In this document: piece after piece, positions 1 to 64,000 of the stretch
How the letters are laid out: the number at the start of each line of letters is the position of its first letter
Numbering within the stretch: position 1 is the first letter of the stretch
NCBI GenBank assembly: GCA_050290185.1
Contig: JBNKHE010000003.1
Span: 64,001 to 128,000, forward strand
Source: Pontiella sp.
GTDB lineage: Bacteria; Verrucomicrobiota; Kiritimatiellia; Kiritimatiellales; Pontiellaceae
Direction of reading: 5' to 3'
Length of the DNA stretch: 64,000 nucleotides
Made by a program: the position numbers and the translations under genes
Notes under the pieces: model-generated
Databases searched by the model: none
The model's input: only the letters and a program-made list of their open reading frames with translations
Told to the model about the DNA's origin: nothing

Positions 1-189
1 TTGCATAAACATCTTGAGCGTATGGCTGGTCAGCATTGCCGTAGTATAGAGAAGGAAGTTCAGGTTTTACTCAGCCTTCTCATCCAGGATTCGGATTATC
101 TGGATCATCTGGAACGCAAGATTCACCGCCGGAGTGCCGGAGAAGAATGGCATGACTCAGATTATCAAGGGTTGTTGGTGCGTTTATAG
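1..189 (+). CDS. C-terminal fragment of an unidentified protein running in from the left edge
   Basis: Open frame from window start to TAG at 187-189, same orientation as downstream locus; no recognisable motif. Confidence 0.4.
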   Translation: MHKHLERMAGQHCRSIEKEVQVLLSLLIQDSDYLDHLERKIHRRSAGEEWHDSDYQGLLVRL

Positions 190-206
190 TTCGGAGATTC
201 ATATAT

Positions 207-293
207 TAAAAGCGATTAGCGAATGGCTTTTGGCATATAGTTTTTAGCCAATAGCCAATAGCCAATAGCCAATAGCCAATAGACATGAGCCAG
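207..293 (+). repeat. 7-bp periodic array upstream of four-helix-bundle gene 1, with perfect (TAGCCAA)x5 at 245-279
   Basis: Units in one register: taaaagc gattagc gaatggc ttttggc atatagt ttttagc caatagc caatagc caatagc caatagc. Confidence 0.95.
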
Positions 294-303
294 CTGATTC
301 ACA

Positions 304-669
304 ATGCGTGACTATACAAAAATTAAAGCCTGGGCCTTGGCAGACGATTTTGCTGTCGAGGTGTATCGGCGTACAGCCAGTTTCCCGTCCGACGAAAAAT
401 ATGCACTGACTTCACAGGTCCGCCGGGCTGCGTATTCTGTAGCTGCCAACTTAGCGGAGGGGGCAGGACGGAGGACAAAAAAGGATTTCGTTCGCTTTCT
501 TGATATGGCGCTGGGGTCGGCCAATGAGGCGACATACTTTATTCATTTATCCCACCGGCTCGCATATCTTGATTCTGGCTCGTTTACTGTTTTAAGGGAT
601 CAGGCCGCATCGGTTAGCAGATGCTTGTCATCCTATATTCGAGCTGTTGAGAAAGATGTTAACCAATAA
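304..669 (+). CDS. Four-helix-bundle protein (TIGR02436 / 23S-rRNA-IVP / Avd-like family)
   Basis: 121 aa with family motifs FPSDEKYALTSQVRRAAYSVAANLAEG, F-x-RFL-x-MALGS-x-x-E. Confidence 0.92.
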   Translation: MRDYTKIKAWALADDFAVEVYRRTASFPSDEKYALTSQVRRAAYSVAANLAEGAGRRTKKDFVRFLDMALGSANEATYFIHLSHRLAYLDSGSFTVLRDQAASVSRCLSSYIRAVEKDVNQ

Positions 670-775
670 CTATTAACTAATAGCTCATAGCCTTTAGCCC
701 GAAGCTAATAGCCACCAGCTAACAGCCATCAGCTAATTACCACCAGCTAACATCTAACAGCCACCGGCCCATAGT
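664..775 (+). repeat. 16-unit degenerate heptamer array (consensus about TAACAGC/TAATAGC) beginning in the stop codon of four-helix-bundle gene 1
   Basis: caataac tattaac taatagc tcatagc ctttagc ccgaagc taatagc caccagc taacagc catcagc taattac caccagc taacatc taacagc caccggc ccatagt. Confidence 0.93.
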
Positions 776-991
776 CAGAGTCTGTATTTTCCCTTGTAAA
801 CCCTGCATTGTTCAAAATTTTCTGAACAAACTGGTTGGTTTTCGGGGCGGGGTTGTGGTTCCATCTTATTTGTACGCATTCGGACTGTCCGAAGGGTGCG
901 CCAGTCATATGAAATCCGCGTGTTCCATGCACCAAACTGGGACGGTTTTGCCGGAGAAACGGCAATCGACCGCGGGCGGCAGCCCGCGCAA

Positions 992-1195
992 ATGAAGCTA
1001 TCAGCCAACCACCGTTAGCTAACAGCTTCCGGTATCTCTGTGTGCGATCTTCGGTTCAGAAAACCCAACTGCTAAAGGCTATCAGCTAATGGCTATGCAT
1101 AACTCCTAAAACTTAACACTTAAAACCGCGAACTCCGCTCGCTTTCAACGGATTCAACGGTAATCAGTCCCGCTAATGGCTAAAAGCTAGGACTC
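992..1195 (+). repeat. Mosaic of short-period repeats (TAxCAGC 7-mers, TAAAACT 7-mers, TTCAACGGA 9-mers)
   Basis: tatcagc caaccac cgttagc taacagc; caactgc taaaggc tatcagc taatggc; taaaact taacact taaaacc; ttcaacgga ttcaacggt; taatggc taaaagc. Confidence 0.8.
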
Positions 1196-1294
1196 TAAAA
1201 TATCATTTCATAGTAGCGTCTACTTTTTTATTGTCTCATTTTAAATATGTGGTAACCATTGTTAATGGAATCTACTGTTTAATCTAGAGATTTA

Positions 1295-2452
1295 ATGAAA
1301 AAGAATGCGCTGATCACATATTTAATATTTATGACTTTAACATTTGTGTTTGCGGTTAGGAGTGCTTGTGCTTCGATCTTCAACGAAAACATCCATGCCA
1401 TGGTTTTGGGGCAGTCCAATATAGATGCCTATGTCGGCCCGGATGGGGTATATCAAGTACCGTGGCCTTCCGAACTGATTTCCGGTGTTACGAATGTGTG
1501 GAATTCCTTCTATGATAACAATGTGATCCGAAACTCGGGTAAATTGCGACGAAGATGGCTGACCGCTCTCGGACCAGATCTGTTCGGTGGATATGGGCTC
1601 TCCAAGTTATATGGCACGGTATACATAACGAAGTTTTCCAAGGGCGGATCCCCCCTGTCCGAATTCCAAACGACAGGAGCCAACTGGCCGCACATGGTGG
1701 CTGCGTACACAAATATGCAAGCCATCACGACAAACGCGGCAGGTCCGGTCGATGTGTTCTGGTGGGGGCAGGGCGAAGCCGACAAAACAAACACGAACTA
1801 TTATAACGATATGACCAACCTGTTCGCCAGTCTGGTATCCACCTTCGGGACAACGAATTCGGTGTTTGTCATTCAGGGGCTTGGTCCGTCCTTCACCAAC
1901 AGTGTTCCGCATTTTGCTTTTATGCAATATGCATCCGAAAATCCCGAAAGAGTGATTTACACGGACAATTCGGATCTCTCTTACTGGGATACTGTGAAAG
2001 TTCACTTCACTGCCGCAAGTCAGGTTGCCAATGGCTACCGTATGGCTGAGGCGACACTGCGCGTGATGGAAAAAACGACATGCACCTCATCGGGAACTCC
2101 CTACATGTGGCTTATCCGTCACGGCATTACTTCCGATTTTGGAATCGGGGAGATGGCTGATCAGGATGGAGATGGGTATAGCACGGCAGATGAATATATT
2201 GCCGATACGGATCCGTTCGACGCATCGGATGTATTTTCTGTTGCACTGGTGCCCTCCTCCCCGGGGGAGGCTTGGTCCATGAAATCTGCTCTTGGCAGGG
2301 AATACGGGGTGGCTACATGTACGAATCTTACTCAAGGTAGTTGGGAAGAGCCATATGTTTGGATTCCTGGAAGCGGCAGTGAAATTACGTTCTCGATAAC
2401 ACCGACGAGCTATCCAAACTTTTTCCAATTCGAGGTCAGACTCGCAGAATGA
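1295..2452 (+). CDS. Secreted sialate O-acetylesterase-like (SASA/CE6, SGNH) esterase with C-terminal DxDGDG/EYIADTDP module
   Basis: Signal peptide; GQSN, KGGS, WWGQGEAD and D-x-x-x-VHF motifs. Confidence 0.8.
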   Translation: MKKNALITYLIFMTLTFVFAVRSACASIFNENIHAMVLGQSNIDAYVGPDGVYQVPWPSELISGVTNVWNSFYDNNVIRNSGKLRRRWLTALGPDLFGGYGLSKLYGTVYITKFSKGGSPLSEFQTTGANWPHMVAAYTNMQAITTNAAGPVDVFWWGQGEADKTNTNYYNDMTNLFASLVSTFGTTNSVFVIQGLGPSFTNSVPHFAFMQYASENPERVIYTDNSDLSYWDTVKVHFTAASQVANGYRMAEATLRVMEKTTCTSSGTPYMWLIRHGITSDFGIGEMADQDGDGYSTADEYIADTDPFDASDVFSVALVPSSPGEAWSMKSALGREYGVATCTNLTQGSWEEPYVWIPGSGSEITFSITPTSYPNFFQFEVRLAE

Positions 2453-2794
2453 CTATGTCATCGTAGGTGTAGGTTTTCCGTTCAAGAAGCCATTCATATC
2501 ATGGCAACATGCAACAGGGTGCGCTAAAGGGAACCATTTCATCGATTGGTTGCGGTGAGTAACCGGTGCGTTCTGTGCAACGCCTTCTGTTCGGATTGCA
2601 TGGATCCTTTTCATTCCCGTCAACCCTTCGTCCAGTATTTCGTGCTCCGATTTAACTAGTAGTGGATGCCTAAGTTTAGAAATCAACTGTTTGCCGGTGG
2701 CTGCGGGGAAAAAACTTCCGACTTCGCAGTCAGCTTAACTTGGAAATCAATGAAACGACTGCCTTGATATCACCTTTAATTCCTTCTGGTCATA

Positions 2795-4093
2795 ATGAAA
2801 AAAGCTCTAGTTAGCCATGCATTGCTGTTCACGAGTGGACGCATGCTGAATCTCCTTCTTGCCTATATCACGGGATTACTTATCGCCAGGTACCTTGGTC
2901 CGGAGGATTACGGGTCATATAGTTTTATTATCAGTCTCGGCACTATATTTCTTGTATTTGTTTCTTTGGGTCTTCCTCAAGTTGTCTTGCGAGAGCTTGC
3001 AAAAGATACTTCGAAAGACAAACACATCTTGGGAGGCGGCATTGTACTGTCGTTTACGAGTGCCATCATTATTGTATTCGGATTGGTGCTGACAATTTGG
3101 CTAACCAATATTCTGTCGCAAACGGAGAAAGTGTTTCTATCCATCTATTGCCTGCGATTAATGACGACTGCATTTCGTAATTTCCACATTTTTAATCAGG
3201 CTAAGTTGCGTGGTGGAAGTGTTGCAATAATAGAAATTAGTCAGTCTCTTGTAACTTTATCTTTAACGATTGTATGTATAGCGCTTAATGGACCCATATG
3301 GTTGCTTCTGTTCATCAACGCCTGTGAACCGGTGTTTATTGCTGTCGGCAATGGATTTTTATTTCTTAAGAAGGGGTTTCCTCCAATAGATTTCCGTCCA
3401 CATTTTGTTTGGAAAACCCTTCTGAAGGATTCGTTGCCGTACATTTTAACCGGCTCTGTTGTAATTATTTACCAGCGGGTTGATCAGGTGATGCTTCGTT
3501 ACCTCTCGGAAACTATAAATGTAGGCTACTATGCCAGTTCTGCTAAGCTGACAGAGATGGCCAGCATGGTTCCAACAGTTATCGGCGTTGCACTTTTTCC
3601 TATCATGGTCAAAAAATGTGAGGCAGATCCTGATAGTCCTTTTGTTGGGAGATTCTTCGATATCGTTATTTGGACAGCCGTGCCAATTACGGTGTTCTTG
3701 CTGGTGTTTGCCAAGAAGATCGTGCTGGTTTTATATGGGGATGCTTACCTGCCTGCCGTAAGTGCATTGCAAATCATGGTATGGAAAGGGGTGGTCAGGG
3801 GGATTGATGCCTCGATTAGTCAATGGGCTCTACTTAAGAACCTTCAACGTTATCTGCCAATACGTCAGGTTTGGGGTGGAATAATCAATGTAATTTTGAA
3901 TTTTCTGCTCATTCCCCGCTACGGAATTTCAGGGGCCGCGTTGGCCACGATTGCTTCGGTGGTGCTCGTATTGGTGGCGACTGGCTTTGTAAAAGAATTG
4001 CGACCCAGTATCGGGTTGGCGGTGAAATCATTGCTTTTGGGGCCATATCGCTTGACTGGTGAATTGATTGGATTCGTCAAGAGCAAGATATGA
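2795..4093 (+). CDS. wzx: Wzx-type polysaccharide flippase
   Basis: Multi-TM; ARYLGPEDYG, IYQRVDQVML, LNFLLIPRYGISGAALAT motifs. Confidence 0.9.
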   Translation: MKKALVSHALLFTSGRMLNLLLAYITGLLIARYLGPEDYGSYSFIISLGTIFLVFVSLGLPQVVLRELAKDTSKDKHILGGGIVLSFTSAIIIVFGLVLTIWLTNILSQTEKVFLSIYCLRLMTTAFRNFHIFNQAKLRGGSVAIIEISQSLVTLSLTIVCIALNGPIWLLLFINACEPVFIAVGNGFLFLKKGFPPIDFRPHFVWKTLLKDSLPYILTGSVVIIYQRVDQVMLRYLSETINVGYYASSAKLTEMASMVPTVIGVALFPIMVKKCEADPDSPFVGRFFDIVIWTAVPITVFLLVFAKKIVLVLYGDAYLPAVSALQIMVWKGVVRGIDASISQWALLKNLQRYLPIRQVWGGIINVILNFLLIPRYGISGAALATIASVVLVLVATGFVKELRPSIGLAVKSLLLGPYRLTGELIGFVKSKI

Positions 4094-4101
4094 TCCGCAA
4101 T

Positions 4102-4602
4102 CATTACTGTCCGGTAAAATTACAAAGCATGAAAACCATCTGGTCAGAGTAGTTCTGCATCATGCCTCTTTCATGCGCCGGGCAAAGACGGTCGGGCTCA
4201 GGGCGGTTTTGCTCATGAATTTGAGGTGCGAGATCGGTAGGTAGTAGATCATCGCCTCCCATATTTGCGTCGGGACGTTTTTTAGATCCCCGGAAGGGTT
4301 TTTATCATCAGGTTCTGTTTGACCAATTTGCAGACAGTTCCATCTGTTAGCGTTGCTTGTAGATGGAGGCGATTGTGGTGGCGGAAAGTCGGAAGTTGTT
4401 TGTGATGAAATAGTAGACCTTGCCGGTACCTTTATTCTTGGTCACGACCATCTGTTTTTGAGGAATATTTCCGGGAACAGGTCGGGTTGTTGAGCTTGAT
4501 GAGACGATCGGAAAGCACACCTTTTCTTCTGCCTTCGCAGTGCTTGCCGGTATTGGGGTAGTCCATGTTAGTTTTGGCGCGGGTCACGAAAAATACCTTC
4601 GT
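4102..4602 (-). pseudogene. Degraded IS4-family transposase (C-terminal part) with one terminal repeat
   Basis: Minus strand gives EGIFFVTRAKTNM...GKVYYFITNNFRLSATTIASIYKQR*QMEL...KQNLMIKT...TQIWEAM; stop at 4347-4349 replaces the conserved W; frameshifts; end-like CATTACTGTCCGGTAAAA at 4102-4119. Confidence 0.85.
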
Positions 4603-4999
4603 TTTATGAATCTAAAGGATCCATTCGTATTCTAGGCTCGAAAGCTTCTTGTTTATCGTGCTTTGTGATGAGACTCAATGTGCAGGGTTTTTCCGATGCA
4701 TCTGTGATTTCAAATGTTTGCCGGTCGCCAGTGATCGCAATATTATTAATTGGACTTGACGTCACAAAGGCAATTAGAATGGGCAACTATTTTTGAATCA
4801 TTGGCTACTGAGTCACTGCATTGTGGAGGCTTTGTCTGCACAAGGTACATCCTGTACGGTGTGCAAGATTGAACGGTCCATCAAGCTAGCGACGATTTTT
4901 TGGGATGCTAATATTCTGGGGAAATTTATTAGTTCAAGGTCAGGCTAGCCAACTAATGTTACAATCCTGTATTCCTCATTTTTTGCAGGGAAAATTATT

Positions 5000-5767
5000 A
5001 TGAATCATGTCGTACAGTTATCTCGGAAGGAAAAATTGGTAGATGCGTGTGGTTACTACGCCAATTGGATTGGGAAGGTCATCCACGTAGTGGAGTATCC
5101 AAAGTGCGGGGGGACGTGGTTGCTTAAAATGTTGAAAACCGCTTTGGATATCAAACTAAGGGGTGATGATGAGTTGTTTCTCCCTTTCGGCAATGTGGTT
5201 AAACGGCATGTGCAATTTGATCGACGTTACCTTATGCCAGTTATGGTTGTACGCGATCCGCGTGATGTGCTTGTCTCATATTTCTTCCATGAAACAAGTC
5301 ATCGCCCATCAAAAGCTGTCATGGAAAACATTCATTATGATCCGGAACAACCCATCGCGCACAACATGTTCAACTACATCCGGCTGAAGACAGAGCAACC
5401 GACTTTGACTTATCCTTTTTTTTCCTATGACCAGTTTGTCGATGATTGGATGGGTAAGCGGAAGAGTATGACATGGGTGAGATATGAGGATTTGCACACT
5501 CGGCCCGTTCATGAGTTGAGGCGTATCTTTTCAACATTCGGGTTTTCCATTGCAGACTCAAGGTTGGAAGAAGCCGTGGCGGCAAATACGTTTAAGCAGA
5601 TGTCCGGGGGGCGCTCCCAAGGCGAAGAGGATACCTCTTCACACCGTCGCAAAGGTATTGTTGGTGACTGGCATTCCTATTTTACGGATGAAATGTGCGA
5701 GTATGTACAGCACTCTTATCATCAGTTTTTTTCAAGATTTGGATATCAATCCCTGTCCACAGATTAA
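5000..5767 (+). CDS. PAPS-dependent sulfotransferase
   Basis: YPKCGGTW (5'-PSB), RDPRDVLVSY (3'-PB), RKGIVGDW. Confidence 0.92.
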   Translation: MNHVVQLSRKEKLVDACGYYANWIGKVIHVVEYPKCGGTWLLKMLKTALDIKLRGDDELFLPFGNVVKRHVQFDRRYLMPVMVVRDPRDVLVSYFFHETSHRPSKAVMENIHYDPEQPIAHNMFNYIRLKTEQPTLTYPFFSYDQFVDDWMGKRKSMTWVRYEDLHTRPVHELRRIFSTFGFSIADSRLEEAVAANTFKQMSGGRSQGEEDTSSHRRKGIVGDWHSYFTDEMCEYVQHSYHQFFSRFGYQSLSTD

Positions 5768-5770
5768 GGA

Positions 5771-7249
5771 GTGCTTTTCTTGAACGAATCGCTTAGAAGT
5801 ATTTTTTTTGTATTCCTGTTCTTCCTCCTCTTCGTGATCGGAAGCATTGTCGCCAGCCCACTGCTCGCAGGAATAGTACTGTGTGGTGTCTTCGTTATGG
5901 TCGCCATGATCGGCGCTCCTTCGACCGCCTTATGGTTGTTCTGGTTGTCTGCAACCATCATGACGTATGTAAACATCCATATTAGCAACAATCTCTTGGT
6001 GCGTTATGGCGATGATGTGTTTGCCCTTATACTGGTCGCGCAGTTCATTGCCATGAACTACATCTTTGCACGGACTGATGTAAAGGGGATGTTTAACGAT
6101 GCTAAAATGATATGGTGGTTATGGCGGTGCCTGCTCATTGTCTTTGCTATGTCCTGGTTGATCAATCTTGCCAGACCGGTTTTGGCCATCAACTTTTTCA
6201 TGAGTTATCTCATTTTCTTCATTATATTCATGCATGCGTTGCGCATAGGGACGGAGTGGGATGTTTCCAAGGTGATCAAGTTTATTTCGGTGTTCTTCAT
6301 CATCAACTTCCTAGTTGACCTGACTCGATTTGCCGGTTTGCACATTTTTCCAAATGTTTTCATTCTACACGAAGACTTGGCTGTGGGGCTGATCGGCGAC
6401 CAAACCGTTATGGCATATCTTTATTGCGGGTTGATTCCCATGGCATTGTATCTATTCTTGGGATCAAGAAAACATGCTGACCGGGTCAAGTACCTGATAT
6501 TGTTGGTTTTGTTTGTTATCCATTTTGTCCTCACGTTTACAGTACATGCCTATGGGTTGCTTGCGATTTCCGTACTCATCAGTTTTTTCATGGCGCGACG
6601 GGTGGTTCTTGCCTCTTCGATTGTTGCAGCAATCGTTTTTGGTTTTATAGCGGTCCAGAATATAGATTTGCCCGAATCGTTAAGGGCCTTCGAGGCGTTG
6701 AAGCTGGATAATCTTGAGTTGCGTTATGAGCATTTCAAGGAAGGCACGACGGTTGAGGTCTACAAACGTGTAATTGTGGATGCTAGGGATGATATGCAGG
6801 TTCCGGCGATTGGCGCAGGGCCGGGCATGTTTTCCAGCTCCATTGGTTTTCAGCGGTGGGATAACTGGATGGCCGCCAAATATATTCACGATCTGTACCT
6901 GACCTTCAGTGGAGAGATGGCTATGAGGGGGCGTAGCATTACTCAATCCACTATTAATGGTGTTTGTGCGATATGGGGAGAACTCGGTTGGCTCGGTTTC
7001 CTTGTGTTTTATGGGCTTCACATTTATCCCTGTTTCCGGCTGGGACGGTTCCTTTTCCAAAAGCGCTACAAGACCTTTGAGAAGCAGGCACTAGCGATTT
7101 TGTTCATTTCCGGAATGGTCACCTATGTCTTGGTGGAAACATTGCGTGATCAGTTGTATAGGGATGTTTTCCTTGGCTATTGGATTGTCCTTGCCTTGGT
7201 CTGGTATCCCGATGATTTGGATACAAAGAAAGTCGCTAATGAAACGTAA
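5771..7249 (+). CDS. Wzy-like polysaccharide polymerase / O-antigen ligase-like membrane protein
   Basis: About 12 TM segments, periplasmic loop, IGAGPG and WGELGWLG motifs; context. Confidence 0.7.
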   Translation: MLFLNESLRSIFFVFLFFLLFVIGSIVASPLLAGIVLCGVFVMVAMIGAPSTALWLFWLSATIMTYVNIHISNNLLVRYGDDVFALILVAQFIAMNYIFARTDVKGMFNDAKMIWWLWRCLLIVFAMSWLINLARPVLAINFFMSYLIFFIIFMHALRIGTEWDVSKVIKFISVFFIINFLVDLTRFAGLHIFPNVFILHEDLAVGLIGDQTVMAYLYCGLIPMALYLFLGSRKHADRVKYLILLVLFVIHFVLTFTVHAYGLLAISVLISFFMARRVVLASSIVAAIVFGFIAVQNIDLPESLRAFEALKLDNLELRYEHFKEGTTVEVYKRVIVDARDDMQVPAIGAGPGMFSSSIGFQRWDNWMAAKYIHDLYLTFSGEMAMRGRSITQSTINGVCAIWGELGWLGFLVFYGLHIYPCFRLGRFLFQKRYKTFEKQALAILFISGMVTYVLVETLRDQLYRDVFLGYWIVLALVWYPDDLDTKKVANET

Positions 7250-8438
7250 GATGCGAGTGGTTTGGTTGTCGCCGTTCCCGATCGGCCTGCTCAGCGTTCA
7301 TGGGATTGCAACAACCCGGCCTGTAAATGGACATCCCTGTAGCTGGATCGTGAACTGGGCGAGGGCGTTGGCGCAACGTCCCGACATTGATCTGCATGTA
7401 GTGACCTATTCTTCCCGGGTTCGAAGGTCACAGCAGGTTGTTTTCGAGGGCTACACTGTTCATGTAATCCGCGATGCCATACCATTTACGGATCGTGGAT
7501 GGGCGGCGCTGTGGGACATGGATGCAGCATCGCACTTTTGGTTGCGCCGGAAGAAGCTTACAAACTGTCTTCAGAGCATCAATCCCGACATTGTGCATGG
7601 TCATGGTACCGAGAATGCGTATGGCCTCACAGCTGTAACTTCGGGATATCCTTCGGTTGTATCCATTCAGGGCATCATCAGTGACTATCTGCGCACCAAT
7701 CCATGTAGACGTTATCGCCTAGTTGCCCCGATCGAAGTTGAAACGATCAGGACTGGACACAACTTCATGTGTCGCACGCACTATGACAAGGGATTCATTG
7801 GCAAGGTGAATCCCTCGGCCCGGATGTTCCACATGCCCGAGGCCATGAATCCTTGTTTCTTTGAGGTGGAACGTAGCCCTACTAATGATTTTTGCGTACT
7901 GCACGTAGGCGGGTACGATGAAAGAAAAGGACTCGAGGATCTCTTGAGAGCGGTGGCAATACTTAAGGAGACCATCCCTTCCATCGTTCTGGAAGTGGTG
8001 GGTAGTGGGTCGGAGAAACGAAGAATGCATCTGGTCGAGGTTGCTAGGTCGCTGGGTATTCTTGACTGCATCACCTTTCATGGGTTTCTTCCTGCTCCGG
8101 CCATAGCTGAATTGCATGCCAAGGCATCAGTGTTTGCCATGACGTCGCAGAATGAAAACAGCCCCAACACCTTGGCCGAAGCTTTGTGCGCAGGTACTCC
8201 ATGCGTTGCCTATGATATGGGAGGTGTTGCATCCATGTTTGAAGACGGGGAGTCGGGTTTGTTGGTCCCCTATGGTAATGTCGAGATATTGGCCGAGAAA
8301 ATCAAACGGATCTTGGATGATCGAAATTTGGCGATCCGTTTAGGGCTAACAGCCAAGGACCGCAGCAATGATAACCGGCCTGAGCGAGTGGCGGAACTGA
8401 GTGTGAAGGCATACAAGGATATTCTTGATGAGGGATAA
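7239..8438 (+). CDS. Glycosyltransferase family 4
   Basis: PDIVHGHGTE, KGLEDLLRA, ENSPNTLAEALCAGTP; start moved to ATG 7239 overlapping upstream gene end. Confidence 0.9.
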   Translation: MKRKMRVVWLSPFPIGLLSVHGIATTRPVNGHPCSWIVNWARALAQRPDIDLHVVTYSSRVRRSQQVVFEGYTVHVIRDAIPFTDRGWAALWDMDAASHFWLRRKKLTNCLQSINPDIVHGHGTENAYGLTAVTSGYPSVVSIQGIISDYLRTNPCRRYRLVAPIEVETIRTGHNFMCRTHYDKGFIGKVNPSARMFHMPEAMNPCFFEVERSPTNDFCVLHVGGYDERKGLEDLLRAVAILKETIPSIVLEVVGSGSEKRRMHLVEVARSLGILDCITFHGFLPAPAIAELHAKASVFAMTSQNENSPNTLAEALCAGTPCVAYDMGGVASMFEDGESGLLVPYGNVEILAEKIKRILDDRNLAIRLGLTAKDRSNDNRPERVAELSVKAYKDILDEG

Positions 8439-9084
8439 GGCGCTGAAGCGGACTTGGCGAAACTGGATCGTTTCCGGGTGGGATCTGATAACCATTCGAA
8501 TAAACGGAATATGGTCAACCTATCTAACGAGAATGAGTTTGTGGTGGCAGGGTTGCCTTGTGGAGAGGGGATTCAAGGCCCAAGGTATTTGCAAGATACG
8601 TGCACGGCGTTCCGGTTCAATTTCCCTTGGAAGGCAAGTGACTTTGGTATCGGCCTTTAATTGTAATCTCGTCGGGCTTGGTCATCGTTGCATACTGCAA
8701 ACGATGGGGGATGGAATCATTGAGATCGGTGACTATTCTGGAGGATCAGGCGTTGTCATATCAGCCCGATCTCATATTCGTATCGGGAAACACGTTAAGT
8801 TGGGTGGAAATGTTCGAATCTACGACCATGATTTCCATTCAGTCGATCCAGATCATCGTCGTAGCGGCGGTATGGATCAGCAAAATGTCCGCTCGTTTCC
8901 GGTGTTGATTGGTGACGATGTGTTTATTGGAGCGAATGCAATCATTCTCAAAGGGGTCTCTATCGGTGATCGCGCAATTATCGGAGCAGCATCCGTGGTA
9001 GCAAAAGATGTTCCCGCAGATGAGGTGTGGGCTGGTAATCCTGCCCGATTAGTTAGAGCTTTACCTACTGTTGAGTTGCCATAA
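8425..9084 (+). CDS. Hexapeptide-repeat O-acyltransferase
   Basis: IGDDVFIGANAIILKGVSIGDRAIIGAASVV...WAGNPAR. Confidence 0.9.
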   Translation: MMRDKALKRTWRNWIVSGWDLITIRINGIWSTYLTRMSLWWQGCLVERGFKAQGICKIRARRSGSISLGRQVTLVSAFNCNLVGLGHRCILQTMGDGIIEIGDYSGGSGVVISARSHIRIGKHVKLGGNVRIYDHDFHSVDPDHRRSGGMDQQNVRSFPVLIGDDVFIGANAIILKGVSIGDRAIIGAASVVAKDVPADEVWAGNPARLVRALPTVELP

Positions 9085-9247
9085 TTAGTTCGCACCTAAC
9101 TGCCTAACTCTTTTCGACTGTGTAAAGTTAGGTGGACTGAGTTAGATCATGATTTTCGTGGGCGCTAGGATAGGTGAAGATTTCCAAATGGACATGGTTT
9201 GAGAATGGAATATAGCTGTAGATATTGTTGGTAACTTGAGGGGTATT

Positions 9248-9937
9248 ATGAAGATAAGGGCGTGTCGGTTTTTATTGCGATCAGCTATTGGGCGAACTGC
9301 TTTCGGGTTTAAGTTGTTAAAACTATTTGTCCGTGGTGAAAAGCGCCGTTTGATCGTCGGGCCGGAAACAGATGTTTGTATTGAGGGATATCCACGCTGT
9401 GCAAATACTTTTGCGGTTCTTGCATTCGAAGAGGCACAGGGGAAATGCCTAAATATTGCCCATCACATGCATTTGGCCGGGCAGGTAATTCTTTCGGTAA
9501 AAAAGGGCATTCCGGTTATTGTCCTCATCCGGGATCCGTTAGATGCCGCAGCTTCGCTGTTGATGAGGGAGCCGGAGCTTGGGGCAGACACGTGTTTGAG
9601 GTTATATCTTGATTTTTACAAGCCCTTGGTACCCTTCCTTGATAGGATAGTGGTTGCACCCTTTAAAATCGCTACTACAGATTATGGTGCGATCATCGAA
9701 GATGTTAACCGACAATTTTCGACGGCCTTTCATGTCTATAGGAATAGTGAAAGTGCCGATAAAGACATTTTCAAAAAGATATCCAACTTACCGGCCCATA
9801 AAAATGAACTGACGGTATCTATACCAACGACTGAAAAGAAAGCATGTAAGGAGAAAACACTTGCGTTGTTTGATGTTGAAGATTGCAAAGTCCTATTGCA
9901 GGAATGTAATCAAATCTATGCAAAGGTCAGTCAATGA
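9248..9937 (+). CDS. Sulfotransferase-like protein
   Basis: IEGYPRCANTF and LIRDPLDAAAS resemble the PAPS-binding motifs. Confidence 0.65.
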   Translation: MKIRACRFLLRSAIGRTAFGFKLLKLFVRGEKRRLIVGPETDVCIEGYPRCANTFAVLAFEEAQGKCLNIAHHMHLAGQVILSVKKGIPVIVLIRDPLDAAASLLMREPELGADTCLRLYLDFYKPLVPFLDRIVVAPFKIATTDYGAIIEDVNRQFSTAFHVYRNSESADKDIFKKISNLPAHKNELTVSIPTTEKKACKEKTLALFDVEDCKVLLQECNQIYAKVSQ

Positions 9938-10296
9938 AACTTATGTATGTCCTGACATCGCTAATGATAAGATAGTAGTCGCGAAGATGCAGTCTTGTTG
10001 CATTATTGTCGGGGACCATTCGGTGGGTTTGATTGCTTTTGGCAGAGACAGGGTTGGCTATGGAGCTAGGTGCACGTCCCTTTATTCATAGTTGTACACG
10101 GTAACACATCCACATCGGGAAGCGGCTTGCATAGAAAATATATGCCAACGCTAGTGTTATCCGTTGATATTCGATACTAGAGCAGAAGGGTATGGGATCA
10201 CTTTGTTGAGTCTAGTCAATAGCGAGTGTTAGTTAGGTATAGGCGAATGCGTATGAGTGAGATTCTTGCAGATAAGGGAATTCTTGAGTCTTGATT

Positions 10297-11208
10297 ATGA
10301 AATTTTGGATTGTTACTCCCAGTTATAACCAACTGGAATGGCTTAAGTTGTGTGTCGCTTCCGTGGCCGATCAGGCGTCGGAAGATCGAGAGGGTGGAGC
10401 AGGGTGTATCGAGGTGCATCACCATATTCAGGACGCCCTGTCATCAGATGGCACTCCGGAATGGTTGGCAGAGCATGTTGCCCAAAAACCACCAACCATG
10501 AACTATCAATTGACCTTTGTTAGCGAAGCTGACGGAGGCATGTACGATGCTATCAACCGGGGTTGGAAGTGCGCACCGGAGGGGGTGGATGTGATTGCAC
10601 ATTTGAACTGCGATGAGCAGTATCTGCCTGGTGCTTTGCAAACCATCGCAACGTTCATGTCGAAGCATACCAAGGCAGATGTGGTGCTGGCCGATATGAT
10701 TGTGACCGATCGTGATGGGATGTATATATGCCATCGTCGTAGCCTTAAACCGTATCCGATCGTTTCAAAATATACCTGTGCGGGCTTCACTGCCGCCACC
10801 TTTCAGCGATCTTCGGTAACGAAATCCAAAAGAGTGTTTTTTGATACATCTTGGAAAAATGTTGGGGACATGGTTTGGTATAATTCATTACATAGCACTA
10901 ATTGTAGCTTTCGAGTCTGCAACGAAGTTGTCTCCCTGTTTACGGATACCGGAGATAACTTAAATTGGACGGATGACGGAGCTCGAGAGAAACAGCGGTA
11001 TATGAATGCTTTTCTAAGAGGAAGTCCCTTTGGGAGTATAGCCTTTTCAAAGCTGAATGGGTTTCGACGGTGGCTTAAGGAATTTTATACCCATGCGCCA
11101 TCCAGTTATTCAATATATGTTCAGGGAGTGGGCGAACGAGTATATAGAGAGATACTCCATCCTACAGGCCTATGGCATAAAAAACGAGCTAAGCTGGGTT
11201 CCGAATAG
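10297..11208 (+). CDS. Glycosyltransferase family 2 (paralog of 15942-17051)
   Basis: IVTPSYNQ, QDALSSDGT, GMYDAINRG, LNCDEQYLPG. Confidence 0.9.
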   Translation: MKFWIVTPSYNQLEWLKLCVASVADQASEDREGGAGCIEVHHHIQDALSSDGTPEWLAEHVAQKPPTMNYQLTFVSEADGGMYDAINRGWKCAPEGVDVIAHLNCDEQYLPGALQTIATFMSKHTKADVVLADMIVTDRDGMYICHRRSLKPYPIVSKYTCAGFTAATFQRSSVTKSKRVFFDTSWKNVGDMVWYNSLHSTNCSFRVCNEVVSLFTDTGDNLNWTDDGAREKQRYMNAFLRGSPFGSIAFSKLNGFRRWLKEFYTHAPSSYSIYVQGVGERVYREILHPTGLWHKKRAKLGSE

Positions 11209-11300
11209 AATTCCAAGATTGTTGAGACGGAATGGAAGATATGGTTTTAGTTTCCCCAGTAGAATGCTTTATGTGGGATTTTCTGTAACGAGATATAAGC

Positions 11301-11993
11301 ATGAAAGAAAAGAATATCGAGTTGGGCTGCTTTTTCCCTCCTTACAATAGAAGAACCTGTTGTCCTCCTGGGAGGTTGAGGCCTCAACAGGAGAACTACA
11401 GACCCAATATTATCGTTGCGTCATTTCCGAGATCCGGAACCCATCTTTTAATAGATTTAATCCTTAATAATTTTAAGCCGTACAGGAGGAGTCCACTAAT
11501 CGTGGATGTTGATCATTTTATTAATGACAAGGACCGTGTCATGCGTGTGTTGGAATGCGGTGGTTATGTGTTAAAGACCCATTTTCCTGTGAATCCCGAC
11601 GTGGTGCTTTCGGCTTCGGCACAGGACAATATGAAGTTGTTGATTGAGCGTGCGATTATCTTTCGTCCTATACGCGACAAGCATTCAGTATTGAAGTCGG
11701 CGGGTAAAATGTGGCCGTCTCTCAAAGAAACCGAGATCTTAGGTCTTATGGATTCCTTTCAGTTGTTTTGGGAATCGCATAATACAATTGACTTTAAGTT
11801 CATCGACATTACGGGAAATTATTCAAGTGTTGTGGCCCGGATATCGCGATATCTTGGCATTCCAGCACCGAAGAGAATTACTGGTCCATATAGCAAGGAC
11901 AGAGTGTATTTCATCTTGCTAACAAAGCTCCTTACCCGTGTGTTAGGGCGCTTTTCTCCTCTTATAAACACAACTATCGGCTTTGGGAAATAG
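11301..11993 (+). CDS. Sulfotransferase-like protein
   Basis: IIVASFPRSGTHLL (5'-PSB), LKTH; start uncertain. Confidence 0.7.
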   Translation: MKEKNIELGCFFPPYNRRTCCPPGRLRPQQENYRPNIIVASFPRSGTHLLIDLILNNFKPYRRSPLIVDVDHFINDKDRVMRVLECGGYVLKTHFPVNPDVVLSASAQDNMKLLIERAIIFRPIRDKHSVLKSAGKMWPSLKETEILGLMDSFQLFWESHNTIDFKFIDITGNYSSVVARISRYLGIPAPKRITGPYSKDRVYFILLTKLLTRVLGRFSPLINTTIGFGK

Positions 11994-12008
11994 TCTGGAA
12001 TTTGTCCT

Positions 12009-13319
12009 GTGAAAATCATTCAGGCTCACAACTATTACCTGCATGCTGGTGGCGAGGATGCGGTGGTTGCCGCGGAGCGGCAAATGCTTGAGATTCAAGG
12101 GAATATCGTTGTTCCTTACTATAAGAGTAATGAAGATATTGCGGCTTCTAGCAATAAGCTAATAGCTGTTGGCCAACTGCTAAAGGCTTCCCTTAGGACT
12201 ATCTGGAACCACCAGACGTACCGAGAGTTTCAGAAGCTACTTCAAAGTGAAAAGCCGGATGTGGTGCATTGCCACAACACCTTTCCGCTGATCTCTCCGT
12301 CGATCTACTGGGCCTGCGCGAAGGAAAAAGTTCCCGTTGTCCAAACTCTCCACAACTATAGACTCTTGTGCTTAAACGCTTTTTTGTTTCGAACCACGAA
12401 GAGTCACGAAAATAAGAACCTCTGCGACTCTGCGGCTTTGAGCGAGAATAAATCTGGTATATGCGAATTGTGCGTTAATAAATCCTTCAAGTGGCCCGGT
12501 ATCCGGTATCGCTGTTATCGCGGATCGTTGCCGGGGTCGCTCGTCGTTACGCTGATGCTTTTTGTCCACAAGCTGCGGGGAACTTGGACCAAAAAGGTAA
12601 CGGCCTACATTGCCCTGACCGAGTTTCAAAAACGGAAAATGGTGGAAGAGGGACTTCCGGGGGATAAAATTTTGGTGAAATCCAACTTCATCGACGATTC
12701 ATCGATGAAAGAGCCATTAGCCTCCAATGACTCTGTGCCCTCTGTGGTGGATAAACCGTACTGCATATTTGTGGGAAGGTTGAGCCCTGAAAAGGGGTGC
12801 GATGTACTGCTAAAAGCGTGGGCGCGTTTCGGGGAAATGCCAATAGCTAACGATCATCAGCCCCAGCTGCTTATCGCTGGAGACGGTCCCGAACGCGAAT
12901 CTCTCGAAAAGCTGTCTGCCGACCTCTGTCTGACGACCTCTGTCACATTTCTCGGCAAACAGTCAAAGGGAAGTGTACTTTCTTTAATGCGCAACGCGCA
13001 GTTTCTCGCGCTTCCCTCCGTTTGGTACGAAGGGTTTCCAATGACGATTGTGGAAGCATTTTCGTGCGGAACGCCTGTTGTTGCCTCCAATGACGGAGGA
13101 ATGCTGGATGTGATTGACGAAGGAAAAACCGGTTTGCTTTTTTCCATGGGCGATGTAAATGCGCTGGCGAACACGCTCCTATGGGCGTTTGAACATCTCG
13201 AAGAGATGGCATCAATGAGTGCTGCCGCTCACAAGGATTTTAGCGAGAAGTTTTCGTCGGACATCAACTATGGAGAGCTCATAGGGATCTATGAACGGGC
13301 GTTGGGCATCAGGTGTTAG
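12009..13319 (+). CDS. Glycosyltransferase family 4 with repeat-derived insertions
   Basis: HNYY..GGED, HCHNTFPLISPS, FVGRLSPEKG, PSVWYEGFPMTIVEAF. Confidence 0.92.
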   Translation: MKIIQAHNYYLHAGGEDAVVAAERQMLEIQGNIVVPYYKSNEDIAASSNKLIAVGQLLKASLRTIWNHQTYREFQKLLQSEKPDVVHCHNTFPLISPSIYWACAKEKVPVVQTLHNYRLLCLNAFLFRTTKSHENKNLCDSAALSENKSGICELCVNKSFKWPGIRYRCYRGSLPGSLVVTLMLFVHKLRGTWTKKVTAYIALTEFQKRKMVEEGLPGDKILVKSNFIDDSSMKEPLASNDSVPSVVDKPYCIFVGRLSPEKGCDVLLKAWARFGEMPIANDHQPQLLIAGDGPERESLEKLSADLCLTTSVTFLGKQSKGSVLSLMRNAQFLALPSVWYEGFPMTIVEAFSCGTPVVASNDGGMLDVIDEGKTGLLFSMGDVNALANTLLWAFEHLEEMASMSAAAHKDFSEKFSSDINYGELIGIYERALGIRC

Positions 13320-13329
13320 GATTTCGGTC

Positions 13330-15753
13330 ATGACTGTACTTTTCTTGTATATCATCACATTGTGCTCATTCACCTTCTATGGCGTGGTGGGCGAGGACAA
13401 GACATGGTTGCTGGCGCCTTTGTTTCTTTTCAGCTATGCGGCAATTACGATTGCCTTGCTGAAAAGAGCATCCTCCTTCGCTCAAGCTTCAGCGGACAGA
13501 TTTGGCATGGGGCATGGCAATGAGAAGCTAAGAGCTAATAGCCAACAGCCAACAGCCGGAGCATTGCTTATCCTTTTTCTCCTATGGGGAATAGCAATGA
13601 TCCCCCAGGCAACGGTGCCTTTCGAGTCAAAGCTGGTGATGCTGTTCATCGGCGGGGTGGTGGGGGCTTATCTCGTATGGGGCGGGGAACTGACGACGTT
13701 CAAGGACAACCGGCTTCTGTTGGGCTTCCTGATCTTTGTCGTGATGGGACTGGCGCTGTATGGCCTGATCATCTATTTCCGTTGCCCGGACAGGATCCTA
13801 TGGACGGAACGGTATGCCGACTATCCCGGTCGCTTGGCGTCGACCTATATCTGCCCGAATCACTTTGCCCATTTGATGCAGATGCTGATGCCGTTCTGCG
13901 CGGCGTTGCTGTTCATTCCCCAGACGGGCATCTTTCTGCGCCTGCTGGCGGGATATAGTTTGCTGGTGTTTCTTCCGCCCTTGTTCCTGACCGAATCGCG
14001 CGCAGGGTGGCTGGGTTCGATTGTCGGGGTGGGGGTCGTAGCCTGCCTGATGGCGCTGCGCCGCAGCAAAAAGTTGTTCCTGCTCCTGGTGATCTTCGTC
14101 CCGTTGTGTTCAACGCTCATCCTGTTCGCGGGATGGCGGTTTTCCGAAACCTTCCACCGCCGGGTCACACCGGTCGTGGAATTCCTGAAGTATCAGGGTG
14201 AAGAGGGCGTTGGCAGCGAGTCGAAGGATTTCCGGCCGCAGACCTGGATGGATACGATCGATATGGTCAAGGAGGCCCCGCTGATCGGTTTCGGACCGGG
14301 GAACTACCGGTATACTTTTCCAGAGCACCGCAATCGCTTCAAAGGACGCCAGGTTGTTACCGGCCACCCGCACAATGAATATCTGGAACTGATCGCGGAT
14401 TATGGGCTGATTGGATTTGCCCTGTTTGCCCTGGCCTGGATCTATGGTTTGATCCGGATCCTGATTGCGTCGTTGAAGTCGGAGGAAGTGCGCCATGCCT
14501 TCATCGGCTTTGCCTTTGTCGGCACCGCCGCTGGAACGATGGTCCACTCCTTCTTCGACTTCGAGATGCATGTGTATCCCAACGCGCTTGTTTTCGCGTT
14601 GCTGGCCGCCTTGGCCTGGGGACCGTTGGCCGCGCAGAAGGCAAAAGGCGTCAGGCGTCGGGCCCGGGACTCCAGAGACCATGAACCGCAAACGGCCAAC
14701 TCCAAACTTCACGCTGCATTTTCACACAGAGATAGCAGAGATAACGGAGGGCAGAAGTCAGCAGCCAGCTCCGAACTGTTGGTTCAAAATGATTCCCCAA
14801 CAATCAGCAACGTTCAACGTTCAACATTTAACGTGCAGCGTTTAGCAACATGGCTCCTTGCCATCGGCTACCTGTCGTTAACCGTTCTCTGTCTTCAGAC
14901 CATGTCGTCCGCCTTCATCCGTGCTATGGCGGATAAGAAGGTGGAGACATTGGTCACTCGCCATGCACCCAGCTCCAAGCTCCATGCACAGCATCTTTAC
15001 GAGCTGTCAGCTCGGATAGATGCTGCGAACTGGCGGGCGTACAAGGGGATGGCGGATTTACTCTCTAATCAGCGTTACTATTCGCTCGATATGGAGGAGA
15101 AGGTCCAGCTGGCCGAGGAGGAGCGTGGTTGGTACGAGAAGACCTATGTGCAGAATCCGAAGGATCCGGAGCTCATCTCTGCCTACGGAAAATGTCTCAT
15201 TTTTCTCGGAAATGCCGAGAGCATGGGACATAGGGCAGGGAGTCGGGTGGAAGAAATATCACGCAGCGATAGCGGAGACAGCGGAGAGGATAATGCAAAA
15301 CAAACGCTCTCTGTTAACGCTGTGCGAGATAATGATTCATTTACACCTGCAGAACTAATCGATCATGGACTGGAGCTGCTCCGCGAAGCGTGCAGCTACC
15401 GCCCATTCAACGATGTCTACTGGTGGACGCTGGGCGTGGAGTTGCGTAAGCTGGGTCGCTACGAAGAAGCGTTGGACGTATTTAAAAAGGCGCAGTCGAT
15501 CCGCCGTACGCCAACGACGGTCGCCAATATAAAGTGGATCGAGAAGCAGATAGCCCTTCGGCTTCACTCAGGGCAGGCAGGGGACGGGAGAAAGGACGCA
15601 GGAGCCAGGGAGCAGGAATCTGAGCCGGCAGAAAGGGAACCTCAAACCGCAAACCCCAAACCGCAAACCTCAACGAACTTCGTCCTCCCCGACCCGACCA
15701 ACGCAGCGGCTGATCCGGGGTTGATGAAGCTGCTTGACCAAATGGAAGAATAG
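13330..15753 (+). CDS. O-antigen ligase (WaaL/Wzy_C) family protein with C-terminal TPR-like region; several repeat-derived insertions
   Basis: TYICPNHFA, LTESRAGWLG, GFGPGNY, HPHNEYLELIADYGLIG, VHSFFDF; helical repeats at C-terminus; start uncertain. Confidence 0.85.
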   Translation: MTVLFLYIITLCSFTFYGVVGEDKTWLLAPLFLFSYAAITIALLKRASSFAQASADRFGMGHGNEKLRANSQQPTAGALLILFLLWGIAMIPQATVPFESKLVMLFIGGVVGAYLVWGGELTTFKDNRLLLGFLIFVVMGLALYGLIIYFRCPDRILWTERYADYPGRLASTYICPNHFAHLMQMLMPFCAALLFIPQTGIFLRLLAGYSLLVFLPPLFLTESRAGWLGSIVGVGVVACLMALRRSKKLFLLLVIFVPLCSTLILFAGWRFSETFHRRVTPVVEFLKYQGEEGVGSESKDFRPQTWMDTIDMVKEAPLIGFGPGNYRYTFPEHRNRFKGRQVVTGHPHNEYLELIADYGLIGFALFALAWIYGLIRILIASLKSEEVRHAFIGFAFVGTAAGTMVHSFFDFEMHVYPNALVFALLAALAWGPLAAQKAKGVRRRARDSRDHEPQTANSKLHAAFSHRDSRDNGGQKSAASSELLVQNDSPTISNVQRSTFNVQRLATWLLAIGYLSLTVLCLQTMSSAFIRAMADKKVETLVTRHAPSSKLHAQHLYELSARIDAANWRAYKGMADLLSNQRYYSLDMEEKVQLAEEERGWYEKTYVQNPKDPELISAYGKCLIFLGNAESMGHRAGSRVEEISRSDSGDSGEDNAKQTLSVNAVRDNDSFTPAELIDHGLELLREACSYRPFNDVYWWTLGVELRKLGRYEEALDVFKKAQSIRRTPTTVANIKWIEKQIALRLHSGQAGDGRKDAGAREQESEPAEREPQTANPKPQTSTNFVLPDPTNAAADPGLMKLLDQMEE

Positions 15754-15941
15754 GAAGCTTACCTCAGATCTTGCAGAACAACGTAGATAAGATCTCCCGC
15801 GGAGATAGCGGCTTCCGGCTCATGGAGGCTACACCCTAGAGGGAGCAAGCAACGACCTTTAAAGCGATACTAAGTACCATGTTTTTACTACCTCTTATCT
15901 TCATCGCTGACTCCGTTGACTTTGTGTGATATTTATCCGAA

Positions 15942-17051
15942 ATGTTAATGCACTTTACCATAATCACCCCATCCTTCAACCAGCTCGGCTATCTCAAACG
16001 GTGTGTGGCTTCAGTCGCTGATCAAGTGACTGAAAGCATGGAACATGGAGCGGGGCGCATAGAGGTGTGCCACCATGTTCAGGACGGTGGTTCGACGGAT
16101 GGTGCCCGCGAATGGCTGGAGTGTTATGCGAACGAAGTCCGCGAGCAAAATACAGAGGACACAGGACAGAGGACGGAGGACTGCTCCCCTAATGCCGAAT
16201 GTCTAGCGCCTGGTGCCTACACTTTCACGTATGCAAGTGCACCGGATAACGGGATGTATGATGCGATCAACAAAGGTGTGGCCTTTGCGTTAAATCGGTC
16301 TACGACCTCGTTGAATTCGTTAAAGCAGGCTTCGCCTTCGTTAAATCCGTGCCCGAACGATTTCAACGTCTTGAACCTTCAACATTCAACGAAACCTCGC
16401 GACAGCGTGATCGCCTGGCTGAACTGCGACGAACAGTATCTGCCAGGAACCCTGCATAAGGTGGCGGTTTTTTTTGAGCAGCATCCGGAGGTGGATATTG
16501 TGTTCGGTGGCATGCTGATGGTGGATGAGGCTGGAAAGCTGCTGGCTTGCCGCAAGGCCATGCCGATGCGGCGGTTGTTCCTTGAGGCGTCTTATTTATA
16601 TAACTATTCCTGTGCGATGTTTTTTCGTCGATCGGCGTGGGAGAAGTTGGGCGGATTCGATTCAGCCTATCGCAATGCCGGGGATGAAGAGCTGGTGCGA
16701 CGAGCGATGAAGCTGGGGATGAAGACTGCTGTAGTGGATGGTTATCTTTCGGTCTTTACCTATGCAGGGCACAACCTAAGTTCGGAGGGGACGTCCGCCG
16801 TTCAGGAGCATGAGCGACTGAAACAATCAGAATCCCGGGCAAGCCGGTGGCTCCGTTTACCGATCAATCTGGCCCGGCTGGCGGAAAAGTGGATGCGCGG
16901 AGGACTACATGAGCGCGGGGCTTTAGTCTTTGAAATCTACACGGACCCATTGGAAGCGCGCTCCCTTTTTGAAGAGGATAACCCAAGTTGCCACTGGCCT
17001 GGTGAGGTGAAGCCGTATCTGCTCAATCATAGATTGAGCGATAGGCGTTAG
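15942..17051 (+). CDS. Glycosyltransferase family 2 with repeat-derived insertions
   Basis: IITPSFNQ, QDGGSTDG, GMYDAINKG, WLNCDEQYLPG. Confidence 0.9.
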   Translation: MLMHFTIITPSFNQLGYLKRCVASVADQVTESMEHGAGRIEVCHHVQDGGSTDGAREWLECYANEVREQNTEDTGQRTEDCSPNAECLAPGAYTFTYASAPDNGMYDAINKGVAFALNRSTTSLNSLKQASPSLNPCPNDFNVLNLQHSTKPRDSVIAWLNCDEQYLPGTLHKVAVFFEQHPEVDIVFGGMLMVDEAGKLLACRKAMPMRRLFLEASYLYNYSCAMFFRRSAWEKLGGFDSAYRNAGDEELVRRAMKLGMKTAVVDGYLSVFTYAGHNLSSEGTSAVQEHERLKQSESRASRWLRLPINLARLAEKWMRGGLHERGALVFEIYTDPLEARSLFEEDNPSCHWPGEVKPYLLNHRLSDRR

Positions 17052-17067
17052 GTATAGGTGTTGGGTC
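17034..17067 (+). repeat. G/T-rich degenerate heptamers (TTAGGTA/TTGGGT) upstream of four-helix-bundle gene 2
   Basis: ttgagcg ataggcg ttaggta taggtg ttgggtc; approximately the reverse complement of the downstream CCCAATA/CCTAA units. Confidence 0.65.
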
Positions 17068-17128
17068 GCGGATGACAGATGGAAAACGTTGAGTCTTTAG
17101 AGTGATATTATCTTGAGCGGGATTTGTG

Positions 17129-17500
17129 ATGGGCGAGCAAGGTTTTAGGCAACTGCGTGTTTGGCAGGAGGCAAAGGCATTGGCTGTCGACGTATACTTG
17201 TTAATCCGAAAATCACTTGCCCTGGACAAGGATTGGGGCCTGAAGGATCAGATGCAGCGGTCTGCCGTATCTATTCCTTCCAATATCGCCGAGGGTGATG
17301 CCCGAAAATCCAACAAGGATTCTATTCGCTTCTTTCACATTGCTTTGGGATCTGCAGCAGAGCTAGCTACTCAGTTGGAGATAGCACTTGAACTTGGGTT
17401 CATCGATGAACTGCCATGCCATGGAATCATTAATCGACTAGATCAGTTGTCGAAAAGCCTTGGCGCTCTCGTCAAGGGGCGGCAACAGCCCAATACCTAA
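17129..17500 (+). CDS. Four-helix-bundle protein (TIGR02436 / Avd-like), second paralog
   Basis: FRQLRVWQEAK, DWGLKDQMQRSAVSIPSNIAEG, RFFHIALGSAAELATQL. Confidence 0.93.
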   Translation: MGEQGFRQLRVWQEAKALAVDVYLLIRKSLALDKDWGLKDQMQRSAVSIPSNIAEGDARKSNKDSIRFFHIALGSAAELATQLEIALELGFIDELPCHGIINRLDQLSKSLGALVKGRQQPNT

Positions 17501-17595
17501 AACCTACATATAATGTCAAAATCCAAACACCGAGCACCTCTTAATACCCAATACACTATGCCTGTATCCCAATACCCAATACCCAATACCCAATG
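17489..17595 (+). repeat. CCCAATA-family heptamer arrays starting at the end of four-helix-bundle gene 2; (CCCAATA)x3+CCCAATG at 17568-17595
   Basis: cccaata cctaaaa ccta; taataccc aatac; cccaata cccaata cccaata cccaatg. Confidence 0.9.
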
Positions 17596-18826
17596 TCCGA
17601 CGCGACACCGTCGCGTGGCTATCGATCTGGTTCCGATTCGTGTCGGCGAGGGCGGGACGGGGAGTGGGATCTGGACCTACGCCCGCGAGCTGCTCCTTGC
17701 GATGGATCGGTCGGAGGTCCATGAACTGGAAATCCTTGCGCTGGTCAATGAAGGCCAAGTGCCGTTTTTGTCGGATTTGAAACATATTCGGTTGGTGCGC
17801 TTTCGCGGGGGAGGAAAGAGCATCATCCGGCGATTGTTTTGGGTCCATCTGCAACTGCCGCTCCATTGCTTGTTCAGACGGGTGGATGTGCTCCATAAAC
17901 TGGCGACCGATACGCCGCTGTTTTGTCACTCCAAACGGGTGACCACCATCCACGATTTTTATTACGAGTTCTTGATGGAGCAGCGATCCAGGGAAAGCAT
18001 CCGGCTCTACGAACGTGTGGAGAGCGCTTATTTTTCGATGGTGACAAAAGCCTGCTTCAAGAAATCAAACGCCATTATTACCGTATCGAACGCCACCCGG
18101 GAAGAAGCGGTTCGACGCTATCCCGGTTCCAAAGATCGCATTGCCGTGATTCATCATGGGGCGCCGTACTTGCAGCCGATAGCCGATAGCCGACAGCCAA
18201 GAGCCAAAGAGTCATCCGCACTTCCGTCATCAACCATCAACCATCAATCATCAACGGATATTAAACGTGACGCGTTCAATATCCTCTGCGTCGCCAAGTT
18301 CATGGAACACAAGGGACAGCACCTTCTGCTCAAGGCGTTTGAGCGGTTGCTTGCAGAACACCCTGAGTGTGCGGACACGACCAGACTGACGCTCCGCGGT
18401 TTTCATAATGATTCTGACTATTACGAGGCGATTTGCCGAAAGATCAACGATAGCCGATATGCTTCGAATATTGATCTTGTGGCCTTCGATCCCAAGGACA
18501 CCATCGGGGACATATACCGTAATGCGGATCTGGTGGTTCTGCTTTCGGGTTATGAGGGATTTGGTCTGCCGGTTTTGGAGGCCCAGTCGATGGGCGTGCC
18601 CGTGTTGTGTTCCGACCTGCCGGTCTTGCGGGAGGTCGGTGGAGATGGAGCTGTATATGTAGCGAGGGACGATATAGAACGCGTGGCTAGAGCTATGCAT
18701 CGGTTTATTTTCGATGTCGATTATTATGATGCCCTGCGGAATGAAGCCTCTGGAAATATCCAGCGGTTTTCATGGAACTTAGCCGCCGAGAAGACCTTGA
18801 ATGCCTATGCAATCTGTTTCGCTTAG
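17513..18826 (+). CDS. Glycosyltransferase family 4 (mannosyltransferase-like); start uncertain (17513/17558/17615)
   Basis: VTTIHD, IITVSNAT, HKGQ, SGYEGFGLPVLEAQSMGVPV. Confidence 0.9.
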   Translation: MSKSKHRAPLNTQYTMPVSQYPIPNTQCPTRHRRVAIDLVPIRVGEGGTGSGIWTYARELLLAMDRSEVHELEILALVNEGQVPFLSDLKHIRLVRFRGGGKSIIRRLFWVHLQLPLHCLFRRVDVLHKLATDTPLFCHSKRVTTIHDFYYEFLMEQRSRESIRLYERVESAYFSMVTKACFKKSNAIITVSNATREEAVRRYPGSKDRIAVIHHGAPYLQPIADSRQPRAKESSALPSSTINHQSSTDIKRDAFNILCVAKFMEHKGQHLLLKAFERLLAEHPECADTTRLTLRGFHNDSDYYEAICRKINDSRYASNIDLVAFDPKDTIGDIYRNADLVVLLSGYEGFGLPVLEAQSMGVPVLCSDLPVLREVGGDGAVYVARDDIERVARAMHRFIFDVDYYDALRNEASGNIQRFSWNLAAEKTLNAYAICFA

Positions 18827-21161
18827 TTGGTTTATGTTCTGCCTGATCATTGCAGGGCTCCTTGTGGAACCTTCCGCAGCGGCCCGCACGGTCGGATTGG
18901 CTTCGATGCAGAATTTTGAGGATCTTCCAGTGATAGAAGAGGATGTCGATGTCTTTCAGGTTTCAAGTCATGACCGAACCGGCGCAAACGATGACGGGTT
19001 CAACGGGACTTATTCGAGCCTTTACCGGGATGAAGAGGGCGATTATGTGCTGTTCGACGAAATAGGCGCCGGATGCATTACGCGCATGTGGATGACTTTT
19101 TCGACGGCCAACCTCAATCCGACCAACCACATCCGATTCTATTTCGATGAGGATGCCGAACCGCGCATCGATGTCTCCCTTCAGGATTTCTTTCATGGGA
19201 CCACTGCTCCTTTTCTGAGTCCGCTGGTGGGGGATCGGTTGGTATCGAGTGGCGGTTATTATTGCTATCTGCCTTTCCCGTTCGCCCGTCGCTGCCGGAT
19301 CGAGATGGCGCACAAACCGTATTTCTACAACATCACCTGTCAGCGTTTTGCATCAACCAACGGCGTGGCTACCTGGACAGGGCTGGAGGAGAGTGCGGGT
19401 GTTCGCTCAATGTGGGAACACGTTGGCAGCGATCCAAAGCCGACGAACGGGAATGTTCAGGTCGATGGTATGTTATCGATTCCTGCCGGAACCACCGGCA
19501 CGGTGTTTTCCGTGCTGGGTGCCGGAGCGGTGGCTGGGCTGTTGCTGGATATCGAGCCGCACTCGGCAGAGGTGCTCACCAATGTCTGGATCGACATGGT
19601 GTGGGATGGCGAAGCAACGCCGCAGGTTTCGGCCCCGCTGGGCGAGTTTTTCGGATGTCGTTTCGGCGAGACCAATCTAACGGCACTTCCGGTTGGCATG
19701 AACACGAATACACCGTATTACTGCTGGTTTCCCATGCCGTTCTGGAGCTCCGCTCATATCGAGGTCGTGAATCATTCTTCGGTCGATATCACTAATCTGA
19801 CGTTTGAGGTCCAGTACCATAATCGGGCGTATGATGCATTGCGCACCGGTTGGTTCCATGCGGTGGCCCGCTCGAAGAATATCGTGCAGAGCGACGGAAA
19901 TGATTATGTTCTATTGGAGACCAATGGATGGGGCAAGGTGGTGGGTGTGGTGCTTTCAGTACGAAACAGGAGCACGGATCCATTGGGCTATTTGGAAGGC
20001 GATGAGCGTATCTATATTGATGGAAGCTCAACACCCCAGCTCTATGGAACGGGAACGGAGGATTTTTTCAACGGGGGATGGTACTTTAACCAGGGGCCAT
20101 TCTCTCTTCCCGTCCACGGGAACCCGATGCGTAAGCACGAGTGGAGACCGGATTGGAATGTGCCCCCCTACATCTCCAACAACTTTACCGCGGCGTATCG
20201 GTTCTTTCTTGCAGACTGCCTTTCTTTTCGCTCATCCATCCGGTTGGGGATGGAGCACGGCTATAATAATTCCCAGAAAGGAGAGTATTCCAGCGTGGTG
20301 TACTACTACCTGCTTCCATCACGCACAGGAATGGTTTTACGTACAGCACTGGATGTGGGGAATATATTCTCCGAGTCTGATGCAGACTATGTAAGCTCGG
20401 AAAGTATTCTGGTAACCAACAGCTGGCGATACGAAGGCGATGCTGACAACGATGTGGTTGTGGATGACGGTCGGATCATCTCGGATTCTTCAAGCTTTGC
20501 GGTGTCCCTATCGAGCACGAACATGGGACTGTTGATTCGCCGGCGGGCGGATGCGGTGCCTGGTCGTCAGCATGTGAAAGTATATGTGGATGAGGCGTTG
20601 GTCAGTGATTGGTATACTGCAGATTGTAATTTCACTAATTTAAACAGACGATGGTTTGATGCGGAATTGCAGATTCCGGCAGCGTACACCGCCGGAAAAA
20701 CATCGGTAACGGTCCGGTTGGAGAAGGATCTTTCATCTGCGGGACTTTGGAGTGAGTATCGATATTGGGTCTATAGTCTGGAGCCTTTGCTGCCCACAGG
20801 AGATCTGGATGCCGACGGCTTGCCGGATGAGTGGGAGATTTCATATTTCGACAATATTCTGGAGGCGGTTCCGGGGGAAGATGGCGACGGTGACGCAATG
20901 GGGAATTTGGCGGAGTATATAGCGGGAACCGATCCCTTGGATTCCGTATCGAACTTTCGCCTTCGAACCGATGCCGAAGCACTCTCTTTTCTTGCGCAAA
21001 CCGGACGGTCCTATACCCTATGGTATTCGTCTGATTTGCTTGCGGGTGAGTGGAGCGCGGCGGCGACCAACTTGCAAGGGAATGGAGTAATTGTTTTCTG
21101 GCCGTATCCCAAAAACGGAACAAACGGATTTTATCGAGCGGACGTACAGTTACAATGGTAG
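18801..21161 (+). CDS. Secreted DUF2961 / GH172-like glycoside hydrolase with C-terminal DxDGD/EYIAGTDP module
   Basis: Signal peptide; SSHDRTGANDDG, GAGCITRMW, WFPMPF, YLEGDE, GTGTEDFFNGGWYF. Confidence 0.8.
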   Translation: MPMQSVSLSWFMFCLIIAGLLVEPSAAARTVGLASMQNFEDLPVIEEDVDVFQVSSHDRTGANDDGFNGTYSSLYRDEEGDYVLFDEIGAGCITRMWMTFSTANLNPTNHIRFYFDEDAEPRIDVSLQDFFHGTTAPFLSPLVGDRLVSSGGYYCYLPFPFARRCRIEMAHKPYFYNITCQRFASTNGVATWTGLEESAGVRSMWEHVGSDPKPTNGNVQVDGMLSIPAGTTGTVFSVLGAGAVAGLLLDIEPHSAEVLTNVWIDMVWDGEATPQVSAPLGEFFGCRFGETNLTALPVGMNTNTPYYCWFPMPFWSSAHIEVVNHSSVDITNLTFEVQYHNRAYDALRTGWFHAVARSKNIVQSDGNDYVLLETNGWGKVVGVVLSVRNRSTDPLGYLEGDERIYIDGSSTPQLYGTGTEDFFNGGWYFNQGPFSLPVHGNPMRKHEWRPDWNVPPYISNNFTAAYRFFLADCLSFRSSIRLGMEHGYNNSQKGEYSSVVYYYLLPSRTGMVLRTALDVGNIFSESDADYVSSESILVTNSWRYEGDADNDVVVDDGRIISDSSSFAVSLSSTNMGLLIRRRADAVPGRQHVKVYVDEALVSDWYTADCNFTNLNRRWFDAELQIPAAYTAGKTSVTVRLEKDLSSAGLWSEYRYWVYSLEPLLPTGDLDADGLPDEWEISYFDNILEAVPGEDGDGDAMGNLAEYIAGTDPLDSVSNFRLRTDAEALSFLAQTGRSYTLWYSSDLLAGEWSAAATNLQGNGVIVFWPYPKNGTNGFYRADVQLQW

Positions 21162-21231
21162 CGAGCTTGAATATTCGATTGGGTGTACGTTGATAATAGA
21201 TGGCTTGGCACCGTATTTTCTGGAGTGGTCA

Positions 21232-23706
21232 ATGGGTACTTTTTTAATCAAATGGGGAAAATGGTTTACACCGGTCCTGGGATGCATTGCGGTCTTCCTG
21301 CTGCTGCACTACCTGCAAAAGATGGGGGGCTACCAATTGCCCGCGTGGATAGTGGGTACAATGGGCGCGGTGAGTGGAATTACCCTGCTCGGGTATCTAC
21401 TGCAACTACATGTATTGAACCGGATCGGGGGGGTGTTTCTTCTGGTAGTGGCCGTGGTATGTTTGGTGGGTATGTTGCTGCCGGCCGAAACCATAGGCGA
21501 ATATCCGCACAAAGCATCCGCAGTGGTTGCCCATGATTTCGACGCAGCCTGGAAAACGGTCTATGGCCATGACCTATTCAAGGAGTTCAGCCTGCACCGG
21601 AACCTGATGCAGTATGCCAAGAGCTTGTCCAGTTTCGATATTCACCGGGCGGGTCAGATGGGGCTGTTCGGTATTTTTGGCCTTGCGATGGGAATCTGCT
21701 TTCTCTTTCCCATAGACCCCTCCTCCCTCCGATGGCGCTATTCCAGTCGGGTTCTACTGCTGTGTGTTGCGGGAGCGCTATGGTCCTTGCTGCTGGAACT
21801 GTTGCAGACGCTATCACCAACGCGTGAAGTCTCTTTTGGGGGTTTTCTTGAGAGCACAATCGGGGTCTTCGCGGGGACGCTGCTGTTTGCTCTATGCAAC
21901 ACGGTCTATGTCTCTCGAAAAAGGATGCTTGAGGATCGGCGCTTCAACGTGCTCGGCGTAGGTATTGATGCCGTGGATATGGAGGACTGTCTTCAATTAT
22001 TTCAGGAGATCATCGGCCAACAGGCACTAGGCAATGGGCATAAGGCATTAGGAGAGAGGGCTAACAGCCAAGAGCCAAGAGCTGACAGCTCATACTACTA
22101 TCCCTCACAGGAGGAAACCGGGGGGTTGGATCTCGGAAGCGCGGCGCAGACTCCTAAATCGGAAATCGGAAATCGGAAATCGGAAATTATTCTATCTTCC
22201 GGTCTCAAAACCCGACTGCCGGCCATGACCACTGCGATGGGCGTGGCGGGGATCGTGGAGTCGCGCCGCAACCAGAAGCTCCAGCGCATCCTGAACGAAT
22301 CGGTGTTGAACACGCCTGACGGCATGCCGTTGGTCTGGTTGGGCAAATTGTTCGGCTATCGAAATGTCGAGCGCGTATATGGTCCCGATCTGCTGCGAGA
22401 TGCCTGTGCCTATGGGGTAGATAAAGGATGGCGGCACTATTTCTGGGGGGCTGCGCCGGGGATTGTCGAGAAACTAAAAGTAGTGCTGGAAGAGAAACAT
22501 CCCCTGATCCAGATTTCAGGGATCTGCTGTCCACCGTTTCGTCCGTTGACTCAGGAGGAAGAGGATGCGCTGGTGGAGGAAGTGAATTCAGCCGATACCG
22601 ATATTTTCTGGATCGGGATCAGCACGCCGAAGCAACTTTATTTCATGGATCATATCCGCGATCGGCTGAACTGCAAAGTCATCTGTCCGGTGGGATATGC
22701 CTTCGATGTGAATGCCGGGGTGGAGAAGGATGCGCCGGACTGGATCAAGTATGCCGGGCTTCAATGGCTGCACCGCGGGATCAAGCAACCGCGCCTCTGG
22801 AAACGCTATCTGCCGGACAATCCCGCGTTTGTACTCAAGGTCTTTTCCCAACTGCTGCACCTGAAACGGTTTACCATGTTCGTGCATGAACGCCCGATTG
22901 CCCCCGTAACCGATGCCGAAGGGTTCCCTCGTTTTCCGGCCGGTGCAGTGGCGCTGTCGGCCATGAGCATGCGTGGAGCGCGTGATCGCGTCGCACACTG
23001 GATCGAATCGGGGAAAAAACACTACGTCAATATCTGTACGGCGGATACCGTTGTGCAGTGCTACGACCGGCCCGACCTGGCAAAGATTGTGATGAATGCC
23101 GGGATGGCTACAACCGACGGTATGCCACTGGTTTGGCTTGCCCATCATTTTGGTTACACGGATGCGACGCGGGTCTATGGGCCGGATCTCATGCTTGAGC
23201 TTTGTGCCTTGAGCGAAATGAAGGGCTATGCCCATTATTTCTACGGGGCGACTGATGAGGTGCTGGAGCAATTACGGATAAACCTGCTGGAAAAGTATCC
23301 GCAACTGAAGATTGCGGGCATGTATGCTCCGCCTTTCCGTCCGCTCACCGATGCCGAGAAGGAGGACGTGGCGGAACGGATCAATGCCGCGAAGCCGGAC
23401 ATCGTCTGGTGCGGGCTGGGAACGCCCAAGCAGGACTACTGGGTGGCGGAATTCCGCCCGCGCCTGAATGCAGCCGCCATTCTGGCCGTGGGTGCTGCCT
23501 TCAACTTTCACGCCGGGCATGTGACACAGGCCCCGCGCTGGATGATGAAGTCCGGTTTGGAATGGCTTTTCCGCCTATGCGTTGAACCGCGTCGTCTCTG
23601 GCGCCGGTACATCATTGGCAATCCTCGTTTCGTTTGCCAAACCCTAAAGCAGTGGATCCGTGCGCGCCGAATTCGGAAACGGCTTGCCGCGATCGAAACT
23701 CCATAG
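21232..23706 (+). CDS. VanZ-like membrane domain fused to two WecB/TagA/CpsF (GT26) glycosyltransferase domains
   Basis: ELLQTLSPTRE (VanZ-like); two copies of DGMPLVWL..RVYGPDL..PPFRPLT..TPKQ..PRxLWxRY. Confidence 0.88.
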   Translation: MGTFLIKWGKWFTPVLGCIAVFLLLHYLQKMGGYQLPAWIVGTMGAVSGITLLGYLLQLHVLNRIGGVFLLVVAVVCLVGMLLPAETIGEYPHKASAVVAHDFDAAWKTVYGHDLFKEFSLHRNLMQYAKSLSSFDIHRAGQMGLFGIFGLAMGICFLFPIDPSSLRWRYSSRVLLLCVAGALWSLLLELLQTLSPTREVSFGGFLESTIGVFAGTLLFALCNTVYVSRKRMLEDRRFNVLGVGIDAVDMEDCLQLFQEIIGQQALGNGHKALGERANSQEPRADSSYYYPSQEETGGLDLGSAAQTPKSEIGNRKSEIILSSGLKTRLPAMTTAMGVAGIVESRRNQKLQRILNESVLNTPDGMPLVWLGKLFGYRNVERVYGPDLLRDACAYGVDKGWRHYFWGAAPGIVEKLKVVLEEKHPLIQISGICCPPFRPLTQEEEDALVEEVNSADTDIFWIGISTPKQLYFMDHIRDRLNCKVICPVGYAFDVNAGVEKDAPDWIKYAGLQWLHRGIKQPRLWKRYLPDNPAFVLKVFSQLLHLKRFTMFVHERPIAPVTDAEGFPRFPAGAVALSAMSMRGARDRVAHWIESGKKHYVNICTADTVVQCYDRPDLAKIVMNAGMATTDGMPLVWLAHHFGYTDATRVYGPDLMLELCALSEMKGYAHYFYGATDEVLEQLRINLLEKYPQLKIAGMYAPPFRPLTDAEKEDVAERINAAKPDIVWCGLGTPKQDYWVAEFRPRLNAAAILAVGAAFNFHAGHVTQAPRWMMKSGLEWLFRLCVEPRRLWRRYIIGNPRFVCQTLKQWIRARRIRKRLAAIETP
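22156..22187 (+). repeat. Perfect (AAATCGG)x4+AAAT tract inside the GT26 gene
   Basis: Direct reading; encodes KSEIGNRKSEI. Confidence 0.95.
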
Positions 23707-24048
23707 CCCGCAGATGGTCGCAGAAGATCGCGGATACACTTTACACGGTCTCCGATTCTGAGGTAAGAGCCATCAGGCTCAGACTCGTACGGGAATCAAC
23801 GAAGCTGCCGGAGGGAAACCTTCCTTGATTCATCAACCTCTGATTGCTCGGCTAGCTCGGCGTGACCAAACCGATGGAATGGACATTATCACACAGAGAT
23901 AGCGGAGATAACGGAGGTTTGTTACTGCCCGTCTCTACTTGCTCCGTTCGCTCTGCTTGTGTATAGGCTGTTGCCGACTCGCCCTGAAATGCAGTATTTC
24001 AGGGCTTTTTTGTTTACATCTCCTCAGCGGACCAACTAGCGTTTAGAT

Positions 24049-25845
24049 GTGCCAGTTCGCCGTTCCATATTAGTCCCGGTCTTGACCGCCATGCTGTTGT
24101 TTGTCGTGTATTCGTTCACGGCTCCGCAGAACCATAGCGAAGCTGAGGATGTTTACGATTTTGCGCTGAAGGTGGAGCAGGGGCATTTTGCAGATCAGGC
24201 CGGCGTGAACCGCGTGCTGGCGCTCCCTGCATTGGGGGTGGCGTACAGGGCCGCACAGTTGTTGGGATATGATGGCCGTGCCTTTCCATTCATGATCATC
24301 ATCAACCGTTTCCTCGCCGTAGTCTGTGTGTTTCTGTTCTACCACCTGCTCACTCTGGCGTACCGCAGGCATCCTGCCTTCCCTGGATCCGCTTCCCTTT
24401 CGCCTAATACCTTCCCAAACCATCAACCATCAACCAGCAACCAACAACTAGTAACCGCTCTTCTGTTGGCCTTCTCCTACGGCTTCTGGCGCTACGCCAA
24501 CGAAGCGGAAACCTACATCCTGGCAAGTGTTCTAGTGCTTGGAGCCTGGTGTCTGGCCATTGGCCAGCAATCAGCAATCAGCGACCGGCAGTCAGCAAAA
24601 GACAACGGTTCTCCGACTTCCTCCCTCCCTCCGGAACGTAGGCTCCTCCGGGCCGGAGGCCGTCCTTGGTTTACCCTCCTCTGTCCTCTGGTTTCCGCTT
24701 TCGGCATTCTGGTGCATCTACTGAACCTGGTGCCGCTGCTGTTGATCATACCCCTGTACTATCTGTTTTCCGGGAAATGGAAGAACGCAGTGTTTCATGG
24801 CCTGATGACAGGGGGGCTGGTCGGATTGGGCTACGGACTCTGCTTCCACATGCTGGATTGGGGCAATCTGGGCGCACATGATCAACCGTTGGAAGCCGGC
24901 TTCAGCCTTTCGAATGTGCTGCGCGGGGGTATCGCCTCCGGCCAATGCCTGGTATCGGGCAACTTCCTGTTCGGGTTCGAGTCGTTTCGTGATGCCCTGA
25001 TCAACCTGTTCCCTTCGCGCATGCTGGGGGAAGAGTTTTACATGGCGTCGCACATGCCTGACTGGATCAAATGGGCGGGGTGCGTGACGATCACAGCGTT
25101 TTCGGTTTGCAGTTTGTGGTTTGCGTTTAAGTGCTGGCAGAGCCAAAAGGCATGTTGGAGCAGTAGCGAAATGCAGTCTTCTGCTAACTTCAAAACGAAA
25201 AATTCAAACATACGGCCATTAACCATTTCATCCGCCATCTGGTTGCTCCTGTATGCTCTAGCCGTGATCCACACGGAGGCGGGTAGCCCGGAATTATGGA
25301 TCATGGCATTGATTCCCTTTTGGCTTATCGTCGCTCCGCTCCAACAAAGAGCATGGGGCATGGGGCATGGAGGAAGCACAATCGCTATGGATAGAACGGG
25401 CAGGATTTGCTCTTGGGGATTGGTCCTTGCACTTTTTTTACATAATCTGGTAGCGGGGTTGCTCCCCGTTATGTCAAACGCGTCCGACTATCATGTGGCC
25501 AAGGGAAAATGGCTGGTGGAGCACTGTGGCCCGCAGGATCTGATATTGACCGACTACGAGCCGGTAATGGTTTTTTACCTGGACTATTATGTAGCCGGCG
25601 ATGTGGTCAGCAGTGGGGCCATGAATGCGCCGGATATCGAGCGAAAGCTTGGAACGCGAACGGGAAACGCGTACGCTTTGGCTTCTTTTTTCCGGCCCAT
25701 GGAATCGATGCGGGTGCGCAACCCGAAGCAATATGCTCGAATGGTGGCGACCGGAGAAGCGCTGCAATCCGGGTTTGTAAAAATTGAAGACGATGAATTT
25801 GGTGGCGTGTGGGAGTTTAAGGAGCAGTTGAATATTGATAAATGA
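24049..25845 (+). CDS. Polytopic membrane protein, possibly GT-C-fold glycosyltransferase-like, with repeat-derived insertions
   Basis: Many TM segments; acidic EAEDVY after TM1; FSYGFWRYANEAETY. Confidence 0.6.
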   Translation: MPVRRSILVPVLTAMLLFVVYSFTAPQNHSEAEDVYDFALKVEQGHFADQAGVNRVLALPALGVAYRAAQLLGYDGRAFPFMIIINRFLAVVCVFLFYHLLTLAYRRHPAFPGSASLSPNTFPNHQPSTSNQQLVTALLLAFSYGFWRYANEAETYILASVLVLGAWCLAIGQQSAISDRQSAKDNGSPTSSLPPERRLLRAGGRPWFTLLCPLVSAFGILVHLLNLVPLLLIIPLYYLFSGKWKNAVFHGLMTGGLVGLGYGLCFHMLDWGNLGAHDQPLEAGFSLSNVLRGGIASGQCLVSGNFLFGFESFRDALINLFPSRMLGEEFYMASHMPDWIKWAGCVTITAFSVCSLWFAFKCWQSQKACWSSSEMQSSANFKTKNSNIRPLTISSAIWLLLYALAVIHTEAGSPELWIMALIPFWLIVAPLQQRAWGMGHGGSTIAMDRTGRICSWGLVLALFLHNLVAGLLPVMSNASDYHVAKGKWLVEHCGPQDLILTDYEPVMVFYLDYYVAGDVVSSGAMNAPDIERKLGTRTGNAYALASFFRPMESMRVRNPKQYARMVATGEALQSGFVKIEDDEFGGVWEFKEQLNIDK

Positions 25846-25929
25846 TGATTGATGGGTTTTGCCGGGAATCGCTATTCCGAACAACAATCATTCAACAATT
25901 TAGCAACAAATTGAGCGGAGCGAAAGAAT

Positions 25930-26928
25930 ATGGGTAAGATGCTGGTCACAGGGGGGTGCGGTTTCGTGGGCCGCCATTTGATCGATCGACTGCTAACGGC
26001 CGGTCACGAAGTCCATTGCGTGGATATCATGGAGCCATTGAGCGGGGCGATTGCACCTGAAGCATGGCCGCTGTTCCGTCCGCTGGATTATGCCAACTTC
26101 CACTATTATGCCGAAGATTGCCGCGATTGGTTCAAGCGGATGCAGGCTTCGGAGTTTGACTATGCCTTCCATCTGGCCGCTATGGTGGGCGGCCGCGCCA
26201 TGATCGAAAACAATCCACTCGCCGTGGCCGACGATCTTTCCATCGATGCCGAATACTGGCAATGGGCCGTTAAGGCCAAGCCGGGCAAATCGATTGTCTT
26301 CAGTTCGAGCGCAGCCTATCCGATCCATCTGCAGCGTCCGGATCACTACATGTTGCTGAAGGAGGACATGATTTCCTTCGATGAAGGCCTGGGGATGCCT
26401 GATATGACCTATGGCTGGGCGAAGCTGACCCATGAATACTGTGCGCGGCTCGCCTATGAAAAGCATGGTCTCAAGTCCGTGACCTATCGGCCGTTTTCGG
26501 GATACGGCGAAGATCAGGACGATACCTATCCGTTCCCCAGTATCTGCAAGCGCGTACTGGCGAACCGCGGGGCCAGTGAAATCGGGGTCTGGGGCAGCGG
26601 GCGACAGATGCGCGACTTTATCCATATCGATGATTGCATAGAGGGCGTATTGCGCACCATGGATCAGATTGATGATGGATCCGCGATCAACCTTTCCACG
26701 GGCATCTTCACCAGCTTCATCGAGTTCGTACAGCTCGCTGCGGATATTCTTGGATTCCAACCCGAGGTCAAGGGAACATCCAATACCCCGGAGGGCGTAT
26801 TTGCGCGGGGAGGGGATACCGCCTTCCAGCAGCAACTCGGTTTCCGCTATTCGCGCTCCTTCCGCGACGGCATCCACCGTGCCTTGGATTATTTTCAGAT
26901 GACCTCCGTGCAGGATATGAAGAAATAG
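25930..26928 (+). CDS. NAD-dependent nucleotide-sugar epimerase/dehydratase
   Basis: TGGCGFVG, FHLAA, SSSAAY, YGWAK, VWGSGRQMRDFIHIDD. Confidence 0.92.
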   Translation: MGKMLVTGGCGFVGRHLIDRLLTAGHEVHCVDIMEPLSGAIAPEAWPLFRPLDYANFHYYAEDCRDWFKRMQASEFDYAFHLAAMVGGRAMIENNPLAVADDLSIDAEYWQWAVKAKPGKSIVFSSSAAYPIHLQRPDHYMLLKEDMISFDEGLGMPDMTYGWAKLTHEYCARLAYEKHGLKSVTYRPFSGYGEDQDDTYPFPSICKRVLANRGASEIGVWGSGRQMRDFIHIDDCIEGVLRTMDQIDDGSAINLSTGIFTSFIEFVQLAADILGFQPEVKGTSNTPEGVFARGGDTAFQQQLGFRYSRSFRDGIHRALDYFQMTSVQDMKK

Positions 26929-26964
26929 AACTAGTAAAACATACTAGTAGTACGTATTTTATGG

Positions 26965-28416
26965 ATGTTTTTGAGAAGGGGACGTTTGAGAAGAGACATC
27001 GTCAGTATTGATTCAAATGAGCGGCAACCGAAGTTCTATCGTCGGTTCGCGCTGAATGCCATGGCCATCGCGGTGGCGGATGCCATCGTATTGGCATGTG
27101 TGTTGTGCCTGGCGAACCTCATGTTGCTATGGATACGGGACATTCCTTTTTCCATTACATACGGATTCCTGATTATCCCGCTCTGGACGGTCGCATCGAT
27201 GATTGCGCGCCTTCTTCCGGGATGGGGCCTGGGCGTGGTGGATGAACTCAGGAAGACCCAGGGCACCCTGTTTGTCATGTTCGTTACCTTGCTGCTCGTA
27301 TCGTTCTTTACGAAAAAAACGGTGGCTGGAAGCAGTCGTATCATCTTCATTGCGACCTACCTGTTCAGTGCTGCCTTCATTCCTTTTGCCCGCGCATTCA
27401 CGCGGGGCACCCTCATTCGTCTGGGCCTGTGGGGGATTCCGGTTTCGATCTATGGCGATGCCGATTCCGTTTCCACCGTGATTGAGGCGTTGAGAGCGGA
27501 GAAGGGCCTTGGGTATATTCCGGCAGCGGTCTTTAGCAACGAGGTCCCGCAGGGCAATGTGATCAATGGCGTCTCGGTGCTTGGGCATTTGCGCAATACA
27601 ACCTATCGAACTCCGGTGGCCATCATGGCGTTGGCACAGGCATCGCGGCACCAGCTGATCGATACACTGGAAGGACCGTTGGAAGTCTATCGCAGAGTGA
27701 TACTGATTCCCGACCTGAAGGAAGCGCCCTCGCTGTGGGTGGTGCCGCGGGACCTGCAGGGCATCCTCGGACTGGAGATTACCAAGAACCTGCTCAATCC
27801 GTTTGCCCGGATCTTTAAGCGTACCATCGATCTGCTGCTGGTAGGTGTGACGGCTCCGCTCTGGGCGCCGTTGATGATTCTGCTCTATGTGATGATATGG
27901 ATGGAGGACCGTCATAATCCGATGTTCCTGCAGCCGCGGGTCGGGCGCGGGGGAGGGACCTTCCGTACCGCCAAGTTCCGCACCATGGTGCCCAATGCGG
28001 AAAAAGTTTTACAGCAGGCCTTGAAAAAAGATCCGGTTCTGCGTGCCGAGTGGGAGGCCAATTTCAAGTTGAGGAGGGATCCCCGCATTACCAAGGTCGG
28101 AAATCTCCTGCGCAAAACCTCGTTGGATGAAATTCCCCAGCTGTTGAACGTAATACGGGGGACCATGTCGCTGGTGGGACCGCGACCGTTGCCGGCCTAC
28201 CACTTCAACGACCTGCCCGAGCAGGTTCGATTCCTGCGGCACAAGGTCCAGCCGGGCATTACCGGATTGTGGCAGGTTTCCGGTCGTAGCGAGGCCGGTA
28301 CCGAAGGCATGGAAAAGTGGGATCCGTACTATGTTCGCAACTGGTCGATCTGGCTCGATATCGTGATCATTGCGCGAACGTTCAAGGCGGTCTGCCGCGC
28401 CCATGGGGCTTATTAG
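26965..28416 (+). CDS. Undecaprenyl-phosphate sugar phosphotransferase (WbaP-like initiator)
   Basis: N-terminal TMs; KFRTM, DPRITKVG..LRKTSLDEIPQL, SLVGPRP, PGITGLWQVSGRS. Confidence 0.92.
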   Translation: MFLRRGRLRRDIVSIDSNERQPKFYRRFALNAMAIAVADAIVLACVLCLANLMLLWIRDIPFSITYGFLIIPLWTVASMIARLLPGWGLGVVDELRKTQGTLFVMFVTLLLVSFFTKKTVAGSSRIIFIATYLFSAAFIPFARAFTRGTLIRLGLWGIPVSIYGDADSVSTVIEALRAEKGLGYIPAAVFSNEVPQGNVINGVSVLGHLRNTTYRTPVAIMALAQASRHQLIDTLEGPLEVYRRVILIPDLKEAPSLWVVPRDLQGILGLEITKNLLNPFARIFKRTIDLLLVGVTAPLWAPLMILLYVMIWMEDRHNPMFLQPRVGRGGGTFRTAKFRTMVPNAEKVLQQALKKDPVLRAEWEANFKLRRDPRITKVGNLLRKTSLDEIPQLLNVIRGTMSLVGPRPLPAYHFNDLPEQVRFLRHKVQPGITGLWQVSGRSEAGTEGMEKWDPYYVRNWSIWLDIVIIARTFKAVCRAHGAY

Positions 28417-28570
28417 TTGTTCGTTGATTGTTGTTAGGTTTTCGCGAAGCTTTGCTTGCATTCTGCGCATTATCCGTGAAACCCGTCACTTGACAACGCC
28501 CAACAGATGCACGGACTTCCCAGCCCCGGCAACTATCATTCATCAATCAACAACCGATGCCCGTAGCACC

Positions 28571-30493
28571 TCACGTATTCGGATAGTCGATGATAGTTTG
28601 ACGGTAGGCCTGGGGCTGGCCGACGTCGAACCGCTTGCCCTTGACGCGACAACCGACAAATCCCTCTTCCTGTCTCAGTTTATCGAGGCATGACGTTAGC
28701 TGGAACTCGCCGCCTTCGCGCATGCTCCGGCTGATGTTTTCTTCCAGCAACTGGAAGATGCGCGGTGTGAGGATGTACTGACCGAAAATGGTCAGGTAGT
28801 GATCGTCCTTTACATCCTGCGTCATCAGATGCTCGCGCGCATAGTCCACTGACGGCTTTTCGGCAAATTCCGTAATGGAAAGGAGGCTTCCTCTCTCCTC
28901 CCACAGACCGGTAACGCAACCAAAGCGTTTTACTTCCTCCTCCGGTGTTTCCTGCACCCCGACAACGCTCCGTCCGGTCCGTTCGTAGATATCCATCAAC
29001 TGTTGGATGCACGAGGTATCGGTGTCCGAAGCGAACAGATGGTCGCCCAGTACGAGCATAAAGGGTTCGTTCCCGACCCAGTCTTTCGCGCAATGCACGG
29101 CGTGGCCGAAACCTTCCTGCGATTCCTGGATCAGGAAGGTCACCTTGCTCCCGATATCCATGATGTGCTGCATGTAGCGCTGGTCCTCTTTCGAGAGCTT
29201 GTTGACGTGCTCCACCGCCATCTGCCGGTGGAAGAATTCCTCGAACATTTCCCGGTCGGCCGGCTGGACGATGATGCCCACTTCCTCGATGCCGGTGTTG
29301 AGCACCTGTTCGACGATTGCCATGATGACGGGCTTGGCCCGGCCGTCGCGGTCGATAATCGGGAACATTTCCTTCTTGAGTGTTTTGGTTGCCGGGTAGA
29401 GCTGGTTGCCGAAGCCGGCGGCTGGAATCACGGCCTTGCGGAGGCGGTTGACCGATTCGATATCGAGTTTCATGCAGGGCATCTTCAGATCCCGTTCGAT
29501 GATTTCGATGACCCGGTCCTGCGCATCGCCGTCCTTTACGAGAAACTGGGCGGTACCGTCGCCCTGCGAGCCGACGCCCTTTCCTCCGAGAATGTAGGGT
29601 TGGATCGGTTCGTATGCCAGCAGCTTGTGCAATACGGGGGAGGTGAGCTGCGACGGGCAGGCGGGCTGCAGATGTTCATCGAATTTGGCCTGCGCTTCCG
29701 TCATCAGTTTACCGAGGGTTTCAGCGTCACCGTTTCGGACGGCAACCGAGGCCCGGGCGTTGAGGTCGGCGTTGATCGGTCCCAGATAGTCCTGCACCTT
29801 TTGCTGCAGTTCATTGTCCGCGAAAGGATAGCACTTGTTCAGCTTGGAGAGAATTTCCTTGGTGTCCTTGAAGGCCTTGAGGTCGACGATGACGTAATGG
29901 AGCGTTTTCGGGACATTTATTTCCTCGACGTCGAGCCGGTCGCCATCGAAGGTCATCATGACGGGGCGGTTGCCGTAGGCGCATCCCTGATCGAGCCGGC
30001 CGCAGCGCGAGGGGGTGGTGATCTCGCCGAGATAGGCATATTCCATTTCACCGCGCACCGTCATCTTCAGGTCGTAGACGCGGTTGAACGCACGTGCAAC
30101 CAGCACGCAGATGGCCGCAGAGGAAGAGAGCCCCTTCTGGACGGGCAGGTCGGTAAGATCGTTGTCGATCTCGAGGCCGCGCACGCGGTAGTGGGTAAGG
30201 ATCTGATAGGCGACGCCGGCGGCATAACTGGCAAAACCGCCTTTCATGGCCTCTTCCAGCAGGGCTTCGCGCTCCATCGGCAGTTCGATCGGTTCTTTCC
30301 GCGTTCCGTCTTCGAAGGCGGCTTTGAGGATCAGCTTGTCGGGGTGCGGTTTGACCTCGGCGTACAGCCCCTGGTTGGTGCCTACGATGAGCGCGCAGCC
30401 TTTCTCGATATCGGCGTTGATGCGGCGGTATCCTCCCGCCCAGTCTGAATGTTCCCCGAACAGACAGATTCGTCCCGGTACAAAAATCTTCAT
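28571..30493 (-). CDS. GHMP sugar kinase fused to GalU-like sugar-1-phosphate nucleotidyltransferase
   Basis: PGRICLFGEHSD, PVQKGLSSSAA; then KAVIPAAGFG..LYPATK..KEMFP, EKP. Confidence 0.88.
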   Translation of the reverse strand: MKIFVPGRICLFGEHSDWAGGYRRINADIEKGCALIVGTNQGLYAEVKPHPDKLILKAAFEDGTRKEPIELPMEREALLEEAMKGGFASYAAGVAYQILTHYRVRGLEIDNDLTDLPVQKGLSSSAAICVLVARAFNRVYDLKMTVRGEMEYAYLGEITTPSRCGRLDQGCAYGNRPVMMTFDGDRLDVEEINVPKTLHYVIVDLKAFKDTKEILSKLNKCYPFADNELQQKVQDYLGPINADLNARASVAVRNGDAETLGKLMTEAQAKFDEHLQPACPSQLTSPVLHKLLAYEPIQPYILGGKGVGSQGDGTAQFLVKDGDAQDRVIEIIERDLKMPCMKLDIESVNRLRKAVIPAAGFGNQLYPATKTLKKEMFPIIDRDGRAKPVIMAIVEQVLNTGIEEVGIIVQPADREMFEEFFHRQMAVEHVNKLSKEDQRYMQHIMDIGSKVTFLIQESQEGFGHAVHCAKDWVGNEPFMLVLGDHLFASDTDTSCIQQLMDIYERTGRSVVGVQETPEEEVKRFGCVTGLWEERGSLLSITEFAEKPSVDYAREHLMTQDVKDDHYLTIFGQYILTPRIFQLLEENISRSMREGGEFQLTSCLDKLRQEEGFVGCRVKGKRFDVGQPQAYRQTIIDYPNT

Positions 30494-30597
30494 GTTATGA
30501 TCCCCTTGAGAAGATTATTTATTTGCATGGAATCCACGAACTTGGAAGCCTAAAATCCAAAACCAATTGACCGAGGTAAGTTTGCAGGAGTTGTGAA

Positions 30598-31851
30598 ATG
30601 GCACTATTGATTCAGAATGTACGACTGGGCGACGAAGAAACCGATGTGCTGATCGAAGGGAATCGGTTTGCATCCATTCAAAAGAACATCAACACCGGCG
30701 CTGAACAGGTGATTGACGGGCGGGGGAAGGCCCTGCTGCCGACCTTTGTAAACATGCATACGCATGCTGCGATGACTTTGCTGCGCAGCTATGCCGACGA
30801 TCTGGAACTGCACGATTGGCTGACGAACTATATCTGGCCGGTGGAATCGCAGTTGTCGGAAGAGGATATCTACCATGGTGCGCGTCTGGCCTGTTTGGAA
30901 ATGATCAAGTCAGGGACCACCTGTTTCAACGATATGTACTGGCACTTCCACGGGACCGCGCGGGCGGTCGAGGAGATGGGGCTGCGTGCGATGCTGTCGT
31001 CCGTATTTATTGATTTCAGTGACGAGGAAAAGGCCGCTGAACAACGCAAGTCGACGAAGATGTTGTTTTATAAGGAAGTGGACTCCTATTCCGACCGGAT
31101 CAGTTTTGCACTGGGCCCGCATGCCCTTTACTCGGTCTCTGAGGCATCGTTGCGCTGGATCCGCGATTTTGCCGGGGAAAATGATCTTTTGATCCATATC
31201 CATGTGTCGGAAACCGTGAAGGAAGTCGAGGACTGCCTTGCCCAGTACGGTTTGCGTCCGGTGCAATGGCTGGATAAAATCGGTCTGCTGGGGCCCAATG
31301 TGATTGCCGCTCACGTAGTGCACGTAAACCATGCGGAGATTGGCATCCTCGCCCAGCGCGGCGTGAAAGTGGTTCATAATCCGGTTTCCAACATGAAGCT
31401 GGCTTCGGGCAGTTTCCCGTACGGGAAAATGGTGGCCCGTGGTGTGGACGTGTTGCTGGGGACGGATGGTTGCTCTTCCAACAACAACCTCGACATGATG
31501 GAGGAGATGAAGGTGGCCACGCTTCATGCCAAGCTGTTGCTGGACGATCCGACTGCGCTACCCACGAAAACCGTGTTCGACATGGCGACGGTTAACGGAG
31601 CCAGGGCGCTGGGGCTGGATTGCGGCGAGATCGCCGAGGGCAAGCTGGCGGATTGCATGCTGGTTGATCTTTCAAACCACCGTCTGGTGCCCGGTTATCA
31701 CCTGATCGATGACATAGTCTACAGCGCCGACAGTTCCTGCATCGACACGGTCATATGCGATGGACGCATTCTCATGCAAAACGGACGCGTCGGGGGGGAA
31801 GCGGAAATTGTGGCCGAGGCCCGCCGCTATGCAGAACGTTTCAAACGGTAG
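30598..31851 (+). CDS. Metal-dependent amidohydrolase (MTA/SAH deaminase, MtaD-like)
   Basis: HTHAAM, HIHVSET, HNPVSNMKLASG, GTDGCSSNN. Confidence 0.85.
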   Translation: MALLIQNVRLGDEETDVLIEGNRFASIQKNINTGAEQVIDGRGKALLPTFVNMHTHAAMTLLRSYADDLELHDWLTNYIWPVESQLSEEDIYHGARLACLEMIKSGTTCFNDMYWHFHGTARAVEEMGLRAMLSSVFIDFSDEEKAAEQRKSTKMLFYKEVDSYSDRISFALGPHALYSVSEASLRWIRDFAGENDLLIHIHVSETVKEVEDCLAQYGLRPVQWLDKIGLLGPNVIAAHVVHVNHAEIGILAQRGVKVVHNPVSNMKLASGSFPYGKMVARGVDVLLGTDGCSSNNNLDMMEEMKVATLHAKLLLDDPTALPTKTVFDMATVNGARALGLDCGEIAEGKLADCMLVDLSNHRLVPGYHLIDDIVYSADSSCIDTVICDGRILMQNGRVGGEAEIVAEARRYAERFKR

Positions 31852-31993
31852 AATCAGCTATGCACTGAAGCATCCCGAAATGAAGGCGTCGCTTCGCGCA
31901 TATTTGCAGGAGCGGGTGAAGACTTTTTAGAGATTGGCGTGATGCCGTCGTCGTGACGGGCATCGGTCGACCGGGTTTTGCTTTCAGCCTGGA

Positions 31994-32083
31994 TCAAAAG
32001 ACGATGGCAGCCATAAGGATGATCATTGATAATCCTGAAAGGGCCATAATGATTTCCACCGCGAGAATGGATCTGGTTTTCAT
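31994..32083 (-). CDS. Putative 29-aa single-TM peptide MKTRSILAVEIIMALSGLSMIILMAAIVF
   Basis: ATG..TGA, purine-rich AAGAAAGTAG upstream, hydrophobic composition; below ORF-track cutoff. Confidence 0.45.
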   Translation of the reverse strand: MKTRSILAVEIIMALSGLSMIILMAAIVF

Positions 32084-32359
32084 ATAAGGTCTACTTTCTT
32101 TAAATGGTTAATCTATTTTACGATCTCACATGCATGGGAGTCATACGCCAGATGGCAAGCACTCCGCTTTAATCGCTTATCTATAAGCAATTCACAGACC
32201 ATGATCATCCCGGCGCTCATTATGGAGTGGTTGGCGTGCAAGGTATTGCGGTTTATTCTCATATGTGAGAGATAAAGTGTGATTATGTTGCATTACATTA
32301 AGTAAAAATAGTTTGCACCGCATTCATTCGTCCTTAGAATCATTTCATCAGCGAAGGAG

Positions 32360-34057
32360 ATGGCCATGGGTACGAAACTTTTTCGAAAAGATCAGCGGCC
32401 CTGGTCTTCGATTATTGTGGATGGCATCGAGCGGGCGCCCAGCAGGGCCATGTTGCGTGCCGTCGGTTTTACCGATGCCGATTTCAAAAAGCCACAAATC
32501 GGGATCGCTTCCACCTGGAGCATGGTTACACCGTGCAACATGCATATTGACCAACTGGCCAAAGAGGCTGAAAAGGGCGTCGACTTTACCGGCGGCAAGG
32601 GCGTCATCTTTAATACCATCTCGATTTCCGATGGTATTTCCATGGGCACAGAGGGGATGAAATATTCGCTGGTGTCCCGCGAGATTATTGCGGACTCCAT
32701 CGAAACGGTGGTGGCCTGCGAGGGATTCGACGGGATCGTGGCTTTCGGCGGGTGCGACAAGAACATGCCGGGATGCCTTATGGCGTTGGCCCGTTTGAAT
32801 CGTCCGGCGATTTTTGTGTATGGCGGCAGTATCAAACCGGGGTGCTACTGTGGCAAGGATGTCGATATTGTTTCGGTTTTTGAAGCGGTCGGCCAGCATG
32901 CCAAAGGGGAGATCAGTTCCAGACAGCTGACCGAGATCGAGCGGGTGGCCATTCCTGGACAAGGTTCCTGCGGGGGGATGTATACGGCCAATACGATGGC
33001 TTCGGCGATTGAGGCCTTGGGCATGAGCCTGACGAACAGCTCGTCCCGTGTCGCAGATTCCAGACAGAAATCAGAGGAGGCACATGCCGCCGGGCGCGCG
33101 GTCATGCATCTGGTTGAGCGGGGCGTAAAGCCATCGGATATTATGACCCGCGATGCATTTCTAAACGCGGTTGCGGTGGTGACCGCCCTGGGCGGTTCTA
33201 CGAATGCCGTGCTCCATCTTCTGGCCATGGCACATGCGGCCAAGGTGCGGTTGTCGCTGAACGATATTTCCGCCGTGGGCAAAAAAGTCCCGGTATTGGC
33301 CGATCTTAAGCCGAGCGGGCAGTATGTGATGGCGGATTTGGCGGCCATTGGCGGTGTTGCTCCGCTCATGGCGCGGCTGCTCAAGGAAGGGTTGCTTAAT
33401 GGAGATTGCATGACGGTCACGGGGAAGACGCTCAAGCAGAACCTGTCTAATGTGAAATCCTATCCCAAAAAACAGCGCATTGTGCGTCCCTTTAACAAAC
33501 CGATCAAGCCGGATGGACACCTGATAGTGCTTAAGGGCAACCTGGCCCCGGAAGGTGCCGTGGCCAAGATCACCGGTAAAGAAGGGTTGGAGTTTACCGG
33601 CAAGGCCATTGTTTTCAGCTCGGAAGAGCAGGCGCTTAAGAAGATTCTCGACGGCTCGGTGAAGAAAGGGCATGTGGTGGTGATCCGCTATGAAGGTCCC
33701 AGGGGCGGACCGGGCATGCGGGAAATGCTGGCCCCAACCTCTGCCATCATGGGGCGCGGACTGGGGCAGGATGTTGCACTCATTACCGATGGCCGTTTTT
33801 CAGGGGGCAGTCATGGCTTCGTAATCGGTCATATTACACCGGAGGCCTTTGTGGGCGGCCCTTTGGCTATTGTTAAAAACGGCGACATCATCGCCATCAA
33901 TGCCGGAAAACGGTCGATCGAACTGAAGGTGGCGAAGGCGGAAATTCAGCGTCGGTTGGATCTGTGGAAGCAACCGCGTGCCCGTTATAGGGACGGGGTG
34001 CTGGCCAAATATGCGAAACTGGTCGGTTCCGCCTCCAAGGGGGCGGTAACCGATTAA
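32360..34057 (+). CDS. ilvD: Dihydroxy-acid dehydratase
   Basis: [40 protein letters not shown]. Confidence 0.96.
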
Positions 34058-34128
34058 TGAAGGGGCATGGCGGTATTGTCTTTTTCATCAAGGGATAATG
34101 GCCTACCTTGGTGACTGGAGAATCTAAC

Positions 34129-34536
34129 ATGAAAATAGAAGTTTTTGCCCTTTGCGATGCCGCCACCGACAACCATGGAAAATTGAATATCCTGGGAACG
34201 TTCGATCAGATATTCGCCGTGAAAATGCCGATCACACATCCTGCGTGCGCCATAGCCCTCCGTGTGCGGTTCGATAAGATGGAAGAGGGGATTCACCGGA
34301 TCAAGCTGCAGTTGGTCAATCCGGATGGAGTTCCGGTTCTCAAGCCCATGGAAGGCGATGTGAATCCCCGTATGGCACCCGATGTCGACTCGGTTGCCGT
34401 CAACCTGATTTTGAATTTCCAGAATATCAAGTTTGAAGCATACGATGACTACCAGATCAATTTAACGATCGACGATGTTGCCATGTCCTCCTTGCCGTTG
34501 CGGGTTCGGGAAATGCCCCGCACACACGCGGTCTGA
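34129..34536 (+). CDS. Conserved hypothetical beta-rich protein (DUF6941-like)
   Basis: LCDAA..GKLNILGTFD motif; GGAG RBS. Confidence 0.7.
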   Translation: MKIEVFALCDAATDNHGKLNILGTFDQIFAVKMPITHPACAIALRVRFDKMEEGIHRIKLQLVNPDGVPVLKPMEGDVNPRMAPDVDSVAVNLILNFQNIKFEAYDDYQINLTIDDVAMSSLPLRVREMPRTHAV

Positions 34537-34939
34537 GTCTGTCTGCAGATGGGTGTTGCTATTCATCCTGCAATATTCCGCCTAAACCTCCGTTCTATAT
34601 CCAATCCGTGAAATGCGGATGAATTGCAGGAGGTAGGGCGTGAACATGAAACCGTGGAAAATTGCAGGTTTATTGATGGCTGAGAGTGGTGCTGCGGCCT
34701 ATGCCTTCTCCGGAAAATGGTGCCCCTGCCGAATAATAATCTAGTGTGACATCGGGTGATGTCCATGCGCCGCACGGGAGTTCCCCGCCTGTGCGGCGTT
34801 TTTCATTTTTGGAAAAGGCCATGCACAAAATAAAGGGCCTACAAAGCTGGCTGGGTTGAAACTGGAGTGAGCGTGCCGAAGCCGTAGACCTCCGAAGCGC
34901 ATAGCACTGAAGGTCTCAGATGTAATCTCGCAGCGAGTG

Positions 34940-34975
34940 CAAAAGAAAACCCGGCCTGCAAAGCAGACCGGGTTG
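34940..34975 (-). terminator. Intrinsic terminator downstream of tRNA-Gly
   Basis: Minus strand AACCCGGTCTGC-TTT-GCAGGCCGGGTT followed by TTCTTTTG. Confidence 0.8.
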
Positions 34976-34979
34976 AAAT

Positions 34980-35054
34980 TGGAGCGAGCGAAGAGATTCG
35001 AACTCTCGACATTCACCTTGGCAAGGTGAAGCTCTACCACTGAGCTACGCTCGC
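34980..35054 (-). tRNA. tRNA-Gly (GCC)
   Basis: GCGAGCGTAGCTCAGTGGTAGAGCTTCACCTTGCCAAGGTGAATGTCGAGAGTTCGAATCTCTTCGCTCGCTCCA; cloverleaf with encoded CCA. Confidence 0.97.
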
Positions 35055-35300
35055 TTTTTCTTAAAAACGAAGCGCCATTATTGAGATCGGCGCTTTGTTT
35101 GCAAGTCTAATTCCGTGAAAAAATAAACGGTGTGCGCTATTGTGTGTCGAATGCTATCTCCTGCATGGATTTGCGGGATTTAATAGTGGTTAATGTGCTT
35201 CGGTCTTAATGGGATAGCAACAGGCTTGTGGTCAACGTTCTTGTGTTTTCATGGGGCTTATGATAGCAATAGGTTTCGTGCGGATGATTTGGATTTGCTT

Positions 35301-36272
35301 ATGAATGGTACAAAAACAGACAATGCATTGATCTGGAGCGACCGGTGGCGACTGGGAGCCCTGTCGAAAACAGAGTTGATGAATATCGGCTTTGCTTCGG
35401 TGCTTATCGGGTTTCTGTTTGTTTTATTCCATTTGTTAGGAAATACGAGTGAAGATGGCGGCCGGTCGGCATTCCGATGGATGATCGCACGCTGGGGCGA
35501 CAAGATTTCATTCGGAGCAGACTATTCGCACGGCTTTCTGATTCCTTTCGTCAGTCTGGCAGTGATCTGGAACAAGCGAGAAGATTTTTTTGCGGCGCCG
35601 AAACAAGTCTGCAAAATCGGCCTCTATGTGATCATTATGGCTTTGGCCATGCATTGGCTCGGGGCCAAAATGCAGCAGACCCGTATTTCGCTGATCAGTC
35701 TGATCATGCTGTTATGGGGGATTCCGTTCTATTTCTTCGGTTGGAAGATCGCCAAGCTATTGATTTTTCCATGTTCCTATCTGATCTTTTGTGTTCCGTT
35801 GAACTTTCTCGATGCCTTGGCCGGTCCATTGCAGCATGTTGCTTCTACGTTGGGGCAGTCGGTTTTGCAGGGGATGGGCATTGAATGCCAGCGCGTGGGT
35901 ACGCAGCTTATATCTCCATACTTCCAGCTGAATGTGGAGGCCCCCTGTTCAGGGTTGCGTTCGTTGCTGGCCATGACGGCATTGACGGCGGTTTATGCGT
36001 ATTTCACCCAGCCGACATTTATTAAAAAATGGGCGTTGTTCCTCTTCTCTATCCCGATCGCAGTGGCCGGCAACATCGGCCGTATTATTTCAATTGCATT
36101 GGTATCCATTACCGCCGGTCAGGAAATCGGTACCGGTCTGCACCATGACTGGTCGGGCTATGTGCTGTTTACCGTGGCCATCAGCATGATGGTTGGTGTC
36201 GGCAAGCTATTGCAGATTAATTACAGAGAGAGTTTTGTTAAATGGAAAGAAGCCTACTTAAACCGTTCCTGA
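35301..36272 (+). CDS. Exosortase/archaeosortase family transpeptidase
   Basis: DYSHGFLIP, VEAPCSGLRSL (Cys), NIGRI (Arg), LHHDWSG (His); start uncertain. Confidence 0.9.
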   Translation: MNGTKTDNALIWSDRWRLGALSKTELMNIGFASVLIGFLFVLFHLLGNTSEDGGRSAFRWMIARWGDKISFGADYSHGFLIPFVSLAVIWNKREDFFAAPKQVCKIGLYVIIMALAMHWLGAKMQQTRISLISLIMLLWGIPFYFFGWKIAKLLIFPCSYLIFCVPLNFLDALAGPLQHVASTLGQSVLQGMGIECQRVGTQLISPYFQLNVEAPCSGLRSLLAMTALTAVYAYFTQPTFIKKWALFLFSIPIAVAGNIGRIISIALVSITAGQEIGTGLHHDWSGYVLFTVAISMMVGVGKLLQINYRESFVKWKEAYLNRS

Positions 36273-37036
36273 GCGTAGTGGTGCTCATGACAATTTCCGT
36301 GTTTTCCCTGGCGTTTACCGTCGGGGTAAAGCTCGATCATGTGCCCGGGGTAAAGATGAAGCTTCCGACGACGGTTGGGAGCTGGGTGGGTAACGGCCTC
36401 CGCTACTGCCATAACGAGGACGCCTGCGACAAAAACTATGCGTGCCGCGGATTCTTTGTCAACGATCTGGAAATTCCCGATATTTGTCCGGATTGCGGCG
36501 AAAAGCTCTACAATATGAGCCGGGCTGAGTATGAGCAGTTGCCGAAGGATACGGAATTTGTGAAGTCATCCTATACGAATGCCTCGGGTACCCGCGTGTT
36601 TGCTTCGGTGGTACTGAGTGGAACTGCCCGTAACAGTATTCACCGTCCGCAACGGTGCCTGAAGGGGCAGGGGAATCTCCTGGACGGGGAGTATACCCTG
36701 GAAATCCCTCTGGAAGGCCGGGAACCCTTAAAGGTGCGCGTTATCAAGACCCATCGTGTGTATAAAACGGCCGATGGCGCGGTGACCCAGTATGGCTACT
36801 ACGCCTACTGGTTTGTCGGGCAGGACCGCGAAACACCCTACCATTTAGGCCGCATGTTCTGGTTGGCGTGGGACCGGGTGGTGCGAAGCACAGCCAACCG
36901 GTGGGCTTATATTGCCGTATCAGGCGAGCGCGAAGAGGAAGGCAACGAATACGAAGCGGAGATCAGCGACTTTGTTCAGAACGTCTATCCCTACCTCCTT
37001 ACGGATTCCATGAAAAAGAAGGTCTACGGTCAATAA
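36242..37036 (+). CDS. Exosortase-associated EpsI-like protein with Cys-rich insert
   Basis: Follows exosortase; SIHRPQRCLKGQG, YAYWFVG. Confidence 0.82.
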   Translation: MERSLLKPFLSVVVLMTISVFSLAFTVGVKLDHVPGVKMKLPTTVGSWVGNGLRYCHNEDACDKNYACRGFFVNDLEIPDICPDCGEKLYNMSRAEYEQLPKDTEFVKSSYTNASGTRVFASVVLSGTARNSIHRPQRCLKGQGNLLDGEYTLEIPLEGREPLKVRVIKTHRVYKTADGAVTQYGYYAYWFVGQDRETPYHLGRMFWLAWDRVVRSTANRWAYIAVSGEREEEGNEYEAEISDFVQNVYPYLLTDSMKKKVYGQ

Positions 37037-37114
37037 TCTTCCCGCCTTGGAAGTTGCGCAAGCCCGCGGTTTCTTTATACTGCGGGCTTTATTTTTGGAA
37101 ACGGAGGTAGGGAA

Positions 37115-37411
37115 ATGCCCGAATCACACGAAGGAATGGATGTCGGTTATGTGGCGCGACTGGCGTGCATCGACCTGACTGATGAAGAAACCACGCTTTT
37201 TCAGGGCCAGCTCGAGCAGGTCCTGCATTATGTCGAACAACTCAACGAGCTTGATGTAACGGATGTCGAGCCGACGGCCCACGCTATTCCCGTTTTCAAC
37301 GTGTTACGCAAGGATGAGGTAGGCACCAGTCTCGATCACGATGCCGTCATCGCCAACGCACCCGCCGCCTCCGAGGGCGAAATTCGGGTCCCCAAGATCA
37401 TCGACCAGTAG
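37115..37411 (+). CDS. gatC: Asp/Glu-tRNA amidotransferase subunit C
   Basis: YVARLA, ELDVTDVEPT, LRKDE, VPKI. Confidence 0.93.
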   Translation: MPESHEGMDVGYVARLACIDLTDEETTLFQGQLEQVLHYVEQLNELDVTDVEPTAHAIPVFNVLRKDEVGTSLDHDAVIANAPAASEGEIRVPKIIDQ

Positions 37412-37419
37412 GATATACC

Positions 37420-38877
37420 ATGGCTGAACTACATAAACTCACGATTGCTGAACTGTCCGCCCGTCTATCGGCCGGGGAATGCACCTCGGTGGATATCGTT
37501 AACGACGTGCTGGCCTCTATAGACGCCAATGACGGAAAGGTAGGAGCCTACCTGACCCTCGACCGAGAATCGGCGCTGGAGCAGGCCAAGGCGGCCGACG
37601 AAGCGCGCACCGCCGGAAAAAACCATCCCATGCTCGGCATCCCGGTGGCCATCAAGGATCTGCTCAACGTGAAGGGGCAACCCTGTACCTGCTCGTCGAA
37701 AATCCTTGAAGGCTATACCGCGCCGTACGACGCCACCGTAATCGCCAAGCTCCGCGAAGCGGGCGCCGTCTTGCTGGGCCGCGTCAACATGGATGAATTC
37801 GCCATGGGATCGAGCACCGAAAACGCCGCGCTCGGCAAGACGTCAAATCCCTGGAACCTGGACCACGTTCCCGGCGGTTCATCCGGTGGTTCTGCGGCTT
37901 GTGTCTCGGCGGACGAAGCCATTGCTTCGCTAGGCTCGGACACGGGCGGATCCATCCGCCAGCCCGCGGCCTTCTGTGGTTGCGTGGGCGTCAAGCCGAC
38001 CTACGGCCTGGTTTCCCGCTACGGTCTCACCGCGTTCGCCTCGTCACTGGACCAGATCGGGCCCATCACCAAAACGGTCAAGGATTCCGCCATTTTGCTC
38101 GAAACAATTTGCGGACTGGACAAGATGGATTCCTCGTCCATCGACAAGGATGTTCCGGCCTATGCGGCAAACCTGGGCAACGACACTTCGCTGGCTGGCA
38201 TGAAGCTGGGTTTGCCGAAGGAATATTTTGTGGACGGCATGGATCCGGAAGTGGAAAAGGCCGTGCGCGATGCGGTCGAGCACTGCAAGAGCCTCGGCGC
38301 GGAAATCGTCGATGTCAGCCTGCCGAACGCCAAGTATGCCATCGCGGTCTACTACATCATCGCCACGGCCGAAGCCTCGGCCAACCTCGCCCGTTTCGAC
38401 GGCATCCGCTACGGTATGCGCCTCGACGGCAAGGACCCCGCCGATTTGTATGGAAAAACCCGCGCCGCCGGCTTCGGTCCCGAAGTCAAGCGTCGCATTA
38501 TTCTCGGAACCTACGTGCTCAGCAGCGGCTACTACGACGCCTACTACCTGAAGGCTCAAAAGGTGCGCACGCTCATCCGCAACGACTTCACCGAAGCCTT
38601 CAAGCAGTGCGATGCCATCCTTTCGCCGGTCACCCCGACCGCCGCCTACAGGAAAGGCGAGAAAACCGCCGACCCGCTGAAGATGTACCTCGACGACATC
38701 CTGACCACGCCGATCAACCTTGCCGGCAACTGCGCGCTGTCGGTGCCGTGCGGCTTCACCTCCGCCGGCATGCCGATCGGCATGCAGATCATCGGCGACG
38801 CCTTTCAGGAAGAAACCATCCTGAAAGTCGGTCACGCCTACGAGCAAACCACCGAATGGCACAAGCAGCGTCCATAG
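37420..38877 (+). CDS. gatA: Asp/Glu-tRNA amidotransferase subunit A
   Basis: Amidase signature GGSSGGSAA, GSDTGGSIRQPA. Confidence 0.97.
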   Translation: MAELHKLTIAELSARLSAGECTSVDIVNDVLASIDANDGKVGAYLTLDRESALEQAKAADEARTAGKNHPMLGIPVAIKDLLNVKGQPCTCSSKILEGYTAPYDATVIAKLREAGAVLLGRVNMDEFAMGSSTENAALGKTSNPWNLDHVPGGSSGGSAACVSADEAIASLGSDTGGSIRQPAAFCGCVGVKPTYGLVSRYGLTAFASSLDQIGPITKTVKDSAILLETICGLDKMDSSSIDKDVPAYAANLGNDTSLAGMKLGLPKEYFVDGMDPEVEKAVRDAVEHCKSLGAEIVDVSLPNAKYAIAVYYIIATAEASANLARFDGIRYGMRLDGKDPADLYGKTRAAGFGPEVKRRIILGTYVLSSGYYDAYYLKAQKVRTLIRNDFTEAFKQCDAILSPVTPTAAYRKGEKTADPLKMYLDDILTTPINLAGNCALSVPCGFTSAGMPIGMQIIGDAFQEETILKVGHAYEQTTEWHKQRP

Positions 38878-38920
38878 CTTTAGCGAAAAAATCACGACTC
38901 ACTTATCACGGATCACGAAT

Positions 38921-40345
38921 ATGAAATACGAAGCAACGATTGGTCTTGAAACGCACGTCATGCAGAAGACGAACACGAAGATGTTCTGTTCCTGCAAGTA
39001 TGAATACGGCGCGGAGCCGAACACGCATGTCTGTCCCGTCTGTCTCGGCTATCCCGGCGCGTTGCCGGTGCTGAACGAAAAAGCGATCGAGCTGTGCTGC
39101 AAGGCCGGACTCTTGCTGGGCTGCGAGATCAATTCCTACAGCAAGTGGGACCGCAAAAACTATTTCTATCCGGACATGTCGAAGAACTATCAGATCACGC
39201 AGGCCGACCAGCCGTTGTGCTTGGGCGGGCACCTCGAAGTGGAGGTCGACGGCGAGATGAAAACCTTCACCATCGAACGCATCCACCAGGAGGAAAACGC
39301 GGCCAAGAACACGCACGTCGCCGGAGCAAGCCTGGTCGATTACAACCGCGCCGGAACCGCCTTGATGGAGATTGTTTCCAATCCGTGCATGCACTCGGCG
39401 GCCGATGCGTTGGCCTACATGACCGCGCTCAAGCAGATCATGCAATATGGCGGAATTTCCAACTGCGATCAGGAGAAGGGGCAGATGCGCTCCGATGTCA
39501 ATGTTTCCGTTCGCCCCGTCGGCCAGAAGGAACTGGGCGCCAAGGTCGAGATCAAGAACATGAACTCGTTCGCTTTTATCAAAGAAGCCATCGAATATGA
39601 AATCGACCGCCAGATCGACGTGCTCGAACGTGGAGGAACGGTGGATCAGGAAACGCGCGGCTACGACTCCGACCGCGGCGAAACCTTCACCCAGCGCACC
39701 AAGGAAAATGCCCACGACTATCGCTATTTCCCCGAACCCGATCTCATGCCCGTCAAGATTTCCGCCGGGCAGGTGGAGCAGTGGCGCTCCGAGCTCCCCG
39801 AGCTCCCTCGGCAGCGTCGCGAACGCTATGTGGCCGAACTGGGTTTGCCCGAATACGACGCCGGTGTTCTGACCGCCGACAAGGCGACCTCGGACTGGTT
39901 CGAAGCCGCAATGCAGCACACCAAAAACGCCAAGGCCGTCTCGAACTTTATCATGGGCGAAATGATGCGCCTGCTTTCCGAGCATGGGTTGTCGATTTCC
40001 GAGTCGAAGGTCACGCCGGAAAAGCTGGCTGAAATCATTGGCCTGATCGATGCCAAAACCATCAGCACCGGCGCCGGCAAGCAGGTGTTTGAAACCATCT
40101 TCAACGAAGGCGGCGAACCGAAAGCCATTGTCGAGGAAAAGGGGCTTGCGCAGGTTTCCGACGATTCCGCGCTCGAAGGCTGGGCCGACGAGGCCATCGC
40201 CAACAATCCCAAGCCCGTCGAGGAATACAAGGCCGGCAACGCCGCGTCGATCAACTTCCTGATGGGGCAGGTGATGAAGGCCAGCCGCGGCAAGGCCAAT
40301 CCCGGCGCCGTCATGCAGATGCTCAAGCAAAAGCTGGATGCGTAA
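38921..40345 (+). CDS. gatB: Asp/Glu-tRNA amidotransferase subunit B
   Basis: IGLE, RKNYFYPD, DYRYFPEPDL, GQVMKASRGKANP. Confidence 0.97.
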   Translation: MKYEATIGLETHVMQKTNTKMFCSCKYEYGAEPNTHVCPVCLGYPGALPVLNEKAIELCCKAGLLLGCEINSYSKWDRKNYFYPDMSKNYQITQADQPLCLGGHLEVEVDGEMKTFTIERIHQEENAAKNTHVAGASLVDYNRAGTALMEIVSNPCMHSAADALAYMTALKQIMQYGGISNCDQEKGQMRSDVNVSVRPVGQKELGAKVEIKNMNSFAFIKEAIEYEIDRQIDVLERGGTVDQETRGYDSDRGETFTQRTKENAHDYRYFPEPDLMPVKISAGQVEQWRSELPELPRQRRERYVAELGLPEYDAGVLTADKATSDWFEAAMQHTKNAKAVSNFIMGEMMRLLSEHGLSISESKVTPEKLAEIIGLIDAKTISTGAGKQVFETIFNEGGEPKAIVEEKGLAQVSDDSALEGWADEAIANNPKPVEEYKAGNAASINFLMGQVMKASRGKANPGAVMQMLKQKLDA

Positions 40346-40380
40346 AACTTAGGGCTGGAAGGTCTGCGACCGTTCCATCC

Positions 40381-41034
40381 CTACAAATACTTCTCCAGCG
40401 GACAGCCCTTGCACTTGGGCTTGGTGTTGCAGTGTTCCTTGCCTAGGCGGACGATCAGCGCATGGTATTCGTTATAGAGCTGCACATCTTCCGGCAGGTT
40501 TTCCGTGAATAATTTGGCCAGCTCGTCGTAGGACGCCTTTTCATCGCACCAGCCATGGCGCAGCAAAAACCGCTTGGTGTAGGCATCGACCACGAAAACC
40601 GGCCGTTTTCCTGCGTAGAGCAGAATCGAATCCGCCGTTTCCGGCCCGATACCCTTCCACGAAAGTAGTTCCTTGCGCAGGCCTGGGGTATCGAGGGCGA
40701 ACAGTTTGTTGAGCGAGCCATCAAAACGGGCGTGGATGGTTTCAACCATGGCTTTGATATAGCCGGCCTTTTGATTGAAATAGCCCGCTGGCCGGATCCA
40801 ATCCGCAATCTGTTCGAGCGAGGCGTTCGTCAGCGTATCCAAATTCAACGCCCCGCTTTGCCGCAGGCTGGCAATCGCCTTTTCCACGTTCGTCCACGCC
40901 GTGTTCTGCGTCAGGATGGCGCCAAGCATCATTTCCAGGCGTGTTTCTCCCGGCCACCAGTGCTGCTCGCCCCAGCGTCCAAACAGTGCATCGTAGGATT
41001 GCAGAATGAACGTGTTTTTTCGGTTTTTGTCCAT
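40381..41034 (-). CDS. Endonuclease III-related HhH-GPD DNA glycosylase
   Basis: GAILTQNT, KGIGPETADSILLY, VVDAY, C-x5-C-x2-CPL. Confidence 0.88.
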   Translation of the reverse strand: MDKNRKNTFILQSYDALFGRWGEQHWWPGETRLEMMLGAILTQNTAWTNVEKAIASLRQSGALNLDTLTNASLEQIADWIRPAGYFNQKAGYIKAMVETIHARFDGSLNKLFALDTPGLRKELLSWKGIGPETADSILLYAGKRPVFVVDAYTKRFLLRHGWCDEKASYDELAKLFTENLPEDVQLYNEYHALIVRLGKEHCNTKPKCKGCPLEKYL

Positions 41035-41327
41035 GATTGAAAGCGATTGAGTAATTTAAATGAAAGATATTTCGCCTGTTCTTGCCAGATAAATCGGATA
41101 TTCTCCCGTCATCAGATGGGGGAATAGAAACGCACTCCCATCGAAATATGATGTTCTTTTTTATTACCCCAAACACTGGGCCGTTTCGGATTGAGAACAA
41201 CATGCATGGAAAGGAGGTTCCATATGGGAATACTTCGAGCGGACATGGGAACCGCACGGCAACTGTTTGCCGAAGCCTGAAGCAAGTGAAGTTGAACACG
41301 AGAAGCAATTGAACAAGGAGGCAGTAT

Positions 41328-41750
41328 ATGAAGATTCGTTCGATTATAATATCAGCCGTTGCAGTAGCGTTTTGCGGAGCTATCTATGTGTATGCTCAGG
41401 ACGCGGAACCCGCCGCGCAACCCGCCAAGGAAAAACCCGCCATGACCGAGTCCGTCTACGTATGCCCTGATTGCCACGCCACGGCGTTGAAGGCCGGAAC
41501 GTGTGCGTGCGGCAAGGAACTGGTGAAGATGCATTTGCTTGGAACGAAGGATGGGCAAGCGATGCTGTGCGCCTGCGGTGGCGCCTGCAAGTGTGACTTC
41601 AAGGGTGTGAAAGACGGCAAGTGCGCCTGTGGCAAGGAGGTTAAGATGGCGAGCATCAAAGGCCTGTATGCCTGTCCGCAAGGCTGTCCGGTCATCTCGG
41701 ACAAGGCTGGAAAATGCGCCTGCGGCATGGAAATGAAGAAGGCGGAATAA
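41328..41750 (+). CDS. Secreted Cys-rich putative heavy-metal-binding protein
   Basis: Signal peptide; YVCPDC..GTCACGKEL and YACPQGC..GKCACGMEM repeats; AAGGAGG RBS. Confidence 0.72.
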   Translation: MKIRSIIISAVAVAFCGAIYVYAQDAEPAAQPAKEKPAMTESVYVCPDCHATALKAGTCACGKELVKMHLLGTKDGQAMLCACGGACKCDFKGVKDGKCACGKEVKMASIKGLYACPQGCPVISDKAGKCACGMEMKKAE

Positions 41751-41836
41751 CAGAACATCCGCATCGGTCGTTGGTCCGCAACCATAGGGTGCGTGACCAA
41801 TGACCTTTAATCAGCCCTCATTGTGATGGAGATACA

Positions 41837-41965
41837 TCATCCCTGGGGTTTTTCTGGTGCAACCTCGCCTTGATCGCCCTGTTTCCGCTTACGCTTTTCC
41901 TCTTTTTTCTTCTTCTTCGCGATCTCTCGTTGACGCTTTTCGTACGAATAGTTGGGTTTGGCCAT
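41837..41965 (-). CDS. Small basic conserved hypothetical protein (MAKPNYSYEKRQRE...)
   Basis: AGGAGGAG RBS; N-terminus matches a widespread small-protein pattern. Confidence 0.72.
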   Translation of the reverse strand: MAKPNYSYEKRQREIAKKKKKEEKRKRKQGDQGEVAPEKPQG

Positions 41966-42064
41966 ATGGGCTCCTCCTGATTTAAATGAGAGAAGCTTTA
42001 TACCGCATAAGGGCGGCAACCCACGCACCTAAACCGTTGCCATCTTGCCGGCAGCAGGAAACGT

Positions 42065-42490
42065 TCAGCCTTCCACTAATGATAAACCGTTATTCTCGAG
42101 GAACGCGCCGAATTCCACGTCTACCACGCGGATATGCTTGAGCAGCCAGTTCATCAGCAAGGTATCGATCGATTCGGTAAGAATGGGCGTGGGGCCATCC
42201 TCCACATATTCGGTCTCCATTTTGTTCAGGATGGCCTTGAACTCGTTGTGCTGAGCCTTGTGGGCTTCAAACCCGGGATAATCATTTGCGGCCATGTTCC
42301 GCTCTTCCATGGAAAAGTGGAAATCCGTGTAGTCGATCAGAAAGCCGAGGGTGTCGGCAACCTCCCGCGGGCCCTGTTGTTGCTCCACGGCTTTGGTCAG
42401 GCTGTTGAGATGCCCGATCAGCTGCTTGTGCTGTTCGTCGATCAATTCGTTGCCAACAGAAAGATCGTTCGTCCATACCGTCTCGCTCAT
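42065..42490 (-). CDS. Bacteriohemerythrin
   Basis: W..DLSVGNELIDEQHKQL, HFSMEE, HKAQH, WLLKHI...D. Confidence 0.92.
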   Translation of the reverse strand: MSETVWTNDLSVGNELIDEQHKQLIGHLNSLTKAVEQQQGPREVADTLGFLIDYTDFHFSMEERNMAANDYPGFEAHKAQHNEFKAILNKMETEYVEDGPTPILTESIDTLLMNWLLKHIRVVDVEFGAFLENNGLSLVEG

Positions 42491-42794
42491 ATCCTGACAT
42501 CTCCTTTTTTGGATGCTCCAGCGCATAGGGGTTGTGCGGTGGTTTCATGGCAAGGAAATCCTTGATGAAGCACGGATTTATAAAGCCTGTCCGGACCTCT
42601 GCCTGCTGGAAAAAATATTCTTCGGTTTTCTGATTCGACCAAGAAATTTGGGGGTCGCGGGTAATTAGGCTCGAAACATGCATCGAGATAGCGGAAGTTA
42701 TCCAATCTCGATGACGAAAGCGGTTGCCTCATCATCGAGGTTGTTGTTAGTGACTCGGAATATAATATTAGAACCCAGAGCATTGATTAGTAGT

Positions 42795-43412
42795 ATGAAA
42801 CCAGAAAACATGGAAACGCCACAGCAAGAGAGTGTGCATGGGACGCCGGCCGAGCTTGGCACCGCCCCGAAGCCTGTTGAAAAAGAAGCTTCAAAATCCA
42901 GTACACTCGATGATCAGATCTCATTCTTGAACAGTCTGCCCGAAATCAAAAAGCCAGACCCGAAGCCAAAACAAAACGGGTTTGATGAGCACCTTGCGTT
43001 TTTAAGCAGCCTGCCCAGAATTGATGCACAACAAGAATCGCCTAAGCCAGCACCTCAACCCGGTGCGGAAGAAATAGCAAACCCGGCCTCGGTGGAGTCG
43101 GTTCCCTCGCCTGACGTGGACGTGAGTCCGGCTCCGGTCGTCCAGGAAAAGCAGATTCCGCAACCCGCCAAACAACCACCGAAAAAGAAACCGGCGCGGC
43201 AGGGAAAGACGAAGAAGAGTGCATCGCAGCTTCAGCGCGAGGAAAAAAACCGGCTTGAAAAGGAAAAAGCCGAAGCCAAAAAAGCCGAGATTCGGAAAAG
43301 GCAGCAGGAAGCTGAGCAGAAAAAAGATTCCTCCACCCCGCGAGACAAAGCCAAGTCGAACAAGACTGCGGCTAAAAAGAAATCGTTGTTGGGCCGATTT
43401 TTAAAGGGCTGA
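42795..43412 (+). CDS. Pro/Lys/Glu-rich hypothetical protein
   Basis: Long open frame with duplicated D(D/E)xxxFLxSLPxI motif. Confidence 0.6.
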   Translation: MKPENMETPQQESVHGTPAELGTAPKPVEKEASKSSTLDDQISFLNSLPEIKKPDPKPKQNGFDEHLAFLSSLPRIDAQQESPKPAPQPGAEEIANPASVESVPSPDVDVSPAPVVQEKQIPQPAKQPPKKKPARQGKTKKSASQLQREEKNRLEKEKAEAKKAEIRKRQQEAEQKKDSSTPRDKAKSNKTAAKKKSLLGRFLKG

Positions 43413-43517
43413 CGGGGTCGGGTCAGGTCGAATGCCAGTACGTCCATATCTGGTGTTGTCCGGCACTGGCCCAAATTCCACGTGTTTGATTTTGATGGAG
43501 AGTTTAAAGGGCGGACC

Positions 43518-44075
43518 ATGAAAACCGAAAAAGAAAAGATGATGGCGGGCGAGCCGTATGACGCTCATACCGAAGAAATGTATGCAATCAGAAGGAAAAC
43601 AAAACATCTGTTGCATAAACTGAATGTGACCGAATACTACACCGATAATTTCGAGGGCGTGATGCGTGAGATCTGTCCCAATTCGGCCCCAAACCTCCAT
43701 CTGGAACCTCCGTTTTATTGCGATTACGGGGATTTGATTTATGCGAAGGAAAACGTTTTTGTTAATTTCGGCGCTGTTTTCCTGGATGGAGGCACCATCA
43801 AAATCGGCGCTAACACCTTGATTGCCCCCGGCGTGCACATTTACACGGCCGAACATCCCGTGGACATCGCCGAACGCAGGGAATGGGAAAAATGCAGGCC
43901 CGTTGTTATCGGCAAGGATTGCTGGATCGGCGGCAAGGCCATCATTCTGCCGGGGGTAACCATAGGAGACCGGTCGGTTATCGGCGCCGGCGCCGTGGTT
44001 AACAAAGATGTTCCCGATGATTCGCTGGCGGTCGGCAACCCCGCGCGCATCATTAAAAAACTGAATCAAGAGTAA
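43518..44075 (+). CDS. maa: Sugar O-acetyltransferase (maltose O-acetyltransferase-like)
   Basis: TEKEKMMAGE, EPPFYCDYG, hexapeptide repeats, VGNPAR. Confidence 0.88.
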   Translation: MKTEKEKMMAGEPYDAHTEEMYAIRRKTKHLLHKLNVTEYYTDNFEGVMREICPNSAPNLHLEPPFYCDYGDLIYAKENVFVNFGAVFLDGGTIKIGANTLIAPGVHIYTAEHPVDIAERREWEKCRPVVIGKDCWIGGKAIILPGVTIGDRSVIGAGAVVNKDVPDDSLAVGNPARIIKKLNQE

Positions 44076-44247
44076 TACTAGCTCCAAGAACCTTCCCGCC
44101 CAAATCCGGGGGATTCAACGCAAAGGTTCAAAGTGCGCAGAGATTCGCAAAAGGGTTGCTCTGCGACCTTTGTTTCCTTCGCCGTCTTTGCGTTAAAAAT
44201 TCAGCACGGATTGGCAATTGGTGCGAGAGGTTTACTTCCCTTCAACG

Positions 44248-47037
44248 CTAATGCGCCTCAAGCCAGTTATGACCGGTTCCGGATTCGACGAGGATGGGGA
44301 TTTCCATGGGGATGGCGGATTTCATCCTTTCCTCAATCAACGGCACGAGTTCGTCTTTTTCGTCGAGGGCGAGGTCGAAGACGAGTTCGTCGTGGACCTG
44401 CAGGAGCAGTTTCGTTTTGGCCTTGCGTGAACGCAGCAGTTCGTGAATTGCGACCATAGCGATTTTGATCATGTCGGCGGCGGTGCCCTGGATAGGGGCG
44501 TTGATGGCGTTGCGCTCGGCGCCGCCGCGGACCATTTGGTTGCGGGCGTTGATGTCGCGGATGTAGCGGCGGCGGCCGGTGATGGTTTCAACGTATTCAT
44601 GCTTCTGGGCAAACTCGATCGTCGAATCGAGATAGTCCTGCACGCCGGGATAGTTGGCCCGGTATTGTTCGATGATTTCGCCGGCTTCGGTTCTTGGAAT
44701 ACCGAGGCGCTGGGCCAGCCCGAAGGGGGAGATGCCGTAGATGATGCCGAAGTTGACCATCTTGGCCTTGGAGCGCATTTCGCGGGTGACTTCATCTTTC
44801 GGTACCCCAAAGACGCGCGCGGCGGTAGCGGTATGAATGTCTTCTCCATGGATAAAGGCCTCGCGCAGGTGCTGGTCCTGGCTCAGTTCGGCCATGATGC
44901 GCAGTTCGATCTGGGAATAGTCACAGGCGAGCAGGGTGAAGCCCTCCTTGGGGATGAATGCGCGGCGGATTTCGCGGCCCTCTTCGGTGCGGATCGGAAT
45001 GTTCTGCAAGTTGGGGTTCACCGAGGAAAGGCGTCCGGTGGTGGTGATGGCCTGGCTGAAGGTGGTGTGGATCCGCCCGGTTTTTTCGAAGACCTCCTTG
45101 GGCAGCGCATCCACGTAGGTGCTCTTGAGCTTGGTGAGGCCTCGGTAGTCGAGAATCTTGCGGACAATCTCGTGCTTGGGAGCCAGCTCCGAAAGGACTT
45201 CCTCGTTGGTTTTGTATTGACCGGTCTTGGTCTTTTTCGGTTTTTCAACCAGCTTGAGGACGTCGAACAAAACCTCGCCGAGCTGCTTGGGCGAGTTGAG
45301 GTTGAACGGCATGCCGGCCTTGGTTTGGATATCTGATTCGAGGGATTCGATCTTTCCGGCCAGCTCCTCTGAGAAGGCATCAAGCGCGGGGACATCGAGG
45401 TTTATGCCGTTGTATTCCATGTCGGCCAGCACGGGCATGAGCGGGGTTTCGATTTCGTAGAAGACGCGCTCCTGCCCCCGTTCCTTGAGCATGGGTTTAA
45501 GCTTGTGCCAGAGCTGGAGGGTGATATCGGCATCTTCGGCGCCATATTCACACAGTTCGTCGGGATCGACCTCGCGCAAGGTCTTCTGTTCGCTTTTCTT
45601 TTCGCCGATCAGGGCGGTAATCGGGACGGGGGAGTAATCCAGAAGTGATTCTGCCATATGATCCATGTTGTGGCGCTGGTCGGGATCGATGAGATAGTGC
45701 GCGAGCATGGTGTCGAGCAACTCGCCGCGCACCTCGATACCATGCCACTTAAGCACGCTGACATCATACTTGAGATTCTGGCCGACCTTGCGGATGTCGG
45801 CGTTTTGGAGAATGGGAAGAAAGGGCTCGAGTGCCTTCAGGGTTTGTTCACGGTCGGGCGGAAGGATAACGAACCATGCTTCGTGCGGTTCGACGCAGAA
45901 GGAGATGCCGATCAGCTCGGCGGTGCGGACGTCGAGTCCGGTGGTTTCGGTGTCGAAGCAGACGACGCTGCAACCGGACAGTTTTTCGGCCAGCCCGGTT
46001 CGTTCGGCGGAGGTGGTCACGAGGTGATAGTTGTGTTTCACATCCTTGATGGTTTTGAACTGCGGAAGCGGCTCCATCATTTCCGGCTTTGACGCGGCGG
46101 CGAATTCAAACAGGTCGCCCTGACCTTCGGTGGCGGCGGCCACGGCCACGGAGGTCGGTGTGGGGGATTCACCGAAGAGCCGCTTGATGAGCGATTTGAA
46201 TTCGAGTTCGCTGAATAGGATTTTCAACGCATCGTCGTTGCGCTTGCCGATGATGAGTTCGTCGGGACTTTCCTTTACCGGCACATCGCACTTGATGGTG
46301 ACCAGTCGCTTGGAGAGCAGGGCGGTATGCTTGTTGTCCTCGACCTTTTCCTTTTGCTTGCCCTTCAGCTCATCGGCGTGCTCCAGCAGGTTTTCCACCG
46401 AACCGAATTGTGCGATCAGCTTCTGGGCGGTTTTGGGGCCGATGCCGGGAATGCCGGGTATGTTGTCGGCGGCGTCTCCCGCGAGCCCGAGAATGTCGAT
46501 AACCTGCTCGATCTTTTCGATATTCCACTGTTCGAGAATTTTTTTGACATCAAGCAGTTCGGAATCACCGCCGGAGCGGCCGGGCTTGAGCATGTAGGTA
46601 TGTTCGTCGACCAGCTGGGCATAGTCTTTGTCGGGGGTGACCATGTAGGTGACAAAGCCCTCTTTTTCGGCAGTACGGGCGAGGGTGCCGATGACGTCGT
46701 CGGCCTCGAATCCGGGATATTCAAGCACGGGAATGTTGAAGGCCTGCAGCAGGTTGCGGATATGCGGAACGGCGGTACGGATGCCTTCCGGGGTTTCGTC
46801 GCGGGTGGCCTTGTATTCCGGATATTCCTCGTGCCGGAAGGTGGGGCCGTGGGTATCGAAGGCGACGGCAATATGGGTCGGCTCGTAGGTATGCATGATA
46901 TCGAGCAGGGTGTTGATGAAGCCGAATACGGCCGACACGTTTTCGCCCTTGGAGTTGATGCGGGGATTGCGGATCAGGCCGAAGTAGGCGCGGTAGACGA
47001 TGGCCATGCCGTCGATCAGAAAGAGTTTCTTGGTCAT
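44248..47037 (-). CDS. polA: DNA polymerase I
   Basis: LFLIDG, FDTETTG, DYSQIELR, KMVNFGIIYG, QVHDEL; start set at MTKKLF. Confidence 0.97.
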   Translation of the reverse strand: MTKKLFLIDGMAIVYRAYFGLIRNPRINSKGENVSAVFGFINTLLDIMHTYEPTHIAVAFDTHGPTFRHEEYPEYKATRDETPEGIRTAVPHIRNLLQAFNIPVLEYPGFEADDVIGTLARTAEKEGFVTYMVTPDKDYAQLVDEHTYMLKPGRSGGDSELLDVKKILEQWNIEKIEQVIDILGLAGDAADNIPGIPGIGPKTAQKLIAQFGSVENLLEHADELKGKQKEKVEDNKHTALLSKRLVTIKCDVPVKESPDELIIGKRNDDALKILFSELEFKSLIKRLFGESPTPTSVAVAAATEGQGDLFEFAAASKPEMMEPLPQFKTIKDVKHNYHLVTTSAERTGLAEKLSGCSVVCFDTETTGLDVRTAELIGISFCVEPHEAWFVILPPDREQTLKALEPFLPILQNADIRKVGQNLKYDVSVLKWHGIEVRGELLDTMLAHYLIDPDQRHNMDHMAESLLDYSPVPITALIGEKKSEQKTLREVDPDELCEYGAEDADITLQLWHKLKPMLKERGQERVFYEIETPLMPVLADMEYNGINLDVPALDAFSEELAGKIESLESDIQTKAGMPFNLNSPKQLGEVLFDVLKLVEKPKKTKTGQYKTNEEVLSELAPKHEIVRKILDYRGLTKLKSTYVDALPKEVFEKTGRIHTTFSQAITTTGRLSSVNPNLQNIPIRTEEGREIRRAFIPKEGFTLLACDYSQIELRIMAELSQDQHLREAFIHGEDIHTATAARVFGVPKDEVTREMRSKAKMVNFGIIYGISPFGLAQRLGIPRTEAGEIIEQYRANYPGVQDYLDSTIEFAQKHEYVETITGRRRYIRDINARNQMVRGGAERNAINAPIQGTAADMIKIAMVAIHELLRSRKAKTKLLLQVHDELVFDLALDEKDELVPLIEERMKSAIPMEIPILVESGTGHNWLEAH

Positions 47038-47171
47038 ATGGGTATCCTTATACTGCGTAGTGCGTACTACAAATTGCGGTTTAATCTGAAAAACCAAATG
47101 ATACAGGGTCTTCTTTCCAATGTCTGGGAATTCCTGTATTAAAAATCTCAATTCGTTTAAAGGAGGGTTCA

Positions 47172-47609
47172 ATGAAGACGCTGATATTAACACTGTTGGT
47201 CTGCGTGGTGGCTATGCCGGGTTTGGCGGAAGAGAAGGAGCCCGTTGGCAAGGTGGCCATAGTTCTTCTTGCCGGCAACGAAACCAACGAGGGCATGGCC
47301 CGTGCGGTTCACGCCCTGCTTTATGCCCGCGAGCTGGCGGACAGCGGCTATCGGGTCACCCTGATCTTCGACGGCGCCGGAACAGGCTGGGCCAATGAGC
47401 TGGAAAAACCGGAGAATCCCCTGCATGAACACTATGTCGCATTCAAGAAACGGGGCATGGTGGAGGAGATTTGCGACTATTGTGCGGAGCAGTTTGGACA
47501 GAAGGAAGATTTGTCGGAAGAGCAGCGAAAACTGCTGGTTGGGGAGTACGAGGGGCATCCCAGCATTGCGAAATGGGTTGCCATGGGGTACCAGATTATC
47601 GTGATCTGA
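47172..47609 (+). CDS. Secreted DsrE-like protein
   Basis: Signal peptide; HALLYAREL, LIFDGAG, CDYC. Confidence 0.7.
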   Translation: MKTLILTLLVCVVAMPGLAEEKEPVGKVAIVLLAGNETNEGMARAVHALLYARELADSGYRVTLIFDGAGTGWANELEKPENPLHEHYVAFKKRGMVEEICDYCAEQFGQKEDLSEEQRKLLVGEYEGHPSIAKWVAMGYQIIVI

Positions 47610-47750
47610 TGGGCGAGCGGCGGAATGGGTACAATTTCGGCGCCTTTTTTCCATTTCGACTTTGCTTCTGCTCGGCGGTTTGGGTAGATTCTCCCCTCGT
47701 TTTTTAAAGAAAACAGAGAATTTCCAACCCCAACCCATGGAGTTATTTAA

Positions 47751-48506
47751 ATGAGAAAAAAGATTATTGCCGGTAACTGGAAGATGAACAAGACCGTTGC
47801 GGAAGCGGTCGAGCTGGCTACTGCCATCAAACGTGATCTCGCCGACTGCAGCGCGGTTGACGTTGTGCTGTGCCCGCCGTTTACCGCGATCAAGTCAGTC
47901 AGTGATGTGGTTTCCGAAACGCTGATCAATGTGGGCGCCCAAAACATGTCGTCCGAAGAAAACGGCGCGTATACCGGCGAAGTTTCGCACGCCATGCTCA
48001 AGGAACTGTTTGTCCGCTACGTGATTCTCGGCCACAGCGAACGCCGTCAGTACTACAAGGAAAACGATTTCTGGATCAACAAGAAGGTCGTTAAAGCCCT
48101 CGAAAAGAACCTGCGTCCGATCCTCTGTGTAGGGGAACAGCTCGAAGACCGCGAAGCCGGAAACACCGAGCAGGTGGTTGAAGTGCAGGTCCGCGAAGGA
48201 CTTAAGGATATTCCCGCCGACGCCTACACCGAACTCGTTATTGCTTATGAACCCGTATGGGCCATCGGCACCGGCAAGACCGCTTCGTCTGAACAGGCGC
48301 AGGAAGTCCATGCCTTCATTCGCGGCATTGTTAAGGATATGGTTGGTGCGGAAGCTGCCGAAGCCGTACGCATCCAGTACGGCGGAAGCATGAAACCTGA
48401 CAACGCCGCTGAACTGCTGTCCCAGCCCGATATCGATGGGGGTCTGATCGGCGGCGCGGCATTGGATGCAAATTCATTTGCTGCGATCGTCACGGCGGCC
48501 ATGTAA
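47751..48506 (+). CDS. tpiA: Triosephosphate isomerase
   Basis: AGNWKM, GHSERR, AYEPVWAIGTG. Confidence 0.98.
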   Translation: MRKKIIAGNWKMNKTVAEAVELATAIKRDLADCSAVDVVLCPPFTAIKSVSDVVSETLINVGAQNMSSEENGAYTGEVSHAMLKELFVRYVILGHSERRQYYKENDFWINKKVVKALEKNLRPILCVGEQLEDREAGNTEQVVEVQVREGLKDIPADAYTELVIAYEPVWAIGTGKTASSEQAQEVHAFIRGIVKDMVGAEAAEAVRIQYGGSMKPDNAAELLSQPDIDGGLIGGAALDANSFAAIVTAAM

Positions 48507-48527
48507 CGAAACTAAAGGAAACCCGTT

Positions 48528-48893
48528 ATGATTTTTCTAAAAGCGCTTCTTATTGTGGTTGAGGTGATCTGCTGTCTTCTGCTGATCTGCCTGGTGCTGC
48601 TTCAGCGGTCGAAAAACGAAGGCCTCGGTTTGGCTTTTGGCGCCGGGGCGGGCGAAGCCCTGTTTGGCGCCCGGGCCGGTAATGTACTCTCCAAGGCCAC
48701 CGTTATACTCGGCATTGTCTTTATGGCGAGCACGCTGGTTCTGGGCATGATGTTTGCGCAGAAGGATAAGGCTTTGATCGATACGGTTGATGTCGGCCCT
48801 ACAGCGGTTCCCGCCGCCCAGACACAGCCATTGCAGGGCATGGATCTGGCCATGCCTCCGGTTGAGCCCGTTCCTGCGGAAACGGACATGTAG
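48528..48893 (+). CDS. secG: Preprotein translocase subunit SecG
   Basis: VLLQRSKNEGLG..FG, two TMs, follows tpiA. Confidence 0.9.
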   Translation: MIFLKALLIVVEVICCLLLICLVLLQRSKNEGLGLAFGAGAGEALFGARAGNVLSKATVILGIVFMASTLVLGMMFAQKDKALIDTVDVGPTAVPAAQTQPLQGMDLAMPPVEPVPAETDM

Positions 48894-48915
48894 TCCAAAC
48901 TTTCGTTCTACGAAT

Positions 48916-48957
48916 GAAAATCCCTCTTTGCCTCGCTGGCAGGGAGGGTTTTTATTT
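48916..48957. terminator. Probable bidirectional terminator between secG and opp ATPase
   Basis: GAAAATCCCTCTTTGCC...GGCAGGGAGGGTTTTT. Confidence 0.7.
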
Positions 48958-50949
48958 GAACAGGATGCACTTGCAGGAGTGCGTGTCGCTGAAAGATATT
49001 TCTGCGGGGTAGTCGGCGGAGCATGCTGGCATCGCTTTTGGACAGCGGGGATGAAAATGGCAGCCGGTGGGGGGATGGATCGGAGAGGGAACATCGCCTT
49101 CCAGCACGATCTTCTTCAGCCGGCCTTCCGTTGCCACCTGCGGTGCGGCGGACAAGAGCGCCTGCGTGTAAGGATGCTTCGGGGAATTAAAGATCTCTTC
49201 GGTCGTGCCTTCCTCGACGATGCGGCCGAGATACATGACGGCTACGCGGTCGGCCAGATATTGCACCACGCTCAGATCATGCGTAATGAAGATGTAGGAT
49301 AGATTCAACTCGGACTGGAGGTCCTTGAGTAGATTCAGAATCTGCGCCTGTACCGATACGTCCAGCGCGCTGGTGGCTTCGTCGCAAATCAAGAGTTCCG
49401 GATCGGTGGCGAGGGCGCGGGCCAGCACGATGCGCTGGCGCTGTCCTCCGGAAAATTCGTGGGGGTAGCGGTAGATCATATCCGAACTCAGGCCGACCCG
49501 TTCCAGCAGGGCTTGCGCTTTATCAAGACGCTCTTTCCGCGAGTTCCCGATCCCGTGAACGACCATGCCTTCCGTAATGATTTCGCCGATGGGCTGGCGC
49601 GGATCGAGGCTGGAAAAAGGATCCTGGAAAACAAACTGGATGTTCTGCCGCATTTCCTTCATCGCCCGTTTGTTCAAACCGGCCAGATCCTTCGATTTAA
49701 ACTCAACGCTTCCGCCAGTCGGCTCCAGCAGTTTGATGATGCTTTTACCCACCGTGGTTTTTCCACAGCCGGACTCGCCGACCAGTGCCAGCGTTTCGCC
49801 CTTGTGCAACCGGATGGAAACGCCGTCGACTGCTCTCACGGATCCTCGCGATTTTCCGAAAAAACTTTTTTTTAGCGGGAAGTGCAGTTGTAGATCGGTC
49901 GTTTCAAGGCAAACGATCGAGTGATCCAGCGGGCTTGGCATGGCCGGTTTTCGTGAGATGGGAAGATCCCCGCGGTGATTCGTATCCTTGAAGAGATGGC
50001 ATGCCGCCGTGTGGGTTTCCGAAATGGACAGGCGGGCGGGAGCAACGGTTTTACAAATGTCCATGCGGGCGGGACAGCGATTTTCAAACCGGCACCCGGC
50101 CAGCTCGAGCGTGGCTTTCGGTACCAGTCCTTCAATGGTATCCAGCTTGTCCGTGCGGTTGCTTTGCGAGGGCAGGGCGCGCATCAGTAGTTCGGTATAC
50201 GGATGTGCCGGACGGTTGAACAGCTCCTTGATGGGAGCTTCTTCGACCAGTTTTCCTCCATACATGACGCCCACGCGGTCAGCATTTTCGCGCACGACGC
50301 CCATGTCGTGGGTAATGAGCAGAATGGCGGTGCCCGTTTTTTCCTGCAGTTCTTTCATCAACGTTAGAATCTGCGACTGAATCGTGACATCGAGTGCGGT
50401 GGTCGGTTCGTCGGCAATCAACAGTTTTGGTTTGCAGGCCAGCGCCATGGCAATCATGACGCGTTGCTGCATGCCGCCGGAGAGTTCGTGCGGATAGTTG
50501 TCGATGCGGGCCTTGGGATCGGGGATGCCGACCATCTCGAGCATTTCGATGGAGTGAGCGTGTGCCGCTTTTTTGTCCATGCCCTGATGCAGACGGAACA
50601 CCTCGGCGATCTGCTGGCCCACGGTGAAGACCGGATTGAGCGCGGTCATGGGTTCCTGAAAGATCATCGAGATATCGTTGCCGCGGATGCTGCGCATCTG
50701 TTCGGTGGTGCATCCGATGAGTTCCTGGCCGCAAAAGCGGATACTTCCGCCCTCGATGTATCCAAGACCCTTCGGAAGCAACTGCATGACTGACAGGGCG
50801 GTGACGGACTTGCCGGAACCGGATTCGCCTACCAAAGCGTAGGTTTCGCCGGGGCGGATCGACAAGGAGACGCCGTCAACCGCGCGGGCCGGGTCTTTGT
50901 CGGTGCGGAACCAGGTCCGCAGGTCGGAAATCTCCAGTAGCTGTTCCAC
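48952..50949 (-). CDS. Fused OppD/OppF-type ABC ATPase
   Basis: Two GES(G)xGK Walker A, two HE(L/F)SGG signatures, two HPYT..GCxFxxRC tails. Confidence 0.93.
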
Positions 50950-51821
50950 TACGACCGTCCTTTCGAAAAGCGGGGATCGAGCGCATCGCGCAGTCCATCA
51001 CCGAGGAAATTCATGGAAAAGAGGGTTATGGAAAAGACTGCGGCGGGTGCTATCAACAGCCATGGGTAGGTTTCCATGACGGCCGCGCCATCCTTGATCA
51101 GTACGCCCCACGAGCACATGGGTGGACGGATGCCAAGCCCCAGGAAGCTAAGGAAGGTTTCCATGAGCATGACGTGCGGGATGGTGAGAGTGGTGTAGAC
51201 AATAACGATGCCCATCACATTGGGAATAATGTGCTTTGCTATGATGCGCCGGTGCGAGGAGCCGATGGCGATGGCCGACTCGACAAAGGCCTGCTGGCGC
51301 AGCGCCATAACTTGGCCGCGTATGATTCGCGCCATGACCAACCACGAGATTGCGCCTATGGCCCCGAAGAGCAGCATGAAATTGCGTCCGAATACGACCA
51401 TGAGGATGATGACCAGGATGGTGAAGGGAATCGTGTATAGAACGTCCACGATACGCATCATGACGGCATCGACGCGGCCGCCGACATATCCGGAGATCGC
51501 GCCGTATGGAACCCCGATCAGCAGGGACACGAGGGTTGCACAGATGCCGACAAGGAACGACGTGCGGCCGCCATACAGGATCCGGGTTAACTGGTCGCGG
51601 CCCAGCGTATCCGTTCCCAGCCAGTGTTCGGCCGAGGGCTTCAGGCTTTGGAGTTCGAGGTTTTGCTCGCTGTAGGTGTAGGGGGTCAGCCACGGGGCGG
51701 CAATCGAAGCCGTGATGAGAATGATCAGAATCACCAGACCAATCATGGCGGCCCGGTTTTTTCGGAGCTGTTTCCAGGCATCGGTCCACAGCGAGCTTTT
51801 ATGGGGATGGCCTTTCGTCAT
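50949..51821 (-). CDS. oppC: Oligopeptide ABC permease
   Basis: HWLGTDTLGRD, FLSFLGLG, NFLGDGLRDALDP. Confidence 0.9.
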   Translation of the reverse strand: MTKGHPHKSSLWTDAWKQLRKNRAAMIGLVILIILITASIAAPWLTPYTYSEQNLELQSLKPSAEHWLGTDTLGRDQLTRILYGGRTSFLVGICATLVSLLIGVPYGAISGYVGGRVDAVMMRIVDVLYTIPFTILVIILMVVFGRNFMLLFGAIGAISWLVMARIIRGQVMALRQQAFVESAIAIGSSHRRIIAKHIIPNVMGIVIVYTTLTIPHVMLMETFLSFLGLGIRPPMCSWGVLIKDGAAVMETYPWLLIAPAAVFSITLFSMNFLGDGLRDALDPRFSKGRS

Positions 51822-52738
51822 GCGTGCATCCTCAGTTTGGGGTTCAGCATGCCTAGCAGTATGTCGACGATGGCGTTGAATACTACGACCAGCGCCGCAA
51901 AGAATACAACCAGTCCCAAGATCAGCGTGTAGTCGCGGTTGAAGGCCGCCAGCACGAACATGCGTCCCATGCCAGGAATGTTGAAAATGCTTTCCACCAC
52001 GAACGATCCGGTCAGGATACCGGCTGTGGCCGGGCCGAGATAGGAGACGACGGGAAGAATCGCGTTTTTCAGGGCATGCCTGAATACGACATTGGCCTCC
52101 GACAATCCTTTGGCGCGGGCGGTGCGGATATAGTCGGAAGGCAGCACTTCGAGCATGCTTCCACGGGTGAGGCGCGAGATGTAGGCCGCATACGCCGAAC
52201 CCAGCGTAATGACCGGCAGGACGCGGTCGATGGGATAGTCCCACCCCGAAGCGTTGAACCAGTGCAGCCATAGGCCGAAGATGAGAATCAGAATCGGGCC
52301 CAGCACGAAGGACGGCATGCAGATGCCGGTCATGGCCAATCCCATCGGGAGGTGGTCCTGTGCGCTGTTGGGCTTGAGCGATGCAACGACACCTGCCAGC
52401 AGGCCGATGAAAAGGGCATAGAGCATGGCCATCGCACCGAGCTCGACCGATACCGGAAAGGTTTCCTTGATGATGTCGTTGACCGTGTGGCTTGGATATT
52501 GAAACGAAGGGCCTAGCTCGCCCTTAATCACGTTGAGCATGTAGTGGCCGTACTGGACCATCAGGGGCTTGTCCAGTCCGTAGTGCTCGTTGAGCCGGGC
52601 GATGGCCTCGGCCGAGTATTCCTTTTCAGCGGTAAAGGGTCCGCCGGGAGCGAGGCGTACCATGAAGAAGACGATTGTGATCGAGACGAACAGTACCAGG
52701 ATCAGCTCAAGCAATCGTTTTAGGATGAATTTTAGCAT
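51818..52738 (-). CDS. oppB: Oligopeptide ABC permease
   Basis: APGGPF, DYIRTARAKGL, FVVESIFNIPGMG. Confidence 0.9.
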   Translation of the reverse strand: MLKFILKRLLELILVLFVSITIVFFMVRLAPGGPFTAEKEYSAEAIARLNEHYGLDKPLMVQYGHYMLNVIKGELGPSFQYPSHTVNDIIKETFPVSVELGAMAMLYALFIGLLAGVVASLKPNSAQDHLPMGLAMTGICMPSFVLGPILILIFGLWLHWFNASGWDYPIDRVLPVITLGSAYAAYISRLTRGSMLEVLPSDYIRTARAKGLSEANVVFRHALKNAILPVVSYLGPATAGILTGSFVVESIFNIPGMGRMFVLAAFNRDYTLILGLVVFFAALVVVFNAIVDILLGMLNPKLRMHA

Positions 52739-52745
52739 GGATGGA

Positions 52746-54353
52746 CTATTCGCTTTCGAGATGGATGTATTTATAGGGGTGGTGGTCCAGTATGGAGGCA
52801 TTCCAGCCCTTGACCGAGCACTGCACCAACGACCGGCTTGGGAGGAATAGAAGGGGAATCAGTGGCTGCTCGTCAATCAGGATCGTTTCCGCATTTTGGT
52901 AGAGCTGGTTTCGTTCCTTGGCGTCGGCTGTCATCGAAGCCTGCGCGACCAATGCATCGTAGTCCGCAGAGGACCAGTCCACGTGGTTGTTGCCCCCGCC
53001 TGTCAGCCAGACATCGAGGAAAGAAGAGGGATCGACGTAGTCCGCGACCCACTCGGCCCGGGCAATGCCGAACTGCCGGTCCTTACGGCGGGCTTGGTAG
53101 GCCTTCCATTCGACATTGTCGAGCTCGATGTCGATCCCTAGGTTTGCCTGCCACATCTGCTGGATGACTTCCGCGATGCGGGTATGCAGATCTGAGGTAT
53201 GAAACAACAGGCTCAGCTTGGGGAATCCTTCGCCGTTCGGATAGCCGGCCTCGGCCAGCAAGCGTTGCGCTTCCGCAATATCGGTTGAGAAGAGTCGGGG
53301 TGGTTCATAGTCGCCGGTGTGGGGCGGTGTGAAGGAATAGGCGGGCGTCTCGCCGGCCTTGGTGACAAACGAGGCCAACTTGTCGCGGTCGATGGCCATG
53401 GCGAGCGCCTTGCGGACGCGGACATCGTCTAGCGGTGGCTGGTGGACGTTAAGCAGGTAGTAGTAGGAGCGCAGGTAGGGCGCAATCTGCAACAGCTCGG
53501 GATGCATGTCCCGGTAGTATTGTACGCGGTCAGAGGGCACGGTACCAGTAATGTGCAGCTGTCCGGCGCGGAACGAACGCTCTTCGATCATGTGGTCGCC
53601 GATCGGATGGAAATGGATCTCGTTCAACCGGACGGTCGCGGCATCCCAGTAGAGCGGATTCTTCTCCACCACGATGGAATGGTTTTGCTTCCACGACTTG
53701 AGGGAAAACGGACCGTTGCCGACAAAGCTGCCCGGTCGTGTCCATGGAGTGCCCAGCTCATCGATCTTTCCATGGGCTAGAATGGTCGGCGGGTGGACCG
53801 GATACCACGACCAGTGGTTCAATTGCGACAGGAACGAAGGCGTTGGCTGTTCGAGCGTTAGTTGCAGGGTGTGCGGATCGAGGGCTTTTGCACCGACCTG
53901 TTCGAAATCCGTTGTCTCACCCAGGTTGAATGCCTTCCCGTTCTTAAGCACATGAAGCATGTAGGCGTAGGGGCTTCCCAATGCGGGCGAGAGGATGCGC
54001 CGGTAGGAAAAGACAAAGTCGTCCGCGGTTACCGGATCGCCGTTCGACCACTTGGCATCCTCGCGAATCTTGAAGGTGTATACCGTTTGATCGACCGAAA
54101 CAGTCCAGCTTTCGGCAGCGCCCGGTACCGGCTTCAGCGACGGATCGTTCGGGTCTTCGGAAACGAGGCCTTCGAGCAGGGCGGCGATCACATTGTAGGC
54201 CGAGAGACCGGTGACAACATGGGGGTCGAGATCCTTCGGTTCGGACAGGTTGCCCAGATGCAGGACCTGTTCGCGGTTGCCGGTTTCGACCGGCGTTTCG
54301 CGGTGGCCGCATCCGGCGAGCAAGAGGATGGAGAGGAGAAGGAACCTATTCAT
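52746..54353 (-). CDS. oppA: Oligopeptide-binding lipoprotein (OppA family), copy 2
   Basis: Lipobox LAGC; EPKDLDP, KWSNGDPVTADDF. Confidence 0.9.
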   Translation of the reverse strand: MNRFLLLSILLLAGCGHRETPVETGNREQVLHLGNLSEPKDLDPHVVTGLSAYNVIAALLEGLVSEDPNDPSLKPVPGAAESWTVSVDQTVYTFKIREDAKWSNGDPVTADDFVFSYRRILSPALGSPYAYMLHVLKNGKAFNLGETTDFEQVGAKALDPHTLQLTLEQPTPSFLSQLNHWSWYPVHPPTILAHGKIDELGTPWTRPGSFVGNGPFSLKSWKQNHSIVVEKNPLYWDAATVRLNEIHFHPIGDHMIEERSFRAGQLHITGTVPSDRVQYYRDMHPELLQIAPYLRSYYYLLNVHQPPLDDVRVRKALAMAIDRDKLASFVTKAGETPAYSFTPPHTGDYEPPRLFSTDIAEAQRLLAEAGYPNGEGFPKLSLLFHTSDLHTRIAEVIQQMWQANLGIDIELDNVEWKAYQARRKDRQFGIARAEWVADYVDPSSFLDVWLTGGGNNHVDWSSADYDALVAQASMTADAKERNQLYQNAETILIDEQPLIPLLFLPSRSLVQCSVKGWNASILDHHPYKYIHLESE

Positions 54354-55962
54354 TGGCTTCGAGATGGAGATACTGGTACGGGTGCTTGTCCAGCGGGTTG
54401 GCATTCCAGTTCTTGACTGACGGCTGCACCAGCGCCTTTTCGCGGTAGTAGTAGATCGGAACAATCGGAACCTCTTTCACCAGAACCTCTTCCGCCTGCT
54501 GAAAAAGGGCGTTTCGCTTTTCGGGATTCATTTCGCATCCGGCGGCTGCGAGGAGTTCGTCATATTGGGTGTTGGACCAGCCGGCATCGTTGTTGCCGCC
54601 CCCCGTGAGGTAGCATTCAAGGAAAGTGGATGGATCGATATAGTCGCCGATCCAGCTGGCACGGGCCACGTCGAACTTATGATCGTTCTTCATGGCGAGA
54701 TAGGTCTTCCACTCCATGTTCTGCAACTGCACATCAATGTTCAGCGTTTCCTTCCAGAGTTGCTGGACCACCTCGGCGATGGCCGCATGGGCCTTGTGGG
54801 TGTTGTAGAGCAGTTCGGTTTTGGGGAAGCCTTTGCCGTTGGGGTAGCCGGCCTCGGCCAGAAGCTTTCGAGCCTTGGCCAAATTGAACTCGATTTGGGC
54901 CGTGGAGGTGTAGCCCGCAGTATTCGGCGGCGTCAGGCAGTAGGCGGGCTTTTCGCCAGCCTTGCAGACATACTTCGTGATCTTCTCGCGATCAAGCGCC
55001 ATCGCAAGTGCCTGGCGAACCCGGACGTCGTCGAACGGCGGTTTGGTGGTGTTGAATTCATAGAAGTATGTCCCAAGCCAGTCTTCGAGCCGGATGAGTT
55101 CGGGATGGTTTTCACGGTAGTATTGGATGCGGTCGAGCGGGCATTCCTTGGTGATGTGCAGCTGTCCGGTACGAAAGGCGCGCTCCTCGGCAACGGGATC
55201 ATCAATCGTATAGAAGTGGATCTCGTTCAGTCGTACGGATTTGGCATTCCAGTAGTAGGGGTTGCGGACGGTCTTCACCTTGCGGTTGGGCTGCCAGTAT
55301 TCCAGCATGAACGGGCCGTTACCGACCAGGTTGCCGGTATGTGTCCATTTCGTGTGGAGTTCGTCGATGCGGCCAAACTTGAGGATGGTTGCTTGATGTA
55401 CCGGGTAGGCCGAACGGTCGCGCACGAGACGGAGGAAGTAGGGGGTCGGTGCCCTAAGGGTAAACTGCAGCGTATGGTCGTCGAGCGCCTTCACCCCCAC
55501 CTGCTCGAAATCGGTGATCTCCCCCTTGGTGTAGGCCTCCGCATTTGTAATGACATAATGCATGTAGGCATACTGTGCGGAGAGTGCGGGCGAAAAGAGG
55601 CGCCGGTAGGAAAAGACGAAGTCATGGGCCGTGAGCGGATCGCCGTTGGACCATCGGGCTTCGGGGCGCAAATGGAAGGTATACACCATGCCGTCGTCGG
55701 AAATGTCCCAGCTCTCCGCCACGCCCGGCGCCGGATCGGTGTTGCCGGGACGCCAAGCAACCAATCCTTCGAACAAGGCATCCTGAATGCGGGATTCGGG
55801 GCTGCCGGTGGTGGTCTGCGGATCGAGATCCTGCGGCTCCGAGCCCGCATTGATATGCAGGATCTGTTCGCGGTTCCCGATTTCAACCGGTGTTTCGCGG
55901 CGGGAACAGCCGAAAAGAAGAAGCAGGGAGCAGGCGAACGGGATGAAAGGTTTTTTCATCAT
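54346..55962 (-). CDS. oppA: Oligopeptide-binding lipoprotein (OppA family), copy 1
   Basis: Lipobox LFGC; EPQDLDP, RWSNGDPLTAHDF. Confidence 0.9.
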   Translation of the reverse strand: MMKKPFIPFACSLLLLFGCSRRETPVEIGNREQILHINAGSEPQDLDPQTTTGSPESRIQDALFEGLVAWRPGNTDPAPGVAESWDISDDGMVYTFHLRPEARWSNGDPLTAHDFVFSYRRLFSPALSAQYAYMHYVITNAEAYTKGEITDFEQVGVKALDDHTLQFTLRAPTPYFLRLVRDRSAYPVHQATILKFGRIDELHTKWTHTGNLVGNGPFMLEYWQPNRKVKTVRNPYYWNAKSVRLNEIHFYTIDDPVAEERAFRTGQLHITKECPLDRIQYYRENHPELIRLEDWLGTYFYEFNTTKPPFDDVRVRQALAMALDREKITKYVCKAGEKPAYCLTPPNTAGYTSTAQIEFNLAKARKLLAEAGYPNGKGFPKTELLYNTHKAHAAIAEVVQQLWKETLNIDVQLQNMEWKTYLAMKNDHKFDVARASWIGDYIDPSTFLECYLTGGGNNDAGWSNTQYDELLAAAGCEMNPEKRNALFQQAEEVLVKEVPIVPIYYYREKALVQPSVKNWNANPLDKHPYQYLHLEANE

Positions 55963-55971
55963 GAGCGGATC

Positions 55972-57954
55972 CTAGTTCACTTCTACGGGTTGGTTCAGCC
56001 AGGCCGCGAACGGCTCGAAGCTGTAGGGACGTCCGAGGAAATCCTCAACGAGATCGGAAGCGTCCTTGGAGCCTCCGGGCGAGAGAATGAAGGTGCGGTA
56101 GTCGTTCGCTGTTTTTTTATTCAGCATCCCTTCCTTCTCGAAGCGGGTGAACATATCCTTGGCGATCACCTGGGACCACATGTAGGTGCAATACATCGAT
56201 CCGTAGCCCACCAGGTGGCCGAAGTTTGCATACATGTGCGTATCCGGGACATGTTTGAACATGGAATATTCGTCCTGTAGTCCATCCATGGTTTTGGCCA
56301 GGTTGAGATCCGCCGGGTCGCAGTTGTAGATGGTCATTGAGGTGGCGGCGTAGAACATCTGGTGGGTTGCAAAAAGGCCGGTGCCGAATTCCTTGGCCGC
56401 GACCATGCTTTCCACCATTTCGGGCGGGATCGTTTGGCCTTCCTTGTTCATGGCCAGCATCTTCAGTGTTTCCGCGTTCCAGACCCACTCTTCCAGCATC
56501 TGCGACGGGGCTTCAACAAAGTCGCGTTCCGTCGCGATACCGGAGAAGCGGATCCATTGTTGATTTCCGGAAAAAAGGTGATGCAGCAGATGCCCGAATT
56601 CATGCAGGAAGGTTTCCACCTGCGCATGTTCCATTAGTTCGGTCTCGTCGTCCTGTCCGGGAAAGTTGCAGATCAGTGCCGAAACCGGTAGCTGACGGCC
56701 GCTCAGTCCGACCTGTAGGTCAAAGTGCGCCGCATGCTTGTACTTGTTTTCTCTCGGATGCAAATCAAGGTAGAAGCGGCCGATCACGGTATCTCCATCG
56801 AGCATCTCGTAGGCTTGGACGGATGGGTCCCAGATCGGGGTGTTCCAGGGGCGGAAGGTTACGCCGTAAAGGGACGAGGTCAGTTTAAAGATGCCATCGC
56901 GCACATGGCCGAACTGGAAATAGCTCCGGATCTTTTTGGCATCCACATTAAACTGTTCCTCGCGGATCAACTCCTCCAGATAGGTTTTCTGCCAGTCGCC
57001 GACTTCCGTCGCGGCCGGGTCGATCTGCTGGAGGCGTTTTAGCAGAATAGCATACTCCGCTTCGGCGCGCGGCCGCGCTCCGGCCTCCACATCATCGATA
57101 AACTTGAGGACGGTCGGAACATCCTTCACCATCTTCGTTTCGGTCTCGTATTCCGCGTAGTTTTTGTAGCCGATCAAATTGGCCAGTTCATAGCGCTTGA
57201 TCAGGATGTCCTTCAGCACGTTGTCGTTGATGGGATTGGCGCGGTTCTTGAATTCCTTGTAGAGCGCCAGCCGCGCTGCGTCGTTTTTCGCATAGCGGCT
57301 AAAGGGGATGTAGTCGGGATAATCCGTTGTTATCTTGATTTCGCCGTTTTCATCGGGCTGGTGCGCCGCGATGTAATCTTCCGGCAGGCCGGCAAGATCA
57401 TTCGTAGAGGTCAGGGTGATGCTGCGGACATCCTGACGGACATTCAGGGAAAATTGCTGACCCAGTTCAGTCAGCTCATTGTTCAATTCCTTGATGCGCT
57501 TCAGGACATCGTCCGGTTGGTCTACGCCGCTGCGGCGGAAATCGCGCAGGGTGTGCTCCAGATATCGCTTGGTCTGCGCATCGGCCTGGGAAACATCCAC
57601 CGCCTTGCATGCTTCATAAAGAGGCCGGGACAGGCTGATTTCATTGTACAGTTTTGTGATTTCCTTCTGCTGGTTTTCAGCAATGTCGCGAATCTCCTGC
57701 GAAGGATGTACATTATAAAACAGGGATGCTTTGCTGGCGCTATTGGCCAGTATCCGTTCCATTTCGTTTAGCGGAATCAGTACGGATTCAAAGGTCTTTG
57801 CTCCGTCGAGTTTTTCCAGCTTCCGGAAGATTTCTTCAGACTGGGACAACTCTTGTTTGCATTCTTCGCGGTAGTTTTCAGCGACACCATCGCCATAGGT
57901 CAACGCTGCTGAAATCATGATTAAAACTCCGGTAAGCGATGTGGAAATTCTCAT
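55972..57954 (-). CDS. M3 family (thimet-like) oligopeptidase with signal peptide
   Basis: FYLDLHPRENK, FLHEFGH, DFVEAPSQMLEEW; GAGG RBS before MRISTS. Confidence 0.92.
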   Translation of the reverse strand: MRISTSLTGVLIMISAALTYGDGVAENYREECKQELSQSEEIFRKLEKLDGAKTFESVLIPLNEMERILANSASKASLFYNVHPSQEIRDIAENQQKEITKLYNEISLSRPLYEACKAVDVSQADAQTKRYLEHTLRDFRRSGVDQPDDVLKRIKELNNELTELGQQFSLNVRQDVRSITLTSTNDLAGLPEDYIAAHQPDENGEIKITTDYPDYIPFSRYAKNDAARLALYKEFKNRANPINDNVLKDILIKRYELANLIGYKNYAEYETETKMVKDVPTVLKFIDDVEAGARPRAEAEYAILLKRLQQIDPAATEVGDWQKTYLEELIREEQFNVDAKKIRSYFQFGHVRDGIFKLTSSLYGVTFRPWNTPIWDPSVQAYEMLDGDTVIGRFYLDLHPRENKYKHAAHFDLQVGLSGRQLPVSALICNFPGQDDETELMEHAQVETFLHEFGHLLHHLFSGNQQWIRFSGIATERDFVEAPSQMLEEWVWNAETLKMLAMNKEGQTIPPEMVESMVAAKEFGTGLFATHQMFYAATSMTIYNCDPADLNLAKTMDGLQDEYSMFKHVPDTHMYANFGHLVGYGSMYCTYMWSQVIAKDMFTRFEKEGMLNKKTANDYRTFILSPGGSKDASDLVEDFLGRPYSFEPFAAWLNQPVEVN

Positions 57955-58111
57955 TAATACCTCACGTTTAAACTGCGACATAAACAATGAGCAAGTTATG
58001 CCCTCTATGAGGGATGGAGTCAAGAAACAGCGTTGTTGCGCCATCCAGTGATTCACATTGGACTGTGAGGTAGTCATTTTCTGCTCGCTCATGCGGGCAA
58101 GGAGGGCCATC

Positions 58112-58140
58112 TTGACAAAATATCCGCCTTCCGCTAACAC
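58112..58140 (+). promoter_or_regulatory. Candidate sigma70 promoter for the MFS gene
   Basis: TTGACA-17 nt-TAACAC. Confidence 0.5.
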
Positions 58141-58258
58141 CTTCGGTTAGCATGTAACAACTTTTCCAGAATGGCCTCTCCGGTGCGCGTGCACAATCGC
58201 CTGAACGCGATTTCCTGTCTGCCGCCCGTAAAAGTCAGGAATACTTGATGAGTAATGT

Positions 58259-59635
58259 ATGAACATATTCAAAGCCAAACCATTAAACCTCTCCGACAAC
58301 TTCATTCTTAAAGTCCTGGTCCTCTGTGCCATGTATGTTGCGCAGGGAGTTACGCATGGATTTATCACGACAACCTTGGTTTATCACCTGACCGACAAGG
58401 GACTGGAAAGCGATGCGATCGGGGGGATGATGGCGATCGCATCCTATCCGTGGGCGATCAAATGGGTGTGGGGGCCCATTATCGACCGTTTCACCTTTCC
58501 GGCTATGGGCCGCCGCCGGCCATGGATCATTGGCGCACAACTGATGATGTCCGCCACGATGTTTTTACTGCTGTTAATCGGGGATATGACCTCAAGCATG
58601 CGCGCTGTGGCGTGGATTATCTTCCTCCACAACATTTTTAAATCGATCCAGGATGTTTCGGTGGATGCGCTGGCGGTGGATGTGATCGAGGAGTCGCAAC
58701 GCGGGAAAATAAACGGGCTCATGTATGGCTGCAGCTATGTAGGCGCCATGTTTGGGACCGCCTTCACATTTATTATGACGCGGGCCGGAATGGATGCTGC
58801 GCTGCTGACCATGATCGGTATTCTTTTTCTCATCATGCTCCTTCCGGTTTTTGTCCGGGAACGTGCGGGCGAAAAGCTGCTGCCATGGACTGCGGGGGAG
58901 GCGCAGCTAACCGGTTCGAACGCGATTGTATCATCCTCAAGGGAGCTTTTTTTATCGCTCCGCAAGGCCTTTTCTTTACGGTCGAGCATATGCACCGGGA
59001 TTTTGGCAGTGCTCATCTACATCGCGATCACGGTCATGGTGCCGCTGGATGCCATTCTCAGGATGAAAAAGTTGGGTTACAGCGCGGATTTCTTGGCACA
59101 GCTCGGCATCATTGAAACAGTGACTGCCATGGCCGGTGCCATGGGAGGGGGCTTTGTTGCCGATAAAATCGGCCACAAGAAATCAATTGTCATTTGTCTT
59201 TCAAGCCTGAGCTTTTTCTGGGCAGCCAACGGCTTCCTGTCATCGCTATGGTTCAGCAAAACCTACATGTATGTTCTGACCGCGGTGCCCGGCCTTTTAA
59301 CCGGTTTTATGGCGACAAGCTATTTCTCCCTAGCGATGGATGTTTCATGGAAGAAGGTGGCGGGCAGCCAGTTTTCCTCCTATATGGCCCTCATGAATCT
59401 TTCCATGGTGATCGCCTACAAATTGTCCTCTCCGCTGGAATCGTTCTGTACCCGGCTGGTCGGCGGTTCGGTTGGTGACTTTCTTCGCGGGTTGGGATGC
59501 TTCCAACACGATGAGGTGACGCCATATGCCATCATCTACATCTTTATGGCACTCTTCCATATCGTGGTTCTCGTTCCGCTACTGCTCATCGATCCGCATC
59601 AGGCACGAAATGCGTTCGGTGTAGAGGAAACATAA
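58259..59635 (+). CDS. MFS transporter, AmpG-like
   Basis: PWAIKWVWGPIIDR, GRRRPW, QDVSVDALAVD, SQFSSYMALMNL. Confidence 0.85.
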   Translation: MNIFKAKPLNLSDNFILKVLVLCAMYVAQGVTHGFITTTLVYHLTDKGLESDAIGGMMAIASYPWAIKWVWGPIIDRFTFPAMGRRRPWIIGAQLMMSATMFLLLLIGDMTSSMRAVAWIIFLHNIFKSIQDVSVDALAVDVIEESQRGKINGLMYGCSYVGAMFGTAFTFIMTRAGMDAALLTMIGILFLIMLLPVFVRERAGEKLLPWTAGEAQLTGSNAIVSSSRELFLSLRKAFSLRSSICTGILAVLIYIAITVMVPLDAILRMKKLGYSADFLAQLGIIETVTAMAGAMGGGFVADKIGHKKSIVICLSSLSFFWAANGFLSSLWFSKTYMYVLTAVPGLLTGFMATSYFSLAMDVSWKKVAGSQFSSYMALMNLSMVIAYKLSSPLESFCTRLVGGSVGDFLRGLGCFQHDEVTPYAIIYIFMALFHIVVLVPLLLIDPHQARNAFGVEET

Positions 59636-59644
59636 CCCCGCATG

Positions 59645-59955
59645 CGTCGCCACTTCGCGCAATTGGAGCATTATCCCAAATGATCCGGGTTTGCTGTGGC
59701 CGGTGAGCCTGTTTTCGCATTGGATGTATCCGTTCAATCCGAAATTCCCGAACTGCTCAAGAAGCTGCGCTCCACGCACAATCTGGCTTTTCTCTTCATC
59801 AGTCATGACCTCGCCGTGGTCTGAAATGTATGCGACCGTGTGGCGGTGATGTATGACGGTGAAATCGTTGAAACCGGTGCCGTGGCCGATGTTATCGACG
59901 ATCCGCAGCACGAATATACCCGCAAGCTCTCCTCGCCGCCGTCCCTTCGTTTTAA
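59645..59955 (+). pseudogene. Fragment of an OppF-like ABC ATPase
   Basis: [49 protein letters not shown]; stop at 59822-59824; no Walker A. Confidence 0.82.
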
Positions 59956-60010
59956 CCGGGACGGGCAGGATACGAAGTCTGCGGCAGGGTCCCCTGAATC
60001 GATTTTAAGC

Positions 60011-60050
60011 AAAAAAAAACACCCCGCTATCGACGGGGTGTTTTGCTTTT
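60011..60050 (-). terminator. Intrinsic terminator of the PPIase gene (probably bidirectional)
   Basis: AAAAAAAAACACCCCG-CTATCGA-CGGGGTGTTTTG. Confidence 0.8.
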
Positions 60051-60066
60051 CAACGAAAGGGATGGA

Positions 60067-61158
60067 TTACATCTCTTCGATGGTGGCGCTGTTGCGCAGA
60101 CCTTCGATGTAGTCGGAAACGGCCTGCTGCTTATTCTGGTTGGTCAGATACGCAATGATCTTATCTTTGACTTCGTCGAATGCCATGGTGCCTTCTTCAG
60201 CATGTTCGCTCACCTTGATGATGTGATAGCCAAACTGGGTTTCAACGATGGGGCCGACTTCGCCCAGTTCCTGGGAAAAGGCTGCCACTTCGAATTCGGG
60301 AACCATCTGGCCCTTACCGAAGGATCCCAGATCGCCGCCGCGTGCACTGCTGGGGCAGTCGGAGTCTGCGGTTGCGGCATCTTCGAAGGTGACCGTTCCG
60401 GCAATAATATTATCGCGGATTTCCTGAAGTTTGGCTTTTTTCTCGGCCTTGGTTTCCTCGGTATCTTCCGGATCGAACTGGATCAGGATATGGCTGGCGG
60501 AAACCGTTTCAGGCTGGGTGAACTGATCGGGGTTGGAGTCGTAGAATTCCTGTGCATCCGCTTCGGTAGCTTCTGCGATGTCTGCGGTCTGCTGTTCGAT
60601 CAACTGCTGGGCAGCGAGATCCTGGGCCAGGTTCTTCTTGAAGGATTCAAGATCCTGTCCGCGGGATTCAAGGATGCCTTCGATGGTCTGTCCTTCGGGA
60701 ATGTTGCCTTTGATTTCCTCGATGGTTTCGGCGATCTTGGCATCGTCGACCTGAATGCCGGCGGCTGCCACGGCTGAGGTAATCAGTTTCTTGGTAATGA
60801 GGTCATTTTTGATCTGGCTGTAGATCTGGGCCTGCATCTGCTGCATCTGCTCCGGAGCAACTCCCCGGCCGGCAAATTGCTGCATGGCCATATCCATCAT
60901 TTCCATGATTTCGCCGCGGGTGATGTCTTCTCCGTTTACACGAACCACGACGGCTTCCGGATCGGTTGTAAGCGGGTTGGCTTTGATGGGGGCCGTAAAC
61001 AGATCTTCAGTCTGGGTGAGATCTACGGGTTCGGGTGCGGGCGTGTTAACTTCGTTTTCCTTGCAACCTGCAAGTACAAGTACTGCCACTGCGGGGAGAA
61101 CCATTACGATTCTATTATTTACCAACTTATCGAACATCGGTCTTGATCCTTTCTTCAT
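60067..61158 (-). CDS. Parvulin-type peptidyl-prolyl isomerase lipoprotein (PrsA/SurA-like)
   Basis: LAGC lipobox, ASHILI, GGDLG, MVPEFE, VETQFGYHII; start uncertain. Confidence 0.9.
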   Translation of the reverse strand: MKKGSRPMFDKLVNNRIVMVLPAVAVLVLAGCKENEVNTPAPEPVDLTQTEDLFTAPIKANPLTTDPEAVVVRVNGEDITRGEIMEMMDMAMQQFAGRGVAPEQMQQMQAQIYSQIKNDLITKKLITSAVAAAGIQVDDAKIAETIEEIKGNIPEGQTIEGILESRGQDLESFKKNLAQDLAAQQLIEQQTADIAEATEADAQEFYDSNPDQFTQPETVSASHILIQFDPEDTEETKAEKKAKLQEIRDNIIAGTVTFEDAATADSDCPSSARGGDLGSFGKGQMVPEFEVAAFSQELGEVGPIVETQFGYHIIKVSEHAEEGTMAFDEVKDKIIAYLTNQNKQQAVSDYIEGLRNSATIEEM

Positions 61159-61265
61159 GATTCAACTAATACACCGCACTTACTCAAATGCGTAAGATAT
61201 GACACAGTGTTCCTTTGGGGAACAAATGTCAACGCAATCAGACGATTTAGCAGAGGGGCCGTTCA

Positions 61266-61613
61266 ATGATAAAACCGGAAATATTAGAGCAATTCTCCTG
61301 TTCGGGGTGCGGTGAGTGCTGTCGGTGGGGGGGCTCGGTACTTCTCGAAGAGGAAGACATCCCGCGATTGGCTTCGTATCTGGGCTTGAGCGAGCAGGAA
61401 TTCATCGACGGGCATACGCGTCTGGCACCGAACCGCCGGCAGCTCGCCCTGCTGGATCAGTCCGATGGAAGTTGTGCATTTCTGGATGGCAACCACTGCT
61501 CCATCTATGCAGCCCGGCCGGAGCAATGCCGGACGTTCCCGTTTGCGTGGCATGTAGCCGAGGGTTGCCCGGAGCTCGATAAACTGCTGGCCCAGGCAAG
61601 AGAAAAACATTGA
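61266..61613 (+). CDS. YkgJ-family Cys-cluster protein
   Basis: CSGCGECC, CAFL, CSIYAARPEQCRTFPF. Confidence 0.88.
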   Translation: MIKPEILEQFSCSGCGECCRWGGSVLLEEEDIPRLASYLGLSEQEFIDGHTRLAPNRRQLALLDQSDGSCAFLDGNHCSIYAARPEQCRTFPFAWHVAEGCPELDKLLAQAREKH

Positions 61614-61673
61614 TCAAGCCCCGCGCAAACCGTAGTTTTCCGCTTTTATTCACTGCGAATCAGGAGAGAGAAC

Positions 61674-62108
61674 ATGGTCATGGACGTAAATGAAATTCTT
61701 GGCATACTGCCGCACCGCTACCCCTTCATGCTGGTAGACCGGATTATTGAGCTGGATATCGAGGCCAGACGGATTGTCGGGTACAAAAACCTGACCTTCA
61801 ACGAACCCTTTTTTCAAGGTCATTTCCCTGGTGAACCGATTATGCCTGGCGTAATGCAGCTCGAAGCCATGGCCCAGGTGGCCGGTATCCTGTTGAACAA
61901 GGTGAACGACAAGGAAGGTCAGATTGCTTATTTTATGTCGATCGACAAGGCCAAGTTCCGCCGCAAGGTGGTTCCAGGGGATACGCTTCGCATGGAGATG
62001 CAAGTCATCAAGGAGCGGACCGGACGGATGGCCGTGGTTCAGGGCATTTCCTATGTCGGTGATGAAAAGGCCAGCCAGGCCGAGCTGATGTTTGGTTACG
62101 GAGCATAG
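61674..62108 (+). CDS. fabZ: 3-hydroxyacyl-ACP dehydratase
   Basis: LPHRYPFMLVDR, GHFPGEPIMPGV..EAMAQ. Confidence 0.96.
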   Translation: MVMDVNEILGILPHRYPFMLVDRIIELDIEARRIVGYKNLTFNEPFFQGHFPGEPIMPGVMQLEAMAQVAGILLNKVNDKEGQIAYFMSIDKAKFRRKVVPGDTLRMEMQVIKERTGRMAVVQGISYVGDEKASQAELMFGYGA

Positions 62109-62109
62109 C

Positions 62110-62886
62110 ATGGCCAACATACACCCAACAGCCATCGTGGCCGATGGGGCGCAGATTGCCGATGATGCTATCATCGGGCCTTATTGCACAATCAGTCCCG
62201 AGGCCGTTATTGGAAGTGGAACCGAACTGATTTCGCACGTCGTGATCGAAGGCCATACCATTCTGGGCGAAGGCAACCGTGTTTCCCCGTTTGCTGTGCT
62301 CGGCGGGCGCACGCAGGACCTGAAGTTCAAGGGCGGCATGCCCGGTGTAAAGATTGGCGACAACAACACGATCCGTGAATACGTTACCATAAACGCCGCC
62401 ACGAATGACGGTGATTTTACCACGGTGGGTAATGATTGCCACATCCTGGCATATTCGCATATCGCACACTGCTGCCATATCGGCAATGGAGTGGTGATTG
62501 TCAATGCCTGCCAGATTGCCGGGCATGTGGTTGTTGAGGATCTGGCCACGATTGAGGGATCAGTCGGAATTGTCCAGTTCATGCGCGTGGGAACGATGGC
62601 CTACGTGGGGGCAATGTCCAAGATCAGCAAGGACGTTCCTCCCTACATGATTGCCCATGGTGATCCCATTCAAATCCGCAGCTTCAACCGTATCGGCATG
62701 GAGCGCCGCGGGATTGATGATGCCGGCCGCAAGGCCGTCAAAGAGGCTTATCGCATTCTTTACCGTCAGGATGATCTGACGGTCACCGACGCGCTCGATA
62801 AGATTGAGGCTGAGGTGGAGCAGACGCCGGAGATCCGGCACCTGCTTGAGTTTTGCCGAGCCTCCGAAAAAGGCATTACCCGCTAG
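62110..62886 (+). CDS. lpxA: UDP-N-acetylglucosamine acyltransferase
   Basis: IHPTAIV, QDLKF, IREYVTI, HIAH, DVPPY; follows fabZ. Confidence 0.95.
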   Translation: MANIHPTAIVADGAQIADDAIIGPYCTISPEAVIGSGTELISHVVIEGHTILGEGNRVSPFAVLGGRTQDLKFKGGMPGVKIGDNNTIREYVTINAATNDGDFTTVGNDCHILAYSHIAHCCHIGNGVVIVNACQIAGHVVVEDLATIEGSVGIVQFMRVGTMAYVGAMSKISKDVPPYMIAHGDPIQIRSFNRIGMERRGIDDAGRKAVKEAYRILYRQDDLTVTDALDKIEAEVEQTPEIRHLLEFCRASEKGITR

Positions 62887-62890
62887 CGCA

Positions 62891-62916
62891 TCAGGGCCCG
62901 GAACTCCGGGCCCTGA
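62891..62916 (+). terminator. Strong hairpin after lpxA
   Basis: TCAGGGCCCGGA-AC-TCCGGGCCCTGA; weak U-tract. Confidence 0.55.
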
Positions 62917-63037
62917 AATATTTCCGCCCGTTTCGTTTATTCCCCCTTTCAAAATTTTCCGACTTTTGAACGCCCGTCGCGTTCGTAAATCTAAACTTTC
63001 ACCTTTGCATGATGAACCATCAACAAGGAGTGAAAAT

Positions 63038-64000
63038 ATGCGGAGTGTGAAGATTCTGATTGTCGGTGTGGTTATGATGGCTTGCATGGCCTGTTCGGTT
63101 GTGGAGGCCAAAGACGTTAGTGTTTTGCAGGAAACGGGCAGCGCCTTTGCGGCCATTGCGAAACAAGCCTTGCCGGCGGTGGTGTTTGTTAACGTCGACT
63201 CCACCGTGGAGGTGGAAGTTCCCCGGTACAGGGGCAACGATCCGTTTGAACAGTTCTACAGGTGGCAGAATCCCTATAACCAGCCCCGGAGTCCGGGAAT
63301 TCGCAAATACCATCAGCAGGGGCAAGGGTCGGGATTCATCATTTCCAAAGACGGTTACATCCTGACCAACAACCATGTCATCAACAATGCGGACAACATT
63401 ACCGTGACGCTGGGCGACGGCCGGAAGTTCGAGGCCGTGCTGGTCGGAACCGATCCCGAAACCGAAGTGGCTTTGATCAAGATTGAAGACGATTCGGATT
63501 TCCCATATTTGGAACTTGGAGACTCCGATGCCCTGGACGTTGGCGAATGGGTGTTGGCGGCGGGCAATCCCTTCGGGCTGTCGCAGACCATTACCGCCGG
63601 CATCGTTAGCGCCAAGGAACGGAGCGAAGTAGGGATTACGGAGTATGCCGATTTCATCCAGACCGACGCGGCCATCAATCCCGGGAATTCCGGGGGGCCG
63701 CTGTTGAACATCCACGGTGAGGTGGTCGGTATCAATACGGCGATCTATTCACAAACCGGCGGCTACATGGGCATCGGTTTTGCCATTCCAATCAACCAGG
63801 CGGTCGCGATCAAGGACCAGCTCATTGCGTACGGCGAGGCCCGTCACAGCGTATTGGGCATCTATATTCAGGAGGTCGACGAGGAACTGGCGGAGCGTTT
63901 CGGGCTTGAGGAGTCGGGTGGGATTCTTATTTCGCAAGTGAAGCAGGGGTCCGCCGCCGACGCGGCTGGACTGAAGACGGGCGATATTGTGGTTGAACTC
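63038..64000 (+). CDS. DegP/HtrA (Do family) serine protease, truncated by window end
   Basis: Own translation (absent from ORF track): signal peptide, GSGFIISKDGYILTNNHVI, FIQTDAAINPGNSGGPL, start of PDZ; AAGGAG RBS. Confidence 0.93.
   Translation, partial: MRSVKILIVGVVMMACMACSVVEAKDVSVLQETGSAFAAIAKQALPAVVFVNVDSTVEVEVPRYRGNDPFEQFYRWQNPYNQPRSPGIRKYHQQGQGSGFIISKDGYILTNNHVINNADNITVTLGDGRKFEAVLVGTDPETEVALIKIEDDSDFPYLELGDSDALDVGEWVLAAGNPFGLSQTITAGIVSAKERSEVGITEYADFIQTDAAINPGNSGGPLLNIHGEVVGINTAIYSQTGGYMGIGFAIPINQAVAIKDQLIAYGEARHSVLGIYIQEVDEELAERFGLEESGGILISQVKQGSAADAAGLKTGDIVVEL

Follow-up and report, generated by a model that had tools for sequence, protein, structure and literature searches.

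The DNA analyzed here (the window) is a stretch of 64,000 nucleotides of a Pontiella sp. contig, in which a polysaccharide locus carries two genes for four-helix-bundle proteins and numerous short tandem arrays. Both genes lie among protein genes, not inside an rRNA gene, and the locus includes two further genes of the TIGR02436 family immediately before the window begins. The earlier note, made from the sequence alone, had placed the two genes at 304-669 and 17129-17500, and both exceed the profile cut-offs (110 and 114 bits against 24 for TIGR02436; 112 and 115 against 33.8 for PF05635), while Pfam and NCBIfam searches of the two proteins returned four-helix-bundle families only. The model of a window protein (pLDDT 96.8) is all-helical and matches 2GSC with Z 21.0 and rmsd 1.0 over 113 residues; judged by this model, both window genes encode TIGR02436 proteins that fold into a four-helix bundle like that of Xcc0516 and Avd.

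The likeness to DGR Avd, also proposed in the earlier note, is borne out by the structure comparison (Z 14-15, rmsd 1.7-1.9 over 106-112 residues) and by pentameric relatives; the solved family structures 2GSC and 2RLD contain five chains each. However, identity with Avd is 12%, the Avd profile gives 23.6 bits for gene 1 (cut-off 80) and no match for gene 2, and this genome has no intact reverse transcriptase (PF00078), only fragments on two tiny contigs. Avd had been described as basic, but the median net charge in the family is +1, so that these proteins are not generally basic. Structure comparison of the protein model revealed no catalytic fold for mobility, and no nuclease or polymerase domain is present in the four-helix-bundle proteins. 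Up to 23 TIGR02436 matches are found per genome.

The arrays next to such genes form arms of about 4-5 tandem units, mostly of 7 bases (8 or 9 in some clades). Both window genes are indeed flanked by heptamer arrays, but what had been taken for simple brackets are inverted arms, the left (5') arms being G/T-rich and the right (3') arms A/C-rich. The genes and arrays are as follows.

211..296, + strand: upstream arms of gene 1, with a degenerate left half at 211-236, then AATAGCC x5 at 245-282; local pairing is possible
304..669, + strand: four-helix-bundle gene 1 (TIGR02436, PF05635), 121 aa; arms in its clade mostly have an AGC(T/C) core
657..771, + strand: downstream arm of gene 1, units AGCTAAT and AACAGCC
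996..1190, + strand: loose cluster of right-type arms of several families, the clearest being AAAACTT at 1095-1134
10481..10514, + strand: weak in-frame array in a GT2 loop
13297..13324, + strand: weak left-type array, within the final codons of glycosyltransferase 12009
13521..13562, + strand: in-frame AACAGCC array in the Wzy-TPR gene; orthologues carry other families at this slot
14631..14842, + strand: in-frame arm stack in a Wzy-TPR loop, four heptamer runs and a GxxExxY-type 9-mer
14955..14992, + strand: degenerate in-frame array in Wzy-TPR
15593..15679, + strand: left-type followed by right-type (AAACCGC) arrays, close to the C-terminus of Wzy-TPR
16144..16218, + strand: GT2 loop with an in-frame left arm (GACAGAG) and, from another family, a right arm
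16290..16400, + strand: in-frame inverted pair of the 9-base CGTTAAA/TTCAACG family, which also arms the TIGR02436 gene at C3:54983
17040..17066, + strand: left arm of gene 2, beginning at the upstream stop codon
17126..17500, + strand: four-helix-bundle gene 2 (TIGR02436, PF05635), 124 aa; start at 17126 or 17129
17489..17605, + strand: right arm of gene 2, AACCTAC, then CCCAATA x4; partly the N-terminus of the next glycosyltransferase
18166..18261, + strand: two in-frame right-type arrays (AGCCGAT, CCATCAA) in a GT4 inter-domain linker, missing in two orthologues
22011..22195, + strand: in-frame stack in the VanZ-WecG linker, with a GGCACTA left arm and AAGAGCC and AAATCGG right arms
23705..23930, no strand assigned: intergenic 9-10-base repeats resembling GxxExxY-type arms
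24411..25382, + strand: membrane protein with five in-frame arrays, located in its loops and at the edges of hydrophobic helices
25826..25910, + strand: gene-less left-right pair at a gene junction
28408..28563, no strand assigned: gene-less left-right pair between convergent stop codons

Thus gene 1 (304) has a local left-right pair upstream and further right-type arms downstream. Most array families named in the earlier note were found in the genes listed there, but those in the 10291 gene (a single array) and in the 12009 gene (an array in its last codons only) are weak.

At 16/21 matches, 16 period-7 arrays are found in bases 1-29,000 and none in 29,001-64,000; in the former segment there are no arrays at periods 4-6, 8-13 and 15, period 14 being a harmonic. 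At 15/21, bases 1-28,800 contain 24 arrays, compared to a mean of 0.14 and a maximum of 2 in 200 codon-block shuffles, and the rest of the window has a single one, intergenic, at 38,889. Confinement to the first 30 kb holds for the window, this array excepted, but not for the genome: the period-7 scan that had been suggested gives 126 arrays at 15/21, compared to 18-28 at control periods, and 28 of the 126 fall within this 40 kb locus (about 19-fold enrichment). Genome-wide, the arrays occur on both strands and at unrelated junctions. Other cargo genes beside the loose arrays of this genome were considered and rejected, as the neighbors, judged by eye from translations, are mostly housekeeping genes. 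Long contig pieces from three DNA runs (two of them flagged as possible sources) match the window with zero differences, and thus the arrays are not an assembly artefact. Contigs from the same population, which drop rare variants, show no array-length or excision variants.

The arrays inside genes are in-frame inserts of 30-340 bases, composed of changing tandem families and located in tolerant loops. Orthologues carry another family at the same loop or lack the array, and array-coded residues fall into gap columns in 52% of cases, compared to 9% for other residues. In particular, the VanZ-WecG linker carries different families in orthologues, and the Wzy-TPR loop at 14631..14842 is short in five orthologues, while in the relative G042 it holds a whole four-helix-bundle cassette. 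Whole cassettes are observed just behind stop codons, and also inside genes, where they split the host gene or keep its frame open; this agrees with a mobile gene-and-repeat cassette, which the earlier note had mentioned as an alternative. Two diverged empty/filled junctions, inspected by eye, showed neither a target-site duplication nor a fixed terminus of the kind that MITEs and insertion sequences have. Moreover, a scar at every former cassette site is rejected, since among nine junctions filled in relatives and empty here only one has a period-7 score of at least 13 (background 8.4%).

Enrichment of arrays in polysaccharide loci, expected for relatives, is seen in this locus and in four relatives, and sugar-pathway neighbors occur at 12/49 loci within the phylum; across phyla it disappears (3/78 loci against 2/60 random pieces, with lineage-derived queries that may miss distant homologues), and a general link is rejected. 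The polysaccharide link is limited to the lineage.

It had been suggested that each paralog binds its own heptamer on the long polysaccharide transcript, controlling termination, processing or stability in the manner of TRAP. TRAP is a ring RNA regulator that recognizes a conserved single-strand repeat track in the regulated transcript. This model could account for the array enrichment, for the cognate relation between protein and unit (see below), and for the coding strand being A/C-rich in 19/22 in-gene arrays of the locus, although selection on stop codons and loop residues would explain the strand bias equally well. However, only 9/23 loose arrays in the locus match a resident paralog (36/120 genome-wide), and none of the 23 is a copy of the heptamer of the 17126 gene. 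Array families are not conserved between orthologues, whose loops are often empty, and the arrays at unrelated junctions also speak against a regulon; unlike in the case of TRAP, there is no conserved repeat track in the transcript matched to the resident protein. The regulatory code hence fares badly and is very improbable, and many loose runs in the operon are likely left-over or copied arms of selfish cassettes, not an mRNA code.

The association of family genes with arrays extends far beyond this lineage. Period-7 arrays flank 66/90 order-level, 22/25 phylum-level and 51/75 cross-phylum loci, compared to 5/25, 2/23 and 6/62 controls 1 kb away, in line with the predicted enrichment near TIGR02436 genes, and an inverted-repeat score of at least 10 is reached at 81/90, 25/25 and 68/75 of these loci, respectively. 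In metagenome loci, arms are found at 58/72. Suffix-domain-type relatives have arrays in 0/4 cases, and a phage collection gave one weak match in 50,697 records. Four units is the most frequent run length in the genome G103 (40/68 runs), as it is for heptamer repeats described in the accessible text of PMC4692102 and PMC2700814.

The unit correlates with the protein. The rate of unit match is 6-7% for protein pairs below 50% identity, 25% at 50-60% and 69% at 60-70%. For cross-phylum pairs with at least 50% identity it is 16.6%, compared to 6.7% in GC-stratified permutations (p 0.0002). In a hold-out set, prediction from the nearest protein was correct in 23/55 cases (background 6.2%), and in 22/40 cases at identity of at least 55%. 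Moreover, period 8 follows one clade across three phyla. In a quick tree of the family, used for illustration only, 70/151 inner branches are unresolved. The pairs compared in these covariation tests share clades and are thus not independent, and recent horizontal transfer of the gene together with its arms could be the source of part of the signal. Sequence comparison across phyla and in the hold-out set shows that the repeat unit is predictable from the protein, which upholds the cognate relation postulated earlier. Our literature search, covering few subscription journals, found no paper tying the TIGR02436 family to heptamer arrays.

Over 251 genomes, array density correlates with the gene number (rho 0.62; period-10 control -0.14), with the same direction of the trend in 17/18 families and 14/16 genera, and only 8/132 own matches in this set lie within 400 bp of a gene. 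Some genomes contain hundreds of solitary arms that are copies of the one beside their resident gene. The resident arm represents a dominant genome family in 5/9 hand-picked genomes, and also in Xanthomonas campestris, where four GGGAATC units lie over the start of Xcc0516 (PMC4692102). G222, G176 and G106 have dominant families with no matching resident gene, and in G129 the dominant family is unlike the arm of the one gene seen. In this genome, the match to resident genes has p 0.13 against four random cassettes of the order and 0.04 against other phyla.

Could a host bias toward 7-base duplications suffice, with the gene travelling together with flanks that the protein does not read? Array-rich genomes with no gene do exist (a period-7 ratio of at least 4 in 7/84, two of them with tiny counts; G230, assembled as a single contig, carries arrays but lacks the gene), the loose families of this genome show no preference for resident genes, and the long higher-order arrays of G163 look slippage-made. 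However, the median gene-less genome has no period-7 excess, and none of the four suffix-domain-type relatives has arrays. Unit families are retained between proteins of 55-65% identity and between phyla, while unconstrained non-coding DNA would be randomized long before such divergence. Neutral slippage is therefore quite unlikely.

The arms could also act in RNA. According to excerpts of PMC4990558, the Coxiella 23S rRNA intervening sequence, cut by RNase III, has inverted ends and three to four tandem GACAGAT heptamers before the S23p ORF. Intervening sequences of 23S rRNA (S23p/PF05635; Coxiella, Leptospira) resemble our cassettes in the protein family, inverted ends and heptamers, but the latter are found at operon junctions and within protein genes instead of rRNA, and have many unit families, thousands of gene-less arms and no sign of selection for a sense-RNA stem. 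A free-living intervening sequence would pair its arms in the transcript, have the stem cut by RNase III and the excised or folded RNA bound by the protein. The gene is co-oriented with both neighbors in 84/117 loci, as would be expected, and Avd binds RNA (available part of 10.1101/2023.10.23.563531). However, mismatches in 185 arm stems are of the G-U type in 220 cases and of the A-C type in 233 (37 and 13 in the terminator control), and this absence of a G-U bias indicates that the arms are not selected as sense-RNA stems; it also counts against the transcript-binding regulon. The two cassettes of the window fold no better than shuffles (z -0.82 and -0.90); z-scores of in-gene inserts are mostly weak, with a few at -2.3 to -4.1. 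The dispersed arms of G103 are mostly solitary and on either strand, and host genes whose frame continues across a cassette would be disrupted by cutting. An RNA-level element is thus decidedly improbable.

The best reading, by analogy and on sequence grounds, would be a DNA-level selfish system organized like REPIN-RAYT, with no known nuclease. The cassette, consisting of the left arm, the four-helix-bundle cargo gene and the right arm, is probably, though by no means certainly, spread by a protein that reads its own DNA unit. The protein would recognize this unit on DNA, the pentamer possibly engaging 4-5 units at once, and assist in placing copies of entire cassettes and of single arms elsewhere in the genome; since it lacks nuclease and polymerase domains, the copying itself is presumed to be done by host enzymes of repair or replication. 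Loss of the cargo or arrival of a single arm would leave runs, those in genes surviving only if they preserve the reading frame and lie in a tolerant loop, and repeated visits of different cassette families would stack in the same loops, as in this operon.

Alternatively, arrays may be made in place, the pentamer serving as an Avd-like cofactor with which a host polymerase adds about four protein-determined units at breaks or hairpins. Avd, whose fold is shared, is required for cDNA synthesis (available part of 10.1101/2023.10.23.563531). Repeat writing would fit the dependence of the unit, and even of the period, on the protein clade, the exchange of families at homologous slots, the overwritten helix edges and the invariant polar residues Q38, R41, S45, N49, E52 and E75. 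However, 50/68 solitary runs in G103 share the hairpin or tail of the cassette arm, suggesting that a defined unit is copied; in the G042 cassette the right arm encodes a helix without any writing, and this genome holds only reverse transcriptase fragments. We consider writing in place rather improbable. A broader idea, also modeled on Avd and its reverse transcriptase, is that four-helix-bundle pentamers form a sequence-programmed repeat engine, each specifying a 7-base (or 8-9-base) word and writing or copying about four units genome-wide with a host polymerase; this is speculative and on balance unlikely.

The cassettes can be compared to several known systems. In REPIN-RAYT (excerpts of PMC3337134), the gene is flanked by its own repeat family, the protein type is tied to one repeat type, and many copies are gene-less, often as inverted pairs. 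The tie between protein type and dispersed repeat type exists here too, being weak in this genome. Inverted doublets account for 21/74 junction arrays in this genome and for 5/64 in G103. However, RAYT belongs to the HUH tyrosine transposases, and the REPs are palindromic, with a length of about 20 bases, whereas here a four-helix bundle with no known catalytic fold accompanies tandem units of 7 bases, and the gene, too, would be mobile and multiply. Rickettsia palindromic elements share the in-frame insertion of repeat-derived sequence into protein genes (excerpts of PMC10969869), but are elements of about 150 bases with a conserved peptide, unlike the short tandem arrays of many families described here, which are swapped between orthologues and mostly unpaired in this locus (paired in 2/22 cases).

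Cyanobacterial STRR belong to the heptameric long simple-sequence repeats, which share period 7 and the mode of four with our arms. Those of Xanthomonas (GGGAATC), Beggiatoaceae (TAACTGA) and Geobacter (Gmet_H4) are mostly intergenic, on both strands, with a mode of four units, convergent pairs and some cases in genes (accessible text of PMC4692102, PMC4679880 and PMC2700814). The same portions of these papers do not name a link to four-helix bundles, and the main text of PMC4679880 has zero mentions of helix bundle, S23 or intervening.

The results join two old loose ends, the function of the S23p/TIGR02436 family and the excess of 7-base tandem repeats in Xanthomonas, cyanobacteria, Beggiatoaceae and Geobacter. 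As the protein allows the unit to be predicted, purified proteins and short DNA arms would suffice for a direct test of the link. The arrays of the window would then testify to repeated visits and not to regulation by a circuit. Should dispersal be driven by the protein, with no nuclease domain, it would represent an undescribed kind of selfish element, which would also reshape proteins by adding in-frame loops, splitting genes and overlapping defence methyltransferases. If, moreover, the repeat-engine idea is true, the long-unexplained excess of heptamers in bacteria would originate from a very widespread protein family, which would form a transposase-free selfish class and continually provide proteins with new loops and helix ends.

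Both ORFs that the earlier note had taken for four-helix-bundle genes pass the TIGR02436 and PF05635 cut-offs in a profile search, and the genes around them form a polysaccharide locus (flippase, sulfotransferase, GT2, GT4, Wzy-TPR, WecG, epimerase and a WbaP-type transferase, by the same kind of search). Long contig pieces from three DNA runs, two of them flagged as possible sources, agree with the window at every base. Its features are:

304-669, + strand: gene 1, TIGR02436; best titled match a Pontiella record (57%)
4150-4600: no long ORFs, between flippase and sulfotransferase; by eye resembles a degraded minus-strand transposase
14631-14842: five stacked arms in the Wzy-TPR gene
14719 and 23893: 9-mers similar to the arms of locus L258 (see below)
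17126-17500, + strand: gene 2, TIGR02436
21091-23706: two WecG domains fused to a VanZ-like domain; genome G016 has a third copy
21431-21465 and 23743-23794: short stretches in common with unrelated contigs of the DNA runs, which suggests more dispersed repeats
24537-24597 and 25095-25130: arrays coding hydrophobic-helix edges (e.g. periodic VLGAWCL), here and in orthologues, in place of unrelated sequence in genomes G020 and G036
28571-30493, - strand: GHMP kinase domain fused with a GalU-like nucleotidyltransferase

The Avd-like fold proposed earlier is borne out: the gene 1 model aligns with Xcc0516 at Z 21.0, with BT_0352 at 15.9 and with Avd at 14-15 (12% identity), while other bundles reach 12.6 and less. 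The net charge of the proteins is modest (median +1), and Q38, R41, S45, N49, E52 and E75 are invariant in a set partly fetched through a pattern containing S45, N49 and E52. The arrays are real as well. At a threshold of 16/21 matches, bases 1-29,000 contain 16 arrays of period 7 and none of periods 4-6, 8-13 or 15, and period-7 arrays are absent from the rest of the window; at 15/21, bases 1-28,800 contain 24, and 200 codon-block shuffles average 0.14.

The genome has six TIGR02436 matches, four of them in the polysaccharide locus, and five of the six are flanked by arms of all different families, one with period 9. We gathered 201 such loci, and the 190 with full flanks show the enrichment beside TIGR02436 genes that had been predicted: period-7 arrays flank the gene in 66/90, 22/25 and 51/75 loci of the order, phylum and cross-phylum sets, and inverted repeats in 81/90, 25/25 and 68/75, both with low rates 1 kb away. 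Metagenomes yielded period-7 arrays at 58 of 72 usable loci (80 in total, eight dropped for short flanks). In 48/66 loci the start of the upstream array is at most 15 bases from the stop codon of the preceding gene, the cassette gene is oriented as both its neighbours in 84/117, and arms of 4-5 units are found in 68/139 cases upstream and 92/139 downstream. Period-7 arrays are absent from four longer, suffix-domain-type relatives, two of which were confirmed as TIGR04258, and a longer four-helix-bundle gene resembling that type (G000:C6:232778) likewise lacks period-7 arms. In the same genome, a GxxExxY (TIGR04256) gene (L258, G000:C2:323001-323348) is flanked by perfect inverted arms with 9-base units; it represents another cargo family, unrelated to the first, in the layout of the four-helix-bundle cassette.

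Both arms of the cassette are clear in 92 loci, and in 73 of these they match each other as inverted copies (7.6% across loci). Between loci, the unit follows the protein, matching in 6-7% of pairs below 50% protein identity and in 25%, 69% and 85-100% in the successive higher bins, the pairs in these comparisons not being independent. Among 93 dereplicated loci, units match in 16.6% of the 145 cross-phylum pairs with at least 50% identity, vs 6.7% in GC-stratified permutation (p 0.0002), and in 10/30 pairs above 55%. The metagenome hold-out comprised 55 loci whose profile was usable; prediction from the nearest training protein gave the right unit for 23 of them (background 6.2%), 22/40 at 55% identity or more and 1/15 below. 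In a quick, weakly supported tree, clades have cores common across phyla, and one period-8 clade spans three phyla. Recent transfer of the gene together with its arms could contribute part of this match, but a non-coding unit kept at 55-65% protein identity would be hard to explain other than by constraint. The cognate idea of the earlier note, and the co-variation it proposed to test, hold at the level of the cassette.

Arrays also enter genes. Of the array-coded residues in five window proteins, 52% lie in gap columns vs 9% of other residues, with mean identity 0.14 vs 0.51. In orthologues the same loops either stay short, as most do in the small, gene-less genomes G020 and G036, or contain other families, in many cases as well-formed left-right pairs. 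In G042 a whole cassette lies within the Wzy-TPR gene, at the loop matching the five stacked arms of the window; its left arm forms the tail of the first Wzy-TPR half, and the beginning of the following helix is encoded in its right arm. Another whole cassette, with GGGAATC arms, lies in a restriction-modification methyltransferase gene of G296 (L263, G296:C32). Here the four-helix bundle is fused with the N-terminal half, and the second half is in another frame, which stays open through the cassette; the arrangement may be a repeat-length switch. At four methyltransferase loci (L132, L137, L270 = L015, and L171; the L137 host is confirmed as BREX-1 PglX) the host frame is open through the whole cassette, and the stretch is therefore dual-coding; overall, the +2 frame is open in 7/188 genes vs 0.7 expected. 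At the junction of the 21091 and 24049 orthologues in G026:C17, several small toxin-antitoxin-like genes are seen by eye among repeat arms. One result goes against a simple scar model: only one of nine junctions filled in relatives and empty here has a period-7 scar, so single arms probably spread too.

If the arms were selected for pairing in the transcript, G-U oppositions should outnumber A-C ones. They do so in 62 terminator-like hairpins of the window's genome, taken as a control (37 vs 13), while arm stems show 220 vs 233 (185 stems, 222 dereplicated cassettes; 74 vs 68 by cassette). Since these are balanced, and the window's cassettes fold as RNA no better than shuffles, a strand-symmetric, DNA-level constraint on the arms is favoured. 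The earlier note had suggested that each paralog reads its own heptamer on the polysaccharide transcript, as TRAP does. Loose arrays match one of the four resident heptamer families in 36/120 cases genome-wide and 9/23 in the locus, random cassettes of the order match them equally well (p 0.13), and in the locus the gene 1 unit has three loose copies and the gene 2 unit none. Given these few matches, the family swapping among orthologues and the strand symmetry, such a code is unlikely.

Genome-wide there are 126 period-7 arrays vs 18-28 at five control periods. The predicted concentration in the polysaccharide locus stood, 40 kb holding 28 of them (~19-fold enrichment), but confinement to it did not, arrays also occurring at junctions elsewhere, e.g. 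rplS-rnhB and ribH-nusB (names by eye, from translations). An inverted partner lies within 250 bases of 21/74 junction arrays (far control 3), and in 23/24 paired arrays the G/T-rich arm lies 5' of the A/C-rich one. The link to polysaccharide loci was retained in four relatives (their corresponding locus has 20-75 arrays per 100 kb, other stretches 4-8) and was not seen across phyla (3/78 loci vs 2/60 random pieces).

For 251 genomes of the phylum, TIGR02436 counts were compared with a four-unit period-7 pattern, which detects only some array families, and a period-10 control (tables transcribed by hand). The period-7 pattern correlates with gene number at a Spearman rho of 0.62, the period-10 control at -0.14. 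The median period-7 excess is 0 per Mb for the 84 genomes that lack the gene and 48.5 for the 54 that have at least five. The direction held in 17/18 families and 14/16 genera. Only 8/132 own-genome matches are 400 bases or less from a TIGR02436 gene, and rho 0.29 remains once 12 matches per gene are subtracted. As exceptions, 7/84 gene-less genomes have a ratio of at least 4, one of them the single-contig G230; G230, G087 and G193 have many heptamer arrays and zero TIGR02436 matches at E 0.05, possibly through recent loss or another cargo family. Eleven genomes combining few genes with many arrays were picked by hand, and nine of them were checked for their dominant families. A resident arm matches such a family in G103, G163, G190, G203 (where the gene is broken and the family was judged from six listed matches) and G207 (for one of its two families), with no match in G222, G176, G106 or for the one G129 gene examined. 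In 400 kb of G103, picked where matches were listed, 59/64 arrays are solitary, on either strand; 40/68 runs have four units, and 50/68 carry the cassette arm's hairpin or tail. A discrete solitary element (L393-L412) consists of a GC hairpin, four AAC(A/G)GAG units and a second hairpin, and period-8 arrays are as common in these 400 kb as period-7 ones (77 vs 66). In Xanthomonas campestris, according to the part of PMC4692102 consulted, four GGGAATC units lie over the start of the gene for Xcc0516, a solved pentamer, and the family has 186 copies in the genome.

The cassette works most like REPIN-RAYT, whose logic is the same (PMC3337134); 23S rRNA intervening sequences share the protein and heptamer-bearing inverted ends (PMC4990558), Rickettsia palindromic elements the in-frame inserts (PMC10969869), and published heptamer repeats have similar arrays (PMC4692102, PMC4679880, PMC2700814), each as far as the excerpts consulted describe them. 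However, REPIN-RAYT, DGRs and the rRNA intervening sequences each have a defining feature that the cassette lacks. In Avd, RNA lies over the barrel (10.1101/2023.10.23.563531, in part). The available portion of PMC3936711 reports the family in cas loci with the same motif and does not mention repeats, and our literature search found no paper tying TIGR02436 to heptamer arrays. The rule leading from protein to unit makes two long-open questions directly testable, namely the function of this family and the excess of heptamers in bacteria.

What the first reader, a model, noticed from the sequence alone, without database searches (positions are those of the whole stretch)
207..775. Four-helix-bundle gene 1 cassette: five perfect heptamers upstream, sixteen degenerate ones from the stop codon
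Seen: about 12 units in one 7-bp register upstream, with (TAGCCAA)x5 perfect and ending 24 nt before the ATG. Sixteen units downstream keep register with no indels while the first four positions vary and the last three (mostly AGC) are conserved. Inference: strict spacing with a conserved triplet fits a periodic binding surface better than neutral slippage. Five perfect copies matching a pentamer is suggestive only. The most 5' units (aatggct, tttggca) resemble the reverse complement, so the flanks could pair.
Basis: partly seen in the sequence, partly recalled or inferred. Interest (0 to 1): 0.8.

Follow-up and report, generated by a model that had tools for sequence, protein, structure and literature searches.

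The report
Heptamer-armed four-helix-bundle gene cassette
A small gene of unknown function sits between two mirror-image runs of 7-base repeats, a package that comes and goes between genes in many bacteria, and its protein, predicted to be a five-part ring, likely binds those repeats, which would link an orphan protein family to long-unexplained bacterial repeats.

Summary
ORF 304-669 is a PF05635/TIGR02436 four-helix-bundle gene with 12 upstream (207-290) and 16 downstream (664-775) heptamers in register. It is one copy of a widespread cassette: 384 of 522 family genes carry such arrays, and 275 of 295 two-armed cases are inverted. The scan found this layout before on other DNA (230 notes); in print I found only the Coxiella rRNA case. 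The five perfect copies are incidental: a related strain lacks them, and exactly five perfect upstream copies occur in 3 of 522 genes. The real 5' arm is 207-248. Family-wide, arms peak at five units, nearly always keep one C:G position, and show no G·U over A·C excess (334 vs 353; terminator control 30 vs 7). This favours sequence read-out on DNA by the predicted pentamer over an RNA stem. A residue-to-base code got only weak support. At the gmd-fcl junction of relatives, empty sites, unrelated cassettes, a decayed copy and a gene-less hairpin all occur. Binding and the route of spread are inferred, not shown.

The parts
207..248 (+). 5' arm: six degenerate heptamers of the reverse-complement type (T-R-G-C core)
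   Evidence: Sequence. Predicted duplex with the downstream arm is -27.4 kcal/mol, with the adjacent perfect run -22.2. The family's 5' arms are reverse complements of the 3' arms.
245..290 (+). Perfect TAGCCAA x5 run plus two degenerate units, in the orientation of the 3' arm; likely a recent expansion that makes a local hairpin with the 5' arm
   Evidence: TRF. A related-strain contig in run X2 joins 227 to 288 through 11 other letters, 49 nt or seven units shorter. 35 of 274 cassettes have both orientations upstream.
304..669 (+). Four-helix-bundle gene, 121 aa (TIGR02436 / PF05635), predicted pentamer by homology
   Evidence: TIGR02436 110 bits, cut-off 24. PF05635 112 bits, cut-off 33.8. 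AlphaFold2 pLDDT 95.5 with four helices. Foldseek to 2gsc TM 0.92, rmsd 1.1; Avd 4dwl TM 0.78.
664..775 (+). 3' arm: 16 gap-free degenerate heptamers, consensus YANYAGC, starting at the stop codon, with 14- and 28-bp duplications

Best explanation
This is one copy of a widespread insertion cassette, a PF05635 four-helix-bundle gene bracketed by inverted arrays of its own 7-bp word, and the encoded protein, predicted to be a pentameric ring, likely binds those arrays on DNA at about one unit per subunit. Shown: the layout, the inversion, inheritance of word with protein, the modal five units, the strand-symmetric constraint, and filled, empty and decayed states at one junction in relatives. Inferred: because the 5' arm ends a median 16 nt before the start codon and the 3' arm begins at the stop, binding would repress the cassette's own expression and mark both ends of the unit. 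The cassette encodes no recognised transposase, so spread would rely on host recombination or on larger elements. Slippage and duplication lengthen the arms. Here that likely produced the perfect TAGCCAA run and the 16-unit 3' arm, and elsewhere it would leave gene-less heptamer hairpins.
For: (1) Arrays flank 384 of 522 family genes, against 5 of 522 mid-gene and 20 of 336 distal control windows (control windows were shorter than the downstream ones). 275 of 295 two-armed cases are inverted, and 53 of 60 in new loci. (2) Word similarity rises with protein identity, from 0.39 below 40% to 0.63 above 80%. All words share one architecture (phasing score 1.19 vs 0.92 ± 0.02 with columns permuted). 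(3) 260 of 264 main-clade cassettes keep a C at 75% or more of 3'-arm units (cluster-weighted 0.99; T 0.83 and A 0.78 at similar abundance). The 69 others give 0.72. (4) No RNA-pairing bias: G·U 334 vs A·C 353 in 257 duplexes; tolerated vs non-tolerated transitions 0.100 vs 0.097 and 0.065 vs 0.061. Terminator-like hairpins of this genome give 30 vs 7. (5) Units per arm peak at five: 3' arm 14, 50, 84, 36, 19 for 3-7 units of 271; 5' arm 26, 49, 81, 38, 14 of 283. Planted arrays were recovered correctly. The mode stays five when relatives' words are used, 243 genes. (6) The fold matches five-chain 2gsc and Avd. All five Avd protomers contact one RNA stem-loop, and the same residues from different protomers read flipped-out bases (10.1101/2023.10.23.563531, passages). 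(7) gmd-fcl junction: 18 filled loci in five protein clusters at 22-46% mutual identity with different words, plus empty, decayed and gene-less states.
Against: No binding was measured, and the only characterised relative binds RNA. A dsDNA array of 35 bp could not circle a small ring, so single-stranded or hairpin DNA would be needed (inference). No robust residue-to-base code was found. Y67 failed independent pairs. E/D103 with T gave p 0.004 post hoc, 21 of 39 vs 5 of 19 in the hold-out (p 0.044), but was not significant by independent pairs in the hold-out or the pooled set. The peak at five is flatter without self-selection and also fits an RNase III stem length (28 bp in Coxiella). Symmetric mismatches would also arise if the arms were neutral. 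138 of 522 genes had no detected array. This locus's uneven conservation fits duplication alone. The tRNA control for G·U was uninformative, 7 vs 6.
Confidence: 0.45

Rival explanations
1. An mRNA version of the rRNA intervening sequence: the arms pair as an RNA stem that RNase III cuts, or that the pentamer binds, so the cassette removes or insulates itself from the host transcript.
For: The Coxiella 23S IVS has the same gene, heptamers before it, a 28-bp stem and RNase III excision (PMC4990558, passages). Median best duplex is 26 Watson-Crick pairs in 32. There is a small unit-order complementarity (+0.71, 143 vs 95, p 5e-6). Avd binds an RNA stem-loop.
Against: No G·U excess over A·C, unlike terminator-like hairpins. 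Here the 5' arm is predicted to pair locally and the cassette folds no better than shuffles.
Confidence: 0.25
2. The arrays are slippage-born satellites with no function. They travel with a dispensable gene, and inversion arises by template switching between the flanks.
For: Higher-order periods and p 0.21 under a duplication null. The perfect run is strain-specific. The genome has 53 period-7 arrays, most away from its six family genes. Neutral arms give symmetric mismatches.
Against: It does not explain the shared architecture across phyla, the C:G kept with fixed polarity, the peak at five units, or arms that stay tied to the gene's start and stop.
Confidence: 0.15
3. A non-autonomous retroelement: the Avd-like pentamer holds the cassette RNA and recruits a reverse transcriptase encoded elsewhere, which copies and re-inserts it.
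For: Fold shared with Avd (NF033474 at 23.6 bits). Unrelated cassettes occupy one junction without a transposase.
Against: Only three fragmentary RT matches on two tiny contigs, none on this contig. No RNA-pairing bias. The near-identical multicopy case examined was carried by an IS982-type element.
Confidence: 0.08

Closest known systems
S23p-encoding intervening sequence of 23S rRNA (Coxiella burnetii helix 45; Leptospira), PMC4990558 (passages read)
   Same: Same protein family. Tandem heptamers lie just before the start codon and vary in copy number between strains. Complementary ends bracket the ORF.
   Different: Not in rRNA: it lies among protein genes at the head of a polysaccharide cluster. 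The arms are longer. A long-range RNA stem is not predicted here, and RNase III cutting is untested.
Avd of diversity-generating retroelements (4dwl, 8ub7; 10.1101/2023.10.23.563531 and PMC6182149, passages read)
   Same: Same fold. A pentamer that reads bases with the same residues from several protomers, at a site close to its own gene.
   Different: 12% identity and below the Avd cut-off. No RT or template-repeat system was seen nearby. Avd's site is a stem-loop, not a heptamer array.
Omega (ParB) and parS heptads of plasmid pSM19035 (PMC9499535, passages read)
   Same: Contiguous 7-bp repeats overlapping promoter regions, one protein unit per heptad, with four or more needed for full effect.
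   Different: Omega is a ribbon-helix-helix dimer, with no fold relation. No ParA partner was looked for or seen. Here the arrays are inverted around the gene and the word differs by cassette.
Intergenic heptamer repeats: TAACTGA of Beggiatoaceae (PMC4679880, passages read); heptameric simple repeats (PMC4692102, start of abstract in listing); cyanobacterial STRR and Mrazek 2007 (recalled)
   Same: 7-bp tandem units between genes, often just before start codons, function unexplained.
   Different: The Beggiatoaceae main text has no occurrence of 'four helix', 'intervening' or 'S23'. Here the repeats are tied, inverted, to a protein family.

Membership tests
TIGR02436 / PF05635 four-helix-bundle protein | Score above the curated cut-offs | tested here: met
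   110.3 vs 24 bits; 112 vs 33.8
TIGR02436 / PF05635 four-helix-bundle protein | Four long helices, Xcc0516 fold | tested here: met
   TM 0.92, rmsd 1.1 to 2gsc
TIGR02436 / PF05635 four-helix-bundle protein | Homopentamer | not testable with these tools
   The complex predictor takes at most four copies. Inferred from five-chain entries 2gsc and 2rld and PMC4990558.
S23p-type 23S rRNA intervening sequence | Located inside an rRNA gene | tested here: not met
   No rRNA match in 1-3000. Neighbours are protein genes.
S23p-type 23S rRNA intervening sequence | ORF in the loop of a long terminal RNA stem | tested here: inconclusive
   Arms can form a -27.4 kcal/mol duplex, but the ensemble pairs the 5' arm locally
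S23p-type 23S rRNA intervening sequence | Tandem heptamers before the ORF with variable copy number | tested here: met
   compare
S23p-type 23S rRNA intervening sequence | Excision by RNase III | not testable with these tools
   No RNA run was listed
DGR Avd | NF033474 above cut-off | tested here: not met
   23.6 vs 80 bits
DGR Avd | Linked reverse transcriptase | tested here: not met
   RT fragments only on C64 and C159, none on C3 (genome 95.5% complete)
Omega/parS heptad system | Ribbon-helix-helix binder | tested here: not met
   The cassette gene is a four-helix bundle. The upstream ORF has only a weak FitA-like RHH hit, E 0.094.
Insertion sequence / MITE | Transposase encoded in the unit | tested here: not met
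   The only ORF between the arms is PF05635
Insertion sequence / MITE | Target-site duplication at defined ends | not tested
   No near-identical empty site of this locus was found
Phase-variable simple sequence repeat | Copy number of the perfect run varies within the population | tested here: inconclusive
   Only assembled contigs were available. Depth over the run is about 2-8 times the flank, but other organisms' contigs also lie on it.

The most novel reading that the evidence does not exclude
PF05635 pentamers are sequence-specific readers of their own five-unit heptamer arms, with specificity set by a few residues (candidates: helix-4 position 103 with helix-1 position 12, and R/K56). 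Together they form a transposase-free class of mobile cassette that spans many phyla, includes the rRNA IVS as a special case, and seeds many of the unexplained heptamer repeats of bacterial genomes.
Probability: 0.3. Interest if true: 0.85.

Novelty: new variant of a known kind. Interest (0 to 1): 0.57.

Why it matters
The protein family has solved structures but no known function, and heptamer repeats in bacteria are an old puzzle. The cassette gives each a testable partner: a natural library of more than 300 protein-word pairs with a predicted stoichiometry (five units), polarity (G towards the gene) and substrate (DNA rather than RNA stem). These cassettes crowd surface-polysaccharide clusters and rewrite gene ends, so they may affect operon evolution. 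This locus itself is an ordinary member with an expanded run.

Tried and rejected
'Five perfect copies equals the pentamer site' was rejected. A residue-to-base code was tried four ways. (a) Leave-cluster-out prediction: only position 2 clearly beat the null, through one deep clade split; position 3 did so at 50% clusters but not at 42%. (b) Y67 with T failed. (c) Co-change in 126 pairs gave one hit above the overall 95% null level, E31 with position 2 (z 5.6), plus W10 (4.6), not followed up. (d) The pre-registered hold-out replicated in direction only, and the phase-free scan mostly returned clade markers. The conserved C after phasing (0.80) equals the permuted null (0.81), so only the phase-free count is used. 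A first terminator control had n=8 and was useless; the tRNA control was uninformative. The multicopy case G173 looked like autonomous spread but is cargo of an IS982-type element. No relative was found in viral contigs with the single-protein query. Rfam gave nothing meaningful. The promoter-like site at 162-190 is at chance level, 3 found vs 2.2 expected. No RNA holder was listed. The other strain's 3' arm remains unread. No complex prediction was run. The 14-bit word scan is loose (91 of 547 hits) and is used only for the nearest relatives.

Full report
Observation. The window is G000:C3:64001-128000; close homologs are named from Kiritimatiellae and Pontiella. Twelve heptamers run in one register from 207 to 290 and sixteen from 664 to 775 without gaps, around ORF 304-669. 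TAGCCAA x5 at 245-279 is perfect and ends 24 nt before the ATG. Both arrays score far above 300 shuffles. The downstream consensus is YANYAGC, so positions 1, 2 and 4 are also constrained. Its unevenness beats a uniform-mutation null (p 0.006) but not a duplication null (p 0.21-0.29).

The protein. It is TIGR02436/PF05635 well above cut-off and below the Avd cut-off. The model has four helices at pLDDT 95.5. It matches Xcc0516 (2gsc, TM 0.92), BT_0352 (2rld) and, more weakly, Avd (4dwl, TM 0.78). A pentamer is inferred from these, not tested.

Anatomy of this copy. The upstream array has two parts: six reverse-complement-type units (207-248), then the perfect run in the orientation of the 3' arm. 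They share a register because the word is nearly palindromic (read from the sequence). As RNA, the 5' part is predicted to pair with the perfect run, not the 3' arm, although the distal duplex is slightly stronger in isolation (-27.4 vs -22.2 kcal/mol). In run X2, one 176-nt contig of a related strain (depth 6.5) joins 227 to 288 through 11 other letters. It is exactly seven units shorter and lacks the perfect run (the four runs are one study, and X2 may be a source of this DNA). Depth over the run is about 2-8 times the flank. X1's values fit six units better than five, but other organisms' contigs lie there too, so copy number is unresolved. Exactly five perfect upstream copies occur in 3 of 522 family genes and four or more in 18; both orientations upstream occur in 35 of 274. 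The perfect five is therefore most likely a recent expansion.

The family. The genome has six PF05635 matches; five show mirror-image heptamer arms by inspection, each with a different word. It has 53 period-7 arrays against 1-4 for periods 4, 5, 8, 10 and 11 (26, 36 and 19 for periods 6, 9 and 12). From 600 loci I took 575 distinct genes, kept 548 with over 75% profile coverage, and 522 of these had both flanks. 384 have an array on at least one side and 286 on both, against 5 of 522 mid-gene and 20 of 336 distal windows. 275 of 295 two-armed cases are inverted; 21 with poorly matching arms were dropped, leaving 274. A hold-out of 111 loci gave 98 new genes, 60 two-armed, 53 inverted, 59 kept. 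The sample is biased towards PVC-group relatives of this protein, and kin are not independent.

Signs of constraint. Word similarity follows protein identity, and words share an order of letters beyond a column-permuted null. Phase-free, 260 of 264 main-clade cassettes keep a C in the 3' arm (G in the 5' arm), against 54 of 69 others. Arms peak at five units when scored with the opposite arm's profile, and planted controls were recovered. The mode stays five with relatives' profiles, though with many low counts from word drift. The 5' arm ends a median 16 nt before the start and the 3' arm begins a median 3 nt after the stop.

DNA or RNA. Arm duplexes contain 334 G·U and 353 A·C juxtapositions, and profile-level transitions are symmetric. 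Terminator-like hairpins give 30 vs 7, while a crude tRNA control gave 7 vs 6. So I find no selection for RNA pairing. A small order-specific complementarity remains, as expected if arms are copied from each other or pair weakly. Symmetry fits DNA-level read-out, DNA hairpins or neutrality; the conserved C:G and the five-unit peak argue against neutrality.

A code. An earlier scan note claimed a predictable amino-acid-to-base code. I could not establish one. Y67 failed. E/D103 with T after the conserved C passed independent pairs post hoc (9.5 vs 0.5 of 21, p 0.004). After pre-registration the hold-out gave 21 of 39 vs 5 of 19 (p 0.044), K/R12 gave 22 of 41 vs 3 of 17 (p 0.011), and R/K56 with C gave 43 of 45 vs 11 of 14 (p 0.08). 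Independent pairs were not significant in the hold-out or pooled data. This protein has S103 and L12 and an even C/T split there, in line with the trend. It remains a lead.

Mobility. At the gmd-fcl junction, 18 filled loci fall into five protein clusters at 22-46% mutual identity, with different words; most were found through the cassette gene. Searching 20 genomes with gmd itself gave 15 copies at 84% identity or more. Six are filled, four empty (8-19 nt to the fcl match), one has a deleted gene with its arms, one a gene-less heptamer hairpin, two are followed by another gene and one is cut by a contig end (duplicates matched by coordinates). No transposase lies in the unit, and no RT is on this contig. 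The one high-copy case examined rides in an IS982-type element. How the cassette inserts is unknown.

What is known. PMC4990558 (passages) reports the Coxiella 23S IVS with this gene, variable heptamers before it and RNase III excision. The Avd papers (passages) show a pentamer reading an RNA stem-loop. PMC9499535 (passages) gives the heptad-array precedent. 10.1101/2024.02.27.582315 (passages) finds the domain in CPR rRNA inserts and does not mention repeats. PMC4679880 (passages) describes intergenic heptamers without this family. Five searches listed no paper describing the cassette outside rRNA; subscription papers and supplements were not searched. The scan itself has 230 notes on this layout in at least 222 genomes; these are leads, not support.

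Verdict. A real, ordinary member of a widespread and apparently undescribed variant of the IVS-type element. It is not an rRNA IVS, a DGR or an IS by membership tests. It most likely works as a self-recognising cassette whose ring-shaped protein binds about five heptamers per arm on DNA (0.45); RNA-stem processing (0.25), neutral satellites (0.15) and RT-driven spread (0.08) remain. Interest 0.57.

Noticed in passing
window 13523-28444: At least 14 further heptamer arrays with other words lie in this polysaccharide cluster. Many fall inside long ORFs (O-antigen ligase 13291-15750, WecG 21091-23703, 24049-25842), while 30-64 kb has almost none.
   Followed up: partly
window 17126-17598: A second PF05635 cassette with its own word. 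Two more lie just upstream of the window on C3, at the gmd-fcl junction and between two sulfate-activation-like genes (names from my reading of the sequence).
   Followed up: partly
window 1-189 and G000:C3 about 63770-63950: A small ORF with a weak FitA-like ribbon-helix-helix hit (E 0.094) is preceded by a different dispersed repeat family with copies on C2, C3, C6 and C11.
   Followed up: partly
window 990-1200: By eye, scattered degenerate units of several heptamer words, including this cassette's, lie in the long gene-free stretch; possibly remains of older cassettes.
   Followed up: no
window 810-842: A 33-nt segment is shared with contigs of other organisms in runs X2, X3 and X4, followed by similar G-rich sequence; no Rfam match.
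   Followed up: no
L436, L442, L447, L451, L734-L752 (G173): An IS982-type element carries a PF05635 gene as cargo. 18 of 23 loci compared match at 96-100%, many with stops in the gene.
   Followed up: partly
L008, L003 (gmd-fcl junction): The 5' end of fcl is extended by heptamer units. In L008 these are of other cassettes' words, suggesting successive occupation of one site.
   Followed up: partly
L390-L400 (G116): Eight PF05635 matches in one small genome all contain stop codons, i.e. mass decay.
   Followed up: no

Follow-up and report, generated by a model that had tools for sequence, protein, structure and literature searches.

A four-helix-bundle gene with inverted heptamer arms as a probable mobile unit at a glycosyltransferase junction of Pontiella sp.

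Introduction

In a polysaccharide/O-antigen cluster of Pontiella sp. (O-antigen ligase, GT2, four-helix gene, GT4), a small gene coding for a four-helix-bundle protein stands between two glycosyltransferase genes and is bracketed by two families of heptamer repeats which resemble each other's reverse complements. The question raised by this arrangement is whether the repeats act as RNA, allowing the gene to be cut or looped out of the operon transcript in the manner of a 23S rRNA intervening sequence (IVS), or whether they mark the ends of a DNA cassette. Both possibilities had been put forward in a preliminary description of the locus. The window analysed here is the whole 64,000-nucleotide stretch of contig JBNKHE010000003.1 (positions 64,001 to 128,000).

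Organization of the GT2-GT4 locus

All features described below lie on the forward strand. The host GT2 gene (15942..17051) takes its last codons and its stop codon (TAG, 17049-51) from the left arm core (17041..17067), which is composed of four G/T-rich units, ATAGGCG (17041-47), TTAGGTA (17048-54), TAGGTG (17055-60) and TTGGGTC (17061-67), and has a close match in homologue L098. The units lie where they had been placed, but TAGGTG has 6 nt, and TTGAGCG (17034-40), formerly counted as the first heptamer, belongs to the reading frame of GT2: it specifies the conserved His-Arg-Leu tail of the enzyme, is also present in cassette-free relatives and is predicted to pair locally. The remaining left flank (17068..17125), with one exact copy of GACAGAT at 17074-80, aligns with the right flank as its decayed mirror image.

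The four-helix-bundle gene itself (17126..17500, 124 aa) starts with GTG at 17126 or ATG at 17129. Its stop codon (17498-500) falls in the CCTAAAA unit of the proximal right arm (17489..17506), which reads CCCAATA (17489-95), CCTAAAA (17496-502) and CCTA (17503-06). The distal right arm (17547..17597), made of a single CCCAATA (17547-53) and a further 3.9 copies (17568-94), is situated within the 5' coding region of the host GT4 gene (17513..18826, start ATG 17513 or 17558), and it is with this array, inside the first codons of GT4, that the left arm is predicted to pair. GT4 carries an N-terminal extension of 15-30 residues which most orthologues do not have; since a related extension occurs in L022 without an adjoining cassette, the distal array may be older than the insertion described here. 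No Rfam match was found in 15400-18900, and a promoter/terminator scan gave hits in the numbers expected by chance (1 and 1, against 1.2 and 0.9). The window also contains a second four-helix cassette (304..669), which is built on a different word, AGCYAAY.

As 3.9 perfect CCCAATA copies stand in frame in a surface-polysaccharide gene, the array could be regarded as a contingency locus which toggles GT4 via slipped-strand changes, the inverted layout being incidental; the variable unit number in the Coxiella IVS, mentioned in the available text of PMC4990558, would be in line with this. The array is short, however, translation might avoid it by starting from an in-frame GTG in the conserved start region, and the exchange of cassettes in this slot (see below) would be left unexplained, so that such a role seems very improbable.

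The four-helix-bundle protein

HMM searches assigned the product of the small gene to PF05635 (E 2e-33, 115 bits against a cut-off of 33.8) and TIGR02436 (113.7 bits against 24), and its closest homologues are from Kiritimatiellales. Residues R43, S47, N51 and E54 are invariant among 52 aligned rows; the family motif RxxxSxxxNxxE is given in the part of PMC3936711 that was consulted. A model folded from the sequence alone was of low quality (pLDDT 68.6) and was replaced by an alignment-based one (pLDDT 94.6), which resembles Xcc0516 (2GSC, TM 0.89), 2RLD (0.81) and, at 11% identity, the Avd protein 4DWL (0.74). A profile search of PDB sequences did not extend to Avd. By analogy with Xcc0516 and Avd, the protein is predicted to form a homopentamer. 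It has a pI of 8.1 and a net charge of +1; the proteins of the family are near neutral (range -4 to +7).

PF05635 is the only family matched by the cassette, which displays no recognised nuclease or recombinase motif. An identity as an insertion sequence or REP-RAYT element was therefore rejected, no transposase or HUH nuclease being encoded; the four Y1 transposase matches of the genome are all located on contigs other than that of the cassette. The possibility that the gene is part of a diversity-generating retroelement (DGR) was discarded as well, as its neighbours are glycosyltransferase genes and no reverse transcriptase (RT) is found nearby.

Predicted pairing of the arms

The claim that the two sides are approximate reverse complements was examined by co-folding. 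With the segments originally proposed (17030-70 and 17485-600), the duplex of -30.2 kcal/mol was equalled by 92 of 1000 shuffles and is not significant. The proximal sub-window gave a better result (1/1000 shuffles as good, 19/1000 when the downstream side alone was shuffled), as did the distal one (24/1000), and the whole flanks (17034-125 with 17480-611) reached -54.2 against -41.7±4.5 kcal/mol for shuffles, only 6 of 500 being as good. The complementarity thus holds for the flanks as a whole, but it is modest and imperfect. The fold of the entire 591-nt locus has a z of -1.54 (7/100 shuffles equally good); the Watson-Crick inverted-repeat score of 25 is attained by 7 of 600 ordinary genes of this genome, and the duplex energy by as many as 352 of them. 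Nor is the cross-pairing specific to the arms' own partners, the true pair ranking fifth among the 39 for inversion score and 19th for energy. In the predicted stem, 17044-66 pairs with 17574-97, and bulges and A·C mismatches limit the longest uninterrupted helix to 10 bp; in a wider version (17044-17094 with 17546-17597) most pair probabilities are between 0.5 and 0.85. The inversion is real, but it is below the strength of an IVS stem.

The proposed link to IVSs proved a fair one, as the protein family is the same and the Coxiella IVS carries tandem heptamers at its RNase III site; according to the available text of PMC4990558, that site lies at the first repeat, the unit number varies and the heptamer word is GACAGAT. 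The copy of this word at 17074 (expected 0.003, found in 1 of 70 other loci) was spotted post hoc. Together with the whole-flank duplex, which surpasses 494 of the 500 shuffles, the probabilities of the predicted stem and the RNase III encoded in the genome (C7:147106), this would agree with an IVS-like processing of mRNA, in which the arms pair and RNase III excises the gene, either segmenting the mRNA of the polysaccharide operon or tuning GT4. Cassettes of this kind also mostly lie sense to the host genes. Against such processing stands the longest unbroken helix of 10 bp, compared with the near-perfect 28-bp stem of the Coxiella IVS; moreover, cleavage within the distal arm would interrupt the GT4 frame if translation starts at 17513 or 17558, and related arrays and hairpins are found in frame within intact genes. 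Taken together with the mismatch data presented below, these points make mRNA processing unlikely.

Occupancy of the GT2-GT4 junction

Alleles in which GT2 abuts GT4, which the preliminary description had proposed to seek in relatives, do exist. After duplicates were merged and loci with just one of the two genes excluded, 12 GT2-GT4 loci were counted, and at seven of these junctions (L066, L067, L070, L073=L127, L128, L130, L139) no gene lies in between; in L073 the GT2 stop and the GT4 start even overlap. Three junctions harbour a methyltransferase-like ORF (named by eye), and a four-helix cassette is present in two, namely in this window and in L129. The four-helix gene of L129 shares 31% identity with the gene studied here and has arms built on another word, whereas the genes on either side of it share 58-60% of their residues with GT2 and GT4 of this window. 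It is much closer to the gene at 304-669 of the window (88/119 residues identical, 74%), with which it has the word in common. The arms of these two loci gave cross-scores of 37 and 39 together and of 22 and 24 against the present cassette; the AGCYAAY-type motif was written after both loci had been viewed, the cross-scores were not. In both filled alleles the left arm starts no more than a few bases downstream of the His-Arg-Leu codons, and GT2 takes its stop codon from it. Since the distant relatives are empty, the filled junction is the derived state; the empty alleles have diverged (GT genes 43-60% identical), a distance at which a target duplication and the exact ends are unreadable.

Two of the slots used by the closest members of this gene's clade hold other clades elsewhere. 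The NeuB-flippase slot is occupied by a member of this gene's clade in L099 and, in L102, by a homologue of 40% identity from another clade that carries CCTAAAA, and the ligase-GT2 slot holds a third clade in L069 (assigned by motif alone). The AA-kinase/aminotransferase-III junction, a housekeeping one which we take to be argB-argD, carries a cassette in five congeners but none in this genome. Filled and empty alleles of a junction, together with a unit present at several loci, are the generic features of a mobile cassette, and both are seen here. No cassette indel or joint was seen in contigs from four DNA runs, two of which (X2, X3) are possible sources, contigs being prone to drop rare variants.

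A rival reading is passive shuffling, whereby a passenger gene is moved by homologous recombination among polysaccharide clusters and conserved operons, and the arms are slippage repeats and chance fold-backs. The cluster is patchy, with a GT4 orthologue in 9 of the order's 89 genomes, other genes enter the junction as well (3/12), and heptamer arrays are common genome-wide, many of them without a four-helix gene. The methyltransferase-like inserts of L022 and L087, however, lack such flanking arms (judged by eye), inverted arms accompany all five above-cut-off family genes of the genome, each with its own word, and the word follows the protein clade rather than the slot or the host genome, in both directions. 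Passive shuffling is therefore considered improbable.

Repeat words and protein clades

In a tree of 67 proteins, the gene belongs to a clade of six (support 96/95), nested in a clade of nine (97/81) which covers three phyla. The six closest clade members have six different pairs of neighbours, and the five closest homologues retain the word of this gene in five other slots. A motif derived from the arms of this window alone occurred at least twice at 8/8 other members of the clade, compared with 8/62 loci outside it (scored at 70 of the 75 loci; the background of the genome is 0.11 per 320 nt). As the word is kept by the clade across slots, gene and arms seem to travel together. That the repeats mark cassette ends is thus upheld by the empty sites, the replacement in L129 and the concerted movement of word and protein clade, and it is very probable that the gene and its arms move as one unit. 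Related proteins, on the other hand, inherit their words by descent, hence the agreement between word and clade is no proof of recognition by the protein. Across the genome, doublets of the word showed no clear enrichment (18, and 12 in the reversed control).

Inverted arms and heptamer arrays as a class

All five above-cut-off family genes of this genome are framed by inverted arms, every gene having a word of its own. When these copies were combined with 34 scored loci out of 44 homologous ones (9 partial matches and 1 locus with a short flank were dropped), flank inversion exceeded the 95th percentile of control genes in 24 of the 39 loci, among them all five copies of this genome, and the 99th in 22; 15 remained under the inversion cut-off. 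Some homologues have direct arrays alone, or a one-sided self-contained hairpin. Arrays with a lag of 7 are abundant in the genome (80, versus 1, 3, 7 and 7 at lags 5, 8, 10 and 11). Many have no four-helix gene, several form gene-less hairpins, and in-frame arrays are located in the ligase, GT2 and GT4 genes, at loops which are short in distant orthologues. A scan of viral contigs (a single-protein query, run once) yielded 13 pattern matches, none of which was confirmed. Among 64 scored cassettes, 47 are co-oriented with the host genes (background 840/1954), a count which is noisy, since antisense ORFs were wrongly called at loci with established co-orientation.

Mismatches within the arms

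A sense-strand RNA stem maintained by selection should prefer G·U to A·C pairs. The arms were aligned with an aligner blind to both, and 52 of 71 loci were used; the present locus, with its score of 25, was under the cut-off and hence outside the 52. In the arms, G·U pairs numbered 68 and A·C pairs 90 (14 loci G·U-biased, 20 A·C-biased), whereas 132 terminator-like hairpins of this genome, taken as a control, had 71 and 47, respectively (Fisher p 0.005), a difference to be read with the caveats that periodic arms may align out of register, that the loci are related and that the terminator control is modest. A 23S rRNA control comprised 6 windows and was too small. In none of six settings, including one locus per clade, was an excess of G·U observed in the arms. 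On these counts, the arms fit independently drifting double-stranded site arrays better than a selected RNA helix, and the RNase III-in-mRNA reading is weakened.

Relation to known systems

The closest counterparts are the ORF-bearing 23S IVSs (S23p; Coxiella, Leptospira). Judging from the available text of PMC4990558, they share with this cassette the PF05635 protein, complementary ends around the gene, tandem heptamers in the 5' end, a sporadic spread and the lack of a known mobility enzyme, and such ORFs are also carried by 16S/23S insertions of CPR bacteria, as stated in the accessible part of 10.1101/2024.02.27.582315. Unlike them, the present cassette lies at a junction of protein genes, has an imperfect stem, is swapped within its slot and does not need to be excised for host function. 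With respect to membership in that group, the protein family agrees and the location does not, being between GT2 and GT4 and not in rRNA. No IVS-type insertion was detected in the assembled 23S part of this genome. The cassette would appear to behave as an ORF-bearing IVS might do outside rRNA, and the ORF-bearing 23S IVSs in turn look like rRNA-resident members of the cassette class.

Another relative is Avd, the basic (mean pI 9.5) partner of the DGR reverse transcriptase, which, according to the portion of PMC5758913 consulted, binds both DNA and RNA as a pentamer without sequence specificity. The four-helix fold (TM 0.74) and the pentameric relatives 2GSC and 2RLD connect our protein with Avd of DGRs (PMC5758913 and PMC10053308, both in excerpt), while the 11% identity, the near-neutral character and the absence of an adjoining RT or template/variable repeats set it apart. 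It might be supposed that an Avd-like protein binds the cassette RNA and recruits an RT in trans, the cDNA entering junctions of transcribed operons; the fold shared with a partner of the DGR RT, the sense orientation and the rRNA-resident members (again after the available parts of PMC5758913 and 10.1101/2024.02.27.582315) would suit such an RNA intermediate, and the co-orientation with host genes is explained equally well by an RNA route. However, no DGR-type RT lies beside the cassette, the RT fragments of the genome being confined to two tiny contigs (C159, C64) and none near a cassette, the protein is near neutral and shares just 11% identity with Avd, and the arms bear no RNA-stem signature, which renders the RNA intermediate quite unlikely.

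Several families of short repeats invite comparison as well. Cyanobacterial STRRs are intergenic direct repeats of heptamers. Rickettsia palindromic elements are found in frame inside proteins, and in REP/REPIN-RAYT systems a gene is flanked by its own palindromic repeats, with gene-less copies genome-wide, RAYT being an HUH nuclease. Unlike in REP-RAYT, the arms described here are tandem heptamers and no catalytic motif is known in the protein. The TAACTGA heptamer repeats of Beggiatoaceae are similar in forming tandem 7-base units at intergenic junctions, often right before a start codon, and their author suggests that a repeat-binding protein may be the element that moves (PMC4679880, in excerpt); they are described as direct, in contrast to the inverted pairs around a gene and the clade-specific word of the present cassette. 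None of the terms four-helix, S23, IVP and intervening turns up in PMC4679880. Genes of the four-helix family are scattered between cas genes, with no repeats mentioned in the consulted portion of PMC3936711, a distribution consistent with insertion at junctions. In the open literature, covered through main texts and, for subscription papers, thinly, no account was found of inverted heptamer arms around four-helix genes outside rRNA. The contribution of the present locus is the reciprocal case of one slot with two cassettes, together with the negative RNA-pairing test.

Proposed mechanism and significance

The proposal made here builds on a slot that is either empty or filled with one of two cassettes, on one protein clade that keeps one word in six slots and on the lack of a G·U bias in the arms. 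It is an even matter, in our estimation, whether the locus is a mobile cassette without a recognised recombinase, the arms of which are DNA ends read by the encoded protein. In such a scheme, the pentameric protein would bind its own word, repeated in tandem at either end of the cassette, and this binding, or the extrusion of the arms as hairpins, might open the junction to host recombination or repair; host enzymes are invoked because no nuclease or recombinase motif is recognised in the cassette. Insertion would take place just after the point where conservation of the upstream gene ends, a new stop codon being provided by the left arm, and the cassette gene would be expressed from the host operon transcript. 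The arms may grow by slippage and subsequently decay, leaving gene-less hairpins and in-frame arrays behind, and copies landing in rRNA would survive just where RNase III removes them, giving rise to the known IVSs.

More tentatively, and with rather more doubt than confidence, these cassettes could represent an undescribed, widespread self-mobilising class, in which a non-catalytic pentameric ring reads its own word and inserts or replaces at junctions via host enzymes, and of which rRNA IVSs, the unexplained heptamer repeats of bacteria and Avd would be offshoots. With empty alleles and two words in one slot, the locus is a ready test set for the specificity between protein and word. If true, the proposal would give a role to a very common protein family lacking an assigned function, an origin to the ORF-bearing intervening sequences of rRNA and a source to the heptamer repeats which have been reported in papers without a mechanism.

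Repeat arrays and hairpins beyond the GT2-GT4 cassette

Four of the five above-cut-off four-helix-bundle genes of the genome of the window (G000) are clustered at C3:54968-81464, within 27 kb of the polysaccharide region. A single ORF (window 21091-23706) encodes one VanZ-like domain and two WecG/TagA/CpsF domains, and this gene was also found near GT4 in several relatives. Elsewhere in the genome, the ruvA-ruvB junction (C2:152284-152407) carries a gene-less hairpin; in two comparison loci, L113 and L120, this junction is occupied by four-helix cassettes.

Numerous arrays of 7- or 9-base units and gene-less hairpins are embedded in frame in the genes for the ligase, GT2 and GT4 and in genes further along, including those at window positions 15575-15690, 16040-16220, 16280-16400 and 18165-18260, with further examples at 13540, 14808, 22066-22187 and 24418-24598. 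The sense strand of the arrays located within ORFs is predominantly A/C-rich (29 versus 5), and the GT2 and GT4 loops in which they lie harbour other insertions in relatives.

The gene-in-loop layout is shared by a locus of G000 (C2:323004-323348, corresponding to L125:1460-1890), where a near-perfect inverted repeat of 9-base units surrounds a gene for a GxxExxY PD-(D/E)xK nuclease instead of a four-helix-bundle gene. A word similar to this 9-base unit is inserted in frame in GT2 (window 16149-16181). In the cassettes of L099, L100, L102, L109, L112 and L121, this layout is replaced by a complete hairpin flanking the gene on one or both sides, which resembles the hairpin-gene-hairpin layout of REP-RAYT loci.

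At L022:5440-5510, a single array of the L129-type word (AGCYAAY), in left-arm orientation and with no accompanying gene, lies 5' of GT4 and adjoins an N-terminal extension of GT4 related to that of the window GT4. The array and the extension are possibly layered scars from previous cassettes. The “empty” 62-nt spacer at L070:2508-2570 contains faint, purine-rich heptamer-like units; instead of an untouched site, it may represent the scar left where a cassette was lost.

Follow-up and report, generated by a model that had tools for sequence, protein, structure and literature searches.

Heptamer arrays in genes of a Kiritimatiellales bacterium: frame and stop filtering, turnover and probable translation

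Short arrays of 7-base units are present as dispersed copies in the genes of a marine bacterium of the order Kiritimatiellales and of its relatives, where they lie in loops, preserve the reading frame and lack in-frame stop codons, and where they have been gained, swapped and lost repeatedly at fixed sites. Judging from comparisons of orthologous genes, the arrays are very probably translated rather than cut out of the RNA. As an overall explanation, we give a probability of roughly 0.7 to the view that dispersed heptamer arms, filtered by frame, stop codons and location, are translated as near-neutral filler. The window, i.e., the whole 64-kb stretch of DNA that was analysed (G000:C3:64001-128000, where G000 is the label of the window's genome), carries a polysaccharide locus in its first 28 kb, and a glycosyltransferase gene of this locus is the principal example discussed below.

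Heptamer arrays in the polysaccharide locus and the genome

The GT4 glycosyltransferase gene (17558..18826, + strand; 422 aa, P0001) belongs to a frame that is open from 17513, and it is located directly 3' of a four-helix-bundle gene (17126-17500). Its intragenic block consists of two arrays. The first is of the AGCYRAY type, with about five units (18173..18207, + strand), and is read QPIADSRQPRAK; in the frame of the ORF 17513-18826 the codons are CAG CCG ATA GCC GAT AGC CGA CAG CCA AGA GCC, exactly as the first-pass annotation had stated, with CAG at the in-frame junctions and two TAG triplets out of frame, at 18180 (frame +1) and 18187 (frame +2). The second is of the CATCAAC type, with four units (TCATCAA/CCATCAA; 18227..18254, + strand), and is read SSTINHQSS; this unit type recurs in rmlB and at 24418. 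The block had been placed in the interdomain linker of the GT-B fold, and this is where it lies (18152..18277, + strand; 42 aa, from HHG to the residue before NILC), between the Pfam domains Glyco_transf_4 (aa 51-216) and Glycos_transf_1 (aa 246-412). In the AlphaFold model, residues 201-240 form a coil with a pLDDT of 48-77, against values mostly above 90 elsewhere (mean 90.8).

This linker is a hotspot of insertion. Among 120 homologs taken from a protein database, and hence intact by construction, it is 18-21 aa long in 81 and 24-83 aa long in 28, and just one other internal insertion of at least 6 aa was found outside it. The linker is open in all 14 of the close homologs compared at the DNA level, six of which (two of them nearly identical) carry arrays of several families there. 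A further array of the gene, of the CCCAATA type (17568..17594, + strand), is the C-rich arm behind the four-helix-bundle gene and is read in frame as the N-terminus of the GT4 protein; there is no in-frame ATG between it and the conserved start of the GT4 fold.

Other genes of the locus carry comparable arrays, all on the + strand. In an O-antigen-ligase-like gene (13291-15753), a GCATGGG-type array is followed in frame by an AGCYAAY-type array (13506..13557), the two arms not being complementary; the array at 13525 has AAG and CAG at its in-frame junctions and a TAG out of frame at 13539, in agreement with the first description. An AGCY array inside the Glycos_transf_1 domain of another GT4 gene (12837..12862, gene 12009-13319) does keep its TAG at 12844 out of frame, yet it is degenerate; other inserts occur near this position in two orthologs. 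In the WecG-family gene (21091-23706), a G-rich arm and an AGCY arm (22022..22090) are followed by an AAATCGG array (22156..22187), all in frame, and the G-rich arm is similar to the insert in bioD of G000; the in-frame junction of the array at 22059 is GAG, as had been noted, but this array has no TAG in any frame and is therefore uninformative about TAG. In-frame arrays are also located at 14808-14846, 15638-15673 and 16152-16181 (the first and last bracketed by homology), and four lie in a membrane-protein gene (24049-25845) at 24418, 24565, 25098 and 25351 (span 24418..25370). The one at 25098-25128, in G-rich orientation, codes for the hydrophobic peptide AFSVCSLWFAF and has a weak partner 88 nt downstream.

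The 7-bp periodicity itself is a real feature of the genome, as had been proposed: 53 period-7 segments reach a score of at least 11, versus 2-4 for periods 5, 8, 10, 11 and 13, and at a second setting the numbers are 95 versus 9-16 for neighbouring periods. These arrays are dispersed and lie near stop and start codons, with a high share within ORFs, and 37 kb of the polysaccharide locus hold 21 of the 95. In none of 83 genes that contain or adjoin arrays did a Pfam search (8 genes without a match; arrays between opposite-strand genes and four that are probably chance occurrences left out) show a domain split by an array. On another contig (C10; L237:6730-13497), a 2255-aa RHS protein with SpvB-like and FG-GAP domains has an in-frame heptamer array at about residues 1834-1866. 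The sole Rfam match in the window is a tRNA gene (34983-35054, - strand); the same search gave no rRNA match there.

Frame and stop codons at homology-bracketed sites

It had been argued that intragenic arrays avoid stop codons only in the reading frame. The pattern is seen, but the argument as made is circular, because an ORF by definition has no in-frame stop, and the count from the four arrays used is weak: TAG occupies 0/6 junctions in frame versus 4/11 out of frame (Fisher, p 0.24 two-sided, 0.14 one-sided). Extended to all AGCY arrays of G000 and of the loci fetched, the count becomes 0/12 in frame versus 5/25 out of frame, still at p 0.15. In a class-wide pattern search this family turned up in 16 of 251 genomes, a number too small for a test on the family alone to be strong, and the reversed-pattern control of this search itself matches other heptamer arrays and is no clean null. 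The reversed pattern has 26-151 matches in G155, G217, G136, G082 and G118, which suggests that these genomes are very rich in heptamers.

In a non-circular test, each flank of a site is located by its own six-frame search before the DNA in between is read. The bioD gene (TIGR00347) was found in 49 of 53 genomes, and both anchors were present in 45 of the 47 loci fetched. Seventeen of these 45 loci are expanded, with 69-123 nt (11 different lengths) versus 30-42 nt, and every one of the 45 segments has a length divisible by three and is free of in-frame stops; of the two loci not counted, L317 has an open insert followed by an N gap. For rmlB (TIGR01181; 33 of 38 matches fetched), site 1 is expanded in 15/33 loci and site 2 in 7/33, all of them open. 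For the two genes together, 111 of 111 segments are multiples of three without an in-frame stop, and all 39 expanded segments, which form 27 sequence clusters, are open where about 7 would be expected by chance.

A wider screen found 251 arrays in G000 and 169 relative loci without the use of ORF information, and 84 of these could be bracketed by homology. Seventy-six are open and none of the eight others is at a real break: two are in L317, where the gap lies downstream of the open insert, three are intergenic arms at four-helix-bundle cassettes, one is an opposite-strand bracket inside an open bioD, and two are GC-rich self-matches in L199 (L156 and L191 were left out of later counts as GC-rich look-alikes). 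Stop triplets in the 76 arrays number 0/23/30 by frame, and stop slots of the consensus units are kept in 0/10 cases in frame versus 20/30 out of frame (p 4e-4); the genomes are related, so that such counts overstate independence and the p values are overstated as well, and the direction is uniform. 

Across 45 loci of a fused mnmL-mnmC2 gene, four sites account for 33 expansions, most of which belong to repeat types other than heptamers; stops number 0/37/31 by frame, and the one break among 553 anchor pairs is away from arrays. In hemN, 30 of 30 loops are 48-66 nt long and multiples of three; clear arrays of several families are present in 13 of the 30 and take up much of the loop, so that their removal would leave loops below every observed length, which argues against excision. 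The loci of rmlB, hemN and mnmL-mnmC2 were mostly the best-scoring ones, which favours intact genes, while for bioD most of the remainder was fetched too. Frameshifts away from any array were seen in L331 (rmlB of G054) and L425 (mnmL-mnmC2 of G013), and may be assembly errors. Non-heptamer repeats, which we take to be 9-10-base units and REP-like palindromes, are found in frame in the same permissive loops (mnmL-mnmC2 loci L389-L433; GT4 homologs P0007, P0013 and P0015) and also in the window at 12391-12440 and 15254-15293/15895-15934; the intragenic stretch 15254-15293 and the intergenic stretch 15895-15934 are 75% complementary.

That intragenic arrays appear to be translated, as first proposed, gains indirect support from the homology-bracketed inserts, all of which are in frame, stop-free and confined to loops. 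The accompanying case against RNA-level removal also stands, on the frame and stop filter, the loop confinement and the hemN lengths.

Nucleotide pattern, cassettes and turnover

The proposal that selection retains the nucleotide pattern of the arrays was not borne out. Departures from the repeat unit are spread evenly over the codon positions (p 0.82), with no third-position bias, and synonymous deviations are slightly enriched (0.31 vs 0.245, p 0.04). Many orthologous loops have decayed arrays or none, and TAG at AGCY junctions is scarcer out of frame in genes (5/25) than in intergenic or gene-edge arrays (33/65; p 0.009). Because the deviations are even over codon positions and the synonymous excess is slight, the insert peptides look nearly neutral and nearly unconstrained. 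Recent arrival or re-copying accounts for the kept out-of-frame stops without selection at the nucleotide level. An orientation chosen for hydrophilic peptides was considered and rejected as a mere tendency (58/76 arrays, and 16/23 where the other strand is stop-free); many of the exceptions are paired arms of hairpins.

The GT4 block does not fold: a hairpin at 18160-18270 is unsupported (z +1.1), there is no inverted partner within 3 kb, and an inverted-repeat scan of 11000-27000 gave none for the block among the 25 longest pairs. The single arms in hemN and rmlB have inverted partners at background level (hemN, 7.9 in the own genome vs 7.8 in other genomes). Among the bioD inserts, 8/17 fold with z <= -2.5 via different but complementary arms, which is more than neutral filler would call for.

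Heptamer arms also frame genes. The four-helix-bundle gene upstream of GT4 (PF05635/TIGR02436, like PDB 2gsc; 17126..17500, + strand) has its stop codon in a C-rich heptamer arm at about 17488-17510, and the G-rich arm of this cassette (17039..17067, + strand) supplies the TAG stop (17049-17051) of the upstream GT2 gene; it pairs with the CCCAATA arm in the predicted fold, the whole region having a non-significant z of -0.9. A second cassette (245..763, + strand; gene 304-669) is framed by AGCYAAY arrays, the upstream, intergenic one retaining TAG at every junction. These flanking arrays have the same orientation, unlike the usual inverted arms, and their AGCT-centred units are partly self-complementary. 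Both cassettes (17039-17594 and 245-763) thus have a PF05635 ORF between heptamer arms; the GT4 intragenic block has no ORF. Throughout G000, stop-bearing G-rich arms come after stop codons or provide them, and C-rich arms lie ahead of the following start. These C-rich arms are often in an open frame continuous with the next gene, core genes included (C1:48971, C1:216275, C5:11978, C4:91946, C11:41916 and others); they may be translated N-terminal extensions, or the starts may be mis-called.

Intragenic unit types frame four-helix-bundle genes across the genus as well. Such genes are present in 44 of 53 genomes, and the arms of 11/30 cassettes pair at z <= -3; the pairing in bioD inserts and cassettes is explained equally well by selection and by arrival as a ready-made hairpin. 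Genomes with a bioD insert have 1.72 four-helix-bundle genes per Mb versus 1.05 in those without (p 0.008, with kin not independent), and G046 has a bioD insert and no four-helix-bundle gene; the link between inserts and these genes is a correlation only. For PF01797, the Y1 transposase of REP/RAYT systems, the genome has four matches. A reverse transcriptase was rejected as a partner, just fragments being present on two small contigs.

The arrays might be translated and yet be kept for a function as nucleic acid, as hairpins or 7-base-periodic protein sites that tune the processing of operon mRNA or its transcription, with perhaps the four-helix-bundle protein as the bound protein. Complementary arms of different families at one bioD site, the pairing arms of the cassettes, the positions after stop codons and before starts, and the heptamers at the RNase III site of the Coxiella intervening sequence (IVS) in the passages covered of PMC4990558 would all fit such a function; the unfolded GT4 block, the single hemN and rmlB arms without a partner beyond background, the 28/45 bioD alleles that have no insert, the differences between sisters and the decay of arrays in close relatives do not, and we regard it as improbable.

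At distant loci, arms are found again as composites of about 27 nt whose variant units follow one another in the same order, which indicates that they were copied and did not arise by slippage only. On trees built without the inserts, the insert states require 11 changes for bioD (4 forced by well-supported branches) and 10 for hemN (7 forced). The close sisters G050 and G064 (100/100) carry different heptamer families at the same bioD codon, and the non-sisters G050 and G000 share a near-identical 96-nt insert with flank identity at background, for which reason a long horizontal transfer of bioD from G000 to G050 was rejected. A 60-nt stretch of lower identity lies beside the swapped insert (83% vs 87-100%), and no donor was found for the swapped allele. 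In the bioD loci L279-L293, L314 and L325, inserts of different families often share a pyrimidine-rich tail (LSVP/FSVP), and one type of G-rich arm is joined to several C-rich arms, as if the arms were exchanged separately. The hemN loop of G011 (L360) equals that of G000 (L359) in length and has a similar peptide and no heptamer pattern; either the array decayed in G011 or an array was written over the native loop in G000.

Independent slippage in tolerant loops, with no copying between loci, could explain why the unit types form a continuum (49 different consensus units among the 76 arrays) and why hemN arrays add few bases to their loop. As local microsatellites, however, the arrays should not share composite arms between distant loci or near-identical 96-nt inserts between non-sister genomes, nor should both arms of a complementary pair be gained in one step over the 30-nt bioD state, and this origin has little probability. 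Phase variation, in which the gain or loss of one unit would turn surface-polysaccharide genes off, is less probable again: a 7-base step does shift the frame, and 21/95 arrays lie in the polysaccharide locus, but the arrays are short and imperfect, are found also in bioD, hemN, rmlB and a tRNA-modification gene, and show no off-frame allele in any genome of this between-species comparison. Removal of the blocks from the mRNA by splicing, IVS-like excision with rejoining or ribosomal bypass is the least credible of all, for while 23S rRNA intervening sequences, which RNase III excises, have termini similar to the arms (PMC4990558, in the passages covered) and an open frame could serve as a fallback when removal is incomplete, the strict frame and stop filter, the confinement to loops, the absence of shared boundaries, of a hairpin at the GT4 block and of any Rfam match in the window besides the tRNA, the hemN loops that would become too short, and the arm read as the N-terminus of GT4, ahead of which lie the only start codons available, all oppose it.

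According to the explanation by dispersed and filtered arms, the GT4 block would consist of two copies of short heptamer arms, each with 3-5 units, from a dispersed family that comprises many unit types and is of the same kind as the arms that bracket four-helix-bundle genes and fill operon spacers in the genus. Such arms would land in coding DNA, to be replaced or lost later, presumably through short-tract recombination between arm copies and between alleles, followed by slippage. Selection would spare only those that lie in flexible loops, linkers or termini, span a multiple of three bases and bring no stop into the frame, and the survivors would be translated as near-neutral filler rich in S, Q, P, T and N; stops in the other two frames would persist since nothing removes them. 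For the copying route itself and the origin of the arms from four-helix-bundle cassettes, which we infer from these patterns, the odds seem slightly better than even.

Related systems and significance

The arrays belong to the broad class of dispersed heptamer repeats (long SSR or STRR-like), and the comparisons below refer to the passages covered of each paper. They resemble the Rickettsia RPEs (PMC10969869) and intragenic REPs (PMC3733652) as small in-frame repeats in unrelated genes that add 10-30 residues at tolerant positions. RPEs are palindromes of about 150 bp with one conserved peptide per family (PMC10969869), unlike the arms seen here, which are tandem heptamers of 25-40 nt, drawn from many unit types and often without a pairing partner, and which replace one another at a site. 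In-frame insertion relative to orthologs was thus observed as in RPEs and a conserved family sequence and peptide of that kind were not; an RPE-like hairpin is unsupported at 18160-18270 and is seen in 8/17 bioD inserts.

The TAACTGA heptamers of Beggiatoaceae, Cyanobacteria and Bacteroidetes form dispersed arrays of 2-6 units near stops and starts, and it was argued that stop codons govern their site and orientation in ORFs (MacGregor 2015, PMC4679880). Within ORFs, those repeats mostly keep to the periphery and to the orientation that is free of stops, whereas here arrays lie inside domains, and stop-bearing units are kept with the in-frame unit alone changed; a term search of the text covered of that paper found no mention of four-helix-bundle genes. 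The four-heptamer elements of Geobacter metallireducens have one GC-rich unit and were read as regulatory, and frame effects are absent from the passages covered (PMC2700814). In Xanthomonas and Nostoc, G-rich heptamers of about four units lie near stops and starts and are mostly transcribed, 7-11% of those in Xanthomonas overlapping ORFs; they have a single quadruplex-forming unit, whereas most families here lack G-tracts (PMC4692102). The P6b element of the Nostoc trnL intron is similar in that hairpins of two 7-base classes (I and II) swap repeatedly at a fixed site and off the phylogeny, but it is structural RNA, in contrast to coding loops with a frame filter, many classes and often a single arm (PMC4476775). 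The Coxiella 23S rRNA IVS with its S23p/PF05635 ORF shares the four-helix-bundle gene, heptamer repeats and inverted ends (PMC4990558); here, however, cassettes lie at stop/start junctions of operons and in a window with no 23S rRNA, arms without a gene lie in ORFs, and no excision is evident.

In a literature search mostly confined to papers outside subscription, none was found that unites four-helix-bundle genes, heptamer arms and in-frame turnover at hotspots. Bauer et al. 1993 reportedly described an in-frame heptamer run in Anabaena nifJ, Elhai et al. are said to have treated small repeats that are dispersed in Nostoc, and the work of Rouhiainen et al. 1995 is said to be relevant too; these works may weaken the novelty further. 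Intragenic translated repeats are already known, and translation is the expected outcome once properly tested. What is added is a measured filter, with in-frame stops purged and others kept, and turnover in single-copy core genes, where unrelated heptamer families swap at one codon between sister genomes. In bioD, hemN, rmlB and the GT4 linker there are now defined sites at which the abundance of heptamers and the role of the four-helix-bundle protein can be addressed. It should also be mentioned, as a caution for annotation, that low-complexity peptides of this sort in proteins of the Kiritimatiellae are repeat-derived.

A bolder and rather doubtful reading is that these observations reflect a minimal mobile system not described so far, whose PF05635 protein, or else a partner of it, would recognise the 7-base periodicity instead of a sequence and would repeatedly write or swap arms at the same tolerant codons. 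If this were true, the long-unexplained excess of heptamers in bacteria would be tied to one protein family, and the arms would be a steady source of new loop sequence, by which the loops of BioD, HemN and RmlB are rewritten between sister genomes.
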